Shown here in pieces: positions 1-64,000 of a stretch of DNA of 64,000 nt (positions are counted from its first letter, which is position 1; each line of letters opens with the position of its first letter). The notes beneath the pieces were generated by a model. The model was not told where the DNA came from, did not search any database, and saw nothing but the letters and a program-made list of their open reading frames with translations. Both the position numbers and the translations under genes were made by a program. The stretch is taken from NCBI GenBank assembly GCA_025823825.1, contig GCA_025823825.1_4720.1. The stretch is one strand, 5' to 3'. The stretch comes from a phage.

Positions 1-3000
1 TTACTTGTAGGCACCGCAATGGGCTTTGATGAGGAAAAGCACCGCTTGCATCGGTTTATTGAACTGTTGCCATAACGTCAATGCCGGATGGAACAGCCAA
101 TCTTCCAGGCCGAGAACAATACCGTAGTTAACGACATTATTAACATCGTTCTCAACGTTGAGTTCGCTGTCCAGGAATTTATCGATTGAACGCAGGGTCT
201 GCATGGCGTTGTCAGCAATAAGCCAAGCTTCATGCGCTTCACGAGCCGCACGCAGCACTGCCTCCAGTTCGCTGATAGTAGCTACCGGTAATTCCTCGCT
301 GGTGAGGTCGTCAGAAACCGTAAACTGGCGATTGATACCGGTGTAGATCCACTGCATCAGTTTCGCTGCTTCCTCGTTCGGGTTGTTACGCGTTGTCGCA
401 TAAGTCGCGCTCACCTTCACGATGTGTGTTTCACCAAGATACGCTTTGGAACCAATGCCTTTACGATCGCTGTCTTTCCACGGTTGTACGGTAGCGACCA
501 TGAGCTTATCCCATTTCTGAATAGGAATACGCTTCAGACCAACAACCGATCCGGCGGATGTTTCGGACTGGTTGCTCTTCCGCACGTCGCTGAGTTCACG
601 ATCGATAGCAACGATTAATTCACGCGTCATGTTACCAAGCATTTTGATTTCACCCAACGCAGCGATGAGCTTCTTCACATCGGTAACAGGTTCACCATCG
701 ATGGTAAGATGACGGATGAAACGTTTCAGAATAATCCGTTCTGCTGCTGGGTTACCGCGACGCGCTTTAGCCAATGCTTGCTGCGTTTCGGCGAACAGCT
801 TATCCCATGGAGCCGTAGCGGCGGTATAGTAACGGTGGTTGGTTTCAATCCAGTTACCGATACGGTTGACCGCGCTCTTAACGGTATCCATGAATCCTTC
901 CATCGCAATTTCGGTAGCTTCGACGTTACCCTGGAAGTTATCAGGACCGATCTCACGTGCCGCTACCAGAATACCTTCCACCGCGCTCACCGCATGACGA
1001 CCGATAGCCAGATTTCGCTGTGCTTCTTCAGCACGCTCAACGAATTCCACTACCGCAGGATCGTCGACGATTTCCGCCTCGGCAACAACACGAGTACCTG
1101 CATCGCCTTCCAGTGTTTCGATGGTGACAACCGGATCGTTTTCACCAGCAACATCCTGATACTCTTCCTGTTTGAGATCGCCATCATCGGCCGCTGCAAC
1201 AGCGGTGAGTATACGAACGGTAACATCGCCGAGTTCTTTTGCAGCGAATCCGTAAACAGTGCATGCGGTCGTTGCAAAGTTCATCAGAGTACGTGTGCGC
1301 TGCGTGACGTAGCGTGCGCCTGATTCGTTTTCCACTTTGTCTAGATCGCGGAGTAACTGCTCGGCCGTCTCCTGAAGTTGAGTAGCTGCTTTCAGGAGGT
1401 CTTCGTCAAACAGTTTCGTTGACGCATCGATCAGCATTTCAACGCTAACGTTGGACGGTACAGCATCATCCTGCTGTTTCATGGCGCTAAGTTCGTCACG
1501 GAACTCACGAATGCCGTTTAACGCATCGTCGATGGAATATCCGAACGCTTTCACGCCTGCCATTCCAAGAGCGGCTTTCATTTCACCTGGATGCTGAACT
1601 TGCTCGCCTTCCTTGCTGTTCTTTAACTCATCGAAATATTTCTTCGACGCGTCCGCAATACGTTTACTGTCTTTAACCGCATTTACGATCTTATCGACAG
1701 ATTTCGAGTCGTTTGCGAGCAGGGTATCCAGTTTATTCCACTCAACGTCAACCTTCTTGGTGTCGCTCGGCGGAGGAAGCAGTTTCATCACTGGTGCTGT
1801 GCGTTGTTCTTTGGTCAGCTTGTTGGCCTTCTCTTCGATTTTTTTCTTATTAACACCAAAGAGATTTTTCAAACGCGCCACGAGGGCTTTTAAGAACTTC
1901 GCGACCGCTTCGTAAACCGACTTCAGAATCTGTTTAAAGCGACCCGGCTGCTTTTCCCCGTCTTCCAGATTGAGATCGCTGTTCAGTGCGACATCAAGCT
2001 GTTTGTACGATTCCATGATGTATTCGTCTTTGATTTCAGGACGAATCTCGAAGCTTTCCATCGGACCTTCAGCCGGACGGAATTCCATTTTCAGTTCGCC
2101 TTGCAGGGTAGGGTCGACAATGGCGATCGCTTCACCCTGACCATCAGCGTTAAAGCGTTCAGCGTAACGAGTACGGCGAACAATAACACTCTTATCCCCA
2201 TCAAGACGACGTACTACCATGGTGCCAGGAATGTACGGTTGTTCTGTTTCAATGACGGTTACATCTGTTTCACCCTCACCGAGAATAACAGATGCACGCT
2301 GTTCAACAACAGGAACATCTAATACACCACGGGCTTCCAGCTCTTGATGAATTTCGAACGACTCTTGTTTCAGATCTTCATCTTCTTCGTTTTCGTCGCC
2401 TTCATCATCGTCACCTTTGGTGTTTTCATCACCCTTGGTGGTTGTGTCGTCGGTGGCACCAGCGTCAGCGTCGGTGTTAGCAGGTTCTTCGGACGCAGGT
2501 TCGGTGGTGTTGTCCTCCGTGGACGACCCGTCAATGTTATCGACATCAACATCACCTTGCAGTTCTGTTTCCTGAGCAACTGCTTCGGCTTTCTGCTCGC
2601 CGGTATTACCATCATTAGCGTCGACAACAGGTTGTTCGTCAGCGACGGTATCTTCAACCTTTTCTACTTTCTCTACGACATGTTTAATCACGGTGACTTT
2701 GATGGGTTCTTCCGTTGTTTTGGTTTCTGGCGTCACCTCGGCTGCCGCAGCAGCTGTTTCAGCAACAGGTTCTGCTTTTTCCGGTTCGACGACATTACCT
2801 TTAACGCCTTCGGTGGTTTCTGCAGGTTGCGCCGTCTGTTCGATTTGTGCCGGATTGGTCGGATCGATGGCGTTAGCCGCATCCTGAATCTTGTTCTTCA
2901 GGTTGTCACGGTCAGCGTTAACGGTCGGGTCATTGGTTACTTTCGGTGCCGGGGTTTCGGTCGGCGCGTTTGCTGGATATGGGTTCTTCGGCTCTTCGCC

Positions 3001-3378
3001 AGGTGCGGTTGGTACCGCGATCAGAACGAACGGTTGAACGTCGTTACCGTCTTCCATGGTTACGCCGCCGTTACTTGGCGTGAAACGAATTCGCAAACTA
3101 CCATCAATAGGACGGGTCACAATAACAGCGCGTACGACATCTTCACCGTTCTCATCCGTGCTACGAATCACACGAACGGCGTCATCAACAGTAGCCCCTT
3201 CCTCGAGCGTATCTGATTCGATCGTCGCTTCGATGCTGTCTGGCCGTGCCGCTGTAGGTAATGCGATCACCTGCTCTTCTTTATCAGTAGAAAGCGTCGC
3301 TTTGACTTCGATCGGTGTATCGCCGCTTTCCAGGTTAAGATGCGACTTACGCATCAGATCAGCTAACGATTTTTTCAT
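1..3378 (-). CDS. large hypothetical protein (1125 aa) with strongly acidic low-complexity central region; probable virion/morphogenesis protein by context
   Basis: Complete ORF, ATG at 3378 preceded by AAGAGGA, TAA at 1-3; D/E-rich stretch (DDDEGDENEEDEDL); no recognisable catalytic motif. Confidence 0.75.
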   Translation of the reverse strand: MKKSLADLMRKSHLNLESGDTPIEVKATLSTDKEEQVIALPTAARPDSIEATIESDTLEEGATVDDAVRVIRSTDENGEDVVRAVIVTRPIDGSLRIRFTPSNGGVTMEDGNDVQPFVLIAVPTAPGEEPKNPYPANAPTETPAPKVTNDPTVNADRDNLKNKIQDAANAIDPTNPAQIEQTAQPAETTEGVKGNVVEPEKAEPVAETAAAAAEVTPETKTTEEPIKVTVIKHVVEKVEKVEDTVADEQPVVDANDGNTGEQKAEAVAQETELQGDVDVDNIDGSSTEDNTTEPASEEPANTDADAGATDDTTTKGDENTKGDDDEGDENEEDEDLKQESFEIHQELEARGVLDVPVVEQRASVILGEGETDVTVIETEQPYIPGTMVVRRLDGDKSVIVRRTRYAERFNADGQGEAIAIVDPTLQGELKMEFRPAEGPMESFEIRPEIKDEYIMESYKQLDVALNSDLNLEDGEKQPGRFKQILKSVYEAVAKFLKALVARLKNLFGVNKKKIEEKANKLTKEQRTAPVMKLLPPPSDTKKVDVEWNKLDTLLANDSKSVDKIVNAVKDSKRIADASKKYFDELKNSKEGEQVQHPGEMKAALGMAGVKAFGYSIDDALNGIREFRDELSAMKQQDDAVPSNVSVEMLIDASTKLFDEDLLKAATQLQETAEQLLRDLDKVENESGARYVTQRTRTLMNFATTACTVYGFAAKELGDVTVRILTAVAAADDGDLKQEEYQDVAGENDPVVTIETLEGDAGTRVVAEAEIVDDPAVVEFVERAEEAQRNLAIGRHAVSAVEGILVAAREIGPDNFQGNVEATEIAMEGFMDTVKSAVNRIGNWIETNHRYYTAATAPWDKLFAETQQALAKARRGNPAAERIILKRFIRHLTIDGEPVTDVKKLIAALGEIKMLGNMTRELIVAIDRELSDVRKSNQSETSAGSVVGLKRIPIQKWDKLMVATVQPWKDSDRKGIGSKAYLGETHIVKVSATYATTRNNPNEEAAKLMQWIYTGINRQFTVSDDLTSEELPVATISELEAVLRAAREAHEAWLIADNAMQTLRSIDKFLDSELNVENDVNNVVNYGIVLGLEDWLFHPALTLWQQFNKPMQAVLFLIKAHCGAYK

Positions 3379-3393
3379 AAAGCGTTATTCCTC

Positions 3394-4500
3394 TTAAAAG
3401 TAATATTTCAGCGCCTCGCGAGAGACATCAAGCATAGCCGCTGTTGAATTCGTAAAGAACTCGGCATAGCCCACAAGCGGCACCTTGATCCACGCGGTAT
3501 ACGCTGTAAGGTATCGAGAAAGGGCTACCATAGCATCATCAGAAGCAGTAGTAACTGACAACTGACCTTGTTGACGATAAACGTCGTTAAGTTTTGCTTG
3601 TAGATTCCCTGCGATTTCGAGTAACTCGTTGGCGTACTTTTTACGATGGTAACTAACCAGCAAATCAACACCCGTATTTACAGACTCGAGTAGCACACCA
3701 ACTTGTTCTAATGTTGGCGTTGTAACCACCATATCCAGTTCAACGGACGGTACATCCTGGACTTCAAACCGTGCAGATTGAATAGCGAGGGACTGTTGAA
3801 TTGAACCAGAACCTGAGGCGGTAACCTGATCGAGTCGTAGCGTACGGTTGCCCAGTAACGTTACGTTGACGAGTTTCGATTCGTTCAGCGTACTGTAGAC
3901 TTTATGCAATAACGTATACGCATCACGGTTAATCACATCGATTAATGCGGTATCCGTCTGTTTTAAGATAATGTCGAGCGCTCTATCTAACGTATTAGCG
4001 AACTGCTTGAAGTCATCACGGAACGACGAAGACAAGAGATATTCAGCGATTGCTAAATTCTGCTTGTATAACGTATTCCCGGTTGTGAAATCGAACCCAA
4101 AACTGTTCCCATACCGTAGGTGCGGAGCCAACGTCGACGAAGCTTCGAAGCTTTGCGCGATGGGTTTCCGACCAACGGCTTTTGTGTAATGACGGCGGAT
4201 GTTGCTGAGTTCGAGTTGTAGTGCGCGACTACGATCGATAAACCGTGCGATAAACGCGGTAATGTTCCGCAACGTTGTCCAGATCGCATCGATGATGGCT
4301 TTGATGATTTTCATCGCAAGCTGATTGTACGATTCCATCGTGAGGAGATCAGCACTTTCTGTGGTATAACCGGTTGCCGGAATACCGCCTGCTTGCTGAT
4401 AAATAAGCTGGTGAATTTGTCGTTGCGTTGCTGTCTCTGGCACAGGTAATGTTTTTAACAAGCTTAACGCTTGAATCTGTCCGTCATAGGTCTGCAGCAT
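3394..4500 (-). CDS. hypothetical protein (368 aa from internal ATG; track start 4542 gives 382 aa)
   Basis: Internal ATG at 4500 has GAGGAA 7 nt upstream and cuts overlap with upstream gene to 17 nt; the ATG at 4542 lacks an RBS. Confidence 0.65.
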   Translation of the reverse strand: MLQTYDGQIQALSLLKTLPVPETATQRQIHQLIYQQAGGIPATGYTTESADLLTMESYNQLAMKIIKAIIDAIWTTLRNITAFIARFIDRSRALQLELSNIRRHYTKAVGRKPIAQSFEASSTLAPHLRYGNSFGFDFTTGNTLYKQNLAIAEYLLSSSFRDDFKQFANTLDRALDIILKQTDTALIDVINRDAYTLLHKVYSTLNESKLVNVTLLGNRTLRLDQVTASGSGSIQQSLAIQSARFEVQDVPSVELDMVVTTPTLEQVGVLLESVNTGVDLLVSYHRKKYANELLEIAGNLQAKLNDVYRQQGQLSVTTASDDAMVALSRYLTAYTAWIKVPLVGYAEFFTNSTAAMLDVSREALKYYF

Positions 4501-5785
4501 TGCTGGTTTCCTCAAGTTCGAGATGCGCGTCAAGATAATCATTAAGACCGTCGATGACGTCGCAGACAGTTAACAGGAATCGGGCAAAAGCAACCGCCTG
4601 GAAGCCGACGACGTTACGCGCGATACCCACACGTTGAACGATAGCGGATGCGGTGGTATCGTCGTTGTCCATCTGTTGTAGCAAACGCTCGTAAGGTTGA
4701 ATCCATTCGTCCTGGTCGGCAAGGCTTGCTTCAAGACAACGTTTAAATTCCAACTGTCGTAGCGTAGACCATAACGTACTTAATGCGTTGATGATCGCGT
4801 TGGTTCCGTCGATAACATCGTTTAACGGTAAGAAACGGAATCCGTCTTTTGCTGATTGGAAAGATACGGCTTCCCACACAACACTGAACTGCGTTCCTGA
4901 TGCGTCTTCGATGTTGTGTAATTTAAGGTAGGAAGCACCAACAGGAACGTCAACGGCCAGATCGTCTGTTCCGGTAGGTGTTAACGGCTTCTCGCATAAC
5001 GCCTCGTTGATGGCCTCGAGAATATTCTCCCAATAGGCTTCGTTTTCCGCAGCGATACCTTCTTTGTTATCCGCTGATGGTGCTTTTAGTAGCTGCATTA
5101 ATAACGGATCAAGTTGACGGTGCCATGCTGCGAGGATTCCTGTGTTCGTTACGATGTTTTCTGCGGTTTGTCGTAAATCAGCAATACTGCTTACCGCACC
5201 GCCTTTCGGATGGAGATATCGCCAGTTGTAGGGAAAGTTCTCCCAGAATGCGTTATCTTCATCGACGTCGTATTCGGAAATATTTTTCAACGCAGCCGCT
5301 TTCTTTAATAACGGCTTCACCTGACGAACGAATCGACGATAACAACGATTACAGGTATCGATCGCGTAGCGGTATAACTCGTTCATGTAAAGCCATAACG
5401 CTCGGGTTGCTTCTTTTGCGGTCTTGTCAAAACTTTCCATGTTCAGACTCATCCCGCTGGAAGTTTCCTCTTCCAGACCCTCGATGATGTGGTTTGGATC
5501 CATCCCCATCCCGGCTGCTGCGGTCGATGCGATATGTTTGATGGTGTTGATATCGCGTTCCTCGACTTCAGCCATGTTTGGGATAATGTCCAGTCTGAGT
5601 TTATTTAATGTTTGAAGGTGTTGTTCACCTTCTTTCATCACCGTGTTTGTTTCGTCGATTGAGTGAAACTGATTCTCAATATTACCGGCATCGAGAATGT
5701 TGCCAGCGATACCGAACGATTCTACAGGTTCATCATCAATCCCTTGAAACAACGATGTCATGGGTTGTTGTAACACGTTTTCCAT
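4484..5785 (-). CDS. hypothetical protein, member of tandem paralog family (433 aa)
   Basis: ATG with AGGAG upstream; shares conserved core (IASTAAAGMGM...EG...A..ALW) with 5935-7224 and 7234-8550. Confidence 0.75.
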   Translation of the reverse strand: MENVLQQPMTSLFQGIDDEPVESFGIAGNILDAGNIENQFHSIDETNTVMKEGEQHLQTLNKLRLDIIPNMAEVEERDINTIKHIASTAAAGMGMDPNHIIEGLEEETSSGMSLNMESFDKTAKEATRALWLYMNELYRYAIDTCNRCYRRFVRQVKPLLKKAAALKNISEYDVDEDNAFWENFPYNWRYLHPKGGAVSSIADLRQTAENIVTNTGILAAWHRQLDPLLMQLLKAPSADNKEGIAAENEAYWENILEAINEALCEKPLTPTGTDDLAVDVPVGASYLKLHNIEDASGTQFSVVWEAVSFQSAKDGFRFLPLNDVIDGTNAIINALSTLWSTLRQLEFKRCLEASLADQDEWIQPYERLLQQMDNDDTTASAIVQRVGIARNVVGFQAVAFARFLLTVCDVIDGLNDYLDAHLELEETSNAADL

Positions 5786-5892
5786 TTGGGACTCCTACGT
5801 AGGAAAATCTTGGCGGGTGATCATGTCCGCCATTTACCTTCTGAACCGTTGATTCAGAAGTCAAAAGATAACCGGATACCAATGCCATAAAA

Positions 5893-5924
5893 CCTTCCTC
5901 CAACCCAACAGGGAAGGAGGAAGG
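5893..5924. repeat. GC-rich extragenic hairpin element (CCTTCCTCC-N14-GGAGGAAGG)
   Basis: 9-bp perfect stem, loop AACCCAACAGGGAA, flanked by GCCATAA...TTATGC; between co-oriented minus genes. Confidence 0.6.
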
Positions 5925-5934
5925 GATATAGTGG

Positions 5935-7224
5935 TTATGCTTTTTCGGTCGCTGCGTTGAAGTATTTCGCTGCAGCAAATACAGCATCCGCATATTGGCG
6001 TATCGAAGCGCGAAGAATCTTGGTTGACAATACCGTACTTAAACGTGCCATTTCAGAAACCGCGCCTACATAAGGACGGATGGTTTCACGATCGGCTTCA
6101 GGCAGCTTGTCAAGCATGTCGCCCCACTTCGTTTTGATTTTCATACCGTTGAGTTTAGCGGTACGCTCCACAGAACCAGCCAAAGCTTCAACCATGTGGA
6201 AATAAGAGGGGTCGATCGTACGGAACACGTTAAGATAGGAAGTCAACGCACCTTTCAGTTCGTTATCGTCTTTGAAAATGTTTGCGTTCTCTATCTCACC
6301 GGTCACCGTCGTCTCGGCTTCAACCCGAATATTTTTCACCAACGTATAGGCTTTAATCGCGTCACGTTCGTTTTCGACGGCGTCGAGACCTTGAATAACG
6401 AAACGTTTCCCACCACTTTCTGGAAAAACAACTTTATTCAGAGCGGATTTGATAGCCAGCAGGTATTTGTCTAAGATAGACGGAAGCAGAGTTAGGTCGG
6501 TGAGGTCTGCGACCTTTTTATTGATATCGGCTACTTGCTTAAACAATGAATCCATCCCGCTTGCGCTTGCAGCGAGTTGTTCGATATGCTTGCTTGCAAA
6601 CATGGCATTCGCTGATTTCGCATTAGGGAACATATTGACCATATTTTCAGTGGGCTTATCCAGTTGTTTGATATGGCGTTCACCTTTATTCACGGCGGTT
6701 GCGATGCCGACAATTTTGTTGTATGCGACGACCAGGTTCTTGAACAGCATCTGGAGCAGTTTGAACAGTTGTTCAGCGATATTTGCAATGATTACCCAGA
6801 CGGCATATAACGCTTGCGCTGCGCGCTCTTTAAAGCCTTCCAGTACAATAGCTTGCCCTTCCACCAAACGATCGTCAGCTTGGAACATGTCTTCATCAGA
6901 CATCCCCAGGTTTGCTGCTGATGTCGAAGCAATCTGACGGATAAAGGCGACGTCGCTTGCACGTGCTTCAGGGATCGTGGGTGCGATCATATACGCTGTA
7001 TCTTCCAGTGTCGCTGATGTACGCACTGCAATCTCAGCCAGTTCGCTGGATTCATCGATTGCCTCGTCGGTACGTTGAATTACCAACTCAACTTCACCCT
7101 CTTCAATTTCTGCGTTAGGATCGTTCTGCTCCGCCGGAATCGTTGCGAGGAGATCTTCAGCACTCAGTAGAGAGAGTTCGAATGCGTTTTTATTGACGTT
7201 GTCAAAAAGAGAAATGCGGGCCAT
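5935..7224 (-). CDS. hypothetical protein, paralog family member with acidic AxE-rich N-terminus (429 aa)
   Basis: ATG with AAGGA RBS; motif SDVAFIRQIASTSAANLGM...VEGQAIVLEGFKERAAQALYAVW aligns with neighbours. Confidence 0.8.
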   Translation of the reverse strand: MARISLFDNVNKNAFELSLLSAEDLLATIPAEQNDPNAEIEEGEVELVIQRTDEAIDESSELAEIAVRTSATLEDTAYMIAPTIPEARASDVAFIRQIASTSAANLGMSDEDMFQADDRLVEGQAIVLEGFKERAAQALYAVWVIIANIAEQLFKLLQMLFKNLVVAYNKIVGIATAVNKGERHIKQLDKPTENMVNMFPNAKSANAMFASKHIEQLAASASGMDSLFKQVADINKKVADLTDLTLLPSILDKYLLAIKSALNKVVFPESGGKRFVIQGLDAVENERDAIKAYTLVKNIRVEAETTVTGEIENANIFKDDNELKGALTSYLNVFRTIDPSYFHMVEALAGSVERTAKLNGMKIKTKWGDMLDKLPEADRETIRPYVGAVSEMARLSTVLSTKILRASIRQYADAVFAAAKYFNAATEKA

Positions 7225-7233
7225 GTTAGTTCC

Positions 7234-8550
7234 TTAACCTTTGGTATAAGCGTTAACGAGAGTATTGATAAATGAAGTCAGTGCGCGAAGATATTGGTAA
7301 GCGAATTGGTTTTCAATGCGGTTCTCTTTACCACAAAGCAGAATCGCGCGCTTAACGAGCTTAGGATAGATCTCGACATACGGTTGGTAGCTTGCGTCAA
7401 AATTCTGCTCGTTGAAGCGTTTCATGGTGATTTCCTGGATACGCTCCATGGTGCGAATTTTATTGCGAGAGAATATCTCAGAGAAAGCACGTCCGCGTTT
7501 TGTTACCATCAACAAATCTTTCGCGAACGTAAGTTGTCGAACGCTACGCAAATCGTCAGGTGTTGGTAGGACGTACGTTTCTGGATCGTTATCCCATTCA
7601 ACATCTTCAACGACAATATCCAAGTCGAGGTAACGTTTAACAGCATCGATGATATTGTCTTTTGACGCATCGAATTCTTTCAAGAAGACTGCACCGTTGA
7701 CGTAGCGGATGCGTTTCCCGGAAACCGTTGGGGTGATAACATCAGCACCTTCCACGGAACCGCGATTTTCCAGTGTCGATTTGACAGCGTGCAAGAAAGA
7801 CAGATAATCAACAGGAAGTTTTTCAACCTTATCTAAATGGAAGTCGATGATGTTTAACCCTAAACCATCAATAACTGAATAACCGTCCGATTTAAGGAAC
7901 ATCTGATTGAAGGTATCAATGTTGCTTTTCAGCGCGTCTACACCACCAACGTTGTTACGGTTAGGGAAAAGCGTCCGCCACTCCGCTTTAAACGCAACTT
8001 CTTTATTTTCCTCGTATTTGCCTTTGGGCATCTGTTCGAGGGCTGCAACGGCTTTCTGAAAATTACGTGTCTCGTCGTAAACAAGACGGGTAAGCTTCTC
8101 GAAAGCTGCTGCCAGTGTCAGGGCAATATCAACAATGATATCCCAGATCTTTTTCATGGCTTTTACAACGGTGTCCTTAAACCCTTCAACAACCAAAGCT
8201 TCTCCAACTTCAACACGATCGGTTGGAGCTAACAATGTTTCAGAGGGTAGACCCAAAGCAATCGATGCGGATTCTTGAACGTTACGAACCAATGCAACGT
8301 CGCTGTAATTAGCCGATTCGATAGTCGGGGCAACATCAAAACTGATTTCCCGTAATGCTTCAACAGCAGGGAAAGCACGATCAAGTGCATCTTCATGTTC
8401 GTCGATTGTTGCCAAACGTAATTCAACACCGTCCGCGTCGATGACCTCAGCTGTCGGTTCCGCAGCAAGCGCCTCAGCAACAATAGGATATTTTTCAAAC
8501 GCCTCAAGGCTGATATCGCCTTGCGACCCAAATAGCGGTATGTGTACCAT
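7234..8550 (-). CDS. hypothetical protein, paralog family member (438 aa from ATG; track start 8574 is TTG)
   Basis: Internal ATG (MVHIPLF) preceded by GGAGA; motif SDVALVRNVQESASIALGL...VEGFKDTVVKAMKKIW parallels 5935-7224. Confidence 0.75.
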   Translation of the reverse strand: MVHIPLFGSQGDISLEAFEKYPIVAEALAAEPTAEVIDADGVELRLATIDEHEDALDRAFPAVEALREISFDVAPTIESANYSDVALVRNVQESASIALGLPSETLLAPTDRVEVGEALVVEGFKDTVVKAMKKIWDIIVDIALTLAAAFEKLTRLVYDETRNFQKAVAALEQMPKGKYEENKEVAFKAEWRTLFPNRNNVGGVDALKSNIDTFNQMFLKSDGYSVIDGLGLNIIDFHLDKVEKLPVDYLSFLHAVKSTLENRGSVEGADVITPTVSGKRIRYVNGAVFLKEFDASKDNIIDAVKRYLDLDIVVEDVEWDNDPETYVLPTPDDLRSVRQLTFAKDLLMVTKRGRAFSEIFSRNKIRTMERIQEITMKRFNEQNFDASYQPYVEIYPKLVKRAILLCGKENRIENQFAYQYLRALTSFINTLVNAYTKG

Positions 8551-8598
8551 GTGTTGTCTCCAGTAATGATTCAAAAGATAAACCTGAGCGGCATAGAA

Positions 8599-8630
8599 CC
8601 CTCTCCCAACCCGTGAGGGAAGGGAGAGGG
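8599..8630. repeat. GC-rich extragenic hairpin element (CCCTCTCCC-AACCCGTGAGGGAA-GGGAGAGGG)
   Basis: 9-bp stem; loop with inner CCC/GGG pairing around GNRA-type GTGA. Confidence 0.6.
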
Positions 8631-8652
8631 AATATGTCAGTTTATTAACTGA

Positions 8653-9984
8653 TTATTTCTGTTCTGCGTCAGCCGGTTTCTCAGCCGTCTGGCCGCCGTA
8701 CTCTTTCAGCATTTTAGCAACGCCATCCAGAACAGCATTACCTGCCTGAACACCGTACTTCATCAGGCTAACCTGCGGGTTGATGTAGCAAGAACGTGCG
8801 TCTTTCAGTGCAGACAGCACGGTTTTAACACGCTGTTTTTCCTGAGCAGAAACTTCGCCTTTCTTAGACAGTTCAGCTTCCATATCGTCGCCGAATTTAA
8901 CGGCGTCTTTGAAGCCCTGGGATTTCTTACCGATGTTACCTTTCGCAGCCAGCAGTTTATCAGCCAGTGCTTCAACACTGTTGATCACCGCAGCCAACTG
9001 GTTCGGGGACAGTACATCAGCTTCCTGTTCCATCGCGGTGATTGCGTTATTACCGCGTTCCCAGGTAACTTTACCGTCGGTGGTTTTGAATCCCCAACCG
9101 TTCGGACCTTTCACATCAGCGATCGCAGGTGCGTTCAGTTTGTCGGTGTACTCAGTATGTGATTTAGACTTAACGAGTTCAACGAATTTATCCGCACGAT
9201 CGTCAGCCGCCTTCATTGCTTTCTCGAAGGTATCTGCGATTTTGCTTGATGCGCCAGCGATATCGGTATCGCCAATGTAACCGGTAACAGTGGTGCCCAG
9301 TTTAACTTTCGCGTTCTTCGGAGAGCCTTTACGTTTGGCGATCATTTCTTTCAGTTTAGCCGCACGCGCTTTCAGTTTGGTTGCACCGTCGAAGATACGA
9401 TCGATGAACTTCACGAAGTTGTCCCAGGTGGATTTCAGGAAGTTCTTAATTGCGGTCCACAGTTTCTGCCACCATTTTTGTTCTTCCAGGAAGATCATGT
9501 TGGTTGCATCGTAACGGGAAGCGGAACCGCCGAAGCTTTCGAAGGACGGCATGGTTTCCGGCAGTTTGAAACCGATAGTACCACACAGACGTTTCAGATT
9601 ACGCATGTGTTCCTGAGCGGTTTGTGCAGACATACCGCCGTCTTTCAGGTAGCTTTCGGTCGCAACAACGGTTTCCGTCAGTTCATCCATGGCTTCGTCC
9701 ATGGCTTCTGCGGTTTCGTCGTCTTTTGCAATTTCGATAACAACGGCATCAACCTGCTCGATATCACCACGAACTTCGATAGCCAGTTCGGTTTCAGCTG
9801 CGGTATCTTCAGCAATTTCAGCACGTTCGGTCAGTTCAGCGACAACGGTTTCATCCGCTGCTGCAGCATCAGCTGCCGGTTCTGCTTCAACGGTTGCCGC
9901 TGCATCCGGATCGATTTCAGCAGCAAGTTGAACCAGCTGTGCGTTAGATGGATTTGCGACAAGACGATCAAAAATAGAAGGCAT
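8653..9984 (-). CDS. hypothetical protein with very acidic Ala/Glu-rich N-terminal third (443 aa); possible distant member of the same family
   Basis: ATG with AAAGGA RBS; N-terminal 100 aa dominated by A/E/D/T; TAA stop at 8653. Confidence 0.75.
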   Translation of the reverse strand: MPSIFDRLVANPSNAQLVQLAAEIDPDAAATVEAEPAADAAAADETVVAELTERAEIAEDTAAETELAIEVRGDIEQVDAVVIEIAKDDETAEAMDEAMDELTETVVATESYLKDGGMSAQTAQEHMRNLKRLCGTIGFKLPETMPSFESFGGSASRYDATNMIFLEEQKWWQKLWTAIKNFLKSTWDNFVKFIDRIFDGATKLKARAAKLKEMIAKRKGSPKNAKVKLGTTVTGYIGDTDIAGASSKIADTFEKAMKAADDRADKFVELVKSKSHTEYTDKLNAPAIADVKGPNGWGFKTTDGKVTWERGNNAITAMEQEADVLSPNQLAAVINSVEALADKLLAAKGNIGKKSQGFKDAVKFGDDMEAELSKKGEVSAQEKQRVKTVLSALKDARSCYINPQVSLMKYGVQAGNAVLDGVAKMLKEYGGQTAEKPADAEQK

Positions 9985-10049
9985 AATTTTGTTTCCTTTA
10001 CAATAAATTGCACATTAGCTAATGCGGCTTAAGTGAACCGTCAGTTCAC

Positions 10050-10580
10050 TTAAAAGCCCTTAAAACCCGGTGCCATAGGTTGCCCAAACACCGCATTCAA
10101 AGTACATATGATGTCCTGGATACCATTGTCCCAATGGAGCCAAGTACGCACCATCTCTTCGTCTGACAACGCGATATAACTCATAAGTTTACCGCTGCTT
10201 TCCAGACGTTGGTGTGAACTTAACGATTGACGATCTGACCAGTTATCAATCAGTTGTCCAGCAATCTGAACGTTTGTGTCTCGTCTACCCGTGTGAATGA
10301 ATCGTAGCGTATCACGGATAAACTCCAGACTGGTGAAGTTCAGATTTGGGTTATGGCTGTTCATTTCCACCCAATCGGTGATGGGGTACATCAAACGATA
10401 AAGGGTAGAAAGAACCTGACGCTCATATTTCCAATCATCGAGAGGAGTACCGTCGACCAAACGCTGATACAAACTAACAACGTCACGATCGTAGTTCTCC
10501 TGGCGTTTTACGCCGTTAACCGGAAATCCAAAGAACCCGGTACCGTATAACGTTAAAGGGACGTCACGAAGTGCACTCAT
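10050..10580 (-). CDS. hypothetical protein (176 aa from internal ATG)
   Basis: Track start 10712 is TTG and would overlap upstream gene by 136 nt; internal ATG at 10580 forms an ATGA overlap with the stop of 10577-11479. Confidence 0.6.
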   Translation of the reverse strand: MSALRDVPLTLYGTGFFGFPVNGVKRQENYDRDVVSLYQRLVDGTPLDDWKYERQVLSTLYRLMYPITDWVEMNSHNPNLNFTSLEFIRDTLRFIHTGRRDTNVQIAGQLIDNWSDRQSLSSHQRLESSGKLMSYIALSDEEMVRTWLHWDNGIQDIICTLNAVFGQPMAPGFKGF

Positions 10581-11479
10581 ACAGCCGCCTCTTCTTTTCG
10601 TTTGATGTCGTAACGAAGTTTCTTCAGCCTGTCTTCGTGATATTCGATCTGCTGCTGGATTTTTGGATCGTTGCCCGCATTCTGTTGCTTTTGCTTCAGT
10701 GACAAAATCCAATACTCCAGCGCTTGGGCTTCTTCTTTGGCTGCTTGTAATGATGCTTCTTCACGTTCGCTGCGCCAGATACGGAAACGGTAAACAAGCG
10801 TGTCGGTTACATCGCCGTTAGCCCACGAACCCATACGCATCGGGTCAGTATTACCCGCATTGTACAATCCGTTACCAACACCGTCTTCATCAGAAACCAC
10901 GACATCCGGGATTTTATCCAATCCAGCAAGGATCTGTTGTTTCTGTCCACATAGCACCTCGGTGGCAACGGCGAAACCGTACATATTGGCGGTCAGGTAA
11001 GCAATCTCGTTTTTGGTGAAGAACTCACCAAGTGCTTTATCACCACCCGGCATGCTTTCGCAGATGACCGTCGCACGAAGCAGCGTACGAGCGTAGCTAA
11101 CGTAGAAGCCCAGAGACTCAACAAGACGTACCAGAGCGGCTTCTTTGAAACTCAGACCGTCAGCAGCAACATCGATTTCCAGGTTTTTGTTAACGCGTTT
11201 AACAATTTCTGGAATCAGATCAACAGCATTACGTAGCGCTAAGTGAACGTTTTCTACCCAGCTTCCAGAGCGAACGCGGGTTAAACGCTGGTGCAGATCC
11301 TTATCAGCAAGTTTCCATAGGGCGCTTTCACCCTTTTGGAGAAGCGAAGCGGATGTCTCGTAGTAAGGAATCGCGGTGTTGTTGATTTCGTCACGGATTG
11401 ATTCGAGTGCGTCAGCAACACCTGTGCGTTTAAAAAGCGGCTTCAAACCGCGAATGAATTCTTTAAAATCAATTGCCAT
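10577..11479 (-). CDS. hypothetical protein (300 aa)
   Basis: ATG with AGGTG upstream; no recognisable motif. Confidence 0.75.
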   Translation of the reverse strand: MAIDFKEFIRGLKPLFKRTGVADALESIRDEINNTAIPYYETSASLLQKGESALWKLADKDLHQRLTRVRSGSWVENVHLALRNAVDLIPEIVKRVNKNLEIDVAADGLSFKEAALVRLVESLGFYVSYARTLLRATVICESMPGGDKALGEFFTKNEIAYLTANMYGFAVATEVLCGQKQQILAGLDKIPDVVVSDEDGVGNGLYNAGNTDPMRMGSWANGDVTDTLVYRFRIWRSEREEASLQAAKEEAQALEYWILSLKQKQQNAGNDPKIQQQIEYHEDRLKKLRYDIKRKEEAAV

Positions 11480-11518
11480 GAGTGAGCACCTATGCTATTT
11501 CGAAACAGGTTGCGAGTG

Positions 11519-12625
11519 TTAACGAATCTGTGGGACGTTTCCGGTACGGAGCGCCTGGAGGATCGTCAGGAGATCGGAACCCGAGGTTGACGAACTGTTG
11601 GATTTTTCCAGTTGCTTGAAGCTTACGGTGGTCCCTTGATCCAAGCTGTGGAAATAGAAGGTCACCATCTCTTCAGCTTCGTCGATGATGATCAACTGCA
11701 TTGCGAGGGCTTCAGCCATGACTTTCTGACGTGTGTTATAGTCAGATAAACGACGTCCGATCTTACGCTCGATGGCTTCCTGGTTAGCCTTAGAGATGAT
11801 ATAGGTGGAGGCGATTGCTCCAGAAGAAGGGATCTTTGTGCTCGCTGCAGCTTTTGCGGCATTGATGCGCGCAGCATTAACAGCCTTGCGGATACCCTCT
11901 TTATCCATACGTGAGATTCGTTTATGCTCACGAACCAGATCGCTAAGCAGGATCATATCGCTCCAGAAAGACAGCTCACCAGCCATCATGCGATGCCAAC
12001 GTGCTCGCCAGGTGTTCTGTGGGCCACCGATCGCTAAAATCGCTGCAAGCACTTCCGCCGGTGAACTCGCGATACGCATGCTGATGTTCAATGGCATTTT
12101 CATCGTTGCCTGACCATCGGTCAGCGTCACGGTTAAGAACTTGCCGGTGACCGCGTTCGCATCTTTGTTCAGCAATTCGATCGCTGCGTCGCTGGCTCCA
12201 ACATCGGTGCTATTTTTTTGTTTCCCCAGCAGGTTGAATCCTTTGTCATCAAGGAAAACAAGGCTTTTGCTATCCGCACTTTCCAGTGCTAATTTGACAG
12301 CCTTATCCATCAGATTAGCGTTACGATTTGGGTTCACACGACCCAGCGTTTTATCGACACTGATATTACCCACCTGCATGATGGTGTTCAACGCCAGTAA
12401 ATAGAACCCGGTATACATGTTTTCAGCGGTGCGCATGCAGTTGCCTAACGCATTGCGTGCGTCGCTATAATACAACTCACGTTCAAAGATCAGCGGTGCG
12501 ATAACGCGTGAAGGTTGTGAGAGTTCAACCAGCGAACCTGGCTGGATAAGTTTATTAACTTCGTAGACTTTAGCGATACCGGACGCAACAACGTTAACAG
12601 CGTCGGCAATTTCTGATGCTACCAT
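11519..12625 (-). CDS. hypothetical protein (368 aa)
   Basis: ATG with AAGGA RBS; start is only about 34 nt from the divergently oriented start at 12660. Confidence 0.75.
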   Translation of the reverse strand: MVASEIADAVNVVASGIAKVYEVNKLIQPGSLVELSQPSRVIAPLIFERELYYSDARNALGNCMRTAENMYTGFYLLALNTIMQVGNISVDKTLGRVNPNRNANLMDKAVKLALESADSKSLVFLDDKGFNLLGKQKNSTDVGASDAAIELLNKDANAVTGKFLTVTLTDGQATMKMPLNISMRIASSPAEVLAAILAIGGPQNTWRARWHRMMAGELSFWSDMILLSDLVREHKRISRMDKEGIRKAVNAARINAAKAAASTKIPSSGAIASTYIISKANQEAIERKIGRRLSDYNTRQKVMAEALAMQLIIIDEAEEMVTFYFHSLDQGTTVSFKQLEKSNSSSTSGSDLLTILQALRTGNVPQIR

Positions 12626-12659
12626 ATTGAAATCCTTATTTACAAATAAAGGAAAGAAA

Positions 12660-13865
12660 ATGTCTAATTACTACGACCAAGCTATTCAAACCATTCAGGA
12701 GAATAATGCGTCGTTAACACCCGAAGCTGTGGAGGCAGCGGGCAATGCGGTGTTATTCACTGATTCGGATTGGGCAATAGCGCGGAAGAATATTCGTACC
12801 AGTGTCGGTCAAGGGACATACGAGGACAGTATCGCCAGACGGTATCGGAATGTGTCACCTATTCCAGGGAACAGCCCGATTCCGATTAACCGCGATCATG
12901 CCGGTATTACCTTCTTTACACGACCTAATTTACATCTTACCGACGCGAACTTAAAACGAGATCGACGTTTGTGGTCGTTACGCACGGATAACCCTAACAG
13001 TATTCAGGCTGTTGTCCGCGACTACTTGGACCCTGTGGGTGCCAGAAAGCGGAACCATCGAGGACGTGCCATCGTCGATGAGCGCAATCCATTCATAAGT
13101 ATACTGACGGACAACCTGACGGATATCAGCGGTTTCAATGACATGGAAATGCAGGTCTATCAGGGCAAACCGGGATTACGCCAAGAAACCGTTGTGATGG
13201 CTGACGGTTCAGTGGATATGTTTCAACCCTATAACCTGAACGCGACGTTCAAGAACATCATGGGTAACCCCATCATGTTCCTTCATTATATTTGGTTGAT
13301 TTACATCGCTGGTGTGCATAATGGCGAACTGACGCCAAGCCCTCAGGCCATCATTGATAATGAGATGGATTACTGGACAAGATGTTATCGTATCATCTTG
13401 GATCCGACTGGGATGTATGTTCGTTATATCTTCGCACCGACCGCGATGTTTCCTGTCGGACTACCGATTGGTAATATGGCCAACTACAGCATCGATAAAC
13501 CCTTCACGCAAGATAACGAACGTATCACTATTCCATACCAAGCGGTTGGTAACAACGCATTTGATGAGATTCTGAAGGATGAATTCAATCGACTTGTCCT
13601 GATGTTCTATTACGGTGAGAACGATACCCGTACGTTCCTTGAAGATGAGGAGTTGGTACCTATCTCACCCTACGAGCGTCGAATCATGTCGTATCGTGTC
13701 GATATGTATCCATTTATTCATCCGTTGACCTCAGAGCTTCTTTGGTTCGTACCCGCTGATGATTACAACGAATTCTATCTGGATCTTGAGCCGTCGGCGT
13801 TACCACCGGATACGTTCAGTCGCGATCTTGTCCGTACCACCATTCCGCAAAATTACGAGGGATAA
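12660..13865 (+). CDS. hypothetical protein (401 aa from ATG; track start 12627 is TTG)
   Basis: ATG preceded by AAAGGAAAG; first gene of a two-gene plus-strand island. Confidence 0.75.
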   Translation: MSNYYDQAIQTIQENNASLTPEAVEAAGNAVLFTDSDWAIARKNIRTSVGQGTYEDSIARRYRNVSPIPGNSPIPINRDHAGITFFTRPNLHLTDANLKRDRRLWSLRTDNPNSIQAVVRDYLDPVGARKRNHRGRAIVDERNPFISILTDNLTDISGFNDMEMQVYQGKPGLRQETVVMADGSVDMFQPYNLNATFKNIMGNPIMFLHYIWLIYIAGVHNGELTPSPQAIIDNEMDYWTRCYRIILDPTGMYVRYIFAPTAMFPVGLPIGNMANYSIDKPFTQDNERITIPYQAVGNNAFDEILKDEFNRLVLMFYYGENDTRTFLEDEELVPISPYERRIMSYRVDMYPFIHPLTSELLWFVPADDYNEFYLDLEPSALPPDTFSRDLVRTTIPQNYEG

Positions 13866-13868
13866 TAA

Positions 13869-16862
13869 ATGAGCGTAACCAACAAAGATCTTGCTGAACA
13901 GCTCAATCGCTATATGCTTTCACCTATTGAAATGCAGGCTGTTGCAAGCGATATGATCCGTTTGGCTTCTGATGGTGAATTAACCCTGGTTGATCCCAGC
14001 TGTCCGTTTGTTTATCTGCTGGAGGTTGCAACGGCGACGGCGGCGAACCAGAACGCGCGGGATGAGTCCCGTGTTCGCGAACTGTATCCAAAACTTGCGA
14101 CCAACTGGAGCCAGCTTTATCGTTGGATGTATGATGAGTCGTACGTTGGACGTTTCGCAATGCCGGGTAAAACGGAAATCATCTATTCGTTAGGGTATCA
14201 GGAAATCCTCGATCGTGCTGTAGAGATTCCCAACACCATCGCCTCCGATGATTTAAGCCGTTCTTACAGCCGTAAGTTAGTGATACCACGTACGACGGCG
14301 TTTACGGTGGCTGGGATGGATTTCGGGTTGCATTATCCCATCGAAATCCAAGTACAAGCGCACGACCAGATACGTGTCGTTTATAACACTGATAACATCA
14401 GCCCATTGCAAACCTTGGAGAGTAACCAAGTTGAGTATGGGGTTGTTCGTGTAAAAGCGGGTAAAGTGTTGGTGATGCGTATCCCGCTGTTCCAGTTTAA
14501 AACGCTGGTAAAAGATGTGCCGTTTAACAGCGTTCACGGGATGAACAGCAGCATTACCTTCGAAGATCAGTTTTACCATTGTCGTGCGTACATGTCGTCG
14601 GATAACGATACCTGGACGGAGATAGCGACAACACACAGTCAGCAGATCTACGATCCGTTAACACCAACTATCGCGTTACAAGTAGAAGGGAACAAACTTA
14701 ACTGGCGTGTTCCTGAAATTTATTTGTCTCAAGGTACGATGGATAAAAGCACCATTCGACTTGAGGTGTTGACGACGAAAGGGAAAATCAGCGTCGACCC
14801 GTCTGATTACGACGTGACCGATTGGAAAGATAACTACATCGATTTGTCACCAAAAGCTGAACAGAAATACAGTGCGCCGCTAAGTGCGTTCAACATTAAA
14901 GGGATTTATAGCGAAGGGGCATTGTCGGGTGGGCGATCTGCGTTAACGTTCGAGGAACAACGTGAACGTGTTATGGCGGGCGTGAACAAAACCAAGGTAC
15001 CGATCACGGGAACGCAGGTAGAGCTGGTGCTTCAAGATGCGGGCTATGGGATGGTGACCACCATCGACAACGTAACCAATCGTTCGTTCCTGGCAACCCG
15101 AGATTTACCGCAATTGAGCGACAGCGTGCCGCAAGCCGGTTCGTTGATGGGGTCTTTCTATACGTCAGCTGCAGCATTGGTGAAAAGTAAGTTTGTCGCT
15201 GATAACGGCGATCGTATTACGATTAAACCTGACTGCCTGTATCGTGACAGTAACGGAAGTATCACACTGTTGTCAGACGATGAAATTGACCGTATTAATG
15301 CAGGCAACTCCGATGCGAAGTTGAACGCGGTAAACAACGCCATGTTGTTTTACAGTCCGTTTCATTACGTATTAGACGCAACAAGCGATTTCGACATACA
15401 TGCTTATTACCTGGATGCCCCTAAGATCGGCACGCAAGCATTCCTCGACGCGAACGAGACAATCCCGTTAACCGCTATGGTGACCGGATACCGTCTGGAT
15501 CGTATCGCCGAAGGATATCGTCTAAGCCTCATTGTAGAAGGTAACGACGCATGGAAAGCGCTCGACGATAAAAACGTGCACATCCAGCTGGGGTTCAATC
15601 CGCGTGGTGAGGGTGATTACGCAACGATGTTAGCATCGCCTACAACCGATGAACAAGGTCGTCGTTTGTTCACTTTCGATATCACCACGAATTATGATTT
15701 TACACGAATCCTGGCCGATGATTCCACGGCGTATGAACCATATATCGCATTGACTTCGTTCTCGATGTATGAATCGACACCGCGGGATTATTGGGCATCA
15801 CTGCAGCAGTATTTGGAAATATTCCATGTGGTGACGGATTACGCGCCGGAAGATGTCGACGGTATCTTACACAGCGCTTCCGATAATTACCTGGTTAAGA
15901 AACTCACGCTTCAAAATGGGTATTGTTTCTACCGTGAACGTCTCACCGCAACCTTTGGTTATGATCTGGATGGTCTTTGGATGCGCTCACGTACGGTGGC
16001 CTCGGAGATTACGTATAAACGTTACACCGAGAACATTCCGTGGGTGTATGATGAAGATATCCCAGCGACGGATGAGACCGGTTCTGTTATCATCGAGCAG
16101 GGTGACGATGGTACGTTGTCGGTTAAATATCTGCATCGTAAAGGTGACCCGAAATTAAACAGTGATGGAAGCCAAGCCTATCGTTACTTGAAAGGCGACA
16201 TCATGAAAGATAATTACGGTAATCCGATCCCCGTCGATGAACGTGAGGTTCTGCGTAACCTGGACATGTTCTTTATTGATGCGTCGTATCTGTTAGCGAA
16301 CGATACAGACGTGATTGAGTATCGTAACGCGATTCCTACGCAGCTTATCGAATGGATCCAGAACGATATCGACACGTTCAGGAATTTCTGTTACGAAGAA
16401 ACAGAGATTTCATTGTATCCTAAGCAATCGCTGGGGTATGTGGATGTTATTGTGGAAAACGGATTGGAAACGACGCTTCCTGCCGCCCTCTCGTTCAACG
16501 TGACACTGTACTTACCAGCTAAGCAATACGCTGACCTGGATTTACGTCAAGTCCTTCAAGCGATGGTATCGAAAGTCATCAATGAATGCTTGACATCCCG
16601 TACAGTAGCTAAAGCAGAAATGATCGCGATGATTCGTGAGGAAGGAGGTGACGACATCCTGAACGTTGAAATCGATGATTTTGGACCAGGTAAGAACCTC
16701 AGTGTTTATACCGCGAAGAACGACGGTGTTCGTTGTGCGGTGAAGAAAGAGCTTTATGTGAAAGCGGATGGTATCTTGTCCGTACGTGAAGCGATCGATG
16801 TAAGTTTTGTGAAACATGCACAAAGCAACAGCACAGCGTTAGCGCAAGGCCTTCGTGTTTAA
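13869..16862 (+). CDS. large hypothetical protein (997 aa)
   Basis: ATG 3 nt after upstream TAA, GAGGGA RBS; no recognised motif. Confidence 0.8.
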   Translation: MSVTNKDLAEQLNRYMLSPIEMQAVASDMIRLASDGELTLVDPSCPFVYLLEVATATAANQNARDESRVRELYPKLATNWSQLYRWMYDESYVGRFAMPGKTEIIYSLGYQEILDRAVEIPNTIASDDLSRSYSRKLVIPRTTAFTVAGMDFGLHYPIEIQVQAHDQIRVVYNTDNISPLQTLESNQVEYGVVRVKAGKVLVMRIPLFQFKTLVKDVPFNSVHGMNSSITFEDQFYHCRAYMSSDNDTWTEIATTHSQQIYDPLTPTIALQVEGNKLNWRVPEIYLSQGTMDKSTIRLEVLTTKGKISVDPSDYDVTDWKDNYIDLSPKAEQKYSAPLSAFNIKGIYSEGALSGGRSALTFEEQRERVMAGVNKTKVPITGTQVELVLQDAGYGMVTTIDNVTNRSFLATRDLPQLSDSVPQAGSLMGSFYTSAAALVKSKFVADNGDRITIKPDCLYRDSNGSITLLSDDEIDRINAGNSDAKLNAVNNAMLFYSPFHYVLDATSDFDIHAYYLDAPKIGTQAFLDANETIPLTAMVTGYRLDRIAEGYRLSLIVEGNDAWKALDDKNVHIQLGFNPRGEGDYATMLASPTTDEQGRRLFTFDITTNYDFTRILADDSTAYEPYIALTSFSMYESTPRDYWASLQQYLEIFHVVTDYAPEDVDGILHSASDNYLVKKLTLQNGYCFYRERLTATFGYDLDGLWMRSRTVASEITYKRYTENIPWVYDEDIPATDETGSVIIEQGDDGTLSVKYLHRKGDPKLNSDGSQAYRYLKGDIMKDNYGNPIPVDEREVLRNLDMFFIDASYLLANDTDVIEYRNAIPTQLIEWIQNDIDTFRNFCYEETEISLYPKQSLGYVDVIVENGLETTLPAALSFNVTLYLPAKQYADLDLRQVLQAMVSKVINECLTSRTVAKAEMIAMIREEGGDDILNVEIDDFGPGKNLSVYTAKNDGVRCAVKKELYVKADGILSVREAIDVSFVKHAQSNSTALAQGLRV

Positions 16863-16883
16863 AACAAAATAGCGTGAGCATAA

Positions 16884-16915
16884 CCCTCCTCCAACCCGTA
16901 AGGGAAGGAGGAGGG
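16884..16915. repeat. GC-rich extragenic hairpin element (CCCTCCTCC-AACCCGTAAGGGAA-GGAGGAGGG)
   Basis: Canonical copy between convergent genes; flanks GCATAA/TATGC extend the palindrome. Confidence 0.65.
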
Positions 16916-16924
16916 AATATGCTG

Positions 16925-19717
16925 TTATCTTACGTTATTGCTATTCTGTTGTTCACTGAACCAACCATACACCTTGAGATCGGTACCGTATTTCAATGCG
17001 ATATACGCATTCAGCGCAGCACAGAACAAAGACGCGAATGCCCATATCAGCGAAGGATCAACATCTTCCGTTACCACTGGGAGAGTATTATCCGGTTCCC
17101 ATGATGGTGAACTGTCCATGAACGTCGCGTACCATCCCCGCCGTTGTTCTTCGGTGGTAAAGTCGCTGTGGGGTTCCAATGCTTCTTTTGCCAGACGTCG
17201 ATATTCGAACATATGCGTTGCTAAAGCCGACGAGTTACCAGATTCGCCTTCATAGTTCGGATCCACCGCATAACAGAGTTCTGTTGAATCTAACAAAGCA
17301 ACCGCCTGTGTGATGCTGTCGGCAGTGCCTGCACCATAGAGCTCGATAGACCGCGAAAGCTTCTCACAGAACGCATTTAACGCGGAAGGATTGGACACCT
17401 GAAGGTCAAGGCCTAATGTCCACGGATAGTTACTGAATACACCCGTAAACCGTGGCATAACACCCAACAGATGCTGTCCGATTACAGCGCGGTTATAAAC
17501 AGCCCTGTTATAGACTTGAAACGCAGCCTCCAAGGCTTGGTTATAATGACGACGAAGTTCGTCACGCGAGTTGCGGAATCTGTTTGCCGCGAGACTCGTG
17601 GCTGCGACGCTACAAACATCGTAATTGGTGGACGAGAGCACAACCTCGTTAAGATCGAACGCTTCCTGTTTCAATGTTCCGCTAACAGCCACCGCTTCGC
17701 TGTTCGCTTTATCGACAACAGTACTCAAAGCGTTGATGTAACGCTTAGCCCGGACTTCCAGCCATTGTGCGATGCCGAGAATATCCACCGCAGCTTTAGC
17801 AAGATCGCGAGCATTCACGATTTCGTTCTTCAACGCCCCTAAATCTTTATTTTCAGGCGATGAGGCTTGTTGACGAATCATGCTGTTCAACATGGTAAGC
17901 AGATTATCCAACTCATGTCCACTGACCTTGTTACGTGCATCGGTAATCGGCCCTTGCAGGAATTTACGGCAACCATCGTTGTATCGAATCAGTTTATCCA
18001 CATCGATAGATTCGTTCGTGGATTCCTTGAACTGATTCTTCAATTCTTCACGGTAATCATGGATTTCACTTGCGAGATTATCGATAGTGATACCGTTATG
18101 TCCAAGAAGAACTTTATTGAAGTTACCTTTCTCGAATGCCAGAGCAAGACCTTCACGAATCTTAGCGAGTTTATCCTGATCGAGTTCACGACCGTTCGAT
18201 AGCTCTTTCACTTCCGAGCTGATTAATGCCGAAACGTTACCCAGATTGTCGGTAACCCCTTTGAACGCTCCCGACCAAATCGTTCCTGCTTCAGCGTATT
18301 TCGCAATGGTCTGAATACCGACGGTGTGCAGCGACGCTAAACGTTTCTTCGTGCCTTCGGTAAGCAGAGCGTCTTTAGCTCGCGTAAGCTGACTGTTATT
18401 AGCTTCTGCCTGCTGAATCGCTGCTTTCGCACTTCCATTACGCCAGCTCTTAACCAGCCAATCAACCAAACGTTTTAGGATATTGACGGTGTATTCCATT
18501 GTCCGCCGTAACGTTTCCCACGCGCTTTCTGCGGTATAGATGCCGTACCCTTCCATCTTCGTTGGGTCAAAGAAACCTTCCTGCATGAGATCAATACGGG
18601 TGTAGCCATCAGCAGCTTCTACTTCCGCCTGGGTTTTATCCCAGAAGTCGTCGCTCTTTGCAGCAACCGCTGTATCTTTAACGTCCAGGATGATCTGACC
18701 AACCGTTTGTGCAAACAGCAAGGCCGCACGTACCGATTGTGCGAACATCCGCTGATATTTGATTCGAACGCATTGCATCTGGGTTAGCAGATTCAGTTGT
18801 GCGATCCCATCCAAGGTGCTATCCTGAGCAAGCCCTTCGGCTTTAGCGATAACCTGTTTTACACGTTCAGCGACATCACCATACTGCTGGCAAACATCCC
18901 GCAGAATACGTGCCGCGAAGACCCCGGTACCGATATAGTTCAATAGGTCTTTTAACGACCATTCGGTCGGACAATCGGTCGGCGCAATAGGGAGTAAGCA
19001 ACCATCACCGTCCATGAATCTCTCTAATGCGCTAATATCCTGATTTTCTACGCTCATGGGGATATCGACATCAGCCGCTTGCAGATCCAGCATCTGTTGT
19101 AGGATGTTGGTATCGGCTTGTACAAGCGTCGCAAGCGCTTGGCTGTGTGCGATTATTGGTAACGCAGGTGACCATACTGCAGCAAGCTTGTCGGCGTGAC
19201 GTTGAATGGCATACCCCATATCCTCGATCACATCGGGATGCTCGATAACCCCCTGAAGCGTTTGATGTAGCTCACCGAGTTGCTGAGACAGATCGACCAT
19301 CATGGTGTTGAAGGTTTCGCCATCCTCTTTGTGGTTGTCCAGACGCTCGAGTTCATGTCGAAGCAATGTGACGAGCTGTCCGTTGCCTTCTTGCTTCAGC
19401 TTGCTTTCCATTAACGTAATGGCTTTATCGACGATCTGACACGCTTCACGAAAACCGGTTGTGGAAGGAAGCTCTGTCCATAACGCCAGCGGTTTACCGT
19501 CAAGGGCTTCCGGCATCGATAACGAAAGCATAGACAGTTGTTGACGTGATACTTGCTGTTCACGGTGTAGTGTTTCTTTTAACGCCAAGAGATCGTCAAG
19601 AAACGCGCCGTTAAGGGTGGTCGTACGCGGTGTTGAATTAATACCGTCAGTTAACGATTCAAGCACCAGGAGACCGTTATCAGCTGAAGAGAGTCCCGCG
19701 GCAAGATATTTGTTCAT
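16925..19717 (-). CDS. large hypothetical protein (930 aa)
   Basis: ATG with upstream ACGGAG; long uninterrupted frame. Confidence 0.8.
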   Translation of the reverse strand: MNKYLAAGLSSADNGLLVLESLTDGINSTPRTTTLNGAFLDDLLALKETLHREQQVSRQQLSMLSLSMPEALDGKPLALWTELPSTTGFREACQIVDKAITLMESKLKQEGNGQLVTLLRHELERLDNHKEDGETFNTMMVDLSQQLGELHQTLQGVIEHPDVIEDMGYAIQRHADKLAAVWSPALPIIAHSQALATLVQADTNILQQMLDLQAADVDIPMSVENQDISALERFMDGDGCLLPIAPTDCPTEWSLKDLLNYIGTGVFAARILRDVCQQYGDVAERVKQVIAKAEGLAQDSTLDGIAQLNLLTQMQCVRIKYQRMFAQSVRAALLFAQTVGQIILDVKDTAVAAKSDDFWDKTQAEVEAADGYTRIDLMQEGFFDPTKMEGYGIYTAESAWETLRRTMEYTVNILKRLVDWLVKSWRNGSAKAAIQQAEANNSQLTRAKDALLTEGTKKRLASLHTVGIQTIAKYAEAGTIWSGAFKGVTDNLGNVSALISSEVKELSNGRELDQDKLAKIREGLALAFEKGNFNKVLLGHNGITIDNLASEIHDYREELKNQFKESTNESIDVDKLIRYNDGCRKFLQGPITDARNKVSGHELDNLLTMLNSMIRQQASSPENKDLGALKNEIVNARDLAKAAVDILGIAQWLEVRAKRYINALSTVVDKANSEAVAVSGTLKQEAFDLNEVVLSSTNYDVCSVAATSLAANRFRNSRDELRRHYNQALEAAFQVYNRAVYNRAVIGQHLLGVMPRFTGVFSNYPWTLGLDLQVSNPSALNAFCEKLSRSIELYGAGTADSITQAVALLDSTELCYAVDPNYEGESGNSSALATHMFEYRRLAKEALEPHSDFTTEEQRRGWYATFMDSSPSWEPDNTLPVVTEDVDPSLIWAFASLFCAALNAYIALKYGTDLKVYGWFSEQQNSNNVR

Positions 19718-19732
19718 AAAACACTCCGTTGG

Positions 19733-19764
19733 CCCAGGGGAAGGTTTTCAGCCTTCCCCTAGGG
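19733..19764. repeat. GC-rich intergenic hairpin (AGGGGAAGG-TTTTCAG-CCTTCCCCT), variant loop
   Basis: Stem of 9-12 bp between 16925-19717 and 19777-22581. Confidence 0.5.
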
Positions 19765-19776
19765 TTATAAACACAA

Positions 19777-22581
19777 TTAAGCTAATTTACCGAAACCGGC
19801 TTTCTGCAGTTTCTCGTTGATCAGTTTTGCTTCCGCGAAAACATAATCACGATACGCAGTCACTAACGCATCCACACGTGAACGCAAGGCTTCTTCGAAG
19901 CTATACCACGCAGCGATTTCACGAATCTGTGCGTTGATATAATCAACGGTTGAGCGAAGCTCGGTTGCGTTTTCTTGCGGGATGGCTTTCACCTGGCGAG
20001 CAACGTCATTTAAACGACGGAACTGCGTTTCGATTTCTTTAAACTTACTGTCGGCAAGTTTGCTGAATTCGTCACCGGAACGTGTAAATAACAGATAGCT
20101 GTTGCCGTCAAGTGCGGTCGCTAACTGCTGAAGTACGTTGGTGTCCGGATACACAGGAGTACCGCTTTGCAATACTTTCTCACCGAATTCCGCGAAGTCC
20201 TTCGGCGGTAAGTGCGCAGACGTTGTCAACTCGTTGAAACGGAAAGTCAGCGAATTGTCATACAGCATCCGGTACGCTTCCATGCCCTGTTTCATGGTAC
20301 CAGCCAGGTTGGCCAGACGCGGAGCAATCTCACCCTCTTTAGCGCGTTTCTGGTCTTCTAACGCCCCTTCCAGTTCTTTACACTGGTCATTCAGATACAC
20401 GATACGATCGGGACGCAGACGACGCATCTCACGAAGAATAGTATCCAGCTTACCTTCCTGGAAATAACCCAACGTTAAAGACGTACACGCTTGCTGAAGA
20501 CGATCGAAGACCGGTAAGGTCACCATCTCCTTACGGATACCATCAACAATCGCAGAAACAGCCGAAAGTTTCTGTTCTGTCGTTAATGGAACATCAGAGA
20601 CCGACTTGCTGGGCGCACCAACAACGTTACGCATTGCGTCGGTATCCTCGGTTTTATCAACCTCTTTACGAACATGCTCATCAGGAACATAAACGTTCGC
20701 ATTACGTTTCGCCTGCTTGATGGCATCGTTGGCCGCTTTTTCGGTGGCTGCTACGCTATCGGCACGTTTCTTCAAGAGTTCAATAATCCAGAGCACCAGA
20801 CGACGAATCGCAGTGTAGGCTGTCGTGATGATGACACCGATAACCGCCATCTTCATGATACCGAACGATTCCATGGTCGGCTCTAACGCCTGGTCGGGCA
20901 TATACCGTTCACGCAGCTCCAGATAGATCTGCTCATCCGGTTTGCTGATCTCGCCACGATGCGAAGTCCGATAGATGGCTTCGTCAATCTCAACAAGATC
21001 TTTGCGTGCCTGACGGTCTGTTTCGGTCAAATAAGCGCAGCCGGATACGTCGTCTTCAAAACTTTCGAACTTAAAGAAATCGACAACCATCTTGGCAAGC
21101 GCCTCTTTCTTAGCAGGATCGAGTGTCTTCGCATCTTCTTTTTGCTTATCCATTTTTTCCTTGAATTTCTCTTTGTAGTCATTCAAGGGTTTTACCGCTC
21201 TTGCTTTCAACGCGTTATAGATAGCTTTCCACTCATCGTTACGTTCGAGGACAATGAAATGGTTTTTGAGTTCGAAAGCGCGATAGCGTGCAACGAGCTG
21301 TTCTACCTGAATATGAGCGAGTTGGATATCCATTAACCAACGCGACATCGCCGAGATCAAACGGCTATAAGCGAACAACGTTTGGTAGGTTAACTTCATG
21401 TATGTTTCATACAGCTCAATATCGCCGCTCTGAATATTGGCTGTTGGATTCATTTCCTTTGTTGCCTTGAAGACCTGTTCTGCTTCTCTCAGCGTCTTTT
21501 CGAACTTAACGTCATTAAACGCAGTGAATGGTTCAGCCAACTCATGCATTTTATCGTGGAGTTCGCGGATCCAAGCTTCCTTGCTGTCGCGGATGGTGTT
21601 TTCATCATGGAGCACGGTTTGATGTTTTCGTACCCATTCTTCCACGATATCAGCAGCGGAAACAATCGGAACGCGATCTGAAATGAGCGGGACGATCGTG
21701 TGAAGCGCCCCGACACATTCTGGCGTGTCCCAGTGTTTCTGGAGTTCATCACGGAAACGGTTAATGTTTTCTAAGGTGGTACCTAAATCAAGGAAAGTGC
21801 CGCCATTATGACTCATCTGTGCAACCAGATCGGCAAATACCTTTTGTTTTTCGATGACAAAAGGAACCATCCGCATAAGCCATTCAGCAGTTGCTTTAGC
21901 CTTTTCTTTCAGGTTCTTATCAGCGATTTCCTTAAGGTTAATCGCGCTACCGTATCCAGCAAGTTCGTTGTAGACGTCGTTAAGCGTCATTTGTTTATCC
22001 AACATTTCTTTGAAACGTGGATAATCTGCACCTAACGCGTCGATGACTTCTTGGATGATGTCGTCTGTGGTAGCGATAAATTTATTTGTGCCGCCGTAAT
22101 GCTTCCAGATTTTCTGCAGCGTCTTCTTAAAGAATTCGAAGACGAATGTCCAGATACGTTTGATGAGTTCCCAGACTTTCTTCGCACCATCGACAAACAG
22201 TTTAGAGACCTTGGCAACGAATCCTTCCTGCACTAACTCAACGCCGTTACGTGATGGGATTTCCGTGAAGAAAGCATCTGGCAGTTGTTTCGGGAACGCA
22301 TCACCAAGACGCATACGCAATTCGGGTACATCGGCACGAGAAATACCACGCGTCGTTAGCTGCTCGTGAAGACGAACGTTTTCTTCACCAGAGGCTACGA
22401 ATTCGTTAACGTCAAATGAAACCAGTTCTTGATCTTCGGTGGTAACGACGCTTGAACCATCGCTGGTTTGGATGTCTTCGTCAGGGAACGCCATGAGCAT
22501 ACCGTGACGCATTTCAACCACTCCGTAATCGGTTGCTAAACCGAATTCGTTGTGATCGGGGGTAATAACTGGGATACTCAT
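19777..22581 (-). CDS. large hypothetical protein (934 aa)
   Basis: ATG preceded by AAGGAGAG; ATGA overlap with stop of 22578-23018. Confidence 0.8.
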   Translation of the reverse strand: MSIPVITPDHNEFGLATDYGVVEMRHGMLMAFPDEDIQTSDGSSVVTTEDQELVSFDVNEFVASGEENVRLHEQLTTRGISRADVPELRMRLGDAFPKQLPDAFFTEIPSRNGVELVQEGFVAKVSKLFVDGAKKVWELIKRIWTFVFEFFKKTLQKIWKHYGGTNKFIATTDDIIQEVIDALGADYPRFKEMLDKQMTLNDVYNELAGYGSAINLKEIADKNLKEKAKATAEWLMRMVPFVIEKQKVFADLVAQMSHNGGTFLDLGTTLENINRFRDELQKHWDTPECVGALHTIVPLISDRVPIVSAADIVEEWVRKHQTVLHDENTIRDSKEAWIRELHDKMHELAEPFTAFNDVKFEKTLREAEQVFKATKEMNPTANIQSGDIELYETYMKLTYQTLFAYSRLISAMSRWLMDIQLAHIQVEQLVARYRAFELKNHFIVLERNDEWKAIYNALKARAVKPLNDYKEKFKEKMDKQKEDAKTLDPAKKEALAKMVVDFFKFESFEDDVSGCAYLTETDRQARKDLVEIDEAIYRTSHRGEISKPDEQIYLELRERYMPDQALEPTMESFGIMKMAVIGVIITTAYTAIRRLVLWIIELLKKRADSVAATEKAANDAIKQAKRNANVYVPDEHVRKEVDKTEDTDAMRNVVGAPSKSVSDVPLTTEQKLSAVSAIVDGIRKEMVTLPVFDRLQQACTSLTLGYFQEGKLDTILREMRRLRPDRIVYLNDQCKELEGALEDQKRAKEGEIAPRLANLAGTMKQGMEAYRMLYDNSLTFRFNELTTSAHLPPKDFAEFGEKVLQSGTPVYPDTNVLQQLATALDGNSYLLFTRSGDEFSKLADSKFKEIETQFRRLNDVARQVKAIPQENATELRSTVDYINAQIREIAAWYSFEEALRSRVDALVTAYRDYVFAEAKLINEKLQKAGFGKLA

Positions 22582-23018
22582 GCATTCTCTCCTTGCAGTG
22601 CGTTAGCGAAAGCCGTTGCAAGTTGCGCAACCAGTTTCGGATCAACGCCTTCGATAACGTCAGGCAGCCCTGCGGTTTCTTGGTCACGAACAGCGGAGGC
22701 TAATAACAGCATGGTTTCAGGTGCGGTCGGCTCATGCACCATGCGGTAACGCAGGCACCAGAAGTAGCGAGCAACGTCTAACGCATCAGCCAGCCCGATA
22801 ACCAGTACCTTGTTCAGCTTATCCAGCCCTTCACGGATTTTAGGGAGATGTTCGCGAACGAAAATGCTATCTGCGGTCAGATCTTCTTTTTCAGCGAATA
22901 CCGGCATGCTGTAACCGGCGATGTAACCAGCGGCAATACTTAACGCGCGGGTCTGTTGTTCGGCTGGGAAGTCACGTACCAGGTCTTTCAGCTGAACGGC
23001 GAAATCAGAAATATTCAT
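22578..23018 (-). CDS. hypothetical protein (146 aa from internal ATG)
   Basis: Internal ATG (MNISDFAV) has AAAGGAA 8 nt upstream and avoids overlap with 23050-24360. Confidence 0.6.
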   Translation of the reverse strand: MNISDFAVQLKDLVRDFPAEQQTRALSIAAGYIAGYSMPVFAEKEDLTADSIFVREHLPKIREGLDKLNKVLVIGLADALDVARYFWCLRYRMVHEPTAPETMLLLASAVRDQETAGLPDVIEGVDPKLVAQLATAFANALQGENA

Positions 23019-23049
23019 GTTAAATTCCTTTATAGTAAAATAGAAGAGA

Positions 23050-24360
23050 TTAAGCGATAATGGAATCAAGAGTCGCTGCGGTTTTGAACAGATCGCTGTT
23101 CATTGTAGAAGAAAGGACTTGCTGAATTTCTTCCTGTTTAACGGCTTTACGAACTCCAGGACGAAGGATAAGCGTAACAATCTGCATAAATGTACGGTTG
23201 TTGTTCATCGCGCTTAACGTTTCATCAATTGTTTTGATGGTATCTAACGTAGTGGAGCGTATGTCGCTAGGGAGGTCACGATCTTTCAGACGTATAATCA
23301 AATCTTGTTTGATTTTTCTGAATCGTTCCATATCGTTGTCATAGATGCTGTATGTCGGATCTAACCAAACTGCAAGCGCCATAGCAGCAACAAATATTGC
23401 CATACCAAGAATATTAACCGAGGTGAAGCTGATCGCTATCAAAATTGTCACGGCTGCATCTTTAATGAAGGAGAGCCAGAACATCGTTTTTGACTTCATG
23501 GAGTTGGTGCCATAAAGTCGAAACATTTTAGCAAGCCCGCTAACGAGATACTCCCCACTGCCGTGACGCGTAGCGAACTGATCGGCCATGAATTCGGAAG
23601 CAACGTCGGTATATCGTCCAGCGTTGTTTACATTTCTTAACTGCATCGCTTTGTTAGACACGTAAACCGTGTACCAGACACTACCGTCGTCTGAATCACT
23701 GATTTTGTCTACGTCGACGTTGGTATCCAACGTTTTGTTTAACGCTTTCGCCAGTTCGATACGTTTTACCTTATCGGTTGTTCCCAACAGTTCGCGCTGC
23801 ACGGTCATGATTGAGGCTTCGACACGAACCGTTTCCGACAATGTTTCAAGGAAGGTAAATGCGTGCCCGATTTCATGCAGCATTATGGCTGCTTTTTCTT
23901 CCGGAAGAAAGGGTTCTGTTGCTGTTAGCAATTCATACGTGATGGCAGAACGAATCTTCAATTCTTCAAAGATACCGTAAACACGACCTTTTTCTAAATC
24001 GACGTAACCGACAGGTGTATCTTTAATCTTCTTAAGGAGCGTAACACCATCAGCACCACGCATCCATAACCGGTGATAGTCTGCCAGGATTGTGTTGTTT
24101 GTCGAAATATCCGGCGGGTATACGTAGGCATTCATCTGACCCATTTTCACGTCGACCGAGAATTCGATGTTCAACCCCGTATAGCGTTTGACCATCTTGG
24201 TTAAATGACCGTCCTTGAAAACGTTTAAAACATCTTTTTTATCCAGTCCCTGTTTGCTTCTGAAGAACTCGGTCATTTCCTTGAACAAGGAACCATCCTG
24301 AAACTTGATGGCCTCCATCGTTAATTCGTCATGACCATACACGCGTTGTAGTAATGACAT
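23050..24360 (-). CDS. putative zinc metallopeptidase-like protein with HExxH motif and C-terminal transmembrane hairpin (436 aa)
   Basis: HEIGH zincin signature (MLHEIGHAF); about 40-residue hydrophobic stretch FWLSFIKDAAVTILIAISFTSVNILGMAIFVAAMALAVWL. Confidence 0.7.
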   Translation of the reverse strand: MSLLQRVYGHDELTMEAIKFQDGSLFKEMTEFFRSKQGLDKKDVLNVFKDGHLTKMVKRYTGLNIEFSVDVKMGQMNAYVYPPDISTNNTILADYHRLWMRGADGVTLLKKIKDTPVGYVDLEKGRVYGIFEELKIRSAITYELLTATEPFLPEEKAAIMLHEIGHAFTFLETLSETVRVEASIMTVQRELLGTTDKVKRIELAKALNKTLDTNVDVDKISDSDDGSVWYTVYVSNKAMQLRNVNNAGRYTDVASEFMADQFATRHGSGEYLVSGLAKMFRLYGTNSMKSKTMFWLSFIKDAAVTILIAISFTSVNILGMAIFVAAMALAVWLDPTYSIYDNDMERFRKIKQDLIIRLKDRDLPSDIRSTTLDTIKTIDETLSAMNNNRTFMQIVTLILRPGVRKAVKQEEIQQVLSSTMNSDLFKTAATLDSIIA

Positions 24361-24372
24361 TGTACACTCTCT

Positions 24373-24390
24373 AAATTTACGTAAATTTAA
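24373..24390. promoter_or_regulatory. perfect 18-bp AT-rich palindrome TAAATTTACGTAAATTTA in divergent intergenic region
   Basis: Self-complementary 18-mer about 13 nt upstream of the 23050-24360 start, inside the 220-nt gap separating it from the PolB-fragment gene. Confidence 0.4.
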
Positions 24391-24581
24391 GGGCTAATGG
24401 ATCGGCTGGCCGCACCAATCACAATGTGTTCGTTGCTATGCAACGGCATTCATAGAAATACCTTTTGACGGTAACATCACCCATCACACCCCAAGCAATA
24501 AGAGTGGTCGGTTAAAAACAACAGAACGTGAGGATGATATAGAAATTCACCTTTTAACACCTATTACGAGTTTAGCAAGCC

Positions 24582-26333
24582 ATGAGCGAACAAGAACGAA
24601 AACCTAAGAAGAAACTGCTCGGTATTCAATGTCGACACATCAGTTATAACGAAGCGAACGATGGCAGCAAGAACGACCTCATGATCGCAAAAGAGATCAT
24701 GTTCTTTGATGACAATACGCAAGCGACGAACCTTCGCTTCTTTGAGAATTACAAACGTCCGTTTTGGGTGACGGTAGAGAGTAAACGTAAGAACAAATAT
24801 AAAAAGGAAAGCGAGAAGCTCTCGCATGTGCGTCGCTACGATGTCCGCCAAAGCGAACTGGTTGAAAAGATCAGCTCGGTACTTTATAAAAGACGTGCTG
24901 ACGATAACACCCGTTTACAGCAGCTTGCACGGAGTCCATACCTCTATGGAACGGACGTTAGCGCCAGCTGTTATTTAAAAACCCAGTACAACACAAAATG
25001 GCCGGAATACGTCGATAAATTACCCGCTTCCATTGCCTGTTTCGATATCGAAACCGACGTTGTCCACGGACACGGTAAGATCGTTTGTATGTCTATTACA
25101 ATGGGATACAATGCGATACTTTGCTATACCAAGGACTTCGTTGGTCATATTCCGAATGCCATTGAGAAAACCCATGAGAAGATTCGATATTACCTGGCCG
25201 AACGTCTGAATACCAAAGAAGATCCCCACGCATTCGAAAAATATCAGTACGATGTTCGAATCGTAGAAAGCCCGGCACAAGCGGTCATCCAATGCATGCA
25301 GAAGGTTCACGAATGGCAGCCGGATTATCTCCTTGGCTGGAATATCGCGTTCGATATTCCGCGTATGCTCCAGGCACTGAACGAGGAAGGGTATCGTCCC
25401 GAGGATGTTTTCTCCGATCCTCGCGTACCACCTAAGTATCGTATTGCTCGCTGGGTGCCACCGAAGACCGACAAGGTATCTGCTTCAGGTCGTAAAACCA
25501 ACCTTACCCTCGAGCAAACCTGGCCGATGTTTTATACGATGGCTACGTATCAGGTTATGGATGCGATGTGTGGTTATAAGTTCGTTCGTTTAGGAAGACC
25601 GGATGAAGGACGCTATTCACTCGATGCGGTATTAGAGCGAAATAAATGCCATACGAAATTAAAAGCAATTCCTGGTACAGAAGGGTTCACGGAGCTCGCC
25701 TGGCACGAAGAGATGCAAACGAACCATCAAATCGACTACGGCGTATATAACCTTTGGGATAACCAGGGTATTGAGGCGTTGGACCAGAAAACAAAAGACT
25801 ATTCGATGACCATCCCTATCCGTTTAGCGGCGTCGGATTTGAAAGATTTCAGTTCTAACCCTAAACGTATCTGCGATAAACTTTTCTTCGTTTATCTTAA
25901 CCGTGGGGAAGTCATGGGATGTACCGCTGACGACATGACCCAGGAAGAAGATAAGTGGGTTATCTCACGAGCTGGACATATCGTCACATTACCATGCGAT
26001 CTCATGGCTGACAACGGCATTCATCTCTTCTGGGATATGCCGAACCTGAGAAGTTATATCCGTCTATTCGTTGCAGACCTTGACATTAGCAGTTCATACC
26101 CAAATGGGCAGATCCTGTTGAATCTATCCAGAGCATGTGTTTTTCGTGAGCTCTCGCGCATTGAGGGCGTCTCTGACTATCAATTCAGGAAGTTAGGTAT
26201 CAACTTTATTACCGGAGGTAAAACGAACGCTGTAGACTTCTGTAGAATCGTTTATAAAGCACCGTCGATGTTTGAACTTTTAGAACATTTCGATGCGACG
26301 CGTCCAAAAGAGGAAGCGCGGACCATCGAATGA
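24582..26333 (+). CDS. family B DNA polymerase N-terminal part: 3'-5' exonuclease domain plus palm motif A; motifs B and C absent (583 aa)
   Basis: Exo I FDIETD, Exo II WNIAFD, Exo III-like YNLWD, motif A-like DLDISSSYP; ORF stops about 75 aa after motif A with no KxxxNSxYG or YGDTDS. Confidence 0.65.
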   Translation: MSEQERKPKKKLLGIQCRHISYNEANDGSKNDLMIAKEIMFFDDNTQATNLRFFENYKRPFWVTVESKRKNKYKKESEKLSHVRRYDVRQSELVEKISSVLYKRRADDNTRLQQLARSPYLYGTDVSASCYLKTQYNTKWPEYVDKLPASIACFDIETDVVHGHGKIVCMSITMGYNAILCYTKDFVGHIPNAIEKTHEKIRYYLAERLNTKEDPHAFEKYQYDVRIVESPAQAVIQCMQKVHEWQPDYLLGWNIAFDIPRMLQALNEEGYRPEDVFSDPRVPPKYRIARWVPPKTDKVSASGRKTNLTLEQTWPMFYTMATYQVMDAMCGYKFVRLGRPDEGRYSLDAVLERNKCHTKLKAIPGTEGFTELAWHEEMQTNHQIDYGVYNLWDNQGIEALDQKTKDYSMTIPIRLAASDLKDFSSNPKRICDKLFFVYLNRGEVMGCTADDMTQEEDKWVISRAGHIVTLPCDLMADNGIHLFWDMPNLRSYIRLFVADLDISSSYPNGQILLNLSRACVFRELSRIEGVSDYQFRKLGINFITGGKTNAVDFCRIVYKAPSMFELLEHFDATRPKEEARTIE

Positions 26334-26359
26334 ATCAAGTATGTTGATCCTCGTTTAAC

Positions 26360-26430
26360 AAAAAAAGAAAACGCATGCGAAGCCCCTCCCCCTGGCGGAA
26401 GCCGGAGGGAGGGGTGGAGGTTTTATGCGT
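26360..26430. terminator. putative bidirectional intrinsic terminator between convergent PolB-fragment gene and 26433-26879
   Basis: Hairpin CCCCTCCC-N16-GGGAGGGG flanked by T-rich tracts on both strands (TTTTATGCGTTTTTAATTATT on plus; GCGTTTTCTTTTTTTG on minus). Confidence 0.6.
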
Positions 26431-26432
26431 TT

Positions 26433-26879
26433 TTAATTATTGCTGCTGGGGTTATCGCCCGGATTATATTCGATGCTGTAGGCGACGTCGCGGTCTGTCG
26501 TATGAACGACAAGCGTGACGGGGAAATCATAATGCGCGGTTTTGTCTCGAACGAACGGGGTAAAGAGATCCGTATAACGTATTAAGTCTTCCCTGGTGTA
26601 ATCGGAAGGGAAGAAGGCATCGATGGTTATTGAATCTTCATAGAGGCGTATGATCAGCTTATCCAGAAGGTTGCTATATTGGTTAGCTGGGGTGACGTTC
26701 AGGTGACAGAAGTCACCGTCTTCTGCTTCTCGCAATACCCATACCGTGGTATCCTGTAACGTATTTTCAAGGATCTCGAAAATGCAGTTTGCTGTAAGTC
26801 TTAGTTTATTTGTTACTTCATGGTTAGGGGAATAATGCTCACGAATGTTTTTCACTGCGTCTTTGATAGAGAAAGTCAT
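26433..26879 (-). CDS. small hypothetical protein, paralog family A (149 aa from internal ATG)
   Basis: Internal ATG (MTFSIKD) with AAAGGAG 9 nt upstream; C-terminal motif HYDFPVTLVVH...EYNPGD shared with 28869, 29394, 28099 and 31238 genes. Confidence 0.6.
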   Translation of the reverse strand: MTFSIKDAVKNIREHYSPNHEVTNKLRLTANCIFEILENTLQDTTVWVLREAEDGDFCHLNVTPANQYSNLLDKLIIRLYEDSITIDAFFPSDYTREDLIRYTDLFTPFVRDKTAHYDFPVTLVVHTTDRDVAYSIEYNPGDNPSSNN

Positions 26880-26892
26880 TGCTGCTGCTCCT

Positions 26893-27186
26893 TTAAAAGA
26901 TATCAAGCCATGAGGATGGAGGAACCAGTTCGCTGGTAAAGTAATCGCCACTGATACCACTATCATCAAAGTGACGTTCGTTGTAACACTGGACGAGCTT
27001 ACCTCCACGTTCTTTCTGATACCATCCAAGGATACTATTAAGACCTCTGTCCACGCATTCGAATGCTTGAGTAATAACATCCTCAACGACGGAGGCTGCC
27101 GTGGGACCATTGAATAGACGATCTAAGCGCTTTTTCATCGATTTGGTTTTCTCGTTCATGATTTCTTTTCCTGTTATAATCGGCAT
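26893..27186 (-). CDS. small hypothetical protein (97 aa)
   Basis: ATG start; RBS candidates inside adjacent hairpin arm (GGAAGGG) or internal AGGAAAAG before a second ATG. Confidence 0.55.
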   Translation of the reverse strand: MPIITGKEIMNEKTKSMKKRLDRLFNGPTAASVVEDVITQAFECVDRGLNSILGWYQKERGGKLVQCYNERHFDDSGISGDYFTSELVPPSSWLDIF

Positions 27187-27190
27187 ACAA

Positions 27191-27222
27191 CCCTTCCCCG
27201 GCCTTGACGGCTAGGGAAGGGG
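27191..27222. repeat. GC-rich extragenic hairpin element, degenerate copy (CCCTTCCCC...GGGAAGGGG)
   Basis: Imperfect stem, flanked by GGCATACAA...CTATGC. Confidence 0.45.
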
Positions 27223-27235
27223 CTATGCTACGTTG

Positions 27236-27634
27236 TTATGCTTCGCAATCAGCTGAAGGCGTCGCGCCTTTCTTACCAGCGATACGCCAAATCCGACACG
27301 CTGGGTAATGGTTAACCTCTAGAGAGCAAGGAATGTTATATTTCTCTTCCAGCGCATAAAGACATTTCGTTAGCTGCTCCAGCGCGTTCTCGTCGTGTCG
27401 TAACGCGTGGTGACCTAATCGATGTTGGTCGTTCTTTATATACGCCTCGAAGAGAACATGTTGGCGATGTACGCTGACGTTTACAGCCTCGAGTATAGCT
27501 TGGTCGAGCATACGACTAAAGCACATCAACGAGTCAGATACGTTTTCTCGCTTAACCAGATCGATCATGGCGGGAATATACGAATGGTCGATGTTATCGA
27601 TGACCGCTTTAGCGACGGAATCAGCAACGTTCAT
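27236..27634 (-). CDS. small hypothetical protein, paralog family B (132 aa from internal ATG; track start is GTG)
   Basis: N-terminus MNVADSVAKAVIDNIDH aligns with MSIVESIVKAVNDNIDH of 27671-28066; shared C-terminal EEKYNIP(C/F)SLEVN. Confidence 0.65.
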   Translation of the reverse strand: MNVADSVAKAVIDNIDHSYIPAMIDLVKRENVSDSLMCFSRMLDQAILEAVNVSVHRQHVLFEAYIKNDQHRLGHHALRHDENALEQLTKCLYALEEKYNIPCSLEVNHYPACRIWRIAGKKGATPSADCEA

Positions 27635-27670
27635 CTTTTTAATCCCTAGTTTGTTATTGATCACGTATAT

Positions 27671-28066
27671 TTACTCTTTGACGTCAGTTGTCGTTTCGAC
27701 ATGCTTCTCACTACTGACGTACCAGAGCAGGTACGTTGGGAAAAGATTGACCTCTAAGCTAAATGGGATATTGTATTTCTCTTCCATTTTGCAGAGATGT
27801 TCTTTAAGTAAATTTCTCGCGTCTCTGTCACCACGAACAGAGTGCCAGTCTAGTTCTTTGTTCTCCTTTACCAGGATCTCTACGATGATACGTTGCTCGT
27901 GAACCTCGGTTTTCACAGCGGCAAGTAAATCGCTGCTATCAAAACGGGTAAAACGAATGTATGAACCAGGTGTTTTTTCTTGTTTAATAATATCGATCAT
28001 GGTAGAAATGCGCGGATGATCGATGTTGTCGTTAACAGCTTTAACGATGGATTCTACAATGCTCAT
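27671..28066 (-). CDS. small hypothetical protein, paralog family B (131 aa)
   Basis: ATG with AAGGA RBS; tandem duplicate of 27236-27634. Confidence 0.7.
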   Translation of the reverse strand: MSIVESIVKAVNDNIDHPRISTMIDIIKQEKTPGSYIRFTRFDSSDLLAAVKTEVHEQRIIVEILVKENKELDWHSVRGDRDARNLLKEHLCKMEEKYNIPFSLEVNLFPTYLLWYVSSEKHVETTTDVKE

Positions 28067-28098
28067 TTTTTATCCTTAATGTTATCGATTTGGAAATA

Positions 28099-28866
28099 TT
28101 ACTTATTTTTGCTTTCTTTATAGACAGTTGTTACCCACGATGGGAAAGCCGGATGGAAACAGAGCGTGAACGTAACTGTCGTATCGTATTTAAACGCACA
28201 GTTCACTAACCGGGTATCTAACGTTTTCCTTAATCCGTCATCATCGTTATCGATGATGGTCATATCTCTTAATATCCCAAGCACGTTAACGCCATCGGGT
28301 GTCTGGGTTACGACAAGTCGTCGTAATGGCCCGCATGTATAGTCACGTACAAATCCTTTCTTCGGGTCCGATACCCTGTTTAACGCATCGTGATTTTTGA
28401 TGAATTCATCGGCGATACAATAGGTTTGTTCCCTTGCTTTATCGGGATCGTATTCTGCTAATAGTTCCTTCGTGTCGAACGTTATCATGTTATTATCATT
28501 CGATTCAGAAGGGAAACATAAAACTAAACGAACAGGGTATTCGTATTGATCTGTTCTTGTTTCGAAAGCATTAGCTAGACACGGCTTGTATGCCTTTGCG
28601 TCGACATTGTCCAAACATGGATGCAATAATGCATGAATAACGGCACCATCGTCAGTTAAACCGAATTCCAGAAATTGTACCCTATCAGTATCCGCTACGG
28701 TTTTCTGAAGGTACGCTTTACCGTTAACAATATCGGTATCCCACATATCGTCGTTTAACGATTCTTCAAACTTATCGAATATATGGTTTACGAGATTGAC
28801 GAGTTCATCAATACGGCACTGTTGGTTGAATTCGATTAATCGTTGAACTTTATCTTTGATAGACAT
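28099..28866 (-). CDS. hypothetical protein, family A-related with internally duplicated motif (255 aa)
   Basis: Contains two copies of the family A strand motif (QYEYPVRLVLCF and KYDTTVTFTLCF). Confidence 0.7.
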   Translation of the reverse strand: MSIKDKVQRLIEFNQQCRIDELVNLVNHIFDKFEESLNDDMWDTDIVNGKAYLQKTVADTDRVQFLEFGLTDDGAVIHALLHPCLDNVDAKAYKPCLANAFETRTDQYEYPVRLVLCFPSESNDNNMITFDTKELLAEYDPDKAREQTYCIADEFIKNHDALNRVSDPKKGFVRDYTCGPLRRLVVTQTPDGVNVLGILRDMTIIDNDDDGLRKTLDTRLVNCAFKYDTTVTFTLCFHPAFPSWVTTVYKESKNK

Positions 28867-28868
28867 GA

Positions 28869-29327
28869 TTACCCATTAGCTCCTTCTTCGTCTGGAGAGT
28901 ATTCCATCGTGTAGAATTCATAACCATCGGAAAACTTGAGTGTTAATGTAATAGGGAAATCGCACGGCATAGCTGATTTCGTAAATGCGTTATTAGCAAC
29001 ATCGGCCAACCGACGTATAGCATCAGTCCCGCTGACGCTGAACGGTAGTTGTATGTTGATAAGGATGCGGTGCTTGTAAACATGGAAAACAACGGTACTG
29101 TCAAGATAAACGCTATGGAACGGTATTGTTGGGATGCGTTCCACGATGGTAAAATACGTCCCGTCATTATCGCTATGTCCCACCGACCAAATATCGGATT
29201 TGCGTAGATTTTGTTTGAGAGATTCGATGCTTCGAGTGACGGTCTCATCAACAGGCGTGACGTAAGTGTCTTTATGCGAGTCGAAAAGTTCGTTGACGTT
29301 AGATTCGAATGAATACATTGTTGCCAT
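28869..29327 (-). CDS. small hypothetical protein, paralog family A (152 aa)
   Basis: ATG with GAGGTAG RBS; C-terminal PCDFPITLTLKFSDGYEFYTMEYSPDEEG. Confidence 0.7.
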   Translation of the reverse strand: MATMYSFESNVNELFDSHKDTYVTPVDETVTRSIESLKQNLRKSDIWSVGHSDNDGTYFTIVERIPTIPFHSVYLDSTVVFHVYKHRILINIQLPFSVSGTDAIRRLADVANNAFTKSAMPCDFPITLTLKFSDGYEFYTMEYSPDEEGANG

Positions 29328-29393
29328 TATTCTACCTCAATGGTTTAACCGATACGTGCCCCACCTAACAAGGGACACGTTATCGTTGATTAA

Positions 29394-29888
29394 TTACTCT
29401 TCTGTGTTTTCATTATCGGGATCGTAGTGGAATTCGAACAGCCCTGAACCGTCGTGTCCGTTGATTGTTAGTATAACGGGCATATCGAATCCTCGGACGC
29501 GCGAATGAAAACATTGTGCTAATTTTAGTTTGGCGTATGCCGCTATTTCATTGACGGCAATACACGACTCACCTGTTATACTCAGTATAACGTCGATACT
29601 AACAACGTTGTCGTGCAACGCAAAACGCCAGCGATCGATACGATTATTATCTTTATCGGTTGTCTCGTTTACGAGATAGACTTTATCGTCAACCGACAAA
29701 GCGGGACTCCAGCAACGATCGTTTATTAAATTCGCCTGGAGTTTTAGTATCGTCTGATCGATAATATCCCAACACGTAACCAGCGTGGTGTCAGGCACTG
29801 AGTAGAGAAGGGCGTGCACTTTATCCTTTATTTTAAGTGCTTCCGCAGGACGTCCGCAAATACCATGCATTTCAACTTTCTTATTCAT
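29394..29888 (-). CDS. small hypothetical protein, paralog family A (164 aa from ATG; track start is GTG)
   Basis: C-terminal GFDMPVILTINGHDGSGLFEFHYDPDNEN matches family A motif. Confidence 0.65.
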   Translation of the reverse strand: MNKKVEMHGICGRPAEALKIKDKVHALLYSVPDTTLVTCWDIIDQTILKLQANLINDRCWSPALSVDDKVYLVNETTDKDNNRIDRWRFALHDNVVSIDVILSITGESCIAVNEIAAYAKLKLAQCFHSRVRGFDMPVILTINGHDGSGLFEFHYDPDNENTEE

Positions 29889-29931
29889 ATTCACTTCTTT
29901 CTTAATCTAAATGTTAGTTGGGGTGGGATGC

Positions 29932-30534
29932 TTACATGCTTTCTAGCATATTGACGATCATGGAACCCATACCGAAACTCGGTCTTTCACCGATGTACTC
30001 AGCAAGCTGGCGATGGACGTCTTTTGGATTTCCTTCTTCACCATCGGCATCGATGTAAACCGAAAAAGAAACCGAATCGGAATCCACGCTGATAACCAGA
30101 CGACGTTCATTGCGTTCCTTGAGCGTGTCGACGATAGATGCTTTCAGTACCGGGATCGCATTCATCGCGTGCAAGATATCTCCATCGGGTTTCGGCAGAT
30201 CGATCTTTTCTTTCAGGTCGATATTGATGTTGGTTACAATTGGGTTGAGGTCGACCTTGACGTAATCGTTAGGGTACATGCGAATAATCGCACGATCGAT
30301 ATCTGAACCGTAAAAGTCAACACGTGGCTTTAACACTTCTTTGTTTGGATCCATGTTTTCATCCATACCCGCCCGCAAGAAACGTTCTACGTTATCCAGT
30401 TCACGATAAACTGACGCTTCGATTTCTTTCAGATAGTTGGCTGCGGTTTCATGTTCTTTACGCAGCTCGTCTTTAAGGAGCTGTACGGTGGTTTCACTGG
30501 AACGAATGCTGTTCGCGAATTGGGTAATTGACAT
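29932..30534 (-). CDS. hypothetical protein (200 aa from internal ATG; track start is TTG)
   Basis: Internal ATG (MSITQF) with AAGGAA 7 nt upstream. Confidence 0.65.
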   Translation of the reverse strand: MSITQFANSIRSSETTVQLLKDELRKEHETAANYLKEIEASVYRELDNVERFLRAGMDENMDPNKEVLKPRVDFYGSDIDRAIIRMYPNDYVKVDLNPIVTNINIDLKEKIDLPKPDGDILHAMNAIPVLKASIVDTLKERNERRLVISVDSDSVSFSVYIDADGEEGNPKDVHRQLAEYIGERPSFGMGSMIVNMLESM

Positions 30535-30637
30535 ATCGAATTCCTTAAATTCTCTTGAGTTCAATTAATGATGAAAAGCTGTAAAAAAAAAAAAGGTGGG
30601 GCGAACCCCACCAAAACGTCAGACACACGCGGGAAAA

Positions 30638-31063
30638 TTAATTCAGTGATGCATATAAGGCATAACGACTGTAGATCTCAACCGCCGGTCCGTTATGCGT
30701 TAACAGACCGTCTCGGCTGTAATACTGGAAAAATGAATAACGTTTGTCGAAGTGATAAACAAAAGCAATGTCTTTGCCGTCAAAACCTGTGATGCGTGGT
30801 CTGTTTTTATCTAGCAATGCTTTGACTTTTAACAGTGTTGCCGCACGTGCTTTAACGTTAGGGATCAAGCCATCACAATCGATATAAACAGTGTAACCTG
30901 TTTCAGATGTTGCGACGGTCGTATTGCGATTGACGCGGAAGATTTTTGTTTCGTATGTACTATCTTCAAGAATTGGGTTTTGTTTTTCGTATTTTCGTTT
31001 ACGCAGAAATTCTACAACGGTGATATAGTTAGCGGTAATATGCCCGGTTATAGCTTGTATCAT
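30638..31063 (-). CDS. small hypothetical protein (141 aa), weak family A resemblance
   Basis: ATG with AAGAGGA RBS. Confidence 0.65.
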   Translation of the reverse strand: MIQAITGHITANYITVVEFLRKRKYEKQNPILEDSTYETKIFRVNRNTTVATSETGYTVYIDCDGLIPNVKARAATLLKVKALLDKNRPRITGFDGKDIAFVYHFDKRYSFFQYYSRDGLLTHNGPAVEIYSRYALYASLN

Positions 31064-31237
31064 CTTGACATCCTCTTATATCGGATTGGTTGCAATTGTC
31101 TTAAATAGATGATAAGATATTTTGCTCTTATCACTAAGGTAATGTAGTCGTGAAATAAACTGCGTTAACAAGAAATAAAAAACAGCATAGAAACCTCCTC
31201 CCCCATCCTTCAAGAGGACGGTGGGAAGAGGGAGAGA

Positions 31238-31639
31238 TTAAATGTCGTGGACGGCAATGCCGTTTAACCAGCAATACAGCTTAACGCGACACGGATACCG
31301 CTTCGTTGCAGCAACCATTTCATCACGTAAACGCTGGTAGATTTCATCCTGGTGTTCACGTTCAATGGGGTAATCAGCCCAACATTCGATCATGACGTCA
31401 CCATTCGTCAGAATCGTCGTACGCATCCTGTCCTGGATACGGCGGTCTTTCCCGGCGTTAGGGAAATACATTCCTTCAGTACGAATAAGGTCGCCGCAGG
31501 GCATGACTAACCATTCGTTCGTTTTGCCGGTATTCTTATAATCCATTACAGCTTGCATTGCGGTGTCAACGCTAAAAGAAACATAATTCCAAACGGATGT
31601 CCAACGATAGATTGCGGGTTGTTCGAGTGTTTCGTTCAT
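31238..31639 (-). CDS. small hypothetical protein (133 aa), family A-like C-terminus
   Basis: ATG with AGGAAAAG RBS; C-terminal RYPCRVKLYCWLNG resembles the family A strand motif. Confidence 0.65.
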   Translation of the reverse strand: MNETLEQPAIYRWTSVWNYVSFSVDTAMQAVMDYKNTGKTNEWLVMPCGDLIRTEGMYFPNAGKDRRIQDRMRTTILTNGDVMIECWADYPIEREHQDEIYQRLRDEMVAATKRYPCRVKLYCWLNGIAVHDI

Positions 31640-31695
31640 GGAGTGCTTTTCCTATTTTTATTTTCTGCACAGGATAAATTCAACGGCATAAAGCC

Positions 31696-31725
31696 CTTCC
31701 CTGCCCTTATATGGGGCGGGAAGAG
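31696..31725. repeat. GC-rich extragenic hairpin element, degenerate copy
   Basis: CCCTTCCCTGCCC...GGGGCGGGAAG with flanks CGGCATAAAG/TTTATG, in the 200-nt gap 31640-31852. Confidence 0.4.
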
Positions 31726-31852
31726 TTTATGACCGCAGTGAGAATCTCTCACGACAAGCTCACGACGATTATCGCATCACCCCGCGAGTGAGGGAGATCA
31801 GGATCACCTCCTACGTCGTAATGACAGCAATCCTGTTACGTCGCCTTAGACG

Positions 31853-32479
31853 TTATGCAAAGCGACGCATGTAACCTGCCAGATAGTTACGCGTATCGAA
31901 GTAGGCAATTTCAGGAATTGCGATATTAAGGTCGATAGCACGGATTTCAACTTGGCGACGGCTTTCATCATAGATCGCATCCATCAGACGCAGTACTGTC
32001 AGGAAAGCCATGCGGGTATGGTAGTCCAGCGGCATGTTATCGATACCGCGATACAGATAACGGTTTGCGTTAAATGCCCCTTCGCTGTTATCTTTCCAGA
32101 TCTTCAGAATATCAGCAAAGGCGGTGCGGAAAACCTCAGGATTATCCACATCCAGTAACGCACGGAAAGCAGACATTAAAGACCGCTGATGACGGATCAA
32201 CGACTGCGGCGTTTGCGGCATGGTCGGACCCATTTCTTCCGCATATTTCTGGAACGGAGCAACCAGGGTTGCGGCACGAGAAGCCACGATAGAAACAGCA
32301 GGCGATTCTTTCACCGCCGGTTTCGCAGGCTTTTCTTCAACAACGGTTTCCTTCTTCTCAACAGCGACCGTTTCCGGCTGTGCTACAACATCACTAACCG
32401 GAGCATCTGCAACGGTGGTTTCTACCGCAGTAATCTCCTCGTCCATTTTTGCAGAACGTTGGTCTTTATTCTTGCTCAT
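31853..32479 (-). CDS. hypothetical protein (208 aa) with Lys/Glu/Pro/Val-rich N-terminal linker
   Basis: ATG with AAAGGAAA RBS. Confidence 0.7.
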   Translation of the reverse strand: MSKNKDQRSAKMDEEITAVETTVADAPVSDVVAQPETVAVEKKETVVEEKPAKPAVKESPAVSIVASRAATLVAPFQKYAEEMGPTMPQTPQSLIRHQRSLMSAFRALLDVDNPEVFRTAFADILKIWKDNSEGAFNANRYLYRGIDNMPLDYHTRMAFLTVLRLMDAIYDESRRQVEIRAIDLNIAIPEIAYFDTRNYLAGYMRRFA

Positions 32480-32504
32480 GTTTATTTCCTTTCATTTAAC
32501 AAGG

Positions 32505-33806
32505 TTAACTAATATAAAGTTCAGGATCGTAAGGCGCTAACGATACACTGGCGTTATGCATTGCTTTCATCATAGTGTTCATGAAAACGTTGTTTACACC
32601 GGTGATCTCTGCCCCGATCGCGTCTGGGGTTGGAGCCATCGCGTTACCGCAACAGGTAGCACAGTATTCCAATGGGCCTGCTTTACAACGTTGAGGATCA
32701 CGTAACTTGATGGTCTGTCCTTCCAAGGAAGCAAGTAATTCAGCATCAATAAGTTTAAGCGCTGCGCCGTCGATCATGTAACGGCCGACAAGCAGCTTAT
32801 CTTTGATATGATCGCGGTTTACCGTGAACAGAATATGTTCGTGGGTACCACAGTCGTCCATCGTGATTTTAAGGTTCTGTGTCGCACGTTGTGATTCTTT
32901 CGCCGTCTGTCCCGCTAAAGCGGTCAGTGCGCCACGTGAGAACGAACCTGCACGTGCACTGTTGTTGTACTCCGCCCAATGGTCGACACGCATCCCTTCA
33001 GCCAGGCTGTGTGTGATAACGTTACGTTTACCAGGGTCAACGAAGTCGGCTTCAACCCCCATCATGATGTGTGTTTTCTTTCGAGTATTACCGAAACTCT
33101 TGCCTGGGTTAATATAGAACCCTTCCGATTCATCACCCTTAAAGGATTCCTTATCCATTTTGGTTAGCGTAGCTTCGAGTTTGATCAGTTCTTCAGGCGT
33201 GAACTTACCTTCCTCTTGTAAGCGTGCTAACTCTTTATCGCGATAGGCAATAATATCATCATCGACCGTTAACGCTTTATCGCTCATCGATGGGACAATT
33301 AAACGGTTGATAGCGGTTAACGCACTAATATTGTTGGTGAATTTCTTCACTTCGCTTGCGTACAGCGGGCCAATAGGACGTTCGTTAGGATCGGGTATCC
33401 CCTCTTCGGGATCGTCCGCTACGCGTGGCGCAATCAGTGATTCCAGTGTACCGCTGGTCAACCGTCCTGCCTGATATTCAATCTGAATACCGAAAGCATC
33501 ATAAAGGACGTACATATTGAACAACGCTTCACCGAAGGTTGTGGTGGTCGTATTCTTAACCGACGGTAGATCACCAGGTGCGAGCTCCAATGGCTCCCAG
33601 AAACTCAACAAGGGTTTTGTTGGCTCGGTTTCCCATTGATGTTCTTCACCGTCGATGGTAACCGTAACGACGTTACCTTGACGATGTAATTTGGGCTGAT
33701 ACTTCTCAGCACCACCTTCCGTAAAAGCAAACGCGTCGTTAATCCATTCAAGATAACGGTAGTGCCCTTCACGCATCGCGTAAAGGAAATATTCACGAGG
33801 TGTCAT
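32505..33806 (-). CDS. hypothetical protein (433 aa) with C-terminal Cys cluster (CKAGPLEYCATCCGN)
   Basis: ATG with AAAGGAG RBS; possible metal-binding cysteines; no named family recognised. Confidence 0.75.
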   Translation of the reverse strand: MTPREYFLYAMREGHYRYLEWINDAFAFTEGGAEKYQPKLHRQGNVVTVTIDGEEHQWETEPTKPLLSFWEPLELAPGDLPSVKNTTTTTFGEALFNMYVLYDAFGIQIEYQAGRLTSGTLESLIAPRVADDPEEGIPDPNERPIGPLYASEVKKFTNNISALTAINRLIVPSMSDKALTVDDDIIAYRDKELARLQEEGKFTPEELIKLEATLTKMDKESFKGDESEGFYINPGKSFGNTRKKTHIMMGVEADFVDPGKRNVITHSLAEGMRVDHWAEYNNSARAGSFSRGALTALAGQTAKESQRATQNLKITMDDCGTHEHILFTVNRDHIKDKLLVGRYMIDGAALKLIDAELLASLEGQTIKLRDPQRCKAGPLEYCATCCGNAMAPTPDAIGAEITGVNNVFMNTMMKAMHNASVSLAPYDPELYIS

Positions 33807-33819
33807 GTAACAACTCCTT

Positions 33820-34692
33820 TTAAACCTGGGTCAGGTCGCCGCGACGTGAAACGAACTCTGATAACGCTCGGGTTGCTTCTTTGGATTCTTCAGCCATCGG
33901 GAAGTTTGCGGTAATAAGTTCTCGTAAGACGGGAATAATTTCATTATCTTCGAGATCAGAAGCTAAAGCGAATGCAATCAGTTCTTGGGTGTATGCATAC
34001 GGTTGCTGGCGTAATGTAGCCAACTGATTCCGACACTGCGCCATCAGCAAGTCTAGTGGAACCGCTATTGTACCCCCTTCATCAATATATTGGCTGAACA
34101 CCGGTGGGAACGCATCGCCGATTACACGAATTCGTCGACGAATATGATCCGGAATCAGGACGTTTTCTTCATCGACGACGTTTTCGCTATCTTTCTCCAG
34201 CTTCTTGGTCAGTACCTCTTGAATACGTGGAAGTAAGCTTGAATGTACGAAACTGATTAACGGTGTTACGTTAACAGCATCAACGCCGTAAATATGATGC
34301 GCGCATTCCGCCAGCGCTTCAGCTGTGGTGTAGTCTTCATCTTCAACGATAGCGAGTAGAAAAGCGGTATCGTCGTGTGTTTCCAGGTCTAATAACGTAG
34401 ACGCCAGTGCATGAAGATATTTCAGGCTATCCAGAGTTAGCTGTCCTTCGTTAATTCGGATCCCGAAGGCAAGCAATTGTTGTTTATAAAGTTCGATACA
34501 TCCGTTTGTTAAAATGATATCTAATTCGTTTAAATCGTATTGTTCCCCAGCACCTGATAACATCGTACTGCAGAACGTTTCCAGTTGTTCGCATTTAAAA
34601 TCTTGGTATAAACGATGCATGCAGTGCTGTAACAGCGTACGCCTTGTTTCAGGGATCTTACCTTCTAACAAAGCCAAGACGGAATCAATCAT
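33820..34692 (-). CDS. hypothetical protein (290 aa from ATG; track start is GTG)
   Basis: ATG preceded by GGAG; first gene of minus-strand operon facing the divergent gap 34693-34788. Confidence 0.7.
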   Translation of the reverse strand: MIDSVLALLEGKIPETRRTLLQHCMHRLYQDFKCEQLETFCSTMLSGAGEQYDLNELDIILTNGCIELYKQQLLAFGIRINEGQLTLDSLKYLHALASTLLDLETHDDTAFLLAIVEDEDYTTAEALAECAHHIYGVDAVNVTPLISFVHSSLLPRIQEVLTKKLEKDSENVVDEENVLIPDHIRRRIRVIGDAFPPVFSQYIDEGGTIAVPLDLLMAQCRNQLATLRQQPYAYTQELIAFALASDLEDNEIIPVLRELITANFPMAEESKEATRALSEFVSRRGDLTQV

Positions 34693-34788
34693 ATCCACTC
34701 CGATGCGGTAAATGTCTACTAGCTCTCATAATCTATTGAAGAAACTACCGGCTTACGCCAACTTAGATTAATCAGGAGTAACCATCCC

Positions 34789-35262
34789 ATGCCAGTTTCA
34801 TCCAAACCAAGAAAAAAATCAGTAGGAAAACCGAAAGCTCAGGAAACAACAGCAATTCGTTGGGACGAGTTACGTGAACCTATCGAAAACTGCGAATTGT
34901 TATTGGGCACCCTGGGTGCGGCTATTTACCAAGCGACGCAGCCCTGTCGTTTACGATTAACCCAAAACAAACGTGATGAGTTCGTTGCGTTATCAACAAG
35001 CACGAATAAAGATCTGACCGAACTTCAAACCGAGTTGACGACGATCAAGAACTCCATTACGCCGATGTACGGTAAAGAAGTCGATGAACAAAGTATTCTG
35101 TTACAGTACAACTACGGGATGTCGTTAATGAACATCCTGGAACGCGCATCCGATATTCTGCGTCCTGACGTTGCACGCCTGAGCCAACTGCGTGTTGAAG
35201 GGATGGAGAACCAGATCCGATTCGCTAACAGTGTTAAATCTCAAGGAGCCACCGAAGCATGA
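34789..35262 (+). CDS. hypothetical protein (157 aa), basic N-terminus
   Basis: ATG with AGGAGT RBS; ATGA overlap with next gene. Confidence 0.7.
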   Translation: MPVSSKPRKKSVGKPKAQETTAIRWDELREPIENCELLLGTLGAAIYQATQPCRLRLTQNKRDEFVALSTSTNKDLTELQTELTTIKNSITPMYGKEVDEQSILLQYNYGMSLMNILERASDILRPDVARLSQLRVEGMENQIRFANSVKSQGATEA

Positions 35263-36944
35263 GCGAACAAGAAAAAGAAGTCGTGACGAATCAGGAAGCC
35301 ACCGAACGTTCAGAGTCGTCCGTTGAAACTACGATTCCGGCAAGTTCCGAGCCGGTTGGTTCCGCACAGCAGGAAAGTAAAGACGAAGTCAGCACGACTA
35401 AAGAAGATGTAGTGGCTCCAGAAGCAACCCGTGAAGAAGAACCATCACATCCACCGCTAATCGATTTCTCGAAGGCGACGATACGTTTCCAATGCGAAGA
35501 CATTCGTCCTAAGAGCCCGAAGAAAACAAAACGCCAGCCGTTGGTGTTACCGTTATATTCTCCGCGTGTACAGACAACGTATTACCGGGAATACATCAAC
35601 GAAGCAATGGATACCGTACAAGCCATTGTCGCTCAACGCGGTAAACCGACAGACGAACAGTTTGATAAATTCAGTAAAGCGGTGGTGCAATCGGTTGCTG
35701 ATGGACAATATCATCCGCGTGGTCCAGCTCACGATCGTGCGTTGGAACGTAAGGGCAGTCAGTGGACTAACGTGCCCGTAGACTCATCGGGTGTTGGTCG
35801 CGTTATTCCTGGCATCCCGCAACCGAACCATATTCCTGATGATGTCGAAGCGCCGCTGACAGGAACCGATGCGATCTATTTTGCCATCCGTAATACGAAA
35901 TCAGGTGCGCCTGCGGTAATGCCGTTATGGCATAGCGGTATTAAGCTGCAGTTTAATCCGCCGTCAAATGAACGTGTTGCAATTATGCACGAACGTATTG
36001 CTCGCGATAAAATCCTGGGTGGACGTGATAGTACCGGCTTCCTGTTTTCGGCAACCTCGATTATCACCATGAAGCACGCAATCGAATTAGCATTAGAATG
36101 CTGCTACATGGCCAACGTACCTAACCTGGATATACAGCGTTTGAAAGACATTATTCCGGTTACCGATGTTCCAGCGTTATTGTTGAACGTGTTGGTAACC
36201 ATGTATCCGTACGGATATCCTTACGTACAGACCTGCTATCAGAATCCAGAAACCTGCGACTATCGTGTCGAAGATACCGTAAGCTTTGCGAAACTCTATC
36301 AAGTTGACAACAGCGCAATAACCAAACGTATGCGACAGATCATGACCGAAGGTCCGGTCATGACAGATGAACTTTTGCGTGAGTATGCAAACGAACTGGG
36401 TGAAACAAACTCCCGTACGCTGGATCTGTCCGACAACGGTTCTGTTATCATTGAGCTTGAAGTACCGAAGATCTCACGACAAATCGCCATGGGCGAACGC
36501 TGGTTAAGCGATACCCTGGAAGATCTGCGTGATATTCTATCGCGTCCGTCAATGACCGAAGAAGAGCGTGATCGTGTTATTCGTGAACGTCAGTTCTATA
36601 GCTGGATGCGTCAGTATGATGCGTGGATCAAATCGATGCACGTGTCAGTAAACGGTACCATGCGTCGTGTAAGCGATGCGGATACAGCAACGGTATTAGC
36701 GCAGCTGTCTCGTGATAGCGATCTTCGTGAACGCTATATCGATGGGTTGATGCAATTCATCGGTGATTCGACGATTGCGCTTGCAGCAATGCCTGCCTGG
36801 AAATGTCCGAAATGTAATGCCGATATTGCTGACAATCTGCGTGACCAGAAATACTACGATCTGATTGCTTTGGATGTACCCCAGCTTTTTTTTACCCTAA
36901 ACTCCGTCCAATCTCTTCAGGAGGGGATGGACGCGGTATTCTAA
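35259..36944 (+). CDS. hypothetical protein (561 aa); U8 slippery tract 17 codons before its stop
   Basis: ATG start coupled to upstream gene; C-terminal region contains CTT TTT TTT ACC (see finding). Confidence 0.8.
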   Translation: MSEQEKEVVTNQEATERSESSVETTIPASSEPVGSAQQESKDEVSTTKEDVVAPEATREEEPSHPPLIDFSKATIRFQCEDIRPKSPKKTKRQPLVLPLYSPRVQTTYYREYINEAMDTVQAIVAQRGKPTDEQFDKFSKAVVQSVADGQYHPRGPAHDRALERKGSQWTNVPVDSSGVGRVIPGIPQPNHIPDDVEAPLTGTDAIYFAIRNTKSGAPAVMPLWHSGIKLQFNPPSNERVAIMHERIARDKILGGRDSTGFLFSATSIITMKHAIELALECCYMANVPNLDIQRLKDIIPVTDVPALLLNVLVTMYPYGYPYVQTCYQNPETCDYRVEDTVSFAKLYQVDNSAITKRMRQIMTEGPVMTDELLREYANELGETNSRTLDLSDNGSVIIELEVPKISRQIAMGERWLSDTLEDLRDILSRPSMTEEERDRVIRERQFYSWMRQYDAWIKSMHVSVNGTMRRVSDADTATVLAQLSRDSDLRERYIDGLMQFIGDSTIALAAMPAWKCPKCNADIADNLRDQKYYDLIALDVPQLFFTLNSVQSLQEGMDAVF

Positions 36945-37006
36945 TCGATCCGCGATACGGGTTACATGACGGACAACTTGTTCGTAATGATGAAAAAATC
37001 TGGGAA

Positions 37007-37366
37007 TTGCTGTTAGCGCGTAAAGGCGATGGTGGCATGAAACTGAACATCGAAATGGGTATTGCGTACGATACCATGTTTGGCTTGTACGATCGTGTTA
37101 ACGACTGGACGCCGTTGAAATGGGTTGCTCAGCACCCCGCTGAAGATCCCTGGGACAGATTAGGGATTAAGCCCTTAATCGAGGATTATGTTCGATTCGG
37201 TATTAAAGAGTTCATGACGTTGGATGCGTTTTTACAAGCACCGTATCCTTACGCGCAAACGGTACTCAAAATCGCACAAGACGAACTGCGGAAACGTAGT
37301 GCGGTACTGGACGACGATGAGGACAAGTTACGACGAGAAGAAGAACGTTTACGAAACGGAAAATAA
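37007..37366 (+). CDS. hypothetical ORF, possibly expressed only as a -1 frameshift extension of 35259-36944
   Basis: Track start is TTG with no RBS; frame is open back to 36845 with no ATG until 37037. Confidence 0.4.
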   Translation: MLLARKGDGGMKLNIEMGIAYDTMFGLYDRVNDWTPLKWVAQHPAEDPWDRLGIKPLIEDYVRFGIKEFMTLDAFLQAPYPYAQTVLKIAQDELRKRSAVLDDDEDKLRREEERLRNGK

Positions 37367-37367
37367 A

Positions 37368-37877
37368 ATGGCGAGATTTACCAGTTTGATTGGGTTGGAT
37401 ATTTGGGAAACACCGGCTGACGTTCGGGTTATTCCTGTCAACACCGTCGGTGTGATGGGACGCGGTCTTGCCAAACAGGCAGCCGATCGCGTCCCCGGTC
37501 TTCTTGAAGCGTACCGTAAGCAATGTCAAGATGGGTTTAAGGTGGGCGAAGTCGTATCGTATCAACACGGCGATAACGATCAACTCACCTACGTGTTGTT
37601 TCCATCAAAATCGGATTGGCGTGAAAGAACACGACGCGAGTATATCGTTAACGGATTACTGGCGTTAAAAGCGTGGTTATTGGAGCTTCAGTTCGAAAGA
37701 GACGGCTTCTCATACCAGCGTCCGGCTGAACCGCTGATTGTCGCAATTCCTCCGGTTGGTTCTGGTTGCGGTAATATCGGTTATGGACAATCTGAAACAA
37801 TCCAGCCTCAATGGGTACGCGCACAAATCAAACAGTATCTTGCCACCGTACCGAACGTTCATTTCTACTTGTTCTAA
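37368..37877 (+). CDS. putative macro-domain (ADP-ribose binding/hydrolase-like) protein (169 aa)
   Basis: ATG 1 nt after upstream TAA; N-terminal VRVIPVNTVGVMGRGLAKQAADR resembles the macro-domain Gly-rich ADP-ribose-binding loop. Confidence 0.5.
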   Translation: MARFTSLIGLDIWETPADVRVIPVNTVGVMGRGLAKQAADRVPGLLEAYRKQCQDGFKVGEVVSYQHGDNDQLTYVLFPSKSDWRERTRREYIVNGLLALKAWLLELQFERDGFSYQRPAEPLIVAIPPVGSGCGNIGYGQSETIQPQWVRAQIKQYLATVPNVHFYLF

Positions 37878-37893
37878 CGCAAAGGTAACATAA

Positions 37894-37925
37894 CCCTCCT
37901 CCTTCCCTCACGGGTTGGAGGAGGG
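37894..37925. repeat. GC-rich extragenic hairpin element, inverted orientation (CCCTCCTCC-TTCCCTCACGGGTT-GGAGGAGGG)
   Basis: Loop is the reverse complement of AACCCGTGAGGGAA; between convergent macro-domain gene and 37943-38317. Confidence 0.6.
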
Positions 37926-37942
37926 CTTATGCTGTTATGCTA

Positions 37943-38317
37943 TTAATGTTCGTTCCAGATGGCATCTTCCGGTGGAACAATAGGATCTTTCTTCGGCATT
38001 GATGGCACTTCATGACGATGCTTACGGAACTGCCTATCAATAACCTCACGAAGCCGGTACGCGTCAACCCAGGTTGATTTATTGAACAGCTCCAACGTCA
38101 CAGTTAATCGTGTTCTTGACATTGAATAGCTTTTCTTCGCAATCAAATTGGGATAATTCAGTTGAGCGAACCACGCACGTATTTGTGCTTCGGTAAAAGC
38201 GATGCTGTAATAACTAAGTTTACCGTCATTAAAATCGTGCGCGTGGGTGTAACGTCCAGCGTAACGCCAGACAAGATGCACATTCAGATCGATCCATGGT
38301 GGGGTGGTATCAGCCAT
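37943..38317 (-). CDS. hypothetical protein (124 aa)
   Basis: ATG with GAGGG RBS. Confidence 0.65.
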   Translation of the reverse strand: MADTTPPWIDLNVHLVWRYAGRYTHAHDFNDGKLSYYSIAFTEAQIRAWFAQLNYPNLIAKKSYSMSRTRLTVTLELFNKSTWVDAYRLREVIDRQFRKHRHEVPSMPKKDPIVPPEDAIWNEH

Positions 38318-38326
38318 GTGTTACCC

Positions 38327-38896
38327 TCAACGATTCTTCATCACTTTACCCAGGCTTTCGATATTATCCCAAAAGCGATTTTTACTTGGCGCATCGCCGA
38401 CGATAACCGACATCAAATCGCGACGTTCACGACTGATGATGCCCTGTGATTTCCAGATCACCATCGTCCAGCAAGCAGCCAGAACGAACAGATGATTAAT
38501 ACTCGGTTTGGTTTGCGCGATGAACGCGAGCCATGCCCAGATACCGGTATATACTATCGTCACTAAAAAGAGCGAGATTGTTGCAACGACAACAACGAAG
38601 TTTTGGACAGCGGGTTGATTCGCGTTATCATGAATAGCGGTAAGATCAGGAAGGTTACCTTCAACTGAACTCGTTTCATCGATTTCCAATTCTTCGATTT
38701 CTTTTCGTGTGTCGGGAGCTAATCCGGCATCATCAAGATGCTTTTTTAACCGCTGTATACTTAATCGTTGACCGATAGGAATGTTGATGTTGTCGTAACT
38801 ATTAAGCGCATCAACCAGGGAGCGCCCGTCAACGAGAACCAAGCTCGCAGTACCCATTGTCTGCGGTTTTATTTTGTAAAGGTCTTTTACTTTCAT
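38327..38896 (-). CDS. hypothetical membrane protein (189 aa), two predicted transmembrane helices
   Basis: ATG with GGAGGTGG RBS; hydrophobic stretches FVVVVATISLFLVTIVYTGIWAWLAFIA and LFVLAACWTMVIW. Confidence 0.65.
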   Translation of the reverse strand: MKVKDLYKIKPQTMGTASLVLVDGRSLVDALNSYDNINIPIGQRLSIQRLKKHLDDAGLAPDTRKEIEELEIDETSSVEGNLPDLTAIHDNANQPAVQNFVVVVATISLFLVTIVYTGIWAWLAFIAQTKPSINHLFVLAACWTMVIWKSQGIISRERRDLMSVIVGDAPSKNRFWDNIESLGKVMKNR

Positions 38897-38917
38897 GTAG
38901 ACACCACCTCCAACGTG

Positions 38918-41530
38918 TTAAGCGTCTGGTGTAAAATCAAAAGGAATGTCCGTACGAATGATATCATAACGTTTTCCTAGGAAATAAAACTCTTCGGGAA
39001 CCTGGCCGGGAATAATGCTATCGCCGATGAACTGCGGATACGCCCAGATGTACTGAGTGAGTCCTTCGAACTTATCCAGGTTATTTGCGTGGTTACCCAT
39101 GATACGTTTCCAGAGTTCGCGTTTATACGGTGTTTTAACATCGAATCCATAAAGCGGTGCAAGATCTTCACCAGGAACAAATCCCAGGTAATAATGGATC
39201 TGACTAACCGGGAAACCAAGCGTATCTCGCGGAATGGTGATCGCTTGCTCAGCCTTGGTGACATGCGTTTCAATAATCCAGTCGTAGCACTCCGAATAGA
39301 ACCGATCGAATTTCTCTGGGTTATACCACGCTTTGGGAAGATTCAGTTTCTCCGTGAACGCGTTCGACATGATCGTCGGCAAGAACGGAAGAACGCCGGT
39401 TTTGATCTGCGTGTATTTCGATTTTACCCGGTTAACCAAATTCCAGCAACTGTATCCTAATTGGTCGTTACAAAACTCAACGTAGAGATCGTAGTCACCA
39501 CCGGATAACGGGTTGTTAATATCACCGATGTCTGCGGCGTATTTGTTGGGATATCGGTTATTGAAAGCCAGTTTGGTTTGGTAATCGTAGATACACGGTT
39601 TGTTGTTCGCTGTATTGATCCACCACCAGGGTTCACCTATTTGCACACAAATGTCCTGGACATGGGGGTAGATGATATCAGCAAACGCGGTTAACACGTC
39701 CCCTAACCACGCCATCGCCTGTTGGTTACATGGAGACAGCAACCAGGACGGTGGTGTATATCCGGTTGCGGCGATGTTTCCTTCCCAATCCTGCTGCGCC
39801 CACTCGAACGGGCATGCTGTACTCATCAATTCGTAACTTAAACTGATGGTGACAGAGAAATGGTGTTTTGCAGCATATGCGGCGAAAGCTTCATGCCACG
39901 CGATACAGGGTGGATTTAATACATCCGTGGTGTTCACCAGTAACTTACCCGCACTTGGCGTCCAGACAGTATCGTAGAAATGCGACATTCCAACATAATG
40001 CACTAATTCATCTTGATACCCCGCATAAACCAGGTTTTCAAATACGCGCTCCGGCGTGATGTTGTAATGGTCATCGTAAGCGGTTATCGCACGAAGTTCG
40101 TGTGGTGTACAATGATGGCGATTAACCGTCATTTCTTGATACACCCCATCGATAGGAAGAATCTCGAGGGTTAAACCGAGGTCGATTGGCGTTTCCAGAT
40201 AGGTCGTTTCAGTCGCATCTTCCTTATAATGTCGAGAACTCATGCTGAACATCAACGACGTTACCGATTCGAGTTCGATAGGCTCGTCAGCATAGAACCC
40301 CGCCATTGCGTCATTGAAATCGATCGTTACGATTGCGCTTCTACCGTCTTCAGAGACATCGGTGGCGTATCGGGTTAATGAGATATACTGACGGCTATCG
40401 TCTTTGTGTACGATGGTTAGAACCGGCGGGTTTTCGGTATCTGCAAAGTTACGCTGATCGCCAGTAAACGTGATCTTCGCTTTAAAGATCAAACCGAATA
40501 ACGACGTCATGGGATCATACGCAATACAACCGTGATCCAGCGTATCCGTTGTCCGCCATTCTATCCCGACCAACCCGTTAGCGGTATGGCATCGCATATA
40601 CGCATTAAGGACCATGTCTTCACTGACAACCGCGAAGTTCTCTGTTGACTGACCGTTGATAATCCAATACATCGGTTGCCAGAGGTTACGCGTACCTTTT
40701 GCGTAGCGGTAGGTTGGTGCGCCTTTAGGGTTGCCATTATTGAGATGGAATACGGCAGTACCTTGATAATGGTCGTTCGTATTAATCGGAACACTGTAAG
40801 CATCACCGAGATCCGTACGTTCGACCTTCGTGACTGTTGCGTTTTCAAATAACCCACGTAGCGCCGGTAAACCGATATCTTCAGGCGCGTTTTCTCGACG
40901 AATCGCATCCGCGATGCGGTGGGCTAAGGCAGGGTAAATGACCTCACCCTGCTGTAGGTTTGCAAGACCTACAAAGCGATCGGGGTCGATGCTAGCAATC
41001 AATAACTCGACATCACCCTTCGTTCTATCGTCGTTAAGATATTTCAGTCCGGTAAGGTCAAGATGCTGAATAAGCGACAACAGGTTGTATTTACGGTTTT
41101 CAACAGTTAGTACAAGATCGCCTGCCCAAACCAAACTTCCCTCATCCGCTGTTACTTTAACGGATTGTCGGCCTGTGGTAGACGTTGTTGTCGTTTTATT
41201 TAATTGTCCTTGTAGGAAGTCGGTTGCGAGGTCAAAGGCAATGCCGTAACGGTCAGCGACCGCTTGCATGATTTCACGTAACTGGGTATCTTCTTCAATG
41301 ATAATCTTGACAGGTATTCCCAAGAACGCTTTAGCGAGGTCTCGTTTAACCAACGAGACGAATACGGATTTGTAGTATCGACTTCCATCTTTCCCTTTAA
41401 AAAGAATGGAGGTTGTTTCGGGTGCCGATAGAACACGTGCAAATTCAACATCGTCGAAAGTAAGAGAAAGTCCGTTTTTCTCGTTGGTTAATCTTAGTAT
41501 TTCATTTTGCGCGGTTTCATGTAACTTCAT
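38918..41530 (-). CDS. putative receptor-binding protein/tailspike (870 aa) with shared N-terminal anchor domain
   Basis: N-terminal 110 aa (RDLAKAFLGIPVKII...ADRYGIAFDL) conserved with N-termini of 47425-47952 and 48108-49862 genes; divergent C-terminal region. Confidence 0.7.
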   Translation of the reverse strand: MKLHETAQNEILRLTNEKNGLSLTFDDVEFARVLSAPETTSILFKGKDGSRYYKSVFVSLVKRDLAKAFLGIPVKIIIEEDTQLREIMQAVADRYGIAFDLATDFLQGQLNKTTTTSTTGRQSVKVTADEGSLVWAGDLVLTVENRKYNLLSLIQHLDLTGLKYLNDDRTKGDVELLIASIDPDRFVGLANLQQGEVIYPALAHRIADAIRRENAPEDIGLPALRGLFENATVTKVERTDLGDAYSVPINTNDHYQGTAVFHLNNGNPKGAPTYRYAKGTRNLWQPMYWIINGQSTENFAVVSEDMVLNAYMRCHTANGLVGIEWRTTDTLDHGCIAYDPMTSLFGLIFKAKITFTGDQRNFADTENPPVLTIVHKDDSRQYISLTRYATDVSEDGRSAIVTIDFNDAMAGFYADEPIELESVTSLMFSMSSRHYKEDATETTYLETPIDLGLTLEILPIDGVYQEMTVNRHHCTPHELRAITAYDDHYNITPERVFENLVYAGYQDELVHYVGMSHFYDTVWTPSAGKLLVNTTDVLNPPCIAWHEAFAAYAAKHHFSVTISLSYELMSTACPFEWAQQDWEGNIAATGYTPPSWLLSPCNQQAMAWLGDVLTAFADIIYPHVQDICVQIGEPWWWINTANNKPCIYDYQTKLAFNNRYPNKYAADIGDINNPLSGGDYDLYVEFCNDQLGYSCWNLVNRVKSKYTQIKTGVLPFLPTIMSNAFTEKLNLPKAWYNPEKFDRFYSECYDWIIETHVTKAEQAITIPRDTLGFPVSQIHYYLGFVPGEDLAPLYGFDVKTPYKRELWKRIMGNHANNLDKFEGLTQYIWAYPQFIGDSIIPGQVPEEFYFLGKRYDIIRTDIPFDFTPDA

Positions 41531-41552
41531 TAAAAACCTCAGCCCTTTAGAA

Positions 41553-42194
41553 TTAGATGTACTGCTTACCGCCCACGAAGGAAGTTAACCAGTTCCCGCT
41601 GACGAGTTGTGATACCCAACCTGGAACGGCTCTACCATTCTGGCTCATGATGTTACCACACCAACCAGGGAATCCGGGACGGATGTAATAGAAAGTTAAA
41701 TTGTAGAGATGGCAATTCCATACCGCAACGTTATGTTTACCAGAAACCGCTTTAAAGATAAACGCGACAGGTAACGGAGACGATAACAATTCGGTCACAG
41801 GGACGGCTGACCAGTTCGCATTCGCGTTCCATGGTTGCCAGGTATGGCTACGCGAGTCACCGTTAACGTTACCGTTGCTACCGCGTCCGCCCGCGTTCCA
41901 CCAAAGCGATGGACTCATGTTCTTAAGTGAGGTAAATTGCTGTGGTGGAATATTCGGAATGATAACAGGGTTGGTACCTTGTCCGTGTTTCTTTTCTTTT
42001 GCGTTCACATAGCCGTTTATCGATTCCAGGTATTTGGTACCAGGATAATTGTTCTGGACTTGTGTCGCAATATCACGAACATCGAACGTCCAGCAGATCA
42101 TGGTGTTGTAGTAAGCATCGGTGTTGTCGTACCATGCGTTACCATCTTGTAAACGTGCGCCACTATTCGGTGTTTTATCTGTGTTTATAGCCAT
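41553..42194 (-). CDS. hypothetical protein (213 aa), paralog of 42306-43022
   Basis: C-terminal IRPGFPGWCGNIMSQNGRAVPGWVSQLVSGNWLTSFVGGKQY nearly identical to neighbour. Confidence 0.7.
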   Translation of the reverse strand: MAINTDKTPNSGARLQDGNAWYDNTDAYYNTMICWTFDVRDIATQVQNNYPGTKYLESINGYVNAKEKKHGQGTNPVIIPNIPPQQFTSLKNMSPSLWWNAGGRGSNGNVNGDSRSHTWQPWNANANWSAVPVTELLSSPLPVAFIFKAVSGKHNVAVWNCHLYNLTFYYIRPGFPGWCGNIMSQNGRAVPGWVSQLVSGNWLTSFVGGKQYI

Positions 42195-42305
42195 AGTGTT
42201 GTCCTATACTGCGATGATTGAGATATCGGATGCCGGATGTGTGTTGCCATCAGGTGGTACGTACAGAAACACCCACAGATAAAACAGTAGCTTCTCTAAC
42301 TTCAA

Positions 42306-43022
42306 TTAAATTGAAGTTAGATATTGTTTACCTCCAACAAACGACGTTAACCAATTACCTGAAACAAGTTGCGATGCCCAGCCAGGCACTGCCCTACCGT
42401 TCTGGCTCATCACGTTACCTGCCCATCCCGGAAAACCCGGTCGGAAAATATATACTTGAATATGTGTTAAAGCGTTATCATTACCACTGCCAACAGCAAC
42501 GTTACGACTCCCAGATGACGGGAAATATTCTTTTAAGAACAGAGGATCGGTTGCTAATAAAGATGCGGGCCAAGGGTTCGCGGATGCATCAACATCGAAT
42601 TCGGTCCATCGCCATTTACGTCCCGTGTCGAACCATGTCGATGTACCACCACCCCTCACGGCAAGATTGCGCGCATCACGGACATTATAAATTGATTCGA
42701 TGTTACGCCATCCACCTTTTGCAGCGTTTGCTGCATAGCAAACCGCATTACCACCATTCTTCTTCTCGTAAACGGTTCGTTTGATATGAACACGGTCGAT
42801 GAACGCTTCACCGTATTTGTTGACGAGCGTTTGTGCGATATCACGAAGATCGTGCATGTGAAAAGCGATGTCTTCGTTATGGAACCATGTTGTCTGGTTC
42901 CAGACGGTACCGTTTGGTTCGGCACACATCGATCGGATATTGTTGCGTTGATTAATCGCGATAAAACCCATTGTATACCTCGTTCCTATTCTCAAAAAGG
43001 AAATTTCATACGATGACGCCAT
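42306..43022 (-). CDS. hypothetical protein (238 aa from internal ATG), paralog of 41553-42194
   Basis: Internal ATG (MASSYEISF); the upstream residues of the track ORF are a translated hairpin element whose arm GGAGGAGC serves as SD. Confidence 0.7.
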   Translation of the reverse strand: MASSYEISFLRIGTRYTMGFIAINQRNNIRSMCAEPNGTVWNQTTWFHNEDIAFHMHDLRDIAQTLVNKYGEAFIDRVHIKRTVYEKKNGGNAVCYAANAAKGGWRNIESIYNVRDARNLAVRGGGTSTWFDTGRKWRWTEFDVDASANPWPASLLATDPLFLKEYFPSSGSRNVAVGSGNDNALTHIQVYIFRPGFPGWAGNVMSQNGRAVPGWASQLVSGNWLTSFVGGKQYLTSI

Positions 43023-43026
43023 AGCA

Positions 43027-43056
43027 GCTCCTCCTTCCCTTACGGGTTGGAGGAGC
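43027..43056. repeat. GC-rich hairpin element whose arm provides the SD of 42306-43022
   Basis: Minus-strand reading GCTCCTCC-AACCCGTAAGGGAA-GGAGGAGC-TGCT-ATG. Confidence 0.6.
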
Positions 43057-43064
43057 ATACTTAA

Positions 43065-43571
43065 TTACTCGCTGATAACCTCAACGGAATTGGGATCAGC
43101 GATCATCGCACGGTCAGTAGAACAATTGAAGAAGACCATGCCGACACCATCGCCGTTCGAGTTCAGGGTTGAACTTACGTAAGACAGGGTTGGTTTATTC
43201 ATGCGGTAGAAGCGTTCGCTGGTAGCGGTATTGAACCCCAGATCAACGTAGTCTTTCACCGTGGTATACAACTGTGTGGATTCGAAAACGGTTACCGGAG
43301 AGTCGACGGTAAACTGACTACCTTCATCCACAACCAGAACTTTATCGTTCCAGATTTCAGTGGTTGAAAACTTCGGTTTCCAATGTTCGAATTCCTGGGT
43401 TGCTCCCCAGCAGGAATACACAGCGAGATTGCTGTTCTTCTCAACCGGTTTCAATCCCACCAGTTGTGTCAGGTCTTTATCCAGGTTCGGTAAGCCTTCC
43501 AGCGTAGCGCACCCACCCAGAGAAAGTACCATCAACATACCAAGAATAATCGCGCAGAGTTTCTTCATCAT
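43065..43571 (-). CDS. putative lipoprotein (168 aa)
   Basis: Signal peptide MMKKLCAIILGMLMVLSLGGC with lipobox-like LGGC. Confidence 0.7.
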   Translation of the reverse strand: MMKKLCAIILGMLMVLSLGGCATLEGLPNLDKDLTQLVGLKPVEKNSNLAVYSCWGATQEFEHWKPKFSTTEIWNDKVLVVDEGSQFTVDSPVTVFESTQLYTTVKDYVDLGFNTATSERFYRMNKPTLSYVSSTLNSNGDGVGMVFFNCSTDRAMIADPNSVEVISE

Positions 43572-43619
43572 TAGATTTCCTTATGTGTTAACGGAAGTGA
43601 CTTCCATAAGGATTGATGA

Positions 43620-44072
43620 TTACTTTTTGAGCGCTTTAAGTTCTTCTTCCAACGCTTCCACTTTTGCCGTAAGCTTCTGTACTTGTTTGATTAATGGAAC
43701 CACCAAACGTTCGTACATAACACCTTCAGCGACGAGTCCGTTAGAAGAAACGATAGCGGGGTCATCTTCTTCGGTTGCATCACGCCAGTGCACGTACTGC
43801 GGTGCGATCTCACCAACCTCTTCAGCAATCAACCCATACCAACCCCAATCCTTGTTGTCTGCTTCACATGTGGAACGATACCAAACAGGACGCATCTCCA
43901 ATACTTTATCCGCTTGTTCATCCGTGATATTCTCGATATCTTTCTTATAGCGACGCGACGACGTTGAACGAAACACATTGTTGATCCCAGAAACAGGACT
44001 GATATACATGTTAGCCCCGCTGGTTGTAGTGCTAATGTCCCATACCGCAAATCCGCCGTTACTCCCATTTTT
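43620..44072 (-). CDS. S74-type intramolecular chaperone-like domain, open frame out of phase (+1) with upstream tail fiber gene; probable frameshift-fused fiber C-terminus or homopolymer artefact
   Basis: SSRRYKKDIENI...WYGLIAEEV...PQYV...YERLVVPLIKQVQKL...LEEELKALKK matches the auto-processing chaperone pattern; frame open from 44072, first ATG only at 44009; A7 run at junction. Confidence 0.55.
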   Translation of the reverse strand, partial: KNGSNGGFAVWDISTTTSGANMYISPVSGINNVFRSTSSRRYKKDIENITDEQADKVLEMRPVWYRSTCEADNKDWGWYGLIAEEVGEIAPQYVHWRDATEEDDPAIVSSNGLVAEGVMYERLVVPLIKQVQKLTAKVEALEEELKALKK

Positions 44073-47000
44073 TTACGATCAATGTGTTGGCAATAATGTC
44101 CAGGTTATTGTCGTAACCGGTTAATTGTCTTTCCGTTACATAACTGGATAGATTGACCGAGTAGTTCTTACTGTTATAACAACGACGCCATCCTGGGCTG
44201 TTGGTACTGCCATTATAGTTGTCGTAGCTATAAATGAACTCGGAGTTGGTTTTCGCACCACTGACGGAAGACGTGGTTGCGGTCGTAACACGGATGGTAT
44301 AGTTTGTCATCCCGAAGCTAACGACCTCGATAACAGCACCAGCCAGAGGGATAATACCGCACTTGGTTTCACTGTCTGGGATGTATGCGCTGTCGGCAGC
44401 TGCGAAGGAGCAACGTGCGACCCAGGCGCGGGTATTGAATGCACCTTGGTTTTGCAACAACGTGATAAACGATGAGGTCGTAATCGAGCTGTTATTATCA
44501 CCGGTGATCAACCAGCCGGTCGGGCATGCGGTTGCGCCAACGTTTTTCGCTGTTAACGTGATGTTCTGCGATCCGTCGAAGGCTACGCCACTGATAGTGC
44601 GCGCAGTCTGCAGTTTCGTCGCCGTTGCTGCGTTCCCTGATGTGTTCTGGTTCCCTGCGGCGTTAACACCCGGCAGATTGATATTCGCACTACCGTCGAA
44701 AGACACCCCACCAATGGTGCGGGCGGTTTTCAGTTTTGTCGCCGTGGCGGCATTACCGGTCGTGTCTTGGTTACCGGTGGTGTTTACCCCAGGTAGGTTG
44801 ATATTGGCCGTTCCGTTAAATGAAACACCACCAATCGTCCGTGCCGTTTGCAACTTCGTTGCGGATGCCGCATTCCCCGTGGTGTTTTGGTTACCTGTTG
44901 TATTCACACCTGGGATACTATCCTTAGATGTGTAGATCTGTGCCCATTCCGACCAGTTCGCATCTGATGCATCACGACGCGAACGTAGGTAAGCTGGAGC
45001 GTGTGCGCCTGAAGTACCTGACCATCCAATAAGGATCTCACCTTCACCTACTGCGGTTGCTCCTTTAAGATGAACAACGTTACCGTAGGCTGTAGGGTAT
45101 CCGTTATTGTACGCTTCATACATCTGGATGCCCGTATTGCTGCCCTGGGTCGCATTAGCTAAAGCGGTGACTCGTCCCATGGAAGCGAGCACGTTAATGC
45201 TAAAGCTAATATCAGTTGTACCATCAAAGGCGACCCCATTAATCTTCCGTGCTGTTTGGAGTTTCGTGGCAGTAGCCGCATTACCAGAGGTACTCTGATT
45301 ACCTGCTTTGTTCACGCCTGGTAAATCAATGTTGGCGGTTCCATCAAAGGACACACCCCCTATGGTTCTCGCCGTCTGAAGTTTTGTTGCTGAACCGGCG
45401 TTTCCGGAAGTGCTTTGATTACCCGCCGCGTTAACACCCGGTAGGTTAATGCTAGCAGAACCATCAAAAGAAACACCACCGATTGTGACAGCCGTTTTCA
45501 ATTTCGTGGCTGTCGCAGCGTTACCCGTTGTATTCTGATTGCCAGCTGCATTGACGCCAGGTAATGCGATATCAGCTGTGCCATCGAACGCGACACCGCC
45601 TATTTTACGGGCGGTTTGTAGCTTGGTTGCTGTAGCGGCATTACCGCTGGTATTTTGCGTACCGGCTTTATTTACACCGGGAAGATCGATGTTAGCAGAA
45701 CCGTCGAAGCTGACGCCACCTATTGTTCTTGCGGTAGCGAGTTTAGTTGCTGTGGTTGCAGCATTACCAGCCTTTAACCATTCGCCCCATGGGCCATCCA
45801 CGCCGTTCCATGAAGCTGTTAAACTACGTACGTAAATATTTCCTGTACGTACGGTGTAACGCTGTGTTCCACCGAATTGCCCAGCTGGGAGCACTTCGAT
45901 GTAACCTACTGCGTTTGCTTCAGGGAAATTGTGGGCAGCATCAGCATTCGTTGACGTTTGTTTGGACCAAATACCCACAGACGCTTCAACCGGACCGTAG
46001 GTATTTAGATTCGCATCGGTGGGAAGCTGTCCTCGGAAACGTCGGAATAATGAAGCTGTTAACCCCAACGTTGTTTGCATCCCTTCAATGCTTGACTGCG
46101 ATAAAAGCGCCCGAGCTGTCGACGTGATAGCCGCTAAAGCAACCTTATCCGTACCGGTAAAATACGGGAATTTGTTTGCTGAAGTTGCTAAACCTGAAAG
46201 GGCGGTCAGTAATGCGTTAAGGGGTTGTTTCCCAGCCAGCGCGTTAGTTACTGTTGTTGCGAAATTAGGGTCGTTGCCTAAAGCTTGAGCCAGCTCATTA
46301 AGCGTATTTAGCGCTTCTGGCGACGAGTCGATCAGTGATGCGATAGCACGCATCACAAATTCCGTGTTGGCGATCTGTTGACTGCTATCGTTATCTGCAG
46401 CCGTAGGTGCTGCTGGGATACCGGTGAACACAGGGTTATTAAGATCTGCCTTGAGAGCGATGAGACGTCTAAGCGCTTCGACATCGACTTTCAGGTTTTC
46501 CCATCCGACGAGATAACCATCACCGGTTGTATGATAACGGTTGTACCAAAAATCACCATTGACACCGAAATAGAATATTCCTTTCTCTTCGTATTGTGGG
46601 CCGGAACTGTTCCGTGATGAGCTAATGTATTTTATTTCGATAAGGCCGTCGAATACCACTCCTGGGATGATTTTATTATTTCCAGCTGGCTGTGATACTT
46701 GGTACATCCCCGGGGTTGCGGCTTTAACCCACGTTAAGAATTCTGTTACTCCGGCGCTACCACTGAAATTCTTAACGTCGGTAAGTATCGCCCCATAACC
46801 GAACATACCGGGTAGAGCAACTCGTCCGCTGGTACGGTCACGAATATTTGATGCGACGACAGGCAGCTGTTTACGAACATTGTTAACCGCCTTAGGTGTG
46901 GCCGATTTTGTCTCGTCATCGCTATCGATGGCGTTGCTCAGGATGGTCAGTCCTCGAGTATTTGTGGTCGCATCAGGAAGAAACGCGTTATCCAACACCT

Positions 47001-47418
47001 TAAGTTGTACAGCGCTCGTGTTACTAACAACGAGATACATCTGACAGTTAAGAACGCTGGATGCACCTTCAGTAGGCACCGGCTTATATCTTTCCGGTGC
47101 GCTGCAAACAGCGATCAGAACACCCTGATCGTCATACAGACCGATTTCACGTACCCAGAATCCACCTTGGTTTACAGGAATAATACCCTCAACAATAATC
47201 CTGGTTGTGTCATCCGTATCGACACGGATATTAGCAACTTCCCCACGATAAACTTCGTGTACGAGCGCTGTTTGACCAACAGCCGGTGTCGGTATCGACC
47301 CGTTACCATCGCCAACAGCAAAATGTGTGATTTTTAGTTTCTCGCCACCAGGAAGTAGTGCGGCGGCGATACGTTCAGCGCCTTTATCGGTAATGACCGT
47401 TTTATATGTTGTACTCAT
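44059..47418 (-). CDS. tail fiber protein (1119 aa) with P2 gpH-like N-terminal domain and tandem 33-aa fiber repeats
   Basis: N-terminus TVITDKGAERIAAAL...ITHFAVGDGNG...GQTALVHEVYRG...GGFWVREIGLYDDQGVLIAV resembles the P2 gpH / lambda Stf fiber N-terminus (from memory); 8-9 repeats of TARTIGGVSFDGSANIxLPGVNxAGNQxTSGNAATATKLQ. Confidence 0.85.
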   Translation of the reverse strand: MSTTYKTVITDKGAERIAAALLPGGEKLKITHFAVGDGNGSIPTPAVGQTALVHEVYRGEVANIRVDTDDTTRIIVEGIIPVNQGGFWVREIGLYDDQGVLIAVCSAPERYKPVPTEGASSVLNCQMYLVVSNTSAVQLKVLDNAFLPDATTNTRGLTILSNAIDSDDETKSATPKAVNNVRKQLPVVASNIRDRTSGRVALPGMFGYGAILTDVKNFSGSAGVTEFLTWVKAATPGMYQVSQPAGNNKIIPGVVFDGLIEIKYISSSRNSSGPQYEEKGIFYFGVNGDFWYNRYHTTGDGYLVGWENLKVDVEALRRLIALKADLNNPVFTGIPAAPTAADNDSSQQIANTEFVMRAIASLIDSSPEALNTLNELAQALGNDPNFATTVTNALAGKQPLNALLTALSGLATSANKFPYFTGTDKVALAAITSTARALLSQSSIEGMQTTLGLTASLFRRFRGQLPTDANLNTYGPVEASVGIWSKQTSTNADAAHNFPEANAVGYIEVLPAGQFGGTQRYTVRTGNIYVRSLTASWNGVDGPWGEWLKAGNAATTATKLATARTIGGVSFDGSANIDLPGVNKAGTQNTSGNAATATKLQTARKIGGVAFDGTADIALPGVNAAGNQNTTGNAATATKLKTAVTIGGVSFDGSASINLPGVNAAGNQSTSGNAGSATKLQTARTIGGVSFDGTANIDLPGVNKAGNQSTSGNAATATKLQTARKINGVAFDGTTDISFSINVLASMGRVTALANATQGSNTGIQMYEAYNNGYPTAYGNVVHLKGATAVGEGEILIGWSGTSGAHAPAYLRSRRDASDANWSEWAQIYTSKDSIPGVNTTGNQNTTGNAASATKLQTARTIGGVSFNGTANINLPGVNTTGNQDTTGNAATATKLKTARTIGGVSFDGSANINLPGVNAAGNQNTSGNAATATKLQTARTISGVAFDGSQNITLTAKNVGATACPTGWLITGDNNSSITTSSFITLLQNQGAFNTRAWVARCSFAAADSAYIPDSETKCGIIPLAGAVIEVVSFGMTNYTIRVTTATTSSVSGAKTNSEFIYSYDNYNGSTNSPGWRRCYNSKNYSVNLSSYVTERQLTGYDNNLDIIANTLIVKKWE
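44540..45760 (-). repeat. in-frame tandem repeats of about 99 bp (33 aa) inside the tail fiber gene, two blocks
   Basis: Repeated peptide unit read in translation; coordinates back-calculated from protein positions, approximate. Confidence 0.7.
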
Positions 47419-47424
47419 GGCGTT

Positions 47425-47952
47425 TTATCCCGGGTAAATAGTGATGGTGTCACCAACGATAGTTGTAGCACCGGCGTAAAGATACGCTGGTGATGCCTCA
47501 CGTTGGTTTGTCACGATAAGATCCAGTCTCCCACGCCAAACCACGGAGGTATTCGCGATGGGAATCGAGATCTTCTTGGAAGTATCGTCACGAAAATTAA
47601 TGGCGGTAGCAAGGGTAACTGAATCAAAATCAACGTCGGGTTCAAAGTTGAATCCGTATTGATCTGAAATAGCTTGAATAACCGCTCTTATGGTTGTTGT
47701 TTCAACCGACTCCAAAACGATTTTTATCGGTATTCCTAGAAATGCTTTCGCGATATCACGTCGTGTGTAAGTGATAAAACTTTCACCACACCACCTTGTT
47801 CCTTCATTTGCTGTGACGATCACTTTTGCCCTGTTAGCACCAGAACTCCCATCCAGGGTTAAAGTGAGATCGGAGTTGCTGAATACACTACCGTTACGTT
47901 GGTTTATCAACGTAATAAGTTCGTCTTTCCATGGTGGGTAAAGTGAACGCAT
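47425..47952 (-). CDS. short protein (175 aa) made mostly of the shared RBP N-terminal anchor domain
   Basis: Internal ATG (MRSLYPPWKDELITLINQRNG) preceded by GGAGGAGGG; aligns with N-termini of 38918 and 48108 genes (RRDIAKAFLGIPIKIV...DQYGFNFE). Confidence 0.65.
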   Translation of the reverse strand: MRSLYPPWKDELITLINQRNGSVFSNSDLTLTLDGSSGANRAKVIVTANEGTRWCGESFITYTRRDIAKAFLGIPIKIVLESVETTTIRAVIQAISDQYGFNFEPDVDFDSVTLATAINFRDDTSKKISIPIANTSVVWRGRLDLIVTNQREASPAYLYAGATTIVGDTITIYPG

Positions 47953-47975
47953 ATGCGCACCCTCCTCCAATAATC

Positions 47976-48020
47976 AAATTAAAATGCAAAACGCCTCGAA
48001 ACCAGGGTGCGATTCGAGGC
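47976..48020 (-). terminator. putative intrinsic terminator (hairpin GCCTCGAA-N12-TTCGAGGC followed by U-rich tract on minus strand)
   Basis: 8-bp stem, then GUUUUGCAUUUUAAUUUG on the minus-strand transcript, downstream of 48108-49862. Confidence 0.4.
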
Positions 48021-48107
48021 AAACGTAAACAGTCTTAACGACCGCATAAAATTCCGCGCATATTACCCCCCCCCCTCGACGAAGCGAGGTAGAGGAGGAT
48101 AACACGA

Positions 48108-49862
48108 TTATGCTGCTACATACCCAGGCCAACGTTCTCTTGGCCAGTTTGTTGCGCCCTGTCCAACGTTGTCCTTACCAGAAGTTACATTACTTACATC
48201 CCAACCACTAAGATCCTGGTTAAATGCGGTGTTGTTACGCATCATGAGGTCGATATTACGTAATGATTGGGTATTCCAGCCGGAAATGTCTTGGTTGAAT
48301 GCCGTGTTGTAAGCAAACATGTTAACAACGTTTTGTAATTTTGAAGTGTTCCAGCCGCTAATATCGCCATTGAACTGCATGTTCGAGAACATACTGCTAG
48401 CATCGATAAGACTATCTGTTTTCCAGTTAACCAGCTTGTTCTCATCAAGTGCGTTGCAACTACTGAACATGTAACTCATGTTGTTAACTTTGGATACATC
48501 CCATTTATCTAACCCGTTACCAACGAACTCGTAACAAGCTTGGAACATCCAGCTCATGTCGGTAACCTGGCACACATTCCATTTGCTAAAGTCGAGGTTG
48601 AGTTTTGCGCATCCGGAGAAAGTTTTATACATACTGGTGATACGACTAACATCCCATTCTTGAATGTTAGGATCATTAAGTATAGATAAGAATTGGAACA
48701 ATCCGTCTAACGACGTCCATTTCTCTGGAATACGGTTTGGTACTGTACGGAGCGATGAAAGGTTATTGGTTGACGGAGAGCGGAACATACCGTTATCCCA
48801 ATTTACGATTTCCGTAATGTTGTACCCACGGATCGTTTGGCGTCCATTACCATTATACACAGACCCTGTTGCAGTTATTGTATATTCGTTTGTATCAGCA
48901 TACGTATATTCAGCCTGTGTAGGCCACTCACCTATTACATCCCTATTCCCATCACCCCAGTCAATGGAAATATCTATCCAACCATCAAGATCTAGGGTAA
49001 CGGTCCCGCCATTGGTCTTCAGGATGTATTTACCTGCATTGTCGGTATAATAACAAACAATCATCGCACCGTACAGGTTACCAATTTGCCAATCATCCTT
49101 TTGAGTTACCGCGATTTGTGCTGTACCACGCTGTAAGAAAAGTACCGTACGGTTCTCGTCAGTCTGTAGTGCGGTTAGTGCTTGAGTCTTATCATCGTCG
49201 GTAATTTCACCGGCTTCCATTAAAGCACTTAACATTCTTTCGAAGTACTCGATAGGCAACTGAGGTCCTACCGACATATCAACTGATGGAACAGTGAGAT
49301 CATCCAATGCTGCTGCCGTTGCGAGGACTAATGATCCCTTGGCGGTGTCTGTTTCTTGGAGGTAACGCAGTCCCGTAATCTGGTACGCTTGAATGATTGT
49401 AATCAGATCCAGTGTATCGTTAATGACCTGTACTTGTAAATGTCCAGACCAAACATAGCTGCTTTCAGCAATCGGTAATTCGACCGACTGAATACCCGAC
49501 GTTTCAAAACTGATCTTCTTATTAAGATCGGCTTCCAGGAAATCAACAGCTAGGTCGAAATTTATACCGTACTTCTCAGCGATGGAATCTACAATGTTCC
49601 TGAAAGCAACATCGGTACTTACGATGAAACGTAACGGGATCCCGGTGAACGCGTTGGCAATATCTCGACGAACATACGTGAGCGACTGCTCGAAGAAATA
49701 AGGACTGTTATCTCCAGGTTTGATGGTTACCTGGCATACTTCAGGATGTTCAGCTGGAATGAAAGATTCGAATTTAACGTCGGTTTCCTTCAACGATAGC
49801 ATGTTCTTCCGGTTTACCAACGCCAGAAGATCAGCTTTCCACCCAGGATAAACTGTAGACAT
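48108..49862 (-). CDS. putative receptor-binding protein (585 aa): shared N-terminal anchor domain plus C-terminal DUF285/BspA-type repeats
   Basis: Internal ATG (MSTVYPGWKADLLALVNRKN) with GGAG RBS; C-terminal repeats ...MFxxxxxFNQDISGWNTxxxxNxxxMF... typical of the Mycoplasma DUF285 / BspA-like family. Confidence 0.7.
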   Translation of the reverse strand: MSTVYPGWKADLLALVNRKNMLSLKETDVKFESFIPAEHPEVCQVTIKPGDNSPYFFEQSLTYVRRDIANAFTGIPLRFIVSTDVAFRNIVDSIAEKYGINFDLAVDFLEADLNKKISFETSGIQSVELPIAESSYVWSGHLQVQVINDTLDLITIIQAYQITGLRYLQETDTAKGSLVLATAAALDDLTVPSVDMSVGPQLPIEYFERMLSALMEAGEITDDDKTQALTALQTDENRTVLFLQRGTAQIAVTQKDDWQIGNLYGAMIVCYYTDNAGKYILKTNGGTVTLDLDGWIDISIDWGDGNRDVIGEWPTQAEYTYADTNEYTITATGSVYNGNGRQTIRGYNITEIVNWDNGMFRSPSTNNLSSLRTVPNRIPEKWTSLDGLFQFLSILNDPNIQEWDVSRITSMYKTFSGCAKLNLDFSKWNVCQVTDMSWMFQACYEFVGNGLDKWDVSKVNNMSYMFSSCNALDENKLVNWKTDSLIDASSMFSNMQFNGDISGWNTSKLQNVVNMFAYNTAFNQDISGWNTQSLRNIDLMMRNNTAFNQDLSGWDVSNVTSGKDNVGQGATNWPRERWPGYVAA

Positions 49863-50063
49863 AAGCACTCCAATCATGGGGGCGAACGCCCCCCATCAGT
49901 TAAATGATCGTTTACGTCGCGTAAGGGTAATATAATTGCTGTGAGCCATATCAGAAGTTCACAACATTCTGAATCATAAGGTTACGTCGTTGGAAACAAA
50001 CCGATACAGATTCTTCATAGAACATTGAGATGATGGAAACCTAATTCGTACCATGAAAGCCGC

Positions 50064-50118
50064 AATAAAAAAAAGAAAAATAGGAAAACGGTGTTCATCC
50101 TTTTAGGGATGAACACCG
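50064..50118 (-). terminator. rho-independent terminator downstream of 50139-50717
   Basis: Perfect 12-bp stem CGGTGTTCATCC/GGATGAACACCG with 6-nt loop, followed on the minus strand by a long U-rich tract. Confidence 0.75.
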
Positions 50119-50138
50119 CGTACCGTTATGTTGAATGC

Positions 50139-50717
50139 TTAGTAAGGAATCAGATCGTTAAGCTTCTCTTCTTCGATAACAAAGAAGTTGTTCTGGTCGT
50201 CTAAATCTGTTAACAAGACTTGCCCGACAGTAAAGCATGTACCACCTTTCTTAGGTGTCCATACCGGCTCGTTCGTTACCTTATCAGGATACCATTTGAA
50301 ACGATTGGTATCCAAGAAGAACGCCGCTTTGTTCTCTTTATCGGTTGAACGATAACTAACCAATGCGGGCCACTCAATCCAGGTATTCGTACACGGTACA
50401 TGTAAAGGGTACCACGCACGCCAACATTTACCTGGTCTGTTAGGATCTATCCAATATTTAGCAAACAATACAGCATCTTTATACTGTTTCTGCATCAGCA
50501 TTTCGAGGACAAGTTCGTTAATTGGTAAACCCGCCTTTTCTTTCGTCACACTAGGAAAACCGACGTACACGTTATTCTTCGACACGGATGATGTAACAAC
50601 ACCGGTAACTAACGGTCTGCTCGGTTTACGTTTCTGTTCTTTCCGACGTGTGTAAAAGAATAGTCCGACAGATACAGCAACAAGTATAATAAACAACACT
50701 ACCTTAATCCAGCTCAT
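50139..50717 (-). CDS. hypothetical membrane-anchored protein (192 aa)
   Basis: ATG in ATGA overlap with upstream gene; N-terminal signal-anchor WIKVVLFIILVAVSVGLFFY followed by basic stretch. Confidence 0.7.
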   Translation of the reverse strand: MSWIKVVLFIILVAVSVGLFFYTRRKEQKRKPSRPLVTGVVTSSVSKNNVYVGFPSVTKEKAGLPINELVLEMLMQKQYKDAVLFAKYWIDPNRPGKCWRAWYPLHVPCTNTWIEWPALVSYRSTDKENKAAFFLDTNRFKWYPDKVTNEPVWTPKKGGTCFTVGQVLLTDLDDQNNFFVIEEEKLNDLIPY

Positions 50718-51463
50718 TCGTCAATTTCTCCTTCTACAAACAGAGTCAATTTGATTTCAGGGTCATAGAACATGGTAATCACACCATCTTGCTCTACTGA
50801 ACGCTGCGCTGTCCATATTAACTGTTCATCCCGAATATCAAATTTATGCCGCTCATCACTCACCACAGCTTCTGCGTCGACGTAATGGTAAACATCGCCG
50901 AGAGGATTCTCAATCCAGCCGCGTACCATCAAACGTTCTTTTTGTTTACGTGTAAAGAAGCGATAAGGATCTTCGCACGTGCGCCACACATCCCCGTTCT
51001 CGTTAACCAGTTCATCATAAACTTTAGAGAGTTCGTCAGGTACCGGAATCAAAATGTTATCCTGATAGTTCGACCAGAAACGACGTACATCTTGGATCAA
51101 CTCATCGTCCTGCAGTTTAATTACCGCGTCACTATAATCGATTTCAACAGTATCGATATCAAGACGGGTAAACGGAAGAGCGTCTAGGTTTATCACAGCG
51201 ACATCGATCCGATCATGATGAATATAAACCCACCCATCAAACCACCTGTAACCATCAGCTTGATATAGCGTTGTGTGGTATCTGACGACGTTGATGTCTT
51301 CGAACGATTCTAATAAGGCTTTAGCTGCTAAAAGCGGCGAAAAGTTCTTTGATTGTCCTGGTTTACGTATTTCTTCTTTGATGAACAATTTACCAAGAGC
51401 TGGATGTTCGATAACAAAACCGCAGGAGAGCATGATGCTTCCTTGATAACGTGCTTCTTGCAT
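50714..51463 (-). CDS. hypothetical protein (249 aa from internal ATG)
   Basis: Internal ATG (MQEARYQ) with GAGGAA 7 nt upstream. Confidence 0.65.
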   Translation of the reverse strand: MQEARYQGSIMLSCGFVIEHPALGKLFIKEEIRKPGQSKNFSPLLAAKALLESFEDINVVRYHTTLYQADGYRWFDGWVYIHHDRIDVAVINLDALPFTRLDIDTVEIDYSDAVIKLQDDELIQDVRRFWSNYQDNILIPVPDELSKVYDELVNENGDVWRTCEDPYRFFTRKQKERLMVRGWIENPLGDVYHYVDAEAVVSDERHKFDIRDEQLIWTAQRSVEQDGVITMFYDPEIKLTLFVEGEIDE

Positions 51464-51638
51464 TTTCCATTCCTCAAACAAATGTGTGTCTTTTACGCGA
51501 CATGATTACTAGTACACAGGTTACTGGATTTCTGTAAAAGTTAATTTTCGTAAACTAAAAGAAAATGTATCCGTGTTTCCTGGTTCTTCCCCTCCACAGC
51601 CTCAGGAAGAGAAGAACCGTTTACTAAGTTGTTATGTA

Positions 51639-51896
51639 TTAAAATGCATTGATTGGATTGTTCAGCGCTTTATCGCGAATTTGAATCGCTGCCAGCATTG
51701 CTTTCTGATACGAATCGTAAGCATCAACAGAAACCGTCATATCAACCAATTTCTCTAATACGGATTCAGCCGCTTTTACGCGGATGCGGAACTTGGTGAT
51801 GACGTTATCTTTGTTACGGTAAACCGTGATGTGGTGCAGCGGCTGGACATTGGTTTTATTCGTTTTAACGGATTTAGTTGCTTTGATCGTTTTCAT
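51639..51896 (-). CDS. small basic hypothetical protein (85 aa)
   Basis: ATG with AAGGAAA RBS. Confidence 0.6.
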   Translation of the reverse strand: MKTIKATKSVKTNKTNVQPLHHITVYRNKDNVITKFRIRVKAAESVLEKLVDMTVSVDAYDSYQKAMLAAIQIRDKALNNPINAF

Positions 51897-51950
51897 GATG
51901 ATTTCCTTCTTTATTAGGATGATTACGTTTAGTCAGTTTAACGGCATAAA

Positions 51951-51975
51951 CCCTTCCTGCCTTACGCAGGAAGGG
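51951..51975. repeat. GC-rich intergenic hairpin (CCCTTCCTGC-CTTAC-GCAGGAAGGG)
   Basis: 10-bp stem, flanked by CGGCATAAA, between 51639-51896 and 51990-52487. Confidence 0.5.
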
Positions 51976-51989
51976 CATACGGATTTGTT

Positions 51990-52487
51990 TTACGTGTGTC
52001 GTCGTTTACCAAAGAAAATGTGGCTGTCTACCACGGTGATATTGGTAGCATGTTTTCTGAAATGCTTAGGGCGAAGATGTTTCGCGTTAAAGAATACGGC
52101 TCCTCGTGTTGGGTCGGCTTTATGGTAAGCCGCAATGTCAGTATAACGTAATGTTGCGACCTCTCGTGCTATTGCTCTTGCTCGCTCAAAAGCAGCATGA
52201 TCGCGTATGACAATACGCCTTTGTTTTGTCCAGGGGAATTGACCTCTCTGCAGTACGACGTCTTTGACGTTCGTAGGGAATCGGTAGTCCATAGATCGAT
52301 TATGTATTAAAAACGCAACGGAGTATTGCCCTTTTACAGATTCGCCTCTGGCTTCCATATACACAGCGCATGCGACGATCTCTTTCCGGCAATCGATTCT
52401 AGGTCCTGCGTTCACCGATGCTTGACTGAACGGTGTGATAAGCAACATAACAAGCCCTAAAATCAACGTGTGTAAAATACCTTGCAT
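51990..52487 (-). CDS. SleB-type cell wall hydrolase (Hydrolase_2 family) with N-terminal signal peptide; endolysin candidate (165 aa)
   Basis: CAVYMEARGESVKGQYSVAFLIHNRS...VLQRGQFPW matches the SleB signature; N-terminal hydrophobic signal LILGLVMLLITPFSQASVNA; ATG with GAGGT RBS. Confidence 0.75.
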   Translation of the reverse strand: MQGILHTLILGLVMLLITPFSQASVNAGPRIDCRKEIVACAVYMEARGESVKGQYSVAFLIHNRSMDYRFPTNVKDVVLQRGQFPWTKQRRIVIRDHAAFERARAIAREVATLRYTDIAAYHKADPTRGAVFFNAKHLRPKHFRKHATNITVVDSHIFFGKRRHT

Positions 52488-52740
52488 CTTAATAACCTCA
52501 CGATAAGGTGCTGTCCACTGGCGTCTTGATAACGCATCCCGTCTATCGGGTTGTTCTATTCAGCGGGCAGCAGGTTAGCGTCAGATGTTTGCCCGACATC
52601 CACGACAGAAATAAACGGTACTGAAAATACGGTCTCCTCTGGTTTGGCAATAAACATAACGTTGGATAACAGAACCCATTTCCCGCATCCAACGCGGTAA
52701 AGGTGTACATCGTTTGAATTCATATAGTTTCTCAAAGATG

Positions 52741-53052
52741 TTAACCTCTACCGTCAAGCCATAGGTTGTATTTATCCCGAAGGTATGGATCACGATAAAT
52801 ACGTCGATAGACTTGATACGGTATAAACTTGCAATGTACGAGTTCGTCGCTTAATTTATGACGTCGCTCCATACCGTTGTGAATACGACGTATCTCCCGG
52901 ATATTAAAGGTTGTTTTATTCAAGAGAATAGACATAATGACGGATCGATGATCCAGATTAAAGATCGCCATTACGCCTCGTATCTCGCGTAAAACAACTT
53001 CTCTATCGACAAGGATGCGATTATTTAACTTAAGATTCTCCGTGATACCCAT
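52741..53052 (-). CDS. hypothetical protein (start uncertain)
   Basis: Track start is GTG and overlaps upstream gene; internal ATGs at 53061/53052; competes with overlapping ORF 52581-52793. Confidence 0.35.
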   Translation of the reverse strand: MGITENLKLNNRILVDREVVLREIRGVMAIFNLDHRSVIMSILLNKTTFNIREIRRIHNGMERRHKLSDELVHCKFIPYQVYRRIYRDPYLRDKYNLWLDGRG

Positions 53053-53401
53053 AACCTTCATCCTCGACACGTCGACACATCGGTAAAAATAAACACCAGC
53101 TTGTTGCACTGAGGATCGCCGTTACGATGATATTTGCGATATCACTCAATCGAGCATCGGCTTGCCACATAACAAGCATAAAAAGAACGTACGCGAACCC
53201 ATACACGACAAACCGTCTGATGTTACGCGTCGACCACGTACAAATATACAAAAGGGGAAGTTGTCCTATAACACAAACGATGGTTCGGATAACGTAATAA
53301 ACGCGTTCCGTCGTTGTTTCAAAATCGATATTCGCTGCAGAAATCCCGATCATTATAAAAGTGAAAATGAAATAGATTTTTGCGTATGTCTTTAAACTCA
53401 T
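53030..53401 (-). CDS. hypothetical integral membrane protein (123 aa), about 4 predicted TM helices
   Basis: Hydrophobic segments IYFIFTFIMIGISAA, VIRTIVCVIGQLPLLYI, FVVYGFAYVLFMLVMW, IIVTAILSATSWCLFL. Confidence 0.6.
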   Translation of the reverse strand: MSLKTYAKIYFIFTFIMIGISAANIDFETTTERVYYVIRTIVCVIGQLPLLYICTWSTRNIRRFVVYGFAYVLFMLVMWQADARLSDIANIIVTAILSATSWCLFLPMCRRVEDEGYGYHGES

Positions 53402-53417
53402 GGCTTTTCTCGTTCGT

Positions 53418-53612
53418 TTATTTGCGTTTTCCTACATTCCTCAACAAGGTAACGATAACGAATACCGCTATCATCAAGAAGACGAACCATAACCCTACGT
53501 TAATTCGGGCGGCTGGTACATCCACCATAAGGAACATCGTCCCACAAAAACCAATTACCATCCATGCTAAGACCATCCCTGTTAATCCCCGTAGTAGCAT
53601 ATGTCCCATCAT
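53418..53612 (-). CDS. holin-like small membrane protein (about 64 aa) with tandem start codons
   Basis: AAGGAG then ATG ATG (MMGHM); two TM segments and basic C-terminal tail RNVGKRK; track start 53651 is TTG. Confidence 0.5.
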   Translation of the reverse strand: MMGHMLLRGLTGMVLAWMVIGFCGTMFLMVDVPAARINVGLWFVFLMIAVFVIVTLLRNVGKRK

Positions 53613-53785
53613 GAACTCCTTCTTACTTTTTCTGATAGAGCGATGATTCAAATTTTAGAAACACCGCTAACGCGAGTGCGATTAATAACGCACGTACCCA
53701 CATACCTCCTTGACAACTGTTGTACAACATAAAGACCAGAGCGATGCCGCCCATATGCAGGCGGCACTTATCGAACAGTGTTGGT

Positions 53786-53995
53786 TTATACATAAGAGAT
53801 CAATCGTTGAGTGATTTTTACTTTGCCTTTACCTGGGCCTTTCTTACAGCGATTCAACAGACGGATACGAGTTCGGGTTACGACGTCGCCATCATAATCA
53901 GCCTGGAACTGTGATAAGAAAGCAGGTTGTATCGGATCGACACCAGGATTGCTATAGAAAGGATTGAGACTTAAAAGAGGGTTAGCTGGAATCAT
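53786..53995 (-). CDS. small hypothetical protein (69 aa)
   Basis: ATG with AAGGA 7 nt upstream. Confidence 0.45.
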   Translation of the reverse strand: MIPANPLLSLNPFYSNPGVDPIQPAFLSQFQADYDGDVVTRTRIRLLNRCKKGPGKGKVKITQRLISYV

Positions 53996-54013
53996 CGTAT
54001 TGTCCTTACTCAG

Positions 54014-54364
54014 TTATTTACCCAGATAGAGGTATTCACCACCCTGAACAACACCGGTTGCTGGATCAACAAGTATACGAACCCGCGCGTAGGTCTTGAA
54101 AGAGGGGTTGAAAACTTCGAAGTCCGCCACTTTCAATTTCACGCTGGGGTTGATTGGGTTCTTAACACCAGGAAGTTCTTTCGGGGTACCGAAGTCAACA
54201 CCGCATTCTTCAAGGTCTGCTGGCGTCATGCTCTCCATGGCCATGTAGATTGTTTTTGCTTTATCGTAAACTTCCGGGCTATCCAGCAATCCCGCCTGCG
54301 CCGAACCGATAACACTACCGAACAGAATAGCAACAGCAACAAACAATTTAGTTAACGTTTTCAT
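54014..54364 (-). CDS. secreted hypothetical protein (116 aa)
   Basis: Signal peptide MKTLTKLFVAVAILFGSVIGSAQA; ATG with AAGGAAA RBS. Confidence 0.65.
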   Translation of the reverse strand: MKTLTKLFVAVAILFGSVIGSAQAGLLDSPEVYDKAKTIYMAMESMTPADLEECGVDFGTPKELPGVKNPINPSVKLKVADFEVFNPSFKTYARVRILVDPATGVVQGGEYLYLGK

Positions 54365-54402
54365 GATCGTTTCCTTAATAACTTAAATAAACCAATTTAG
54401 TA

Positions 54403-54825
54403 TTAACGTACAGCCGCTACGCTGCGAGCGCATGCCTGAATATCATCGGTGTTTACGATGATGGTTTCGTTAAACGCACGAATACGTGCGCGACGTGCTT
54501 CTTTAAGGCTGGCGATTGCGCTAGCAGCTTGATCTGTATTCGCAAGGCTAATAACCGGGATCAAACGCATGTCAGGACTGCAGATATTCAATGCTTGGTA
54601 CACACGTCCATTGATTCCCACGGTATCAGACATCGGATAGTGCGCACGGCATTGAAATTGACCCATGACAACAAGCGAACGATCGGAGATACCAATCTGA
54701 TAACGGCCGTCTTCGCTGTAGGCGTAGCAGTTATTCCCACGAGCCATCCAGTTAGCCTGTGCTTGTGTGCTAACAAAAGCCAGGGTGGTGACGATAGCGA
54801 ATACGATATTTTTGAACAGTTTCAT
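54403..54825 (-). CDS. secreted hypothetical protein (140 aa from internal ATG)
   Basis: Internal ATG gives signal peptide MKLFKNIVFAIVTTLAFVSTQAQA; AAGGA 8 nt upstream. Confidence 0.6.
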   Translation of the reverse strand: MKLFKNIVFAIVTTLAFVSTQAQANWMARGNNCYAYSEDGRYQIGISDRSLVVMGQFQCRAHYPMSDTVGINGRVYQALNICSPDMRLIPVISLANTDQAASAIASLKEARRARIRAFNETIIVNTDDIQACARSVAAVR

Positions 54826-54883
54826 GATAAAGATCCTTATTGAAATAAAATCGGTATAAAGGCCCCCATTTAGGGGGACCTGA

Positions 54884-55201
54884 TTAGTTTGCACGTAAGA
54901 AATGACCCAGAACCGTTACGATTGGAAACAGCCCTGTAACAGTATTATCACCCGAAAACATCATCATTGTTCCGTTAACGGTGATGAAACGGATGTCGGT
55001 TGCGGACCCATCGATAGCGACAAAACGCATCGAGTTCGGTGGAAGGTCCTCAACCACTTCCACGAGGTACTCGCGATTATCAAAGGCTTCTTTAACACGA
55101 CGCATGAAACGAATCAAGGTTCCTTCCGCGTCAGCTTCCAAATGACCTAAGATATCGCGATTATTACGAATAGCAAATACAGCCATTTTAAACATACTCA
55201 T
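54884..55201 (-). CDS. hypothetical protein (105 aa)
   Basis: ATG with AAAGGA RBS. Confidence 0.6.
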   Translation of the reverse strand: MSMFKMAVFAIRNNRDILGHLEADAEGTLIRFMRRVKEAFDNREYLVEVVEDLPPNSMRFVAIDGSATDIRFITVNGTMMMFSGDNTVTGLFPIVTVLGHFLRAN

Positions 55202-55309
55202 CTTGACATCCTTTTATATTGGATTGGTTGCTAATAATTCAAGGTGAAGCTGATTACTGCATTGCTTCACCTAAGTAATATAGCCGTGAAAATTAATGTA
55301 TTAACCCAT

Positions 55310-56263
55310 TCACGCTTTTGCTAAGTAGGGTTGGATCTCATTAATCCGTTTAACCACAACCTCAGGGAAAAGTTTGAGTATTTCATCAGGTGGTATCGTA
55401 CCTTCTGTCCAACGATAGCGTTCGACCATCTCGATGCGTGGACTCCCTCCGACATCAGCGATACGAAAGATACAGGCGATGCCTAAATCGAAGCATACGC
55501 TGTAAATATCTTCCGTACCTCCTTTATCAGCAAGTATTTTCGCAAAATGCTCGTTGTCAGGAAGAATGGCTAAATTACGGATACACCAAACATTACTACC
55601 CATTTCTTCAAGTTTTGGGTAAGTTAAAGTGTGTCCGTATTGTGTTAACCATCGATGACTTTCGAGGTAGAAGTCCTTATCCCCTGGTCGATAACCCAAT
55701 ATCACTCCCGTGTAGAAGAGATTGGGCATATCGAGCAGTTCTCGAATCGTTGGGCCGGTATGCTCCCAGAGACAGATTTGTTTACGGTCTATATCGTAAT
55801 CTGTGACGTTACTCACCTCCCAACTTATCGTAAGTTCATCGGCAACACGCCAACCTAAAGCATGTTCGCCACCAAGCAGATTAACAATGGCCGATATTTC
55901 ATACTTGTCAAATACACCCAAATTACACGGCGGCTGCATCGTACGTAATGGCTCCCACAGCACATTGTAATCATAGAGCAAATGGCGACATAAACTTTTT
56001 GTTAGGGGTGTCTGTTCAGTGAAAAGTGGAAGAATCACCGTATCCAATAACGGGCGTAACGGATGATCGTTCGGTGGTAACGGGGCAGCCAGCCGACCTC
56101 CTTCTTTGGGGTAATCGAGACCAAACCCGTAGCGCTCCGAAATAAGCGCAACCAGCACTTTTGCTACGCGGTTACGTAGCATGCGATGGATATCATCACT
56201 GTAACTGAATTTCGGTTTATTTCCGCAAACGAAGGTGAAGTATCTAGGCGATAGCTTAACCAT
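55310..56263 (-). CDS. hypothetical protein (317 aa from internal ATG; track start is TTG)
   Basis: Internal ATG (MVKLSPRYF) with AAGGAA 6-7 nt upstream, 10 nt after stop of upstream gene. Confidence 0.7.
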   Translation of the reverse strand: MVKLSPRYFTFVCGNKPKFSYSDDIHRMLRNRVAKVLVALISERYGFGLDYPKEGGRLAAPLPPNDHPLRPLLDTVILPLFTEQTPLTKSLCRHLLYDYNVLWEPLRTMQPPCNLGVFDKYEISAIVNLLGGEHALGWRVADELTISWEVSNVTDYDIDRKQICLWEHTGPTIRELLDMPNLFYTGVILGYRPGDKDFYLESHRWLTQYGHTLTYPKLEEMGSNVWCIRNLAILPDNEHFAKILADKGGTEDIYSVCFDLGIACIFRIADVGGSPRIEMVERYRWTEGTIPPDEILKLFPEVVVKRINEIQPYLAKA

Positions 56264-56273
56264 AGTCTTTTCC

Positions 56274-56720
56274 TTAATCCAGATAGTACGTGATGGATAG
56301 GTCTTTTCCATCGAATACAATATCCGTGCAGTCGTGGATGGTCGGTAATACCATTTTTGCTGCTATTGGGACGTATGCTTGCAACTCCATGAAGTTATTC
56401 ATACGGAACGCACGACGTACCATCAGCGGCGTTAGCGTAAACGTTACGCTGACGTTACCGCTTGGGAGCAGGTGCATTATCGCATGTCCATGATCGCACC
56501 AGCAATGGTTTTCGATCCATCCGGTGTAAATCAGAATGTCTTTATCTTCGTCGTAATAAGCAATGCCGGGCTGCTTTAGATGACTAGTGAATCGAGAGGC
56601 TTGCTCGTAGCCTGCACGCAACATTCGAGCAACCAGTCGAGTATTGTTAGCGATTCGATTCTGTTCGTTGGTTTTTGTGGTTTTGAAAATTTCGATACGT
56701 TCTGCTTTTGTAATTTGCAT
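56274..56720 (-). CDS. hypothetical protein (148 aa) with Cys/His cluster (CWCDHGH)
   Basis: Complete ORF; possible metal-binding residues. Confidence 0.65.
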   Translation of the reverse strand: MQITKAERIEIFKTTKTNEQNRIANNTRLVARMLRAGYEQASRFTSHLKQPGIAYYDEDKDILIYTGWIENHCWCDHGHAIMHLLPSGNVSVTFTLTPLMVRRAFRMNNFMELQAYVPIAAKMVLPTIHDCTDIVFDGKDLSITYYLD

Positions 56721-56798
56721 GATTACTGTCCTTTTGAAATATGTTTAGATAAGGAGGATTTACCGGGTATTAAAAAGTTATTTGGTGTGTAATGTTTT

Positions 56799-57398
56799 TT
56801 ACTTAGGTTCCAGTATTGGTCCGAACAACCAGAATGTCAGACGCTGGTAAACCTGTTCGATGACTGCAGCTTCTGTTTGCTCTTCTAGTGCTTTCCCTTT
56901 CTTATGTTGTATTTCTGGCGGGATGTCGCCGTTGTAAACATACTCTGTTGAGAAGTCCCACGCCAGCCGTTTACCGAAAGTGGGTAAGAACACCTCTTCG
57001 AATCGGAACGCTTTCGAATTCCAATGCAACAGCTGATCGGATTCAACACGTAAAGCTTTATTACGTTTGCTTGGCATGTTTCCGAAGTACTGAACGATAG
57101 CTGATTTCATAACCCGATCTGCGAAGTCTTTGGCTTCGGCCTCATCGAGGGGAGGCAGACGATGTGATAGATTCAGCTTGCGTTGTTCAACATCGATCTT
57201 ACGCATCGCTTTAATCAAATCACTAGGAACGATTTTACCCTTATGGCCTTCCTGTCGGTGTATGAAACACCCCTGGAATAACACGCAAAGTTCTTGAGGC
57301 GCGCTACTTTCCATTCGTCCGTAAGCAACGATCACCGAACGACGACGATCAATAACTTCGCGGATAAACCGCGGCTCAGTAATACTCACCACTGTCAT
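56799..57398 (-). CDS. hypothetical protein (199 aa)
   Basis: ATG with AAGAGGG RBS. Confidence 0.7.
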   Translation of the reverse strand: MTVVSITEPRFIREVIDRRRSVIVAYGRMESSAPQELCVLFQGCFIHRQEGHKGKIVPSDLIKAMRKIDVEQRKLNLSHRLPPLDEAEAKDFADRVMKSAIVQYFGNMPSKRNKALRVESDQLLHWNSKAFRFEEVFLPTFGKRLAWDFSTEYVYNGDIPPEIQHKKGKALEEQTEAAVIEQVYQRLTFWLFGPILEPK

Positions 57399-57442
57399 TT
57401 AAAGCCCTCTTTATCTTTTTCCATTTCTCTTTACATAACCAC

Positions 57443-58114
57443 TTAAGACGTTGCCATCTTATCTTCCAGAGACTTCTTCGGTAAACCATGGATAACTCCT
57501 TCCGGGGTTAAGAACACACAGTCTGGATTCTGCGTTCGTGAACGGTCGTCTGGACTGTTCAACGAAAACAGCAATGCAGAAATACCTTTTGTCCGATTTA
57601 ACGTTGCGACGATCACATCAAGCTGTCGTAGCGCATCCGATACCGTTCGATGAGGAACGATTCGCGACTGTTTGAAGCTGGCTAACCGCCAAGTCTCGAA
57701 CAAACAACGCAGTTTAAACACGTCGGACGGAATAGCTGTAGATCCCTGTTCGATAACCTCAACCCGATCAGCTTCAGGATAACCTACAGCAACCGCACTA
57801 AAGTGTCTTACCCCATTATGAAAATCATCGATAGACGCTTCAGCGTATTTACATACCGTACCAGAAACGACCATCACTTTTGCTAAACCGCGATAATTGA
57901 TCGTTAACGGAATACGAAATACGCGTAAAGCATGTTCCGGATTTAATGAGACGTCATTCACTTTCGCAGATACCAGCGCACCTCGTTCATATCGAGCTTT
58001 GAACGGCAGCCCATTATAAACGGGATTGATCACAACGCCCCCTGGGGAGGCGTTAGCGTTAAGATGAGTGTTAAGCCAATCGGATACTTCCTGTCTGCTG
58101 GTTACGATTAACAT
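57443..58114 (-). CDS. hypothetical protein (224 aa from internal ATG)
   Basis: Internal ATG (MLIVTSRQ) has GGAGGA with 7-nt spacing; alternatives at 58129 and 58147. Confidence 0.6.
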   Translation of the reverse strand: MLIVTSRQEVSDWLNTHLNANASPGGVVINPVYNGLPFKARYERGALVSAKVNDVSLNPEHALRVFRIPLTINYRGLAKVMVVSGTVCKYAEASIDDFHNGVRHFSAVAVGYPEADRVEVIEQGSTAIPSDVFKLRCLFETWRLASFKQSRIVPHRTVSDALRQLDVIVATLNRTKGISALLFSLNSPDDRSRTQNPDCVFLTPEGVIHGLPKKSLEDKMATS

Positions 58115-58139
58115 AAAACGGTCCTCCATTTCTTTTCCT

Positions 58140-58790
58140 TCATTCATGACGCATATCTTCCAAATCATCCTTTTGTTTTGTAAATTCTGATTGCTTGCGA
58201 TAAACCGCCCATGCGTCGTATATACCGTTAAAAGTCAAATGACGCGCATTTAAGTTCACGGTGAATTCTTCCACAGAGGCAAAATCCGAACGAAGCATCG
58301 AATGGAAGGTGTCATCTCCAGTGCAGCCTCCGTACCCTTCGCCCTGATAAACCAAAAGCTGGTGGGGTTGGATACGTGCGGCAACCAACGCCGCTTGTGA
58401 TTCGTGGTAAGGTGGCCACGACAGTAGAATAACGTCGTACTGTGAAAGATCGATGTTTGTGTAGTCCGCTTGCTGGATATCATCAATAAACGGATGGGGG
58501 TGTATTGCGATGTCGTACGCGGTAATATCCTCAACACCAAGTTTACGTAACACGTAAGTCAGGTAACCTGTCCCACAACCCAAGTCAGCGATGCGTCGCC
58601 CGTAACAGATGTTCGCTAACTGGAGCGCGGTATCCATGGTTAACAACGACCATCCAACATGCTGGGTATATTCTTCACGGACAATCCATTGTTGATGGTG
58701 CGTCATCGGTTCTAAGATAGCAGCAAGCTGCTGGTACGGCAACGGCATTTTGGTTTCGCCTTGCGTGAGTAATGCAATAACATCGTTCAT
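58140..58790 (-). CDS. class I SAM-dependent methyltransferase (217 aa from internal ATG), possible amino-methyltransferase
   Basis: Motif I IADLGCGTGYL, acidic AYDI after it, then DVILLSWPPYHE resembling the xPPY catalytic motif; internal ATG with AAAGGA RBS; the track N-terminal extension is a translated intergenic hairpin. Confidence 0.65.
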   Translation of the reverse strand: MNDVIALLTQGETKMPLPYQQLAAILEPMTHHQQWIVREEYTQHVGWSLLTMDTALQLANICYGRRIADLGCGTGYLTYVLRKLGVEDITAYDIAIHPHPFIDDIQQADYTNIDLSQYDVILLSWPPYHESQAALVAARIQPHQLLVYQGEGYGGCTGDDTFHSMLRSDFASVEEFTVNLNARHLTFNGIYDAWAVYRKQSEFTKQKDDLEDMRHE

Positions 58791-58814
58791 TCTGTTTCCT
58801 TTTATCGGCATAAG

Positions 58815-58833
58815 CCCTCCCATGCCGGGAGGG
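58815..58833. repeat. GC-rich intergenic hairpin (CCCTCCC-ATGCC-GGGAGGG)
   Basis: 7-bp stem flanked by CGGCATAAG, between 58839-59267 and the methyltransferase start. Confidence 0.45.
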
Positions 58834-58838
58834 TACAA

Positions 58839-59267
58839 TTATTCATTTTCAATAACTTTAAGATTCGGTGTACCAAGCGTTTTCTTCACCAACGCTTCGG
58901 CAACACGTTTCTCGATGAAATCGGTCGCATTGCTTCCGTCTATCGTACGCATGTCGCCACGGAAGTTATTGAAGACCATAAACAAGTCACAACCGTCGAT
59001 AGGTATCGCAAGATCATAACTGACTTGTGATGCCGTGAAATGGACACCCACGACAACGGCGGGAACGAATTTAACCGCTGTGTTATCTCCTTCTTCTCCG
59101 GTTCCGAACGGAAGCTCAACACGATCACCGATAGAGAACTGTGAGACATCATTAATCGCGTGAGTTAGTGCGATTCGTTGCATGTCGGCGATCTTTTCCT
59201 TATTCGCGTCGCAAGGTAGGTCCAAGACTTCTTCCAACGTGAAGAATTTACGATCGAACCAGCTCAT
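58839..59267 (-). CDS. hypothetical protein (142 aa)
   Basis: ATG with AAAGGAG RBS. Confidence 0.65.
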   Translation of the reverse strand: MSWFDRKFFTLEEVLDLPCDANKEKIADMQRIALTHAINDVSQFSIGDRVELPFGTGEEGDNTAVKFVPAVVVGVHFTASQVSYDLAIPIDGCDLFMVFNNFRGDMRTIDGSNATDFIEKRVAEALVKKTLGTPNLKVIENE

Positions 59268-59268
59268 G

Positions 59269-59802
59269 TTAAGCTCCTTTGTGTTTTACGGACGATGTTA
59301 ACCAGGACGATCTTACCGTGAAACCCTCAGACTCGTAGAACGCCTGGGCTTCATCATTGTCGGCGCGAACATCCAGACCGATAGAATGGCCACCGCACTG
59401 GTAAGCGATGTTGCGCGCCTCATTCATCAAGGCATGGCCGATCCCGCGTCCGCGATATTCGGGTTTTACAATAATCGATGTAACGTCATGAATGCCCATA
59501 TGGCTCTCTGTATTCACTTCCAAGAGGCCTACCGGCATCGAAGCGATAGCATCGATCATAACGACCAACATTGCAGTATCTGGTAAACGCTTTTCTAATT
59601 CTAAAGCATCGTACTCGCGTTTTAAATCGGGGATATTCTCAAACATAAACGTGGTAGCCCATGCCTCTGATTCTACATCGTCGAGAATACGGTACAGCTC
59701 ACGAATCTGTCGTTTATGTGGGTAAAGGTGTGGATCGGCAGCCGTTGAGGCGATAACGCAATAGAACGGTCGTTCATTAATAACTACTGTTTTGATGCTC
59801 AT
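59269..59802 (-). CDS. GNAT-family N-acetyltransferase (177 aa)
   Basis: Acetyl-CoA binding motif VKPEYRGRGIGHALM and C-terminal AQAFYESEGF; ATGA overlap with upstream gene. Confidence 0.8.
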   Translation of the reverse strand: MSIKTVVINERPFYCVIASTAADPHLYPHKRQIRELYRILDDVESEAWATTFMFENIPDLKREYDALELEKRLPDTAMLVVMIDAIASMPVGLLEVNTESHMGIHDVTSIIVKPEYRGRGIGHALMNEARNIAYQCGGHSIGLDVRADNDEAQAFYESEGFTVRSSWLTSSVKHKGA

Positions 59803-60305
59803 GCTAAAATTCCCTCATTACCTAACAGTCGATTACGATGACGTCGGTACATTTGACAAAGTGTTGTGATTTGATAATGTTTGTTATAACGTAATTCGAT
59901 ACGTTTTTGCACCTCTTTCCATGAAAGTTTATCGTATTGCCGATAACGATGGATTTCATTTAACATACGAAGACGAGTAGGATCGGTGTTCTTTATCGTC
60001 GTGAGCTTCACACGTTGATATCCACGCTGTAGTCCCGATTCGGAATACGTGACGTCAAACTCATCTTGAATGATGGTAATGATCTCCCGCCACCGACGGT
60101 TCTCGCCGTCACGTAAATGGACAACCCGCGATAAGATATCGTTCCGATTACGATGACTCAGTTTAATGTTAAGCATTGAAGCAATCGCGCTAATTGCTCT
60201 CTGACTCCGTCCTAACGCTTCACCTATTTCTTTCGATGTCATGACGCCCGCGTTTCGGCGTATGAATGCGATTTCGGTTGTTGTGTATTCTTTACCTGCT
60301 GCCAT
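59799..60305 (-). CDS. Myb/SANT-like helix-turn-helix repeat protein, array member A (168 aa)
   Basis: EIGEALGRSQRAISAIASML and W-containing repeats (WREIITIIQDEF, WKEVQKRIELRY) shared with the next five genes. Confidence 0.7.
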   Translation of the reverse strand: MAAGKEYTTTEIAFIRRNAGVMTSKEIGEALGRSQRAISAIASMLNIKLSHRNRNDILSRVVHLRDGENRRWREIITIIQDEFDVTYSESGLQRGYQRVKLTTIKNTDPTRLRMLNEIHRYRQYDKLSWKEVQKRIELRYNKHYQITTLCQMYRRHRNRLLGNEGILA

Positions 60306-60769
60306 TTCTTACCACGTGTGTTATAATAGTAACGCTGACAAAGATGTGTGTGATGATACTCCCGTTTGAACTCGACGCTGATAATGCGAGCAACTTCTCT
60401 CCAGTTAACTCCTTCATGCCGAAGTGCTGTAATACGGTCTGAAATTTTGCACCATTCATCTGGATCGTATCGTCGTAGTTTGAGTCGTCGTATTACGGAG
60501 GCGACACTCGCTCTCGATCGACCAAGATGATTTGACAGTTGTTTAACCGAGTATCTGTGGATATTGTCACGAATATAGGAAATCTCGTTGTCCGTATATG
60601 CCTCATTGGTTCTCGACGAAGGGAACAGCATATACAACTTATTCTTAATCGCGCTTTCTGTGCGTTGAAATACAGAAGCCAGCTCACTAACCGGTGGTCT
60701 GGGTATCTGGTCCGCGTAATACTCGAGGCGCGAGAGTTCCTCATCTGTCCAGCGACGACACTTGCGCAT
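60239..60769 (-). CDS. Myb/SANT-like HTH repeat protein, array member B (176 aa from internal ATG)
   Basis: Internal ATG (MRKCRRWTDEELSRL) with AAGGAG 7 nt upstream; QLSNHLGRSRASVASVIRRL; WREVARIISVEF. Confidence 0.7.
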   Translation of the reverse strand: MRKCRRWTDEELSRLEYYADQIPRPPVSELASVFQRTESAIKNKLYMLFPSSRTNEAYTDNEISYIRDNIHRYSVKQLSNHLGRSRASVASVIRRLKLRRYDPDEWCKISDRITALRHEGVNWREVARIISVEFKREYHHTHLCQRYYYNTRGKKWQQVKNTQQPKSHSYAETRAS

Positions 60770-61244
60770 GGGCAACTCCTTTGTTTTTCGTGTAGTAACA
60801 CCAACGTTGATACAACGCATGTTTATTCGTTGTAATCCCAAATTTAACAACAACGTCGTATGTGATAACATTCCAATTTTGGGTAACGTTAAGTCGTTCC
60901 GCGATAAACGCGATAATCGCTTCCCGTTCTTGCTTGGTTAGCGCACGACGAATTCTATTAAGCCGTATAAACTGACGAACCGAGTCATACGAACGGTTTA
61001 AATCGTACGCAATCTCCCTCAGCGATTTTTGTTTGATTACCGACTTGATGTACGCGCGTTCTTCTTCCGTATACGGTCGATGCTTTTGACGTTGACGTAT
61101 TCCCAAACGTCCCAGACGCGCGTCGATGCTGGCGCGTGTTCGTCCTGTCCGTTGTGCGATTTCATCAATCGTCAGCGACGTGTTCAAATACAGGTGTGTA
61201 ACATCTTTTAACTCATCGTCACACCACGGCCGAGGTCGTCCCAT
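60741..61244 (-). CDS. Myb/SANT-like HTH repeat protein, array member C (167 aa)
   Basis: PWCDDELKD...IDEIAQRTGRTRASIDARLGRL; WNVITYDVVVKF; GAGGGA RBS. Confidence 0.75.
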   Translation of the reverse strand: MGRPRPWCDDELKDVTHLYLNTSLTIDEIAQRTGRTRASIDARLGRLGIRQRQKHRPYTEEERAYIKSVIKQKSLREIAYDLNRSYDSVRQFIRLNRIRRALTKQEREAIIAFIAERLNVTQNWNVITYDVVVKFGITTNKHALYQRWCYYTKNKGVAHAQVSSLDR

Positions 61245-61722
61245 CTTGTATCCCTCTTTTCTTTCTATGATGCCACCAACGCTGATAGACAGCTTGCTTC
61301 GTACGTGTTATGCCAAAATGCGCATTAACCCGTTCAGCAATGTGGTGCCAATCCTGTGTTTCTTCCAACAATGTATCAACGAAGGCTATGAAGATCTTAG
61401 TATCATCCTCACTTAACCGCTTGAAACCATGACGGTGTGCTATCGTTCTAATACTGTTTGGATCTCTGTTTAAATCGCGTGCGAGTTGTTTGTAACTTTT
61501 GTGTTTGCAGTGCACTCTGATGTATTCCAACTCATCGACACTGAAACGTTTATGCGGTTTACGACGTTCAACATTTAAGTACCTCAACCTAGATTCGATT
61601 GCCCCATACGTCGTTTCCATGATTTCCGCGATTTCACGGATTTTTAATTTCGGATGGCGGTGGTACAATTTCAGCAACTGTTCATCGTCCTTACGATTCC
61701 ATCGTCGTACTGGAGGTTTCAC
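61219..61722 (-). CDS. Myb/SANT-like HTH repeat protein, array member D (167 aa, GTG start)
   Basis: GTG preceded by AGGAGA; RWNRKDDEQLLKLY...IREIAEIMETTYGAIESRLRYL; WHHIAERVNAHF. Confidence 0.7.
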   Translation of the reverse strand: MKPPVRRWNRKDDEQLLKLYHRHPKLKIREIAEIMETTYGAIESRLRYLNVERRKPHKRFSVDELEYIRVHCKHKSYKQLARDLNRDPNSIRTIAHRHGFKRLSEDDTKIFIAFVDTLLEETQDWHHIAERVNAHFGITRTKQAVYQRWWHHRKKRGIQDGTTSAVV

Positions 61723-61735
61723 AACGAGATTTCTC

Positions 61736-62203
61736 CTATTCTACGCGTTTTAATGCTTGAGTGTAGTAGAGGGCATGAACACCGCTTAACGTGTAATGGG
61801 TGTTAAATTCGTTATTGATGATATTCTGTATTCTCTCCCAGGTTTTCTTCTCTTTTCTAAGAGTATGTATTCGGTGATAGATCATCTCTCGACGTTGCGC
61901 TTTGCACGCGATAATACCGTAGCGGTAGCAGAGTTTAGCGATCGCATCCACGCTACGATTGAACATTACCGCGGCTTCTTTCACGCTGTGCGTCTTGAGA
62001 TAATCGGCTAACATCACGCGTTCTTCGAAACAACAATAGCGGTGACGCGACGTGAGTTTCCAGCGCTTGCGATTACGGTTAATTCGACCTTGAACCGAAC
62101 CTTCCGTTCGGCCAAGTCGTACCGCAATCTCTTGCATCGGTATACCGTTTCGGTACAGGGTAATCAACATCGCATCTTCTTCGGGTGTCCAGTCCTTGAC
62201 CAT
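61736..62203 (-). CDS. Myb/SANT-like HTH repeat protein, array member E (155 aa)
   Basis: DWTPEEDAMLITLYRNGIPMQEIAVRLGRTEGSVQGRINRNRKRW closely follows the Myb repeat pattern (WTxEED ... W); WERIQNIINNEF. Confidence 0.75.
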   Translation of the reverse strand: MVKDWTPEEDAMLITLYRNGIPMQEIAVRLGRTEGSVQGRINRNRKRWKLTSRHRYCCFEERVMLADYLKTHSVKEAAVMFNRSVDAIAKLCYRYGIIACKAQRREMIYHRIHTLRKEKKTWERIQNIINNEFNTHYTLSGVHALYYTQALKRVE

Positions 62204-62215
62204 AATGCCACCCCA

Positions 62216-64000
<1,785 letters not shown>

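Follow-up and report, generated by a model that had tools for sequence, protein, structure and literature searches.

A tandem array of six PF12699-family genes, very probably the internal head module of a Goslar-like jumbo phage

A run of minus-strand genes at the beginning of a 64,000-nucleotide stretch of phage DNA (the window) raises the question of what its acidic products are, whether they form one family and whether a prohead protease cuts them. An earlier note had read four adjacent frames within this run as a paralogue family, suggestive of internal head or ejection proteins of a giant phage, with propeptides removed after Glu. All four frames were recovered on the minus strand at the positions given (4484-5785, 5935-7224, 7234-8550 and 8653-9984), and the proposed role was borne out by phiKZ_IP and PHROG matches, fold, synteny and LC-MS/MS of Goslar virions. 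Window positions 1-9984 (minus strand) very probably constitute the internal head module of a Goslar-like chimallivirus, with six tandem PF12699 paralogues orthologous to Goslar gp53-gp58. As a family it is genuine but unremarkable and known from the literature: Pfam PF12699 is years old, and a 2026 description of the Goslar orthologues already presented them as PF12699 paralogues packaged in virions. What the abundant injected proteins do is a problem in the biology of nucleus-forming phages.

The window shares ~92% DNA identity with the nucleus-forming Escherichia coli jumbo phage Goslar and is collinear with it, gene for gene, over Goslar gp53-gp63. The minus-strand genes were labelled A to F as direct orthologues of Goslar gp53 (A) through gp58 (F), identical in order and orientation; amino acid identities to gp53, gp54, gp55, gp56, gp57 and gp58 are 93.7, 97.3, 96.8, 77.4, 96.6 and 87.4%, respectively. 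F (8653..9984, minus strand, 443 aa), three residues longer than Goslar gp58, is the major PF12699 internal head/ejection protein. E (7234..8550, minus, 438 aa) and D (5935..7224, minus, 429 aa) are low-copy paralogues, and C (4484..5785, minus, 433 aa) is the most divergent one. The start of E, an ATG with a GGAG ribosome-binding site, agrees with the Goslar annotation. B (3394..4500, minus) is PF12699-like with a short N-terminal part of 56 aa, and in A (1..3378, minus, 1125 aa) an acidic N-terminal extension of 827 aa is followed by a C-terminal PF12699 domain; A and B fall outside the span flagged in the earlier note (4484-9984).

Upstream of F, homologues of PhiKZ_gp91, gp90, gp89, gp88 and gp87 were found at 10050-16862, and the tandem array lies directly downstream of this block. 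On the minus strand, the gp91 homologue occupies 10050-10580 (Pfam PhiKZ_gp91, 1.9e-46), and the gp90 (10577-11479) and gp89 (11519-12625) homologues were assigned by PHROG scan and Goslar/phiKZ annotation. These upstream neighbours (10050-12625, minus), which match PHROG 3187 and 3239, are capsid-internal or injected proteins and fix the synteny. The order agrees with phiKZ gp87-gp97 and SPN3US gp48-gp54, and the same array, in the same order after gp87-gp91 homologues, is present in a diverged metagenomic relative. In Goslar, gp59 belongs to the vertex-binding complex, and gp60 and gp61 are among the injected proteins.

Judged by sequence, C, D and E are paralogous far beyond chance, as had been proposed. 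BLASTP gave E-values of 2e-18 for D-E, 1e-9 for C-E and 1.5e-7 for C-D over alignments of 118-323 residues, outside the low-complexity part. The consensus originally quoted for the central segment can be read in D and E and partly in C. F had been included as a distant member; here PF12699 and the fold upheld the assignment, whereas BLASTP detected no similarity to C, D or E (E > 3) and the profile-profile match was weak (hhalign probability 23%, E 9e-4). Against the curated gathering threshold of PF12699 (phiKZ_IP), 27 bits, F scored 73.7 bits and the C-terminal 366 aa of A scored 28.4 bits; E lay slightly below the threshold (25.8 bits, E 7.5e-6), B also lay below it (22.4 bits, E 8e-5), and the scan returned no match for C and D. 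Many orthologues of E (95-97% identical) carry a precomputed PF12699.14 match, and P0124, a distant relative of C, reaches 28.6 bits; C and D join the family because of their significant BLASTP matches to E. Since PF12699 and fold link F to the others, F is a textbook member and C, D and E are divergent ones. F and B also match 'internal head protein' entries (PHROG 5750, 2e-8, and PHROG 12254, respectively). The family thus extends past the flagged span to B and the C-terminal 366 aa of A, which carry the same junction motif (below) and a PF12699 match.

E was modelled with AF2 (pLDDT 70, pTM 0.72), and a Foldseek search of BFVD with the model gave 86 matches at E <= 1e-3. The best 50 of these 86 (E <= 3.2e-5) included many jumbo-phage internal head or virion structural proteins (TM 0.3-0.65), with E-values to internal head proteins from 3e-11 to 1e-5. 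Full-length matches were obtained to internal head/virion proteins of PhiEaH1, 201phi2-1, PhiPA3, RP12 and RAY, and the internal head/virion proteins matched came from at least 10 phiKZ-like phages. On this model, E is predicted to adopt the helix-rich fold of the inner-body proteins; the same fold relation has been reported for Goslar gp54-57 with AlphaFold3 (bioRxiv 10.64898/2026.04.21.720040). ClyA-type alpha-pore-forming toxins and ESCRT-III were considered because the proteins end at a lipid vesicle, and were rejected, as no significant match with a helical bundle and beta-tongue or an ESCRT-III hairpin core was obtained.

Virion data were taken from the literature on the Goslar orthologues, which are 77-97% identical to the window proteins (bioRxiv 10.64898/2026.04.21.720040, PMC10541120). 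LC-MS/MS detected every orthologue (gp53-gp58) in purified virions, at ~2150 copies per virion for gp58, ~330 for gp53, ~70 for gp54, ~50 for gp55, ~60 for gp56 and ~50 for gp57. The window proteins would accordingly be expected inside the capsid, where the Goslar orthologues are packaged, with F as the bulk component (~2000 copies) and C, D, E and B at tens of copies. Of these orthologues, injection with the DNA was demonstrated for gp58 only (as gp58-sfGFP), and the injected gp58 stays with the early lipid vesicle holding the injected genome; F would probably exit together with the DNA when the phage infects and remain with that vesicle in the same way.

All six proteins combine a very acidic N-terminal part (56 to 827 aa, pI ~4.05-4.7) with a helix-rich C-domain of ~300 aa. 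Five of the C-domains are neutral to basic (pI 7.9-9.4); C, unlike the other proteins, is acidic throughout, C-domain included. In F, the acidic part comprises residues 1-167 and the basic C-domain residues 168-443. The acidic N-termini described earlier were confirmed over the first 80-165 residues, with a net charge of -4 to -11 per 40 aa and a pI of ~4.05-4.2. At the junction of the two parts, where the acidic and basic halves divide, lies a conserved Glu in the motif h-x-h-E↓[G/S/E][F/Y/Q]...W (arrow, junction), one of only three invariant columns in an eight-sequence alignment. This residue is E122 in E (LVVE↓GFK), E129 in D (IVLE↓GFK) and E117 in C (LNME↓SFDK); the motif reads LTME↓SY at residue 53 in B and IAME↓GF at residue 824 in A. 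Two positions before the Glu, S/A/G occurs in A only, and the other five proteins have V, V, F, N or T.

As substrates of a gp175/gp245-type (T4 gp21-like) prohead protease we counted proteins cut after Glu in S/A/G-x-E (phiKZ) or A-x-E (SPN3US), together with a phage-encoded protease. The N-termini had been called AxE-rich, a description that did not hold: candidate sites exist, but [S/A/G]-x-E counts were no higher than in composition-preserving shuffles (P = 0.23 to 0.995), so that the AxE-rich look follows from amino acid composition, and C has no such site before residue 103. A search for the protease gene, as the earlier note had advised, found none within the window, but did find one in the relative: Goslar gp212 (~160 copies per virion), encoded outside the window, is a homologue of the phiKZ protease gp175. 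Residues 1-157 of the Goslar major capsid protein are missing from the map, and this protein appears to be processed. In phiKZ, gp175 cuts gp93 and gp162, parting their N-regions from the helix-rich domains; in SPN3US, cleavage at A-x-E sites removes 125 and 137 residues from gp53/54. These mapped SPN3US maturation sites align with the conserved Glu of F. By homology, it is plausible that the N-terminal propeptides of the window proteins are cut off by a prohead protease, the conserved Glu being the most probable maturation site. By analogy with phiKZ and SPN3US, the proteins would be synthesized late and brought into the prohead by their N-part, and a homologue of gp212 would then cut after Glu and free the C-domain. 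The conserved Glu, flanked by the acidic N-part on one side and the mostly basic C-domain on the other, offers experiments a precise candidate maturation site.

It is unlikely, though the idea merits serious weighing, that the proteins are packaged essentially uncleaved and that the acidic N-part, far from being a disposable propeptide, is retained for a lasting function, for example in charge balance of the basic C-domain/DNA in the head or after injection. In the available part of the Goslar peptide data, CsCl-purified virions yielded gp58 peptides 55-72 and 115-128, which span uncut AAE64, AIE70 and AQE125, gp55 peptide 52-62, and a weak gp53 peptide across AME827↓GF; as far as these data go, some molecules at least therefore keep these regions. 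The residue two positions before the conserved Glu, S/A/G in one protein only, and the lack of [S/A/G]-x-E enrichment point the same way. So does conservation: the N-parts, earlier described as variable, do differ from paralogue to paralogue, yet no region is better conserved among orthologues. However, all homologues studied are cut (phiKZ gp93/95/97/162 and SPN3US gp53/54), and Goslar has both a protease and a capsid protein that appears processed. In SPN3US, residual propeptide peptides were detected despite cleavage, and in phiKZ the cleaved gp93 N-fragment stays bound to the capsid wall; peptide detection is therefore no proof of an intact chain. Processing, putatively at the conserved Glu, remains the preferred reading.

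We consider it improbable that the main role is structural, with the proteins forming the scaffold or core that sets the size of the T=27 prohead and cementing the inner capsid wall, and injection being incidental. Injection of gp58 and of the phiKZ homologues has been demonstrated, as has their persistence at the early infection vesicle, and none of the paralogues, gp58 included, was resolved on the wall of the Goslar capsid, although structural and injected roles are not mutually exclusive. There is virtually no chance that amino acid composition alone, in acidic, alanine-rich, helical proteins, creates the similarity of the four genes with no real family behind it, since the lack of BLASTP significance of F, its weak profile-profile match and the compositional origin of the tripeptide richness are set against C/D/E E-values of 1.5e-7 to 2e-18 outside the low-complexity part, independent Pfam matches, a fold search specific to jumbo-phage internal head proteins and an array kept in a diverged relative, which together refute it.

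Among known systems, phiKZ gp92-gp97, gp162 and gp163 (the 'inner body') have the Pfam family and helix-rich fold in common with the window genes. In both phages six tandem genes follow gp87-gp91, the last gene is long (gp97, 816 aa; A, 1125 aa), and acidic N-regions carry Glu-directed protease sites, which in the window proteins are candidates; the phiKZ proteins, too, are injected. Sequence identity, by contrast, is near the detection limit, with no tblastn match. Several phiKZ members reach ~100-200 copies, while a single one dominates in Goslar. Cryo-EM of Goslar showed no inner body, a structure that phiKZ does have. At the position of the conserved Glu, phiKZ reads S-L/I-E; two residues ahead of this Glu, most of the window proteins carry V, F, N or T. 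SPN3US gp53/gp54, abundant ejection proteins of paralogue family A, resemble the array in locus, after gp48-52, and in form, being ~420 aa with acidic propeptides of 125 and 137 aa and several A-x-E cuts. They differ in being two paralogues only and in their marginal similarity to F (best BLASTP E 0.008), and their cleavage was shown experimentally, whereas that of the window proteins is predicted. phiKZ gp86/Goslar gp65 of the vertex-binding complex (PDB 8y6v_G; 7% identity) has a fixed place in the capsid wall and is not free or ejected, and Pfam gave no link between the gp65 homologue of the window (19777-22581) and PF12699.

Among orthologues, variation is patchy. Residues 160-360 of D are allelically hypervariable, and gp56 orthologues fall into allele classes of 94-98, 80-84, 75-78 and 66% identity. 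The window alleles differ from those of Goslar in patches (gp56 aa 160-360, gp58 ~aa 230-330 and gp53 ~aa 525-750), in which synonymous divergence is saturated. Confinement of recombinant patches to the helix-rich domains is a further guide for experiments.

In T4, the internal proteins IPI, IPII and IPIII are small, basic and DNA-associated; an N-terminal capsid-targeting sequence of ~10 aa, ending in (L/I)-x-E, directs them to the prohead core, the gp21 prohead protease cuts them after Glu, they are injected with the DNA, and their loci are hypervariable. Pfam and PHROG scans gave no match to T4 internal protein families; IPI-III are much smaller, with their ~10-aa targeting sequence, and represent a functional analogy to the window family, not membership. 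A speculative extension, quite improbable as a whole, is that low-copy C, D, E and B, instead of being redundant filler of an inner body, are specialised injected effectors, that the N-part is a packaging or masking module released at the conserved Glu, and that the mosaic mid-domain alleles reflect host-range or defence-driven diversity. Such effectors would work at the early lipid infection vesicle, contribute to its formation or counter host defences, in parallel with T4 IPI*, and the gp56 segment and the gp58 and gp53 patches would be alleles shuffled by recombination across Goslar-like phages. If so, the Goslar-type protease would accept a hydrophobic residue two positions before Glu (V/F-x-E, like T4 gp21), not only S/A/G.

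The intergenic gaps contain structured elements. Stem-loops directly follow the stop codons of F (8599..8630, minus; -30.5 kcal/mol, z -6.2; then UUCUAU) and D (5893..5924, minus; -27.1 kcal/mol, z -5.2; then UUUUAU). The two hairpins are homologous, with three compensatory pair changes, and their core occurs in five copies in the window against 0.03 expected. The hairpin at 8599..8630, which separates high-copy F from low-copy E, probably serves as a terminator or attenuator. The predicted RNA structures suggest that the array may be split into F, E-D and C-B-A; such a three-unit transcription model would fit the ~40-fold copy-number difference, and these conserved hairpin cassettes, which could explain the stoichiometry, are likewise open to experiment. 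Downstream of the first hairpin, 20 nt upstream of the E start, lies a TTATCTTTTGA box (8571..8581, minus), and a second lies in the D-to-C gap (5861..5871, minus). These are the only two exact copies in 64 kb, in the F-to-E and D-to-C gaps, and the box is possibly a promoter or leader element. The D-to-C gap also contains a second hairpin (5811..5832, minus), which corresponds to the annotated Goslar terminator at 60927-60948.

Escherichia phage vB_EcoM_Goslar, a member of the Chimalliviridae and thus a jumbo phage of the nucleus-forming type, shares 92% DNA identity with window positions 4000–10500. The window starts at the equivalent of Goslar position 55117, and its ORFs are collinear with the Goslar annotation. 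Six genes, here termed A to F, lie in tandem on the minus strand: A (1–3378, 1125 aa), B (3394–4500, 368 aa), C (4484–5785, 433 aa), D (5935–7224, 429 aa), E (7234–8550, 438 aa) and F (8653–9984, 443 aa), orthologous to Goslar gp53, gp54, gp55, gp56, gp57 and gp58, respectively. The ATG starts picked in the earlier note have ribosome-binding sites ahead of them. Upstream of F, the minus strand carries homologues of gp59 (10050–10580), gp60 (10577–11479) and gp61 (11519–12625), with gp62 and gp63 beyond them on the plus strand. The neighbours of the array match PhiKZ_gp91 (1.9e-46) and include homologues of phiKZ gp90, gp89, gp88 and gp87; the same gene arrangement precedes gp92–gp97 in phiKZ and gp53/gp54 in SPN3US. 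A diverged metagenomic relative (ENA ERZ27271673 k141_32367, positions 128–11235) has this module too, its gp91 homologue being followed by five PF12699-type genes (447, 461, 452, 387 and 1666 aa) versus six in the window; it has a single D/E-like gene versus two in the Goslar group, and its last gene encodes 1666 aa versus 1125 aa in the window.

The earlier note described a conserved central segment shared by three adjacent genes, C to E, and more distantly by F. By BLASTP this holds for C, D and E (D–E, 2e-18 across 323 columns; C–E, 1e-9; C–D, 1.5e-7), which are true paralogues by sequence comparison, whereas F gave no significant match to any of the three. The consensus quoted for the segment can be read in D and E but only partly in C. 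When a profile of C/D/E with five distant relatives was aligned by hhalign to one of F with phiKZ gp92–96, the match was weak (probability 23%, E 9e-4), though it did sit on that consensus, and the idea that F is linked directly to C/D/E by sequence was set aside. The four genes are also an incomplete account of the family, since it extends to B and to the C-terminal third of A. Against the Pfam family PF12699 ("phiKZ-like phage internal head proteins"; gathering threshold, 27 bits), F scored 73.7 bits, the C-terminal 366 aa of A 28.4, E 25.8 and B 22.4, and the PF12699 search gave no match for C or D. PHROGs "internal head protein" families were matched by F, E, B and A. Self-BLAST of A found no internal repeats, and no sequence link to PF12699 was found for the gp65 homologue of the window.

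AlphaFold2 modelled E (pLDDT 70, pTM 0.72) with residues 1–39 disordered and the remainder as long helices plus a small subdomain of beta structure. Foldseek of this model against BFVD returned 86 matches at E ≤ 1e-3, the best 50 of which include full-length matches to internal head proteins or virion structural proteins from PhiEaH1, 201phi2-1, PhiPA3, RP12 and RAY. Among solved structures, nothing was matched by the F sequence, and a Foldseek search of the PDB with the E model gave nothing significant. Using tblastn with E and F across 50,697 phage genomes, Goslar alone and one weak Pseudomonas phage match were recovered. The C/D/E profile found just nine proteins among 1.84 billion representative proteins, and C/D/E are therefore taken as a narrow branch of the family that evolves fast.

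Published work on Goslar bears directly on the proposal that these are internal head or ejection proteins, for which absence from virions had been named as a refuting result. All six orthologues are present in CsCl-purified Goslar virions, at an estimated ~2150 copies of gp58, ~330 of gp53, ~70 of gp54, ~60 of gp56 and ~50 each of gp55 and gp57; PF12699 is reported in gp53 and gp58, AlphaFold3 shows gp54–gp57 to have this fold as well, and the locus is described as syntenic with phiKZ gp92–97 (bioRxiv 10.64898/2026.04.21.720040, April 2026). The same study saw no inner-body density in Goslar and termed the role of these proteins an unsolved mystery. A gp58–sfGFP fusion is packaged, injected and remains with the early infection vesicle (Armbruster et al., PMC10541120). 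The family thus passed the virion test on orthologues 77–97% identical to the window proteins. It is a real family, correctly identified in the earlier note as one of internal head or ejection proteins. The earlier observation is partly confirmed, though incomplete, and the whole picture, cleavage details excepted, has already been published for the nearest relative.

As first described, the N-terminal regions have a strongly acidic composition. Paralogues differ in these regions, but orthologues conserve them better than any other part. Their reported enrichment in AxE motifs did not hold up: in 2000 composition shuffles per protein, [S/A/G]-x-E did not exceed what the A/E-rich composition gives (P = 0.23 to 0.995), and the sequence of C lacks any [A/S/G]-x-E site ahead of residue 103. 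A different motif, h-x-h-E↓[G/S/E][F/Y/Q] with a Trp 8–17 residues past the Glu, occurs once per protein in A to F: IAME↓GF (Glu 827) in A, LTME↓SY (Glu 56) in B, LNME↓SF (Glu 117) in C, IVLE↓GF (Glu 129) in D, LVVE↓GF (Glu 122) in E and IFLE↓EQ (Glu 167) in F. Peptides that would span this Glu in an uncut chain are VEVGEALVVEGFK, LVEGQAIVLEGFK and YDATNMIFLEEQK. Only three columns are invariant in an eight-sequence alignment, and this Glu occupies one of them. Splitting the proteins at the Glu gives N-parts of pI 4.05–4.7 and C-domains of near-constant size (276–316 aa, 30–36 kDa); the C-domain pI is 7.9–9.4 in five of the six proteins, the exception being C (4484–5785), which is acidic (pI 4.6).

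The acidic N-termini had been proposed to be propeptides removed by a prohead protease, and precedents in related phages make this mechanism likely by homology. in SPN3US, cleavage at several A-x-E sites removes 125 residues from the N-terminus of gp53 and 137 from that of gp54; phiKZ gp175 cuts the N-regions of gp93 and gp162 off their helix-rich domains, the gp93 N-fragment (residues 14–84) staying as cement on the capsid wall; and the Goslar capsid protein is mapped without its first 157 residues. The Goslar homologue of gp175 is gp212 (203033–203839), outside the window, and tblastn with phiKZ gp175 found no prohead protease within the 64 kb. When F was aligned with SPN3US gp53/54, the conserved Glu fell on the maturation sites mapped in those proteins, AQE125↓GWKE and ARE137↓SLWD; against its being the site, Ser, Ala or Gly stands two residues before the Glu in A only. 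Also weighing against cleavage, the Goslar peptide table, in the portion running alphabetically to about "EI", contains gp58 peptides 55–72 and 115–128, which span uncut AAE64, AIE70 and AQE125, as well as gp55 peptide 52–62 and a weak gp53 peptide across AME827↓GF. Residual propeptide peptides are seen in SPN3US despite cleavage, and the Goslar N-region peptides are therefore compatible with cleavage; the missing N-terminal peptides of gp56 and gp57 in that portion are uninformative because several C-terminal control peptides are missing too. On balance we lean towards proteolytic processing of the paralogues, and regard the conserved Glu as a possible but somewhat doubtful maturation site. 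The acidic N-part may mask or target a basic, probably DNA-associated C-domain.

Background DNA identity to Goslar is 95–100%, interrupted by sharp patches of 51–77% identity, with some 150-nt windows between divergent stretches at 84–94%; the patches are confined to the PF12699 genes A (1200–1950 and 2401–2550, 59–94% identity), D (6000–6750, 51–77%) and F (9000–9300, 70–73%). The D orthologues group by identity into discrete classes (94–98, 80–84, 75–78 and 66%), their variation concentrated at aa 160–360. Recent positive selection in the patches was rejected on the basis of dN/dS of ~0.1–0.16 with saturated synonymous divergence, and because of these same values the patches are read as old alleles exchanged by recombination in the helix-rich domains. 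Proteins 94–98% identical to D and E also occur on ~231–249-kb contigs (database matches P0001–P0160); within the subset of matches with names, some come from assemblies that bear the labels Salmonella, Shigella, E. coli and Enterobacter, and some clusters number hundreds of members. It therefore appears that enterobacterial isolate sequencing commonly picks up Goslar-like jumbo phages as passengers or in a carrier state.

Stem-loops on the minus strand directly follow the stop codons of F (8599–8630, −30.5 kcal/mol, z −6.2) and D (5893–5924, −27.1 kcal/mol, z −5.2). The two are homologous, with three compensatory pair changes and a U-rich tract behind each; the box TTATCTTTTGA lies downstream of both, these being its only two exact copies in 64 kb. 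A terminator after F would fit the ~40-fold surplus of gp58 over gp57–54. Both stem-loops belong to an intergenic hairpin family with the core CCTTCCCT-NNN-GGGTTGG within a CCCTCCTCC/GGAGGAGGG stem, present in five copies versus 0.03 expected in the window (the others at 16891–16908 on the minus strand, and 37901–37918 and 43033–43050 on the plus strand). The copies examined are located past gene ends, their stems varying by compensatory changes, and the repeated hairpin is probably the standard terminator of the phage; the Goslar terminator features seen at the corresponding positions do not include this family. Another stable minus-strand hairpin (10026–10058, −19.5 kcal/mol, z −3.6) lies just upstream of F, where it overlaps the stop codon of the gp59 homologue, and may set F apart from the capsid-protein genes further upstream.

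Follow-up and report, generated by a model that had tools for sequence, protein, structure and literature searches.

The intergenic gaps of the 64,000-nt stretch of phage DNA analysed here (the window) carry repeated GC-rich hairpins, which raises the question of whether these elements are repeats that spread for their own sake or signals that act at the ends of genes. The window is ~95% identical to Goslar, a nucleus-forming jumbo phage of E. coli, and its source is a Goslar-like nucleus-forming jumbo phage (Chimalliviridae). The initial annotation likened the family to extragenic palindromes of the REP/MITE type rather than to plain terminators. The reading favoured here, to which we assign a probability of about 80%, is that the hairpins are gene-end transcription terminators of the chimallivirus type, bidirectional at convergent genes, which in this lineage take a specific three-helix form.

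The hairpins form a real, non-random intergenic family. A covariance model trained only on nested copies from the Goslar lineage yields hits at 10 loci in the window (E<0.06), every one of them intergenic, an outcome with a chance probability of ~8e-13 given an intergenic share of 6.15%. GC-rich perfect pyrimidine/purine (Y/R) stems of at least 7 bp have 22 placements in the window, compared to 0.33 in dinucleotide shuffles. The earlier count of at least ten occupied gaps is correct only if variants are included, because the nested form itself fills five; the others are Y/R-stem hairpins with different loops (26383, 27191, ~31190, ~31700, 51951 and 58815) and looser hairpins (~48066-48100 and 54861-54880). 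Window positions 1-20000 contain no excess of canonical T-run terminators (5 or more T in 8; 20 versus 20.9 in shuffles), which leaves the Y/R hairpins as the only strong gene-end structures there, and none of these hairpins was flagged by the T-run scan. The window also contains genuine U-run terminators (30595-30612, followed by T12), which gives the phage two terminator classes.

The five nested copies in the window follow the consensus [CATA]-CCCTCCTCC-AA-CCC-GNRA-GGG-AA-GGAGGAGGG-[TATG]. The loop conservation initially reported for five copies holds: four carry AACCCGTRAGGGAA (8608+, 16893+, 37903- and 43035-), a number reached in 0/100 shuffles (0.66 expected), and the fifth, at 5893, carries AACCCAACAGGGAA. 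The stems are perfect 9-bp pyrimidine/purine inverted repeats (8 bp at 43027) drawn from a few “alleles” (CCCTCCTCC, CCCTCTCCC, CCTTCCTCC and CATCCTCCC). The inverted GCATAA...TTATGC flanks, also noted at the outset, are real and constitute a third, outer helix, so that three coaxial helices are present: the outer CAUA/UAUG helix, the 9-bp Y/R stem and the CCC-GNRA-GGG apex, which is set off from the Y/R stem by tandem A.A (or U.U) mismatches. The hairpins fold as RNA with energies of -25 to -34 kcal/mol (z -4.2 to -6.7) on both strands. Double compensatory changes are found in 7/9 outer-stem pairs, 98.8% of cells are paired, and no G.U intermediates occur in these pairs, which is consistent with a fold that is needed on both strands. 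The apex sequence CC-AA-CCC-NNNA-GGG-AA-GG does not vary among 21 distinct copies, a conservation stricter than terminator function requires.

Table 1. Hairpin loci in the window (energies in kcal/mol; where two are given, one for each strand).
Feature	Position	Strand	Sequence and context	Fold and score
nested hairpin	5884..5934	-	+ strand CCTTCCTCC-AA-CCC-AACA-GGG-AA-GGAGGAAGG; minus-strand RNA has the UU/UU version, then tail TTTTATGGC; between two minus-strand genes, upstream stop 10 nt away, next start 107 nt	-27.1, z -4.6; 59.3 bits
nested hairpin	8590..8640	-	CCCTCTCCC stem, GTGA apex on + strand; minus-strand tail TTCTATGCCGCT; between two minus-strand genes	-27.8, z -5.0; 63.7 bits
nested hairpin, candidate bidirectional terminator	16875..16925	.	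convergent junction (+ gene end 16862, - gene end 16925); TATGC on both strands	-32.0 / -33.1; 70.8 bits
variant hairpin	26383..26414	.	CCCCTCCC ... GGGAGGGG, inner GGAA-looped helix; flanks GCATGCG/GCATAAAA; convergent junction	-33.1 / -39.8, z ~-5
variant, second apex type	27180..27231	-	CCCTTCCC-CGGCCTTGACGGCTA-GGGAAGGG; minus-strand tail TTGTATGCCGAT	-29.1, z -4.5; 20.2 bits
imperfect Y/R hairpin	31182..31241	-	CCCTCTTCCC-A-CCGTCCT...; tail TTTCTATGCTGTT	-28.4, z -3.9; 14.9 bits
Y/R hairpin	31683..31735	-	CTCTTCCCGCCC ... GGGCAGGGAAGGG; tail CTTTATGCCGTT	-32.9, z -5.5; 17.6 bits
nested hairpin	37885..37935	.	convergent junction; extended palindrome GCATAACAGCATAAG ... CTTATGCTGTTATGC	-32.2 / -34.2
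nested hairpin, 8-bp stem	43016..43067	-	RNA is the AA/GUAA version; tail CTGCTATGG; between two minus-strand genes	-27.4; 61 bits
probable member	48060..48106	-	UAUCCUCCUCU..CCUCG...CGAGGGGGGGGGGUA; tail ATATGCGCGG; folds on minus strand only, because G.U pairs are used	-27.1, z -3.6
simple Y/R hairpin	51941..51983	-	CCCTTCCTGC-GTAAG-GCAGGAAGGG; tail TTTATGCCGTTAAAC	-25.3, z -5.6
short GC hairpin	54852..54881	-	GGTCCCCC-TAAAT-GGGGGCC; tail TTTATACCG	weak, -14.8, z -2.2
simple phiKZ-like hairpin	58805..58842	-	CCCTCCC-GGCAT-GGGAGGG; tail CTTATGCCGAT	15.1 bits

The placement of the elements is closely tied to gene ends. The median spacing is ~14 nt from the upstream stop codon to the element and 48-122 nt from the element to the next start. 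The ~31 hairpin loci of Goslar occupy ~16 of ~20 convergent junctions, as against 15 of ~205 co-directional ones (p ~1e-12); one locus (142878) lies between divergent genes, where incoming transcription is not apparent, and the second apex type recurs at 11177, 84357 and 200216. The transcribed strand continues past the stem with the tail (T)TTATGCYGTT: TATG is found within 10 nt of the stem on 37/47 strands with incoming transcription but on only 4/15 without it (p=4e-4), and of the window's 8 TATGCCG sites on the minus strand, 5 lie directly 3' of such a hairpin.

Hairpins followed by this tail are known from mapped terminators of other phages. The phiKZ consensus BCCYCCCCHWWDGGGRRGGBYTTATKYYGT, derived from 61 mapped terminators (Putzeys et al. 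2024, PMC10914365), has in common with the window a GC hairpin whose 5' arm is rich in pyrimidines and whose 3' arm is rich in purines, the TTAT(G)YYGT tail, and intergenic sites after genes, with bidirectional forms at convergent genes. The covariance model, although built from Goslar-lineage copies alone, recognises the hairpins of phiKZ with E from 1e-6 to 1e-2, and an example from the first 50 kb of phiKZ, AACAGCATAA-GCCCTCCC-ATTGC-GGGAGGGC-ATTATG, shares the upstream flank AACAGCATAA with window 37894, whose ortholog is annotated in the Goslar record as a “putative transcriptional terminator”. In phiKZ each hairpin consists of one stem of 7-9 bp capped by a loop of 4-5 nt (TTCG, CTAG, ATTGC), whereas the window form combines its 9-bp stem with a 2x2 A.A/U.U internal loop, the conserved apex and, often, the outer helix; by blastn, the nested form was found only in Goslar among 50,697 phage records. 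In 201phi2-1, ONT-cappable-seq mapped five terminators that were also tested in vivo (PMC11512511); these have 3' ends at TTTATGC[C]GTT directly past the hairpin, at the C after TATGC and 7-8 nt beyond the stem. Its motifs A and A/B, like the window elements, join a hairpin to a TTTATGCCGTT tail; the window tail TTTATGCCGTTAAAC has a 15-nt identity with the validated terminator at 229201, and TTTATACCG matches the tail at 230027 (TTTATACCGCC). The elongated stems of 201phi2-1, which arise from combined motifs and terminate better (PMC11512511), parallel the elongated three-helix form of the window, but several of its stems are not strictly Y/R (GCCAGCC, GCCTGAGC) and the nested GNRA apex is absent there.

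Termination was shown by experiment in 201phi2-1. For the window phage, the hairpin anatomy, its distribution and its agreement with the motif of experimentally mapped terminators are established, while termination at these sites and the polymerase that would respond are inferred; no transcript 3'-end mapping of the window phage or Goslar was found in the literature searched. The proposed functional unit is the GC-rich hairpin followed by (T)TTATGCYGTT on the transcribed strand: the nascent RNA would form the hairpin and the transcript would end a few nt into the tail. Copies with CATA...TATG on both sides, sited at convergent gene ends, have a Watson-Crick inverted repeat as their stem and could therefore act in both directions. 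Bacterial intrinsic (Rho-independent) terminators likewise place a GC-rich hairpin just past the gene and end the transcript 7-8 nt beyond the stem, and bidirectional bacterial terminators likewise serve two convergent genes with one palindrome, but the window hairpins have a specific sequence where those terminators have a U-run, which means that canonical intrinsic termination cannot be taken for granted.

The tail also admits a composite reading, in which the hairpin ends the upstream transcript and the TATG 0-5 nt further on is a late promoter with its G as +1, so that the non-virion RNA polymerase re-initiates each late gene right after its neighbour's terminator. Late promoters of phiKZ are defined by TATG alone, with the G as start site. 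TATG follows the hairpin at 15/15 co-directional Goslar sites but on only ~22/32 strands at convergent sites, a difference that makes a second function possible. It is the sole TATG in the short gaps before starts (for example window 8551-8598, 51897-51950 and 31640-31691), often lies 35-55 nt from the start codon, and in the first 50 kb of phiKZ is replaced by TTATT after the hairpins of the gp1-gp23 block (n=2), while five further along are followed by TTATG. Most convergent junctions nevertheless carry TATG on both strands, where initiation would produce only antisense RNA; the 201phi2-1 3' ends lie 1-2 nt past the G, which indicates that the motif is transcribed as a terminator tail; p119L, the best-studied late promoter, has no upstream hairpin; and start sites at post-hairpin TATG are not reported in the literature searched. 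Re-initiation is judged unlikely, if the most plausible of the alternatives.

Less probable still is that the hairpins protect or process RNA 3' ends, as exonuclease barriers or cleavage sites, rather than release the polymerase; RNA processing or stability was among the candidate roles listed in the initial annotation. Very stable structures at gene ends, with a GNRA apex and U.U/A.A mismatches typical of structured RNA, would suit such a role, and mapped 3' ends alone cannot distinguish termination from processing or from exonuclease trimming or stalling at a hairpin. The 201phi2-1 homologs, however, stopped transcription between two reporter genes in vivo (PMC11512511), their 3' ends are not flush with the stem, and an exonuclease block needs no conserved linear tail.

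The mobile-repeat reading of the initial annotation, in which a selfish element without a dedicated function spreads through intergenic DNA, is very improbable. The elements do resemble REP/BIME and MITE sequences in being multi-copy, intergenic, imperfect palindromes with a near-invariant apex and few stem alleles; an additional copy in one relative (L032:3454) lacks a Goslar ortholog, and genomes diverge across the full element at one orthologous site, a pattern suggestive of gene conversion. Yet the copies occupy fixed orthologous sites in four related genomes (21/22 copies in three relatives are at sites orthologous to a Goslar copy), they are bound to stop codons and convergent junctions, their tail is strand-specific with respect to transcription and common to very distant phages with weakly similar proteins, and neither target-site duplications nor a transposase association was seen.

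Translational control, in which the GGAGG arm is a sequestered Shine-Dalgarno sequence acting as attenuator or riboregulator of the next gene, can be given almost no weight: the purine arm is a perfect Shine-Dalgarno with the ATG of TATG 3-7 nt later, and annotated Goslar gp47, gp111, gp167 and gp183 begin at that ATG, but most such ATGs open 4-17-codon or out-of-frame ORFs, the same ATG occurs on strands facing a convergent gene's 3' end, the phiKZ consensus has K (G or T) there and so is not always ATG (PMC10914365), and before long ORFs paralog alignment or an AAGGAAA ribosome-binding site favours a downstream start. The gp111-like gene has such a phage-typical site ahead of its downstream ATG, and the tail at 43016..43067 supplies a spurious start codon to ORF 42306-43022, whose paralog alignment begins only at residue 21 and whose better-placed start is M18. 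The spurious ORFs and N-terminal extensions that the initial annotation ascribed to the purine arm and ATG, among them mini-ORF 16874-17104 and the read-through peptide LLQPVREGG, are as it described.

Its report of copies in both orientations is true of the apex only: in 5/22 orthologous comparisons between ~95%-identical genomes the 14-nt apex is exactly inverted at the same site while the flanks stay unmoved, and at 37885..37935 the window apex has the opposite orientation to that of Goslar and of both IMG/VR relatives. “Flip-flop” inversions of hairpin loops are known as small inversions at chloroplast hairpins and as flip/flop at parvovirus termini. The 14-nt apex of the window lineage similarly inverts between perfect 9-bp inverted repeats, but here in a phage terminator context, and the stem arms presumably mediate the flip, by recombination or template switching. 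Among the features of the elaborated, three-helix hairpin of the Goslar lineage, the nested conserved apex and its flip-flop are new.

Four matches to the 14-nt loop pattern AACCCGTRAGGGAA lie in the window (8608 and 16893 on the plus strand, 37903 and 43035 on the minus strand); the shuffle expectation is 0.66, and no shuffle of 100 contains as many. Perfect 9-bp stems with a pyrimidine-rich 5' arm and a purine-rich 3' arm (Y/R stems; CCCTCCTCC/GGAGGAGGG and variants) were recovered by regular expression at 5893, 8599, 16884 and 37894, and the stem at 43027 has 8 bp; these five are the nested copies, in which an outer helix encloses the Y/R stem and a 14-nt apex. The (G)CATA(A)...(T)TATG(C) flanks were confirmed around the hairpins and form the outer third helix in RNA folds, where the order from the outside inwards is CAUA/UAUG, a 1x2 loop, the 9-bp Y/R stem, a 2x2 A.A/U.U loop, and CCC/GGG with its tetraloop. 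The family of hairpins sharing a 14-nt loop that the initial annotation described is thus real, and the folding check which it proposed gives energies of -27 to -34 kcal/mol (z -4.2 to -6.7) on both strands. Perfect GC-rich Y/R stems 7 bp or longer have 22 placements in the window, compared with 0.33 in dinucleotide shuffles.

In the outer stem, 7 of 9 pairs show double changes across 21 distinct nested copies, with 98.8% of cells paired, pyrimidines being kept on the 5' side and purines on the 3' side by covariation (C-G to U-A and the reverse) in those 7 pairs, and the string CC-AA-CCC-NNNA-GGG-AA-GG is invariant. No single-sided (G.U) intermediates occur in the outer stem of these copies, an absence that fits a need for both strands to fold. 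A covariance model made from the same 21 copies finds ten loci in the window (see the table), every one of them intergenic on a curated gene map in which intergenic DNA makes up 6.15% (chance about 8e-13). Three further relatives have other loops. The claim that at least ten gaps carry the element holds once variants are admitted; the nested form itself occupies five gaps. No curated Rfam family matches either strand of the whole window at or above its gathering score. A strong hairpin at 19736-19760, between two minus-strand genes, has the purine arm first (AGGGGAAGG-loop-CCTTCCCCT), and was excluded from the family for this reversed polarity and for its lack of a TTATG tail.

Escherichia phage vB_EcoM_Goslar, a 237-kb nucleus-forming jumbo phage of the Chimalliviridae, is the sole match to window 5000-20000 among 50,697 phage records (megablast; 95% identity over 99% of the query). 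The window is mostly colinear with Goslar, its position 1 lying at Goslar ~55117, and the Goslar sequence used for comparison was the whole genome minus 50001-54999. The elements therefore reside in a chimallivirus with its own multisubunit RNA polymerases, beta-like subunit genes being annotated in the Goslar record, and sigma70-like promoter matches in window 1-20000 run at about half of expectation (13, compared with 25.9 +/- 4.5 in shuffles), as expected of a phage transcribed without the host polymerase. Homology with Goslar is interrupted at window 26074-28883; a DNA-polymerase-like ORF of 583 aa (window 24582-26333; compare Goslar 79690-82469) is intact in the window, whereas its Goslar homologue, gp68, is split, and a NUMOD1/HNH endonuclease gene (gp69) comes next. 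The tail-fibre region (window 43608-50036, Goslar 98466-108073) is the most diverged, with gapped alignment at 78-89% identity, and the hairpin gaps at 43027 and ~48066-48100 lie at or near the edges of its diverged blocks.

The hairpins are found near gene ends. In the window they lie 5, 8, 8, 9, 10, 14, 14, 16, 17, 18, 21, 22, 49 and 125 nt from the upstream stop codon (median about 14 nt), while the next start is 48-122 nt away, and all three convergent junctions (16884, 26383 and 37894) are occupied. In Goslar, 31 loci were identified by the model and manual inspection and placed by the annotation of the record: about 16 are at the approximately 20 convergent junctions, 15 at the approximately 205 co-directional ones and 1 at a divergent junction (Fisher p about 1e-12; the junction totals were counted from annotation tables and are approximate). 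The elements are thus found directly downstream of genes, with bidirectional copies between convergent genes.

The sequence that follows the stem is specific to the strand. A tail of the form (T)TTATGCYGTT begins 0-5 nt past the stem on the strand with incoming transcription, matching TTAT(K)YYGT in the window tails TTTATGCCGTT, CTTTATGCCGTT, TTCTATGCCGCT, TTGTATGCCGAT, CTTATGCCGAT, TTATGCTCAC and CTTATGCTGTT, and at convergent sites it is present on both strands. Among the Goslar loci, 37 of the 47 strands that receive incoming transcription have TATG no more than 10 nt from the stem, compared with 4 of the 15 that receive none (p=4e-4). The inverted CATAA...TTATG flanks arise because an element working in both directions requires the linear tail on each strand; co-directional sites usually lack the upstream CATA. 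Minus-strand genes at 5934, 27235, 31852 and 48107 end in ...GCATAA, so that the stop codon falls inside the GCATAA motif of the hairpin flank.

Terminators of this kind have been characterized in two Pseudomonas phages. Transcript 3' ends of phiKZ were mapped by Putzeys et al. 2024, and its conserved motif, from 61 terminators, is 5'-BCCYCCCCHWWDGGGRRGGBYTTATKYYGT-3', in which TTAT comes after a Y/R hairpin (PMC10914365). Motif A of 201phi2-1 (n=59) closely resembles it; in that phage, motif combinations with elongated stems terminate better, and eight terminators have been validated in vivo (PMC11512511). The first 50 kb of phiKZ contain seven Y/R hairpins after genes; one at a convergent junction reads 'ttaacagcataa GCCCTCCC ATTGC GGGAGGGC attatg', and its AACAGCATAA flank recurs beside window 37894 as GCATAACAGCATAAGCCCTCC. 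A covariance model built solely on Goslar-lineage copies matches phiKZ hairpins at 10 or more loci within 50 kb (E 1e-6 to 2e-2), and these are the loci that a hairpin scan had found. Five published 201phi2-1 terminator coordinates each show a hairpin followed by TTTATGC[C]GTT, the bracketed base being the mapped 3' end, and at site 229201 ('GCCAGCC TTCG GGTTGGC TTTATGC[C]GTTAAAC') the 15-nt tail is identical to that at window 51951. The shared flank, the model matches and the identical tail place the window elements in the same functional family, in which the TATG is transcribed within the terminator tail and the RNA stops about 7-8 nt beyond the stem.

Taken from sequence and placement, the window elements are putatively the Goslar-lineage version of a conserved chimallivirus terminator, a reading whose probability we put at roughly 0.8. 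The putative terminators are unidirectional after co-directional genes, bidirectional between convergent genes, and carry a lineage-specific nested apex; they are a modest variation on a known terminator type, mildly surprising to a specialist. Transcript 3' ends at the tail and termination in reporter assays have been demonstrated for phiKZ and 201phi2-1 only; the literature searched yielded no Goslar transcript 3'-end data, and the RNA-seq, eCLIP and structure papers no description of Goslar terminators or promoters. The motif is not uniform across all chimalliviruses, since in the first 50 kb of SPN3US U-run terminators predominate and just some Y/R stems occur.

Features of the hairpin family and associated elements (window coordinates unless Goslar is named; X, IMGVR_UViG_3300011560_000001; Y, IMGVR_UViG_3300045988_173921)
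Feature	Position	Strand	Detail
Covariance-model locus	5884
Covariance-model locus	8590
Covariance-model locus	16875
Covariance-model locus	27180
Covariance-model locus	31182
Covariance-model locus	31683
Covariance-model locus	37885
Covariance-model locus	43016
Covariance-model locus	51941
Covariance-model locus	58805
Further relative	26383		other loop
Further relative	~48066-48100		other loop
Further relative	~54861-54880		other loop
Tail	51951	minus	GGTTTATGCCGTTAAAC
Tail	~31700	minus	GGCTTTATGCCGTTGAA
Tail	8599	minus	GGTTCTATGCCGCTC
Tail	27191	minus	GGTTGTATGCCGATT
Tail	58815	minus	GGCTTATGCCGATAA
Apex flip	Goslar 4160		in Y
Apex flip	Goslar 48118		in Y
Apex flip	Goslar 174278		in Y
Apex flip	Goslar 63726		in X
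Apex flip	Goslar 93456 (window 37894)		in window
U-run terminator	30595-30612		GGTGGGG-TTCG-CCCCACC then T12
U-run terminator	~50075-50120		13-bp hairpin then T-rich run
Short ORF from tail ATG	after 51951		MPLN*
Short ORF from tail ATG	after 8599		MPLRFIF*
Short ORF from tail ATG	after ~31700		17 codons

TATG is also the phiKZ late-promoter consensus, with G as the start site, and the hairpin with its TTATG could for this reason be read as a stop-start signal for the phage's own RNA polymerase, at which one transcript ends in a UUAUGC tail and the same TATG re-initiates transcription for the next gene. TATG follows the hairpin at all 15 co-directional Goslar sites, whereas convergent sites have it on only about 22 of the 32 strands, and in several short gaps the TATG of the tail is the only one ahead of the downstream gene. 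However, TATG is frequent on both strands at convergent junctions, the 3' ends in 201phi2-1 fall just past the G of TATG, and no hairpin lies upstream of the model late promoter p119L, so that the stop-start reading is unlikely; the p119L sequence (PMC7618050) also led to rejection of the hairpin as a general element of phiKZ late promoters. Such a signal, if it existed, would be comparable to the signals at gene junctions in non-segmented negative-strand RNA viruses, its upstream GC-rich palindrome could give part of the promoter specificity beyond the 4-bp consensus, and the invertible conserved apex would be a lineage-specific addition stabilizing the structure on both strands. The overlap of tail and TATG bears on the question of promoter recognition by the non-virion polymerase from a 4-bp motif. 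The divergent gap at 24361-24581 holds no hairpin, and its TATG motifs overlap in opposite orientations (TTTCTATGAATGCCGTT on the minus strand, TTGCTATGCAACGG on the plus strand); its TTGCTATG is the sequence at the start site of p119L, and the motifs are candidate divergent late promoters.

Identity as canonical intrinsic (Rho-independent) terminators was rejected, because the family lacks a U-run, defined as 5 or more T among 8 nt beginning 0-2 nt past the stem: its tails have 3-5 T in the first 8 nt, broken by A, G or C. A consensus terminator scan of window 1-20000 reported no family hairpin and showed no enrichment (20, compared with 20.9 in shuffles). U-run terminators do occur elsewhere in the window, so that two terminator types coexist in the phage, possibly serving different polymerases or expression phases.

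The mobile palindrome of REP/MITE type, which the initial annotation had preferred to plain terminators, was rejected on orthologous fixation (21 of 22 copies in relatives lie at sites orthologous to a Goslar copy), placement after stop codons and the strand-specific tail. Neither insertion polymorphism nor target-site duplication (no direct repeats were found flanking the copies) nor transcription-independent placement characterizes the family. The one extra nested copy, at position 3454 of IMG/VR contig L032 in Y, has immediate flanks resembling the ones around the Goslar 49787 copy and wider flanks without a match in the Goslar sequence compared, and may have arisen by duplication or lie in novel DNA. 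At Goslar site 93456, three stem/loop combinations occur among four genomes, and gene conversion among copies probably adds to their uniformity.

The occurrence of both orientations, which had been offered as a sign of mobility, concerns the 14-nt apex only, the flanks being unchanged. When flanks were mapped to Goslar to give 22 orthologous comparisons, the apex was inverted in 5, three times as an exact reverse complement and twice with one extra substitution. Recombination between the perfect 9-bp inverted arms, or template switching from one to the other, would be the simplest mechanism. Convergent junctions account for four of the five flips, and inversion there just changes which transcript gets the GNRA version; at co-directional sites both versions are found in the RNA sense, so that apex orientation looks neutral; this neutrality argues against strand-specific RNA-protein recognition of the apex.

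The expected conservation of the loop in related genomes was borne out, the apex being found in Goslar, X and Y. Goslar has 16 nested copies, and other apex types also exist: CGGCCTTGACGGCTA is common to four hairpins with differing outer stems (window 27191-27221; Goslar 11177, 84357 and 200216), so that the nested design has more than one apex "allele". A blastn search of all phage records with a 71-nt element matched Goslar alone, at 13 places. An exact-apex scan of IMG/VR returned Goslar itself, the two Goslar-like genomes X and Y, and seven singleton matches in other contigs, representing five distinct hairpins with different stems; this count is near chance for an 18-mer, yet each match extends into a hairpin. 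In contigs L006-L010 and L033 the tip CC-AA-CCC-GTRA-GGG-AA-GG sits on quite different outer stems, and the L007 hairpin has a T-rich tail after it. It may be that this apex is a stable tip favoured in hairpins generally; a literature search for its sequence gave unrelated primers and aptamers only.

The GGAGG arm and the ATG of TATG together make a perfect-looking initiation site, and the spurious ORFs and N-terminal extensions that had been predicted from this were observed, including the mini-ORF 16874-17104 and the LLQPVREGG peptide as first described. The minus-strand ORF 42306-43022 (238 aa), absent from Goslar and lying in an indel of ~725 nt beside the 43027 hairpin, is a diverged tandem paralog of the gp87-like gene 41553-42194 (35% identity, E 3e-35). 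It opens at the tail ATG, a start that is countered by the paralog alignment, which begins only at residue 21, and M18 has its own purine-rich site upstream. The gp111-like gene has a phage-typical AAAGGAAACAGAATG start 7 codons downstream of the tail ATG, and Goslar gp47, gp111, gp167 and gp183 are annotated from hairpin-tail ATGs. In the window, tail ATGs mostly begin ORFs of very few codons (see the table), and most of the ORFs and extensions from such ATGs are artefacts. The hairpins mislead gene callers that favour GGAGG into spurious mini-ORFs and N-terminal extensions, which may affect several annotated Goslar starts; for annotation of Goslar-like phages, the hairpins are of value as flags of transcription-unit ends.

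The hairpin with its TTATGCYGTT tail is conserved between Pseudomonas phages (phiKZ, 201phi2-1) and an E. coli phage with only weakly similar proteins, which implies that the termination signal has co-evolved with the unusual multisubunit RNA polymerases of the family.

Follow-up and report, generated by a model that had tools for sequence, protein, structure and literature searches.

The two plus-strand genes gp62 and gp63 are identified by sequence similarity as a conserved two-gene baseplate operon, encoding a tail tube initiator protein followed by a baseplate wedge protein. The phage is a Goslar-like E. coli jumbo phage and belongs to the nucleus-forming group Chimalliviridae. The features of the region are very probably explained by a chimallivirus baseplate operon kept in the layout of its family and transcribed by the phage's own polymerase. 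The initial annotation had presented the arrangement as unusual. Since gp62 and gp63 are solved baseplate genes and the layout is common to every relative examined, the head-to-head junction between gp61 and gp62 is real but ordinary. Both the tight junction and the hairpin that follows gp63 recur in every relative examined. The significance beyond annotation is small.

Genes at the junction

The window (the whole 64,000-nt stretch of phage DNA analyzed) was found to be 97.8% identical in nucleotide sequence to Escherichia phage Goslar over positions 11000-17500. According to the ORF listing, gp62 and gp63 are the only plus-strand genes within 1-24360 and are surrounded by minus-strand genes at 1-12625 and 16925-24360, so the two-gene island noted at the outset was confirmed. 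The Goslar annotation ties the genes to phiKZ ORF087/088/089, with Goslar_00061 similar to phiKZ ORF089.

Table 1. Features of the gp61-gp63 region, in window coordinates.
Feature	Position	Strand	Remarks
gp61	11519-12625	-	Goslar gp61 homolog, phiKZ gp89 family
Divergent gap, 34 nt	12626-12659		ATTGAAATCCTTATTTACAAATAAAGGAAAGAAA; two back-to-back ribosome-binding sites
gp62, tail tube initiator protein	12660-13865	+	Goslar gp62, phiKZ gp88
gp63, baseplate wedge protein	13869-16862	+	Goslar gp63, phiKZ gp87
Predicted bidirectional family-type terminator	16878-16922		GC-rich hairpin 16884-16915, convergent gap
TATG, candidate late promoter of the gp61 operon (inferred)	12817-12820	-	Antisense in gp62 codons 53-54

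The gp62 protein passes the family threshold of Pfam PF23971, Phage_TTP_15, scoring 267.5 bits where 27 are required (E 2e-79, residues 35-371). It matches PDB chain 11lx_AJ, "Tail Tube Initiator Protein gp62", over its full length (E 2.5e-278) and PHIKZ088 in 9xqs_I (E 1.2e-50). Likewise, gp63 matches the "Baseplate wedge protein" 11lx_Aq over residues 1-997 (E 0), PHIKZ087 in 9xqs_A over residues 12-985 (E 1.1e-170), and phrog_3248 (8e-288). Both products are thus already known, with structures solved. In this role six copies of gp62 cap the tail tube at its baseplate end. The baseplate roles of T4 gp48/gp54 (tube initiators) and gp6/gp7 (wedge core) are analogous to those of gp62/gp63, and the phiKZ wedge parallels T4 (gp6)2-gp7. 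In the phiKZ wedge, two gp87 and one gp128 form a heterotrimer around a three-helix bundle. The Goslar paper gives gp62 and gp203 as the equivalents of T4 gp48 and gp54, and the cryo-EM papers on phiKZ and Goslar describe the tail tube initiator as a ring between the tail tube and the baseplate hub. No sequence match of gp62 or gp63 to T4 proteins was found among PDB chains, where only Goslar and phiKZ chains were matched. The neighborhood also differs from T4, as the genes of the window lie in a head-protein block and not in a baseplate cluster.

This block encodes head-internal, injected and vertex-complex proteins, and the gp62-gp63 pair is oriented opposite to it. gp61 is the opening gene of the leftward run of genes for head-internal and injected proteins. 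It matches phrog_3239 (1.3e-61). The Goslar preprint puts it at over 200 copies in each virion and describes it as injected, and its phiKZ family member orf89 is essential. A search with gp61 and gp64 against the PDB revealed no relatives, and the similarity between gp64 and gp65 was marginal (E 0.01).

Start placement and conservation of the layout

The head-to-head starts were found to be separated by 34 nt as proposed, the minus-strand ATG ending at 12625 and the plus-strand ATG lying at 12660. The gap holds nothing but two Shine-Dalgarno sites and an 11-nt A/T-rich spacer between them. The site of gp61 is TCCTT at 12633-12637 (AAGGA on the minus strand), the site of gp62 is AAGGA at 12649-12653, and each is 6-7 nt from its start. 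A weak palindrome in the gap is simply these two opposed sequences. Scans of the window against Rfam and for tRNAs gave no matches. The window has three divergent junctions, of which the one between gp61 and gp62 is the shortest (34 nt, compared to 221 and 90 nt); same-strand gaps nearby are 3-62 nt. Within the operon gp63 starts 3 nt past the stop codon of gp62, and its Shine-Dalgarno sequence, GAGGGA, falls within the end of gp62.

We considered whether the short gap could be an annotation artefact, with one of the genes starting further in and ordinary promoters lying in a normal intergenic region. The gp62 frame does offer other in-frame starts, at TTG 12627 (where its longest ORF begins), GTG 12729 and GTG 12750. 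Goslar gp62 is also some 21-35 residues longer at its N-terminus than its homologs, phiKZ gp88 among them, and cryo-EM chain 36za_hB spans residues 37-397 only. Against this, ATG 12660 and ATG 12625 both carry good Shine-Dalgarno sequences, whereas none was found in the sequence at the next in-frame starts, GTG 12729 for gp62 and TTG 12475 for gp61. The N-terminus of gp62 (YYDQAIQTIQ) resembles those of phiKZ (EFLDQIIQNI) and 201phi2-1 (DFINQIIKNS), and the motif Y-Y-D-Q-A-I-Q-T-I at residues 4-12 agrees with the N-termini of all homologs. For gp61, residue 13 pairs with position 14 of its PHROG profile, and the Goslar GenBank annotation has identical starts for both genes. Diverged phages show an equivalent gap of 25-41 nt, with the same two-site layout, at 18 further loci. 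Both starts are supported, an artefact is very improbable, and a different start placement giving a normal intergenic region was not found.

The gene order of phiKZ (NC_004629.1, 83676-90157) corresponds to that of the window, with gp89 leftward, gp88 and gp87 rightward and gp86 leftward, homologous genes having the same order and orientation; its divergent gap is 39 nt compared to 34 nt in the window. Goslar-like phages differ from phiKZ by an extra gene, gp64 (16925-19717, 930 aa), which separates the island from gp65, the homolog of gp86. Order and orientation were identical in phiKZ, 201phi2-1, PhiEaH1, OBP, the SPN3US-like EC001, Bacillus phage AgentSmith and Kc263, and in 16 IMG/VR loci.

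The initial annotation had raised the question of whether the island is an inversion. The orientation of the island opposes about 12 kb of genes to the left and about 7 kb to the right, and it is bounded by a terminator of its own, as would be expected of a recent inversion or a horizontally acquired (moron-like) cassette. However, the relatives sharing order and orientation are diverged (about 27-36% protein identity) and one is a Bacillus phage. The GC content of the island (0.46-0.49) is the same as that of its flanks, and GC skew merely tracks the coding strand. Moreover, both genes encode baseplate parts, and phiKZ gp87 is without transposon insertions. Because the same layout is present in every relative examined, a local inversion is rejected, and we give hardly any credence to either form of recent rearrangement in this phage.

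Beyond the two Shine-Dalgarno sites no conserved sequence was seen when homologous gaps were compared. The nearest relatives are Goslar and near-identical IMG/VR contigs only, and since the next ones are only about 35% identical in protein, nucleotide-level footprinting of the junction is impossible.

Transcription across the divergent gap

It had been argued that the gap is too short for two canonical promoters, so that transcription must initiate within coding sequence or from unusual compact promoters. This holds to the extent that no sigma-70 promoter, defined by -35 and -10 hexamers 16-18 nt apart, was found closer than about 240 nt to the gap in a scan of 8000-24000, and both alternatives offered are known in the phage family. 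Arguments about sigma-70 promoters from intergenic length are, however, invalid for phages with their own RNA polymerases. Jumbo phages of this family are transcribed by phage-encoded multisubunit RNA polymerases and not by the host enzyme. The phiKZ late promoters are reduced to a TATG at the start site (+1), and start sites lie inside the coding sequence of the divergent neighbor, giving transcripts that overlap at their 5' ends (Putzeys et al. 2024). A compact bidirectional promoter from which host sigma-70 RNA polymerase drives both genes is scarcely credible. A perfect TATAAT is present at 12466-12471 on the plus strand, but in addition to the absence of a two-hexamer site near the gap, sigma-70-like sites are depleted across 8000-24000 (10 compared to 20.4 ± 4.7 in shuffles). 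Furthermore, development of phiKZ, the family model, is independent of host RNA polymerase and rifampicin-resistant, and late transcription in Goslar occurs in the phage nucleus via the phage non-virion polymerase.

For transcription by the phage polymerase, the start sites of gp61 and gp62-gp63 in the window are inferred. In phiKZ the unit TU072 (gp89-gp90-gp91) has its mapped start site at 88779, which falls within gp88, 175 nt into its coding sequence (bioRxiv 10.1101/2023.10.13.562163). We checked on the genome that phiKZ 88776-88779 is a TATG within gp88. The sequence column of the phiKZ supplementary promoter table is off by one row for P042-P047 and was re-registered by genome mapping. 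Initiation within coding sequence, as proposed for the window, is thus mapped in phiKZ, and in the window it is represented by a candidate. The gp61 operon most likely starts within the 5' part of the gp62 coding sequence, with the minus-strand TATG 192 nt upstream of gp61 as the candidate promoter. With the G at 12817 as its start, the leader would be 192 nt long, compared to 215 nt from 88779 in phiKZ. The codon context differs, being Thr-Tyr (gp62 residues 53-54) in the window and Ser-Tyr within NLSYDN in gp88. In 5 of 15 other lineages, the window included, a TATG lies on the minus strand at the equivalent distance ±25 nt, against 7% expected (p 0.003, binomial; 0.014, conservative), with the distance window chosen after the matches had been seen. 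At least one antisense TATG is present in the first 400 nt of gp88-like genes in 13 of 16 loci, and the density in the island body is 1.42 per kb. Part of the TATG signal stems from Tyr codons, for instance the Ser-Tyr TCA TAC in NLSYDN. As a by-product, the comparison provides a testable candidate start for the gp61 operon, 12817 on the minus strand.

For the rightward operon (gp88-gp87 in phiKZ), the phiKZ ONT-cappable-seq tables list neither a start site nor a transcription unit. The phiKZ gap has a plus-sense TATG that is lacking in the window gap and not kept in its relative L023. In the window, the plus strand was found to be free of TATG for 737 nt upstream of the ATG of gp62. Most likely the gp62-gp63 transcript comes from a phage promoter of a non-TATG type, lying either in the gap or in the coding sequence of gp61, within its first few hundred nt. 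Two resemblances to the phiKZ middle-promoter motif (AAanTTACc / AAnTACT), which precedes the start by about 20 nt, were rejected as chance matches. For TTAC at 12641-12644 the start would follow the gp62 ATG, and for AAAATTACG at 13849-13857 it would follow the gp63 ATG.

If both start placements are right, the divergent gp61 and gp62-gp63 transcripts would overlap at their 5' ends. At phiKZ gp83/gp84, divergent late transcription is documented to start in this overlapping fashion, at 81932 (+) and at 81893 and 81969 (-). One could then suppose that the 25-41 nt junction with its leaders of about 200 nt, overlapping in antisense, is a selected coupling of the head-internal/injected and baseplate operons through transcriptional interference, polymerases that collide, or RNA-RNA pairing. 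Such coupling would balance the expression of the two operons, setting timing or stoichiometry, would account for the kept spacing, and would make the junction more than a by-product of compaction. The narrow range of gap lengths across very diverged phages, the phiKZ gp89 leader being antisense to 175 nt of gp88, and the higher frequency of antisense TATG in the opening 400 nt of gp88-like genes, relative to the island body, are consistent with it. Nevertheless we consider selected coupling unlikely. Genome compaction alone accounts for short gaps, as seen from the same-strand gaps nearby; the gap is without conserved sequence besides the Shine-Dalgarno sites; and it folds no better than shuffled sequences (z -1.07 and +1.54).

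The hairpin in the convergent gap

The hairpin described as closing the island was found at 16884-16915 and is strong: folding energies are -33.5 kcal/mol (plus strand) and -34.4 kcal/mol (minus strand), with z about -6.9, and none of 200 shuffles folded as well. It reads CCCTCCTCC-AA-CCC-GTAA-GGG-AA-GGAGGAGGG and is flanked by GCATAA (16878-16883) and AATATGC (16916-16922), so that each strand presents the hairpin followed by (T/A)TATGC. Of the eight loci whose convergent gap was folded (the window and seven other phages), every one has a hairpin there. CATA(A)/TTATG flanks were found in the window, 201phi2-1, OBP, Kc263 and phiKZ, where the convergent gap also has a GC-rich hairpin with CATAA and TTATG flanks.

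The phiKZ terminator motif is 5'-BCCYCCCCHWWDGGGRRGGBYTTATKYYGT-3'. The tails agree with its TTATKYYGT end at 8 of 9 positions on the plus strand (ATATGCTGT) and at 7 of 9 on the minus strand (TTATGCTCA). Like the bidirectional terminators of phiKZ, the element of the window has a GC-rich stem of C/T then G/A, followed by TATGCTGT (plus strand) or TTATGCTCA (minus strand), between convergent genes. It differs from the motif in having a longer stem of 9 + 3 bp, an AA/AA internal loop and a GTAA loop. Judged by its sequence, the hairpin is of the phiKZ intrinsic terminator type on both strands and is a predicted terminator. The phiKZ unit TU069 ends at 84982, within the homologous convergent gap (bioRxiv 10.1101/2023.10.13.562163). 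The element would also stop the convergent gp64 transcript. Further copies of the hairpin family, with TTATGCCG tails, were found elsewhere in the window.

Layout of the island and identity of its genes

In positions 1-24360 of the window all sizeable genes are on the minus strand except gp62 and gp63 (named after their counterparts in Escherichia phage Goslar), on which the ORF map and the sequence agree. This two-gene plus-strand island had been described in the initial annotation, as had the head-to-head starts of gp61 and gp62 about 34 nt apart. The gap was found to be 34 nt, with the sequence ATTGAAATCCTTATTTACAAATAAAGGAAAGAAA; the window has two other divergent junctions, both longer (221 and 90 nt). 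It holds the Shine-Dalgarno sequences of both genes, separated by an 11-nt A/T-rich spacer.

A misplacement of the gene starts, whose correction would give a normal intergenic region, is contradicted by several observations. The GenBank record of the near-identical phage Goslar has identical start positions for gp61 and gp62. Residues 4-12 of gp62 (YYDQAIQTI) fit the motif at the N-terminus of all homologs (for example EFLDQIIQNI in phiKZ, DFINQIIKNS in 201phi2-1, NYLNQITQNS in an IMG/VR group), residue 13 of gp61 pairs with PHROG profile position 14 at the start of the alignment, and the alternative start codons examined lacked a Shine-Dalgarno sequence.

Coordinates of the features discussed
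Feature	Position	Strand	Remark
gp61	11519-12625	minus	begins at 12625
Shine-Dalgarno of gp61	12633-12637	minus	TCCTT, reads AAGGA; 7 nt from ATG
Shine-Dalgarno of gp62	12649-12653	plus	AAGGA; 6 nt from ATG
gp62	12660-13865	plus	ATG at 12660
Candidate gp61 late promoter	12817-12820	minus	TATG; predicted leader 192 nt
gp63	13869-16862	plus
Hairpin closing the island	16884-16915		within palindrome 16878-16922
gp64	16925-19717	minus	930 aa
gp65	19777-22581	minus	gp86 homolog
DNA polymerase gene	24582-26333		583 aa
Hairpin, TTATGCCG-type tail	5893-5924
Hairpin, TTATGCCG-type tail	8599-8630
Hairpin, TTATGCCG-type tail	27191-27221
Hairpin, TTATGCCG-type tail	31684-31723
Hairpin, TTATGCCG-type tail	37894-37925
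Hairpin, TTATGCCG-type tail	43027-43056
Hairpin, TTATGCCG-type tail	51951-51975
Hairpin, TTATGCCG-type tail	58806-58833
Intrinsic terminator	30585-30612	minus	GGTGGGGTTCGCCCCACC then T10
Upstream module	31134-31155	minus	gene starts at 31063
Upstream module	55270-55291	minus	gene starts at 55201
Ten-G run	48059-48080	minus	GTCGAGGGGGGGGGGTAATATG; gene starts at 47970

Region 11000-17500 has 97.8% identity to Escherichia phage vB_EcoM_Goslar (genus Goslarvirus), a member of the nucleus-forming jumbo phages of the Chimalliviridae (paper defining the core genome of the family; bioRxiv 10.64898/2026.04.21.720040). The Goslar record lists gp61, gp62 and gp63 as weakly similar to phiKZ ORF089, ORF088 and ORF087, respectively. 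In Pfam, gp62 exceeded the cut-off of PF23971, a family of putative tail tube proteins (2e-79). Its PDB matches were 11lx_AJ ("Tail Tube Initiator Protein gp62") and 9xqs_I (PHIKZ088), and those of gp63 were 11lx_Aq ("Baseplate wedge protein") and 9xqs_A (PHIKZ087). In cryo-EM structures, six gp88/gp62 subunits form a ring at the baseplate that closes the tail tube, and each of the six wedges consists of two gp87 conformers and one gp128 (PMC13250141; bioRxiv 10.64898/2026.04.21.720040). In phiKZ, gp87 was without transposon insertions and orf89 is essential.

The flanking genes serve another part of the virion. gp61 and gp60 occur in high copy number and enter the host by injection (bioRxiv 10.64898/2026.04.21.720040), gp53-gp58 on the minus strand are PF12699 "inner body"-type proteins, and gp59, gp65 and gp66 are members of the capsid vertex-binding complex. 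A baseplate operon thus lies within a block of head-protein genes, and it would be set divergently against the head-internal operon at the gp61/gp62 junction. For gp64, on the right side of the island, searches of PHROG, Pfam and PDB gave no match. Its similarity to the neighboring gp65 was marginal (BLASTP E 0.01).

Conservation of the layout among relatives

The common layout is a leftward gp89-like gene, rightward gp88-like and gp87-like genes, and a leftward next gene. It was found unchanged in phiKZ, 201phi2-1, PhiEaH1, OBP, the SPN3US-like phage EC001, Bacillus phage AgentSmith, Kosakonia phage Kc263 and 16 further IMG/VR loci, and the gp62 family is present in 295 phage records (tblastn). 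What follows the island differs, as gp86 comes directly after it in phiKZ, with no gp64 counterpart there, whereas gp64 lies between in the window. The possibility of an inversion, raised initially, or of a recent acquisition of the island, is contradicted by gene order and orientation being identical in every relative examined, and by an island GC content (0.46-0.49) equal to that of the flanks; GC skew tracks the coding strand.

With starts verified from their Shine-Dalgarno sequences and from conservation of the N-termini, the divergent gap was 34 nt in the window, 39 nt in phiKZ, 36 nt in 201phi2-1, 28 nt in PhiEaH1, 27-41 nt in the IMG/VR loci, 25 nt in both OBP and EC001 and 27 nt in Kc263. 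The sole longer gap, 109 nt in AgentSmith, is as annotated. All compared gaps contain the inverted Shine-Dalgarno pair and no other conserved content. Altogether, we consider it very probable that the locus is a conserved bicistronic baseplate operon, in identity as well as architecture. The gene functions, synteny, compact promoters and terminator motif are standard for the family and already published.

Transcription of the divergent operons

The gap had been judged too short for two canonical promoters. This holds for promoters of the sigma-70 type, but these are not relevant here. In phiKZ, the model phage of the family, transcription is independent of the host polymerase, and late promoters of the non-virion polymerase are marked by TATG only, with the G as +1 (PMC4666361; PMC12809450). 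That host sigma-70 promoters drive the junction is also contradicted by a scan of 8000-24000, where sigma-70-like sites were depleted (10 found vs 20.4 ± 4.7 expected) and none was located within approximately 240 nt of the gap.

The phiKZ transcription unit TU072 starts at 88779 (+), ends at 91723 and spans PHIKZ089-090-091 (ONT-cappable-seq tables, bioRxiv 10.1101/2023.10.13.562163). NC_004629.1 88776-88779 is TATG and lies inside the gp88 ORF (87905-88954, opposite strand), where the start site is 175 nt from the start codon of gp88 and precedes the ATG of gp89 by 215 nt. In phiKZ, transcription of the leftward operon therefore begins within the coding region of its divergent neighbor, which is one of the two alternatives, initiation within coding sequence or compact promoters, offered at the outset; that mechanistic guess was essentially right and the observation behind it accurate. 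In the table text used, the "50bp upstream region" column for P042-P047 was one row off the start-site coordinates, and registration was restored by mapping each listed sequence to the phiKZ genome. The sequence under P047 ends at 88779, the P046 start site, and the sequence ending at 88530 is without a matching coordinate.

In the window, a single minus-strand TATG is found up to 400 nt upstream of gp61, besides one overlapping the gp61 start codon, and is a candidate late promoter; on the gp62 strand it falls in codons 53-54, ACA TAC. In five of 15 non-phiKZ lineages (the window, 201phi2-1, an IMG/VR group, OBP and Kc263), a TATG lies no more than 25 nt to either side of the distance equivalent to that in phiKZ; the density of antisense TATG in the island body predicts about 7%. 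The binomial p is 0.003, or 0.014 with OBP and Kc263 merged, for a distance window chosen after the hits were seen and a motif that in part reflects Tyr codons of the protein. Sharing of an embedded TATG at similar distance across lineages is thus suggestive only. We give about even odds to the specific start site of the gp61 operon, which encodes head-internal proteins, being embedded in the 5' part of gp62. Over the whole window, TATG occurs at 3.3-3.6 per kb on the sense strand vs 1.55-1.8 per kb on the antisense strand for both gene orientations; on either strand this is less than the 4.5 per kb that mononucleotide frequencies predict. Codon usage may account for the imbalance, or antisense late promoters may be selected against.

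For gp62-gp63, no plus-strand TATG was found within 737 nt upstream of gp62, and the published phiKZ start sites and units hold none for gp88-gp87 (bioRxiv 10.1101/2023.10.13.562163). The phiKZ gap has a TATG that is not shared by the phiKZ relative L023. Since 32 of 149 phiKZ start sites are without a recognizable motif (PMC10914365), a non-TATG phage promoter is the likeliest for this operon, and phage polymerases would transcribe it from compact promoters. Among the phiKZ terminators listed is T042, a 3' end on the plus strand at NC_004629.1 87899, exactly at the gp88/gp87 junction; it is antisense to the island and without a transcription unit in the published list.

Overlapping divergent late start sites are also found at the phiKZ gp83/gp84 junction, at 81932 (+) and at 81893 and 81969 (-) (bioRxiv 10.1101/2023.10.13.562163). 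The conserved tight junction and overlapping leaders might be taken as regulatory coupling. Nothing requires this, as compaction explains the short gaps and the junction is without significant RNA structure.

Putative hairpin terminators and other elements

The hairpin noted initially at the end of the island proved real and strong by folding (-33.5 kcal/mol for the plus strand, -34.4 for the minus strand; z approximately -6.9). It is part of an extended palindrome, GCATAA + hairpin + AATATGC, so that on both strands a GC-rich stem-loop precedes (T/A)TATGC. The palindrome agrees with the conserved terminator motif of phiKZ, BCCYCCCCHWWDGGGRRGGBYTTATKYYGT, a phage in which bidirectional terminators lie between convergent genes (PMC10914365). 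All eight loci that were folded have a GC-rich hairpin in the convergent gap that follows the wedge gene. CATA(A)/TTATG flanks were clear in the window, phiKZ, 201phi2-1, OBP and Kc263, while PhiEaH1, EC001 and AgentSmith instead have a stem followed by a T-rich TTTTAT/TTTTTAT tail. TU069 of phiKZ ends within the homologous gap (bioRxiv 10.1101/2023.10.13.562163). We infer that the palindrome is a functional terminator in Goslar, and the baseplate operon would be closed by a bidirectional terminator of the family type.

Eight further GC-rich hairpins in the window are followed on the transcribed strand by (T)TATGCCG/TATGGC, which fits the phiKZ terminator motif. As the hairpin tail contains the late-promoter core TATG, termination and re-initiation might in principle be carried out by one and the same element. 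The classical intrinsic terminator on the minus strand is unlike this hairpin-plus-TTATG type.

In the window, the DNA polymerase (exonuclease-domain) gene forms an uninterrupted ORF, while in Goslar about 1.8 kb with the NUMOD1/HNH endonuclease gene gp69 splits it, gp68 being 499 aa. The window phage is without this homing-endonuclease insertion (junction near 26074-26097 vs Goslar 27077-28862). The motif TTTCACG(A/G)CTA(C/T)ATTAC, similar to the early-promoter core of phiKZ, TATATTAC, is present in two upstream modules that resemble each other. Each module precedes a hairpin and a leader almost the same in both, GCAACCAATCC(G/A)ATATAA(G/A)AGGATGTCAAG-ATG. The two modules probably act as early promoters for a small set of paralogous genes. 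The ten-G run upstream of another minus-strand gene could be a slippage-prone tract.

Follow-up and report, generated by a model that had tools for sequence, protein, structure and literature searches.

A predicted M48-type zinc protease among the head proteins of a Goslar-like nucleus-forming jumbo phage

After injection, the genome of a nucleus-forming jumbo phage is enclosed in a lipid vesicle and later in a protein shell; a 2025 review places both the formation of the vesicle and the exit of DNA from it among the open questions. Any step that precedes phage gene expression can be carried out only by proteins that the virion brings along. The protein considered here belongs to a family that is already catalogued: it is the chimallivirus core gene cg22 (Table S3 of PMC10299810), Iyer et al. 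2021 describe it as a “conserved, uncharacterized zincin-like metallopeptidase”, and most records label its members just “virion structural protein” or “hypothetical protein”. The family and its likely protease nature are therefore already in the literature, where descriptions end at “head protein, unknown function” and at the wording of Iyer et al.; in the texts consulted, they do not include an M48 assignment, the ExxAD ligand, the hydrophobic hairpin or the family-wide conservation of a cleavage site. The phiKZ structural atlas and two recent reviews mention neither a phiKZ gp84-type protein nor any virion metalloprotease. Our finding is thus the correct recognition of a catalogued, functionally uncharacterised family.

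The DNA analysed (the window) is a stretch of 64,000 nucleotides, contig GCA_025823825.1_4720.1 of GenBank assembly GCA_025823825.1, and its source is a close variant of Escherichia phage Goslar, a nucleus-forming jumbo phage. The coding sequence of the M48-like head protein occupies 23050..24360 on the minus strand, where the ORF list gives a 436-aa frame with an ATG start, at exactly the coordinates and of the length that the first-pass annotation had given; the full-length protein has a mass of 49.4 kDa, and its mature form is predicted to have one of 47.5 kDa. With Goslar gp067 it shares 98% identity (100% over residues 1-42), and full-length alignment to phiKZ gp84 and SPN3US gp45 gives 25–27%. 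It matches PHROG 2767 with E=7.6e-80 over residues 12-432 and shows full-length homology to the cg22/PHROG 2767 (phiKZ gp84) family; its orthologs are Goslar gp067, phiKZ gp84, 201phi2-1 gp145, SPN3US gp45 (itself orthologous to SEGD1 gp047, AMR59696.1) and chimallivirus cg22. By tblastn the window protein matched 253 jumbo-phage records, and at E<=1e-30 the phiKZ gp84 family amounts to 1,790 clusters that vary little in length. No paralog of the gene was found within the 64-kb window.

The catalytic gluzincin domain covers approximately residues 60-285 (23506..24183, minus strand) and is made up of a beta-sheet subdomain (strands 64-141), an active-site helix (153-193) and a glutamate helix (252-283). 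The HEIGH motif that had been noticed near residue 160 lies at residues 162-166 (23863..23877, minus strand), in the predicted active-site helix, and would supply the catalytic glutamate and, through its histidines, two of the zinc ligands. Downstream, Y250-G269 (YTDVASEFMADQFATRHGSG; 23554..23613, minus strand) contains an M48-type ExxAD motif, read as EFMAD at 256-260 on the glutamate helix, with E256 as the predicted third zinc ligand. Seven residues (H162, E163, G165, H166, E256, D260 and R265) are invariant in all 194 homologs of a set whose median identity to the window protein is 27%, as they are in a smaller set of 30. Shuffled versions of the window protein contain HExxH in 0.4% of cases and HExxH with a downstream ExxAD in 0.02%; these rates, together with the absolute conservation in the 194 homologs, rule out a chance HExxH. 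Judged from its sequence, the window protein is predicted to be a catalytically competent zinc protease of the M48 type.

The relationship to M48 is distant. A profile search against peptidase families, which the first-pass annotation had suggested, gave a divided answer: Pfam Peptidase_M48 matches 19 of 30 family members at E<=1 (best E=2.5e-5), but the window protein itself reaches only 11.6 bits (E=0.24) on PF01435, under the cut-off of 20.3. NCBIfam models did not match the window protein and gave weak HtpX matches in a few relatives, and an hhalign comparison with E. coli HtpX (70% probability) extends over 28 columns, in the HExxH region only. The protein is therefore better seen as a divergent sister branch than as a curated M48 member. 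Against ZMPSTE24, the family profile aligns at HExxH as well as at ExxAD, where Y250-G269 corresponds to the RRFEFQAD/EFQAD segment. Structure prediction, the other check that had been proposed, yields an M48-like three-dimensional fold whose neighbours in BFVD carry M48 or zincin protease annotation; a Foldseek search of the PDB returned no significant match for the window protein. Other families named at the outset (M56, M78, SprT-like) produced stray weak Pfam matches in single members (SprT-like, E=0.13; Zincin_1 in three) and were set aside, since M48 dominates.

Residues 1-16 (MSLLQRVYGHDELTME; 24313..24360, minus strand) form an N-terminal propeptide that resembles the T4 capsid-targeting sequence (CTS); the predicted cut by the prohead serine protease falls after E16, between T-M-E and A. 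The corresponding motif, [S/A/T/G]-x-E followed by [A/S], recurs across the 194 homologs, with glutamate at P1 in 192, S/A/T/G at P3 in 184 and A/S at P1' in 170. In SPN3US, gp45 is cleaved at ASE-20 by the prohead protease gp245, losing a 20-residue propeptide (PMC10052503), and it alone among the SPN3US head proteins has a propeptide of T4-CTS length. The Goslar virion mass spectrometry data contain a semi-tryptic peptide of gp067, AIKFQDGSLFKEMTEFFR, that begins at A17 (a single spectrum); the peptide across the cleavage site is VYGHDELTMEAIK. The main text of the Goslar study does not comment on the peptide starting at A17.

The link to the virion made in the first-pass annotation is upheld by published proteomics on orthologs, which support head packaging of the window protein. 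Virion mass spectrometry detected 201phi2-1 gp145 and phiKZ gp84, and in Goslar it recovered gp067 with 19 peptides, 47% coverage and about 50 copies per virion (estimate 32-76); gp067 is missing from the atomic virion model. Purified tailless SPN3US heads contain gp45. Virions retain the mature 48-kDa form, whereas mature heads contain almost no prohead protease. As with the capsid-targeting sequences of the T4 internal proteins and Alt, the removal of a short propeptide, here after Glu16, is a hallmark of loading into the procapsid core.

The catalytic domain is followed by a hydrophobic stretch of about 44 residues, 292-335 (TMFWLSFIKDAAVTILIAISFTSVNILGMAIFVAAMALAVWLDP; 23356..23487, minus strand), recognised by hydropathy and folded as a helical hairpin in the AlphaFold model (helices 291-313 and 317-333). 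The 19-residue Kyte-Doolittle average passes 1.6 in 29 of 30 homologs, always at this hairpin and at no other place in the protein; the hydrophobic character of the hairpin is conserved, but its sequence is not. On the Hessa translocon scale, used here as a crude, position-independent sum with segments below 1.0 counted as membrane-grade, two such segments were counted in just 11 of the 194 homologs, a single one in 107 and none in 76; uncharged runs have a median length of 32 residues. In the window protein, the hairpin is strong over 315-333, and its other segment, which contains K300 and D301, is weaker. A weak Pfam DUF6232 match on the hairpin (E=0.14) was taken as noise. Thus, of the transmembrane hairpin described earlier, the hydrophobic helical hairpin is confirmed and the canonical double-spanning form is not; with a hairpin of marginal hydrophobicity on the Hessa scale, membrane anchoring is possible rather than established. 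In most members the hairpin is too weak for Sec or YidC-type insertion, as one would expect if it is kept in a soluble particle. The hairpin leads into a C-terminal helical domain, residues 340-436 (23053..23343, minus strand), delimited by conservation and by the model: R346 is invariant in the same homologs, and Y340, D341 and Q413 are kept in 188, 164 and 185 of the 194, respectively. This domain is partly alignable in the homolog from Bacillus phage AR9.

The gene does lie in a block of large genes, with neighbouring ORFs of 930, 934 and 997 aa. Immediately downstream and co-oriented is the ortholog of Goslar gp066/phiKZ gp85, of the capsid-internal vertex binding complex (22578..23018, minus strand), followed by the ortholog of Goslar gp065/phiKZ gp86, another component of that complex (19777..22581, minus strand); gp42 and gp59 also belong to the complex. 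On the other side, a DNA polymerase gene (core gene cg21; 24582..26333, plus strand) is divergently transcribed. This order (divergent polymerase upstream, gp85-like and gp86-like genes, then a convergent gp87-like gene) was found in the window, Goslar, PA7, KTN4 (phiKZ-type), 201phi2-1, SPN3US, SEGD1 and three distant metagenomic contigs, and the pairing of the cg21 polymerase gene with the M48-like gene is thereby conserved in distant relatives. Scans of the operon for sigma-70 promoters and terminators gave counts at or under shuffle expectation and were uninformative; these phages use their own RNA polymerases. Transposon sequencing of phiKZ found no well-supported insertions in orf84, so the M48-like protein may contribute to fitness; the result is confounded, because orf85-86 are also insertion-free yet their deletion is tolerated. 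The published antisense screen had a target set that did not include phiKZ 084.

We tentatively favour a packaged, ejected, membrane-inserting zinc protease over a second head-maturation protease. The protein would be a catalytically competent M48-type zinc metallopeptidase, of the HtpX/Ste24/BepA kind, carried as head cargo: its propeptide would load it into the procapsid core, the prohead serine protease would cut after Glu16, and the enzyme would be kept full-length in the mature head. It would stay soluble through synthesis and packaging and most likely leave with the DNA at the next infection, when the hairpin could enter the inner membrane of the host, or the early phage infection (EPI) vesicle that this membrane gives rise to. 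Once in place, the enzyme may cut a protein lying close to the membrane, of host origin or injected by the phage together with it. It is full-length retention in the head, combined with a conserved but marginal hairpin, that makes soluble storage, ejection and membrane insertion appear the most likely course. T4 Alt and the internal proteins IPI-III are injected into the host, and, with Alt as precedent, we count the persistence of the mature form in virions for a post-assembly role. Against this reading we count the marginal hairpin, the hairpin-less AR9 homolog and the shared operon with genes of the capsid-internal vertex complex, an arrangement just as compatible with a function in the head. 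The protein sets of published injection assays did not include phiKZ gp84, our search found no injection test of Goslar gp067 or SPN3US gp45, and we found no study of phiKZ gp84 in the literature on EPI vesicles. Being conserved, packaged in the head, and equipped with an intact protease site as well as a hydrophobic hairpin, the protein is a concrete, testable candidate for a role early in infection.

A job in head maturation is the principal competitor, although we consider it unlikely on balance. Here the enzyme would act in the procapsid beside the serine prohead protease, for example by digesting released propeptides and scaffold fragments to peptides small enough to exit the shell, and the copies in virions would be leftovers. 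This is the sole published hypothesis, explicitly proposed for the phiKZ gp84 family by Iyer et al. 2021; the first-pass annotation, which also raised host envelope remodelling and cleavage of a host defence protein as equally conjectural roles, coincides with it in its idea of virion maturation. The hypothesis agrees with the head location and the core-type propeptide loading of the protein, with the deeply conserved block in which the gene adjoins those of the capsid-internal vertex complex, and with the unusually extensive proteolysis of phiKZ-like heads; were it right, these phages would have a second, unrecognised maturation protease. The AR9 homolog has the catalytic core without the hairpin, so the hairpin is not required for the ancestral function, which fits an ancestral, membrane-independent head job. 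However, all mapped SPN3US cleavage sites fit A-x-E, the motif recognised by the serine protease gp245, the motif enriched in phiKZ semi-tryptic peptides agrees with the S/A/G-x-E of gp175, and the cleavage sites described in the texts consulted include none hinting at a second protease. A maturation enzyme would also be expected to be degraded or expelled, like the prohead proteases, yet about 50 full-length mature copies stay, and the conserved hydrophobic hairpin is left with no role.

It is improbable that the ejected protein serves as an EPI-vesicle effector, in which case the approximately 50 copies would lodge their hairpins in the inner membrane where the DNA is injected and take part in shaping or sealing the vesicle or in a later cleavage; such a late cut in a vesicle or host membrane protein might let the genome into the nascent phage nucleus. 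If true, this would be the first identified phage-encoded membrane component of the first known prokaryotic membrane-bound genome compartment. Improbable as well, and slightly more so, is a factor of the assembly site, whose hairpin would tether it to the inner membrane while the propeptide linked it to the procapsid core, with proteolysis or propeptide removal aiding procapsid nucleation or membrane release before trafficking to the phage nucleus. Capsids of these phages do form on the bacterial inner membrane and must detach afterwards, a hydrophobic hairpin and a core-targeting propeptide are combined in one protein, and the lack of a signal peptide would leave both soluble domains in the cytoplasm, where heads assemble. 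Yet some 50 copies in sealed purified heads are hard to square with a stably membrane-embedded hairpin, most members have no membrane-grade hairpin by the translocon scale, and the role would be unprecedented, T4 relying on its portal protein with gp40. Finally, a purely structural head protein with a non-functional zincin motif, which would suit records that say little more than “virion structural protein” or “hypothetical protein” and an activity that is only predicted, is very improbable, as the three predicted zinc ligands, the catalytic glutamate and the flanking M48 residues are 100% conserved in 194 sequences about 27% identical, which is atypical of decayed active sites, and the ordered capsid model does not include this protein.

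The M48 enzymes (HtpX, Ste24/ZMPSTE24, Oma1, BepA, YcaL, LoiP), the best structural matches of the window protein, share with it the HExxH on an active-site helix, the ExxAD glutamate on a later helix, the gluzincin fold and the presence of hydrophobic helices. To our knowledge, every characterised M48 peptidase acts at membranes. The window protein differs in its very divergent sequence, its H-to-E spacing of 90 residues, its additional C-terminal helical domain of about 100 residues, and its lack of a signal peptide and of a lipobox. Its hairpin is weaker and comes after the catalytic domain, whereas M48 hydrophobic helices lie before or within it; and its family consists of virion proteins with a capsid-targeting propeptide, a combination unknown among cellular M48 enzymes. 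A distant homolog, AR9 g051, is annotated as “zincin protease” (pfam01435, M48) and has a similar length; its phage, also a jumbo phage, likewise packages a multisubunit RNA polymerase. The two proteins share HEIGH, a motif of the ExxAD type and, at the C-terminus, related helical domains, but g051 has no strong hydrophobic hairpin (maximum Kyte-Doolittle 1.16), a different N-terminus and a Gram-positive host. A tblastn search of the first 50 kb of AR9, which contains g051, detected no homologs of the window's neighbour genes.

Among head proteins, T4 Alt and IPI-III similarly carry a short N-terminal propeptide (10-20 residues) that the prohead protease cuts after Glu. Alt is moreover a CTS-bearing enzyme of the head with about 40 copies, and Goslar gp067 is likewise present in tens of copies; Alt is, however, an ADP-ribosyltransferase rather than a protease, with no sequence or fold relation to the window protein. 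The prohead serine proteases (T4 gp21, phiKZ gp175, SPN3US gp245) are also located in the procapsid, and in the same phages, but belong to an unrelated class (serine, S77) and cut after Glu in S/A/G-x-E, the M48-like protein being their substrate. From its cg22/PHROG 2767 relatives the window protein shows no essential difference: length, motifs, synteny, head location and N-terminal processing site are all the same.

Sequence comparison gives good support for an M48-like metallopeptidase with an apparently intact active site encoded by the minus-strand CDS 23050..24360 (ATG start, 436 aa), exactly the position and length assigned to the ORF in the first-pass annotation. That annotation's observation was also correct in setting the ORF within a block of large genes (its neighbors encode 930, 934, and 997 aa) and in reporting HEIGH near residue 160, which a motif scan locates at residues 162-166; EFMAD, at residues 256-260, had gone without mention there. 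Shuffling the protein produces HExxH in 0.4% of cases, and its combination with an ExxAD farther downstream in 0.02%. No paralog was found within the 64-kb window. Among its long ORFs just one other HExxH turned up, HESFH, in an ORF (619-1320, plus strand) that runs antisense to a 1,125-aa gene and is unlikely to be genuine.

At the DNA level the surrounding region shares ~97% identity with a nucleus-forming jumbo phage, Escherichia phage vB_EcoM_Goslar, whose gp067, recorded as a “hypothetical protein”, is 98% identical to the window protein. Homologs occur in 253 jumbo-phage records, the named orthologs being phiKZ gp84, 201phi2-1 gp145, EL gp52, SPN3US gp45, and SEGD1 gp047 (AMR59696.1, verified to be orthologous to SPN3US gp45 and homologous to the window protein over its full length). 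An exhaustive profile search returned 1,790 clusters (at 50% identity) at E<=1e-30 and 3,653 at E<=1e-3; among the best 150, nearly all cover almost the entire family profile, and 148 have lengths of 411-482 aa (the other two, 839 and 1,237 aa). The family is already catalogued: it falls in PHROG 2767 (“unknown function”), among the 72 core genes of chimalliviruses it is cg22 (“putative virion structural protein”, with no mark in the core-genome table as unique to chimallin-encoding phages), Iyer et al. 2021 had described it as a zincin-like metallopeptidase, and M48, BepA-type, or peptidase labels are already attached to the AR9 entry and to a few GenBank entries of phages. Neither of two recent reviews of nucleus-forming jumbo phages refers to a metalloprotease in the virion; the protein is better called under-appreciated than unknown.

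H162, E163, G165, H166, E256, D260, R265, R346, and G129 are invariant in 30 and then in 194 homologs (median identity to the query, 27%), with the signature Y-x5-E-x-x-[AS]-D-Q-F-A-x-R-x-G around the predicted third zinc ligand. The family profile aligns with human ZMPSTE24 at both motifs. The HMM search and structure prediction that the first-pass annotation had proposed as checks both point to M48: Pfam Peptidase_M48 matches 19 of 30 family members, with E-values down to 2.5e-5 (the query, at 11.6 bits, stays below the 20.3-bit threshold), and the AlphaFold2 model (pTM 0.76; active-site helix pLDDT >90) combines a beta-sheet subdomain with the HExxH helix and a glutamate helix. When the model was compared with predicted viral structures, full-length orthologs matched at TM-scores as high as 0.84 and, more distantly, so did “Zincin protease [Bacillus phage AR9]”, “Peptidase M48 domain-containing protein”, and “Beta-barrel assembly-enhancing protease”. 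Foldseek against the PDB gave no significant match, no NCBIfam model matches the query, and the hhalign alignment to HtpX is confined to the HExxH region. Curated sequence thresholds place the window protein outside M48; several independent lines point to the M48 type, and we treat it, as a working assignment, as M48-like in a putative divergent sister branch. The protease reading was largely right as to metallopeptidase type, which motifs, conservation, and predicted fold suggest.

The hydrophobic hairpin also noted at first pass is present as the sole strongly hydrophobic stretch by hydropathy (residues 292-335), while its transmembrane status is something we infer, Hessa-scale segments being mostly marginal. 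Hydrophobic character is conserved in this region, sequence is not: 19-residue Kyte-Doolittle peaks above 1.6 occur in 29 of 30 homologs, solely here, and the median uncharged run across 194 members is 32 residues. By the Hessa translocon scale, applied crudely and independently of position, two membrane-grade segments are present in just 11 of the 194, a single one in 107, and none in the other 76. Of the two hairpin helices in the window protein, the second (315-333) is the strongly hydrophobic one, and the first holds K300 and D301. The distant homolog AR9 g051 has retained HEIGH, an ExxAD-type motif, and the C-terminal helical domain, with no hydrophobic segment comparable to the hairpin; the catalytic core would therefore predate the hairpin, apparently an elaboration that arose in the phiKZ-like clade. 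The first 50 kb of AR9 encodes at least three distinct proteins of zincin type (11242-11877, 23162-24586, and 40783-42060), namely a DUF955 protease, a zincin-vWA fusion adjoining an AAA ATPase, and the M48-like g051, and BFVD holds a second AR9 “zincin protease” (323 aa) similar in fold to the query.

Virion mass spectrometry has identified 201phi2-1 gp145 and phiKZ gp84, and SPN3US gp45, listed as “Head, unknown function”, was found in purified tailless heads; prohead protease gp245 cuts it at ASE-20 and removes a 2.2-kDa propeptide (PMC10052503), the only one among SPN3US head proteins to match a T4 capsid-targeting sequence in length (PMC5694885). Alignment puts the equivalent site at E16 of the window protein, within T-M-E/A (slash, cleavage); across 194 homologs, P1 is Glu in 192, P3 is S/A/T/G in 184, and P1' is A/S in 170. 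Goslar virions yielded 19 gp067 peptides (47% coverage); the virion atomic model lacks gp067 and the main text is silent on it (10.64898/2026.04.21.720040). The peptide table of that study assigns to gp067 the semi-tryptic AIKFQDGSLFKEMTEFFR, which starts at A17 after a Glu, not a trypsin site; residues 1-42 are identical in gp067 and the window protein. The peptide, seen in a single spectrum, directly supports the mature N-terminus predicted at A17. The gp067 estimate of 32-76 copies per virion (median 48) can be trusted only within limits, as can LFQ copy numbers of unmodelled proteins generally, since chimallin (gp246, ~126) and PhuZ (gp234, ~171) also appear at >100 apparent copies in the CsCl-purified virions (Table S4, 10.64898/2026.04.21.720040); their signal may be either lysate carry-over or genuine association. 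It is well supported that the M48-like protein enters the procapsid, that the prohead serine protease trims it after E16, and that ~50 copies remain in the mature head.

The gene is divergent from the DNA polymerase gene and co-oriented with downstream orthologs of Goslar gp066 and gp065 (phiKZ gp85 and gp86), which cryo-EM assigns, in 110 and 55 copies, to a “vertex binding complex” at the inner side of every capsid vertex. The orthologs of gp064 (16925-19717, minus) and gp065 (19777-22581, minus), ~930 aa each, have no PHROG match at E<=1e-5. This gene order, in which the polymerase and M48-like genes are followed by a small gene, a variable gene, and convergent gp87-like and gp88-like genes, is shared by phiKZ-type phages, 201phi2-1, SPN3US, and SEGD1, and also by three metagenomic contigs with proteins just 20-30% identical. 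No well-supported transposon insertions fall in phiKZ orf84 (singleton reads only in the unfiltered table); orf85-86 likewise lack insertions, yet tolerate deletion, so this lack cannot decide essentiality. SPN3US gp47 (8900-10621 of its locus) lies two genes downstream of the protease gene, a position matching Goslar gp065; it is reported to be essential, to carry a predicted TM segment when mature, and to be probably ejected, and the SPN3US authors found no phiKZ homolog (PMC5694885). Were the two truly equivalent, the vertex complex might store membrane-active ejection proteins.

The window polymerase gene (24582-26333) is a single uninterrupted 583-aa ORF, and the window phage therefore has an endonuclease-free allele; Goslar carries, at the equivalent of 26075-26096, a 1,784-nt insertion (10078-11861 of its locus) that includes the NUMOD1/HNH homing-endonuclease gene gp069, and its polymerase is annotated as a truncated 499-aa protein. 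This allele bears on the intron-endonuclease competition described for chimalliviruses. Past the polymerase gene, Goslar similarity is absent for ~500 nt (26430-26936) and returns across 26937-27244 at just 78% identity, versus ~96-97% in adjoining genes, so that segment 26430-27244 looks locally variable or replaced. ARAGORN found no tRNA or tmRNA genes in the whole 64-kb window.

To the catalogued family we add the specific M48 assignment including the ExxAD ligand, active-site conservation quantified over 194 sequences, a prohead-protease site conserved family-wide and confirmed by a peptide undiscussed in the Goslar main text, a hairpin shown to be marginal and clade-restricted, and a copy number and vertex-complex operon tied to the question of how the early phage infection (EPI) vesicle forms and opens. 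The interest of the family is modest, and would be greater if the enzyme turned out to be an injected membrane effector.

We tentatively favor ejection of the enzyme, giving it somewhat less than an even chance; it would then target the inner membrane or the EPI vesicle. A second head-maturation protease, as published (Iyer et al. 2021), is the main rival and in our judgment a little less likely: the operon with capsid-internal vertex-complex genes and the hairpin-less AR9 homolog speak for it, but the mapped SPN3US head cleavage sites and enriched phiKZ motif suit the serine protease, and the mature protein persists full-length in the virion, unlike maturation proteases. An assembly-site role, as membrane tether or release factor, is improbable, and a pseudo-enzyme would be most improbable of all. 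Ejection is further suggested by the hairpin, which appears membrane-seeking yet mostly too weak for capture by insertion machinery during synthesis, and by the fact that, to our knowledge, every characterized M48 enzyme acts at a membrane. It is also suggested by analogy with T4 Alt and the T4 internal proteins, which are injected after head loading and reach the head by means of a propeptide resembling that of the M48-like protein.
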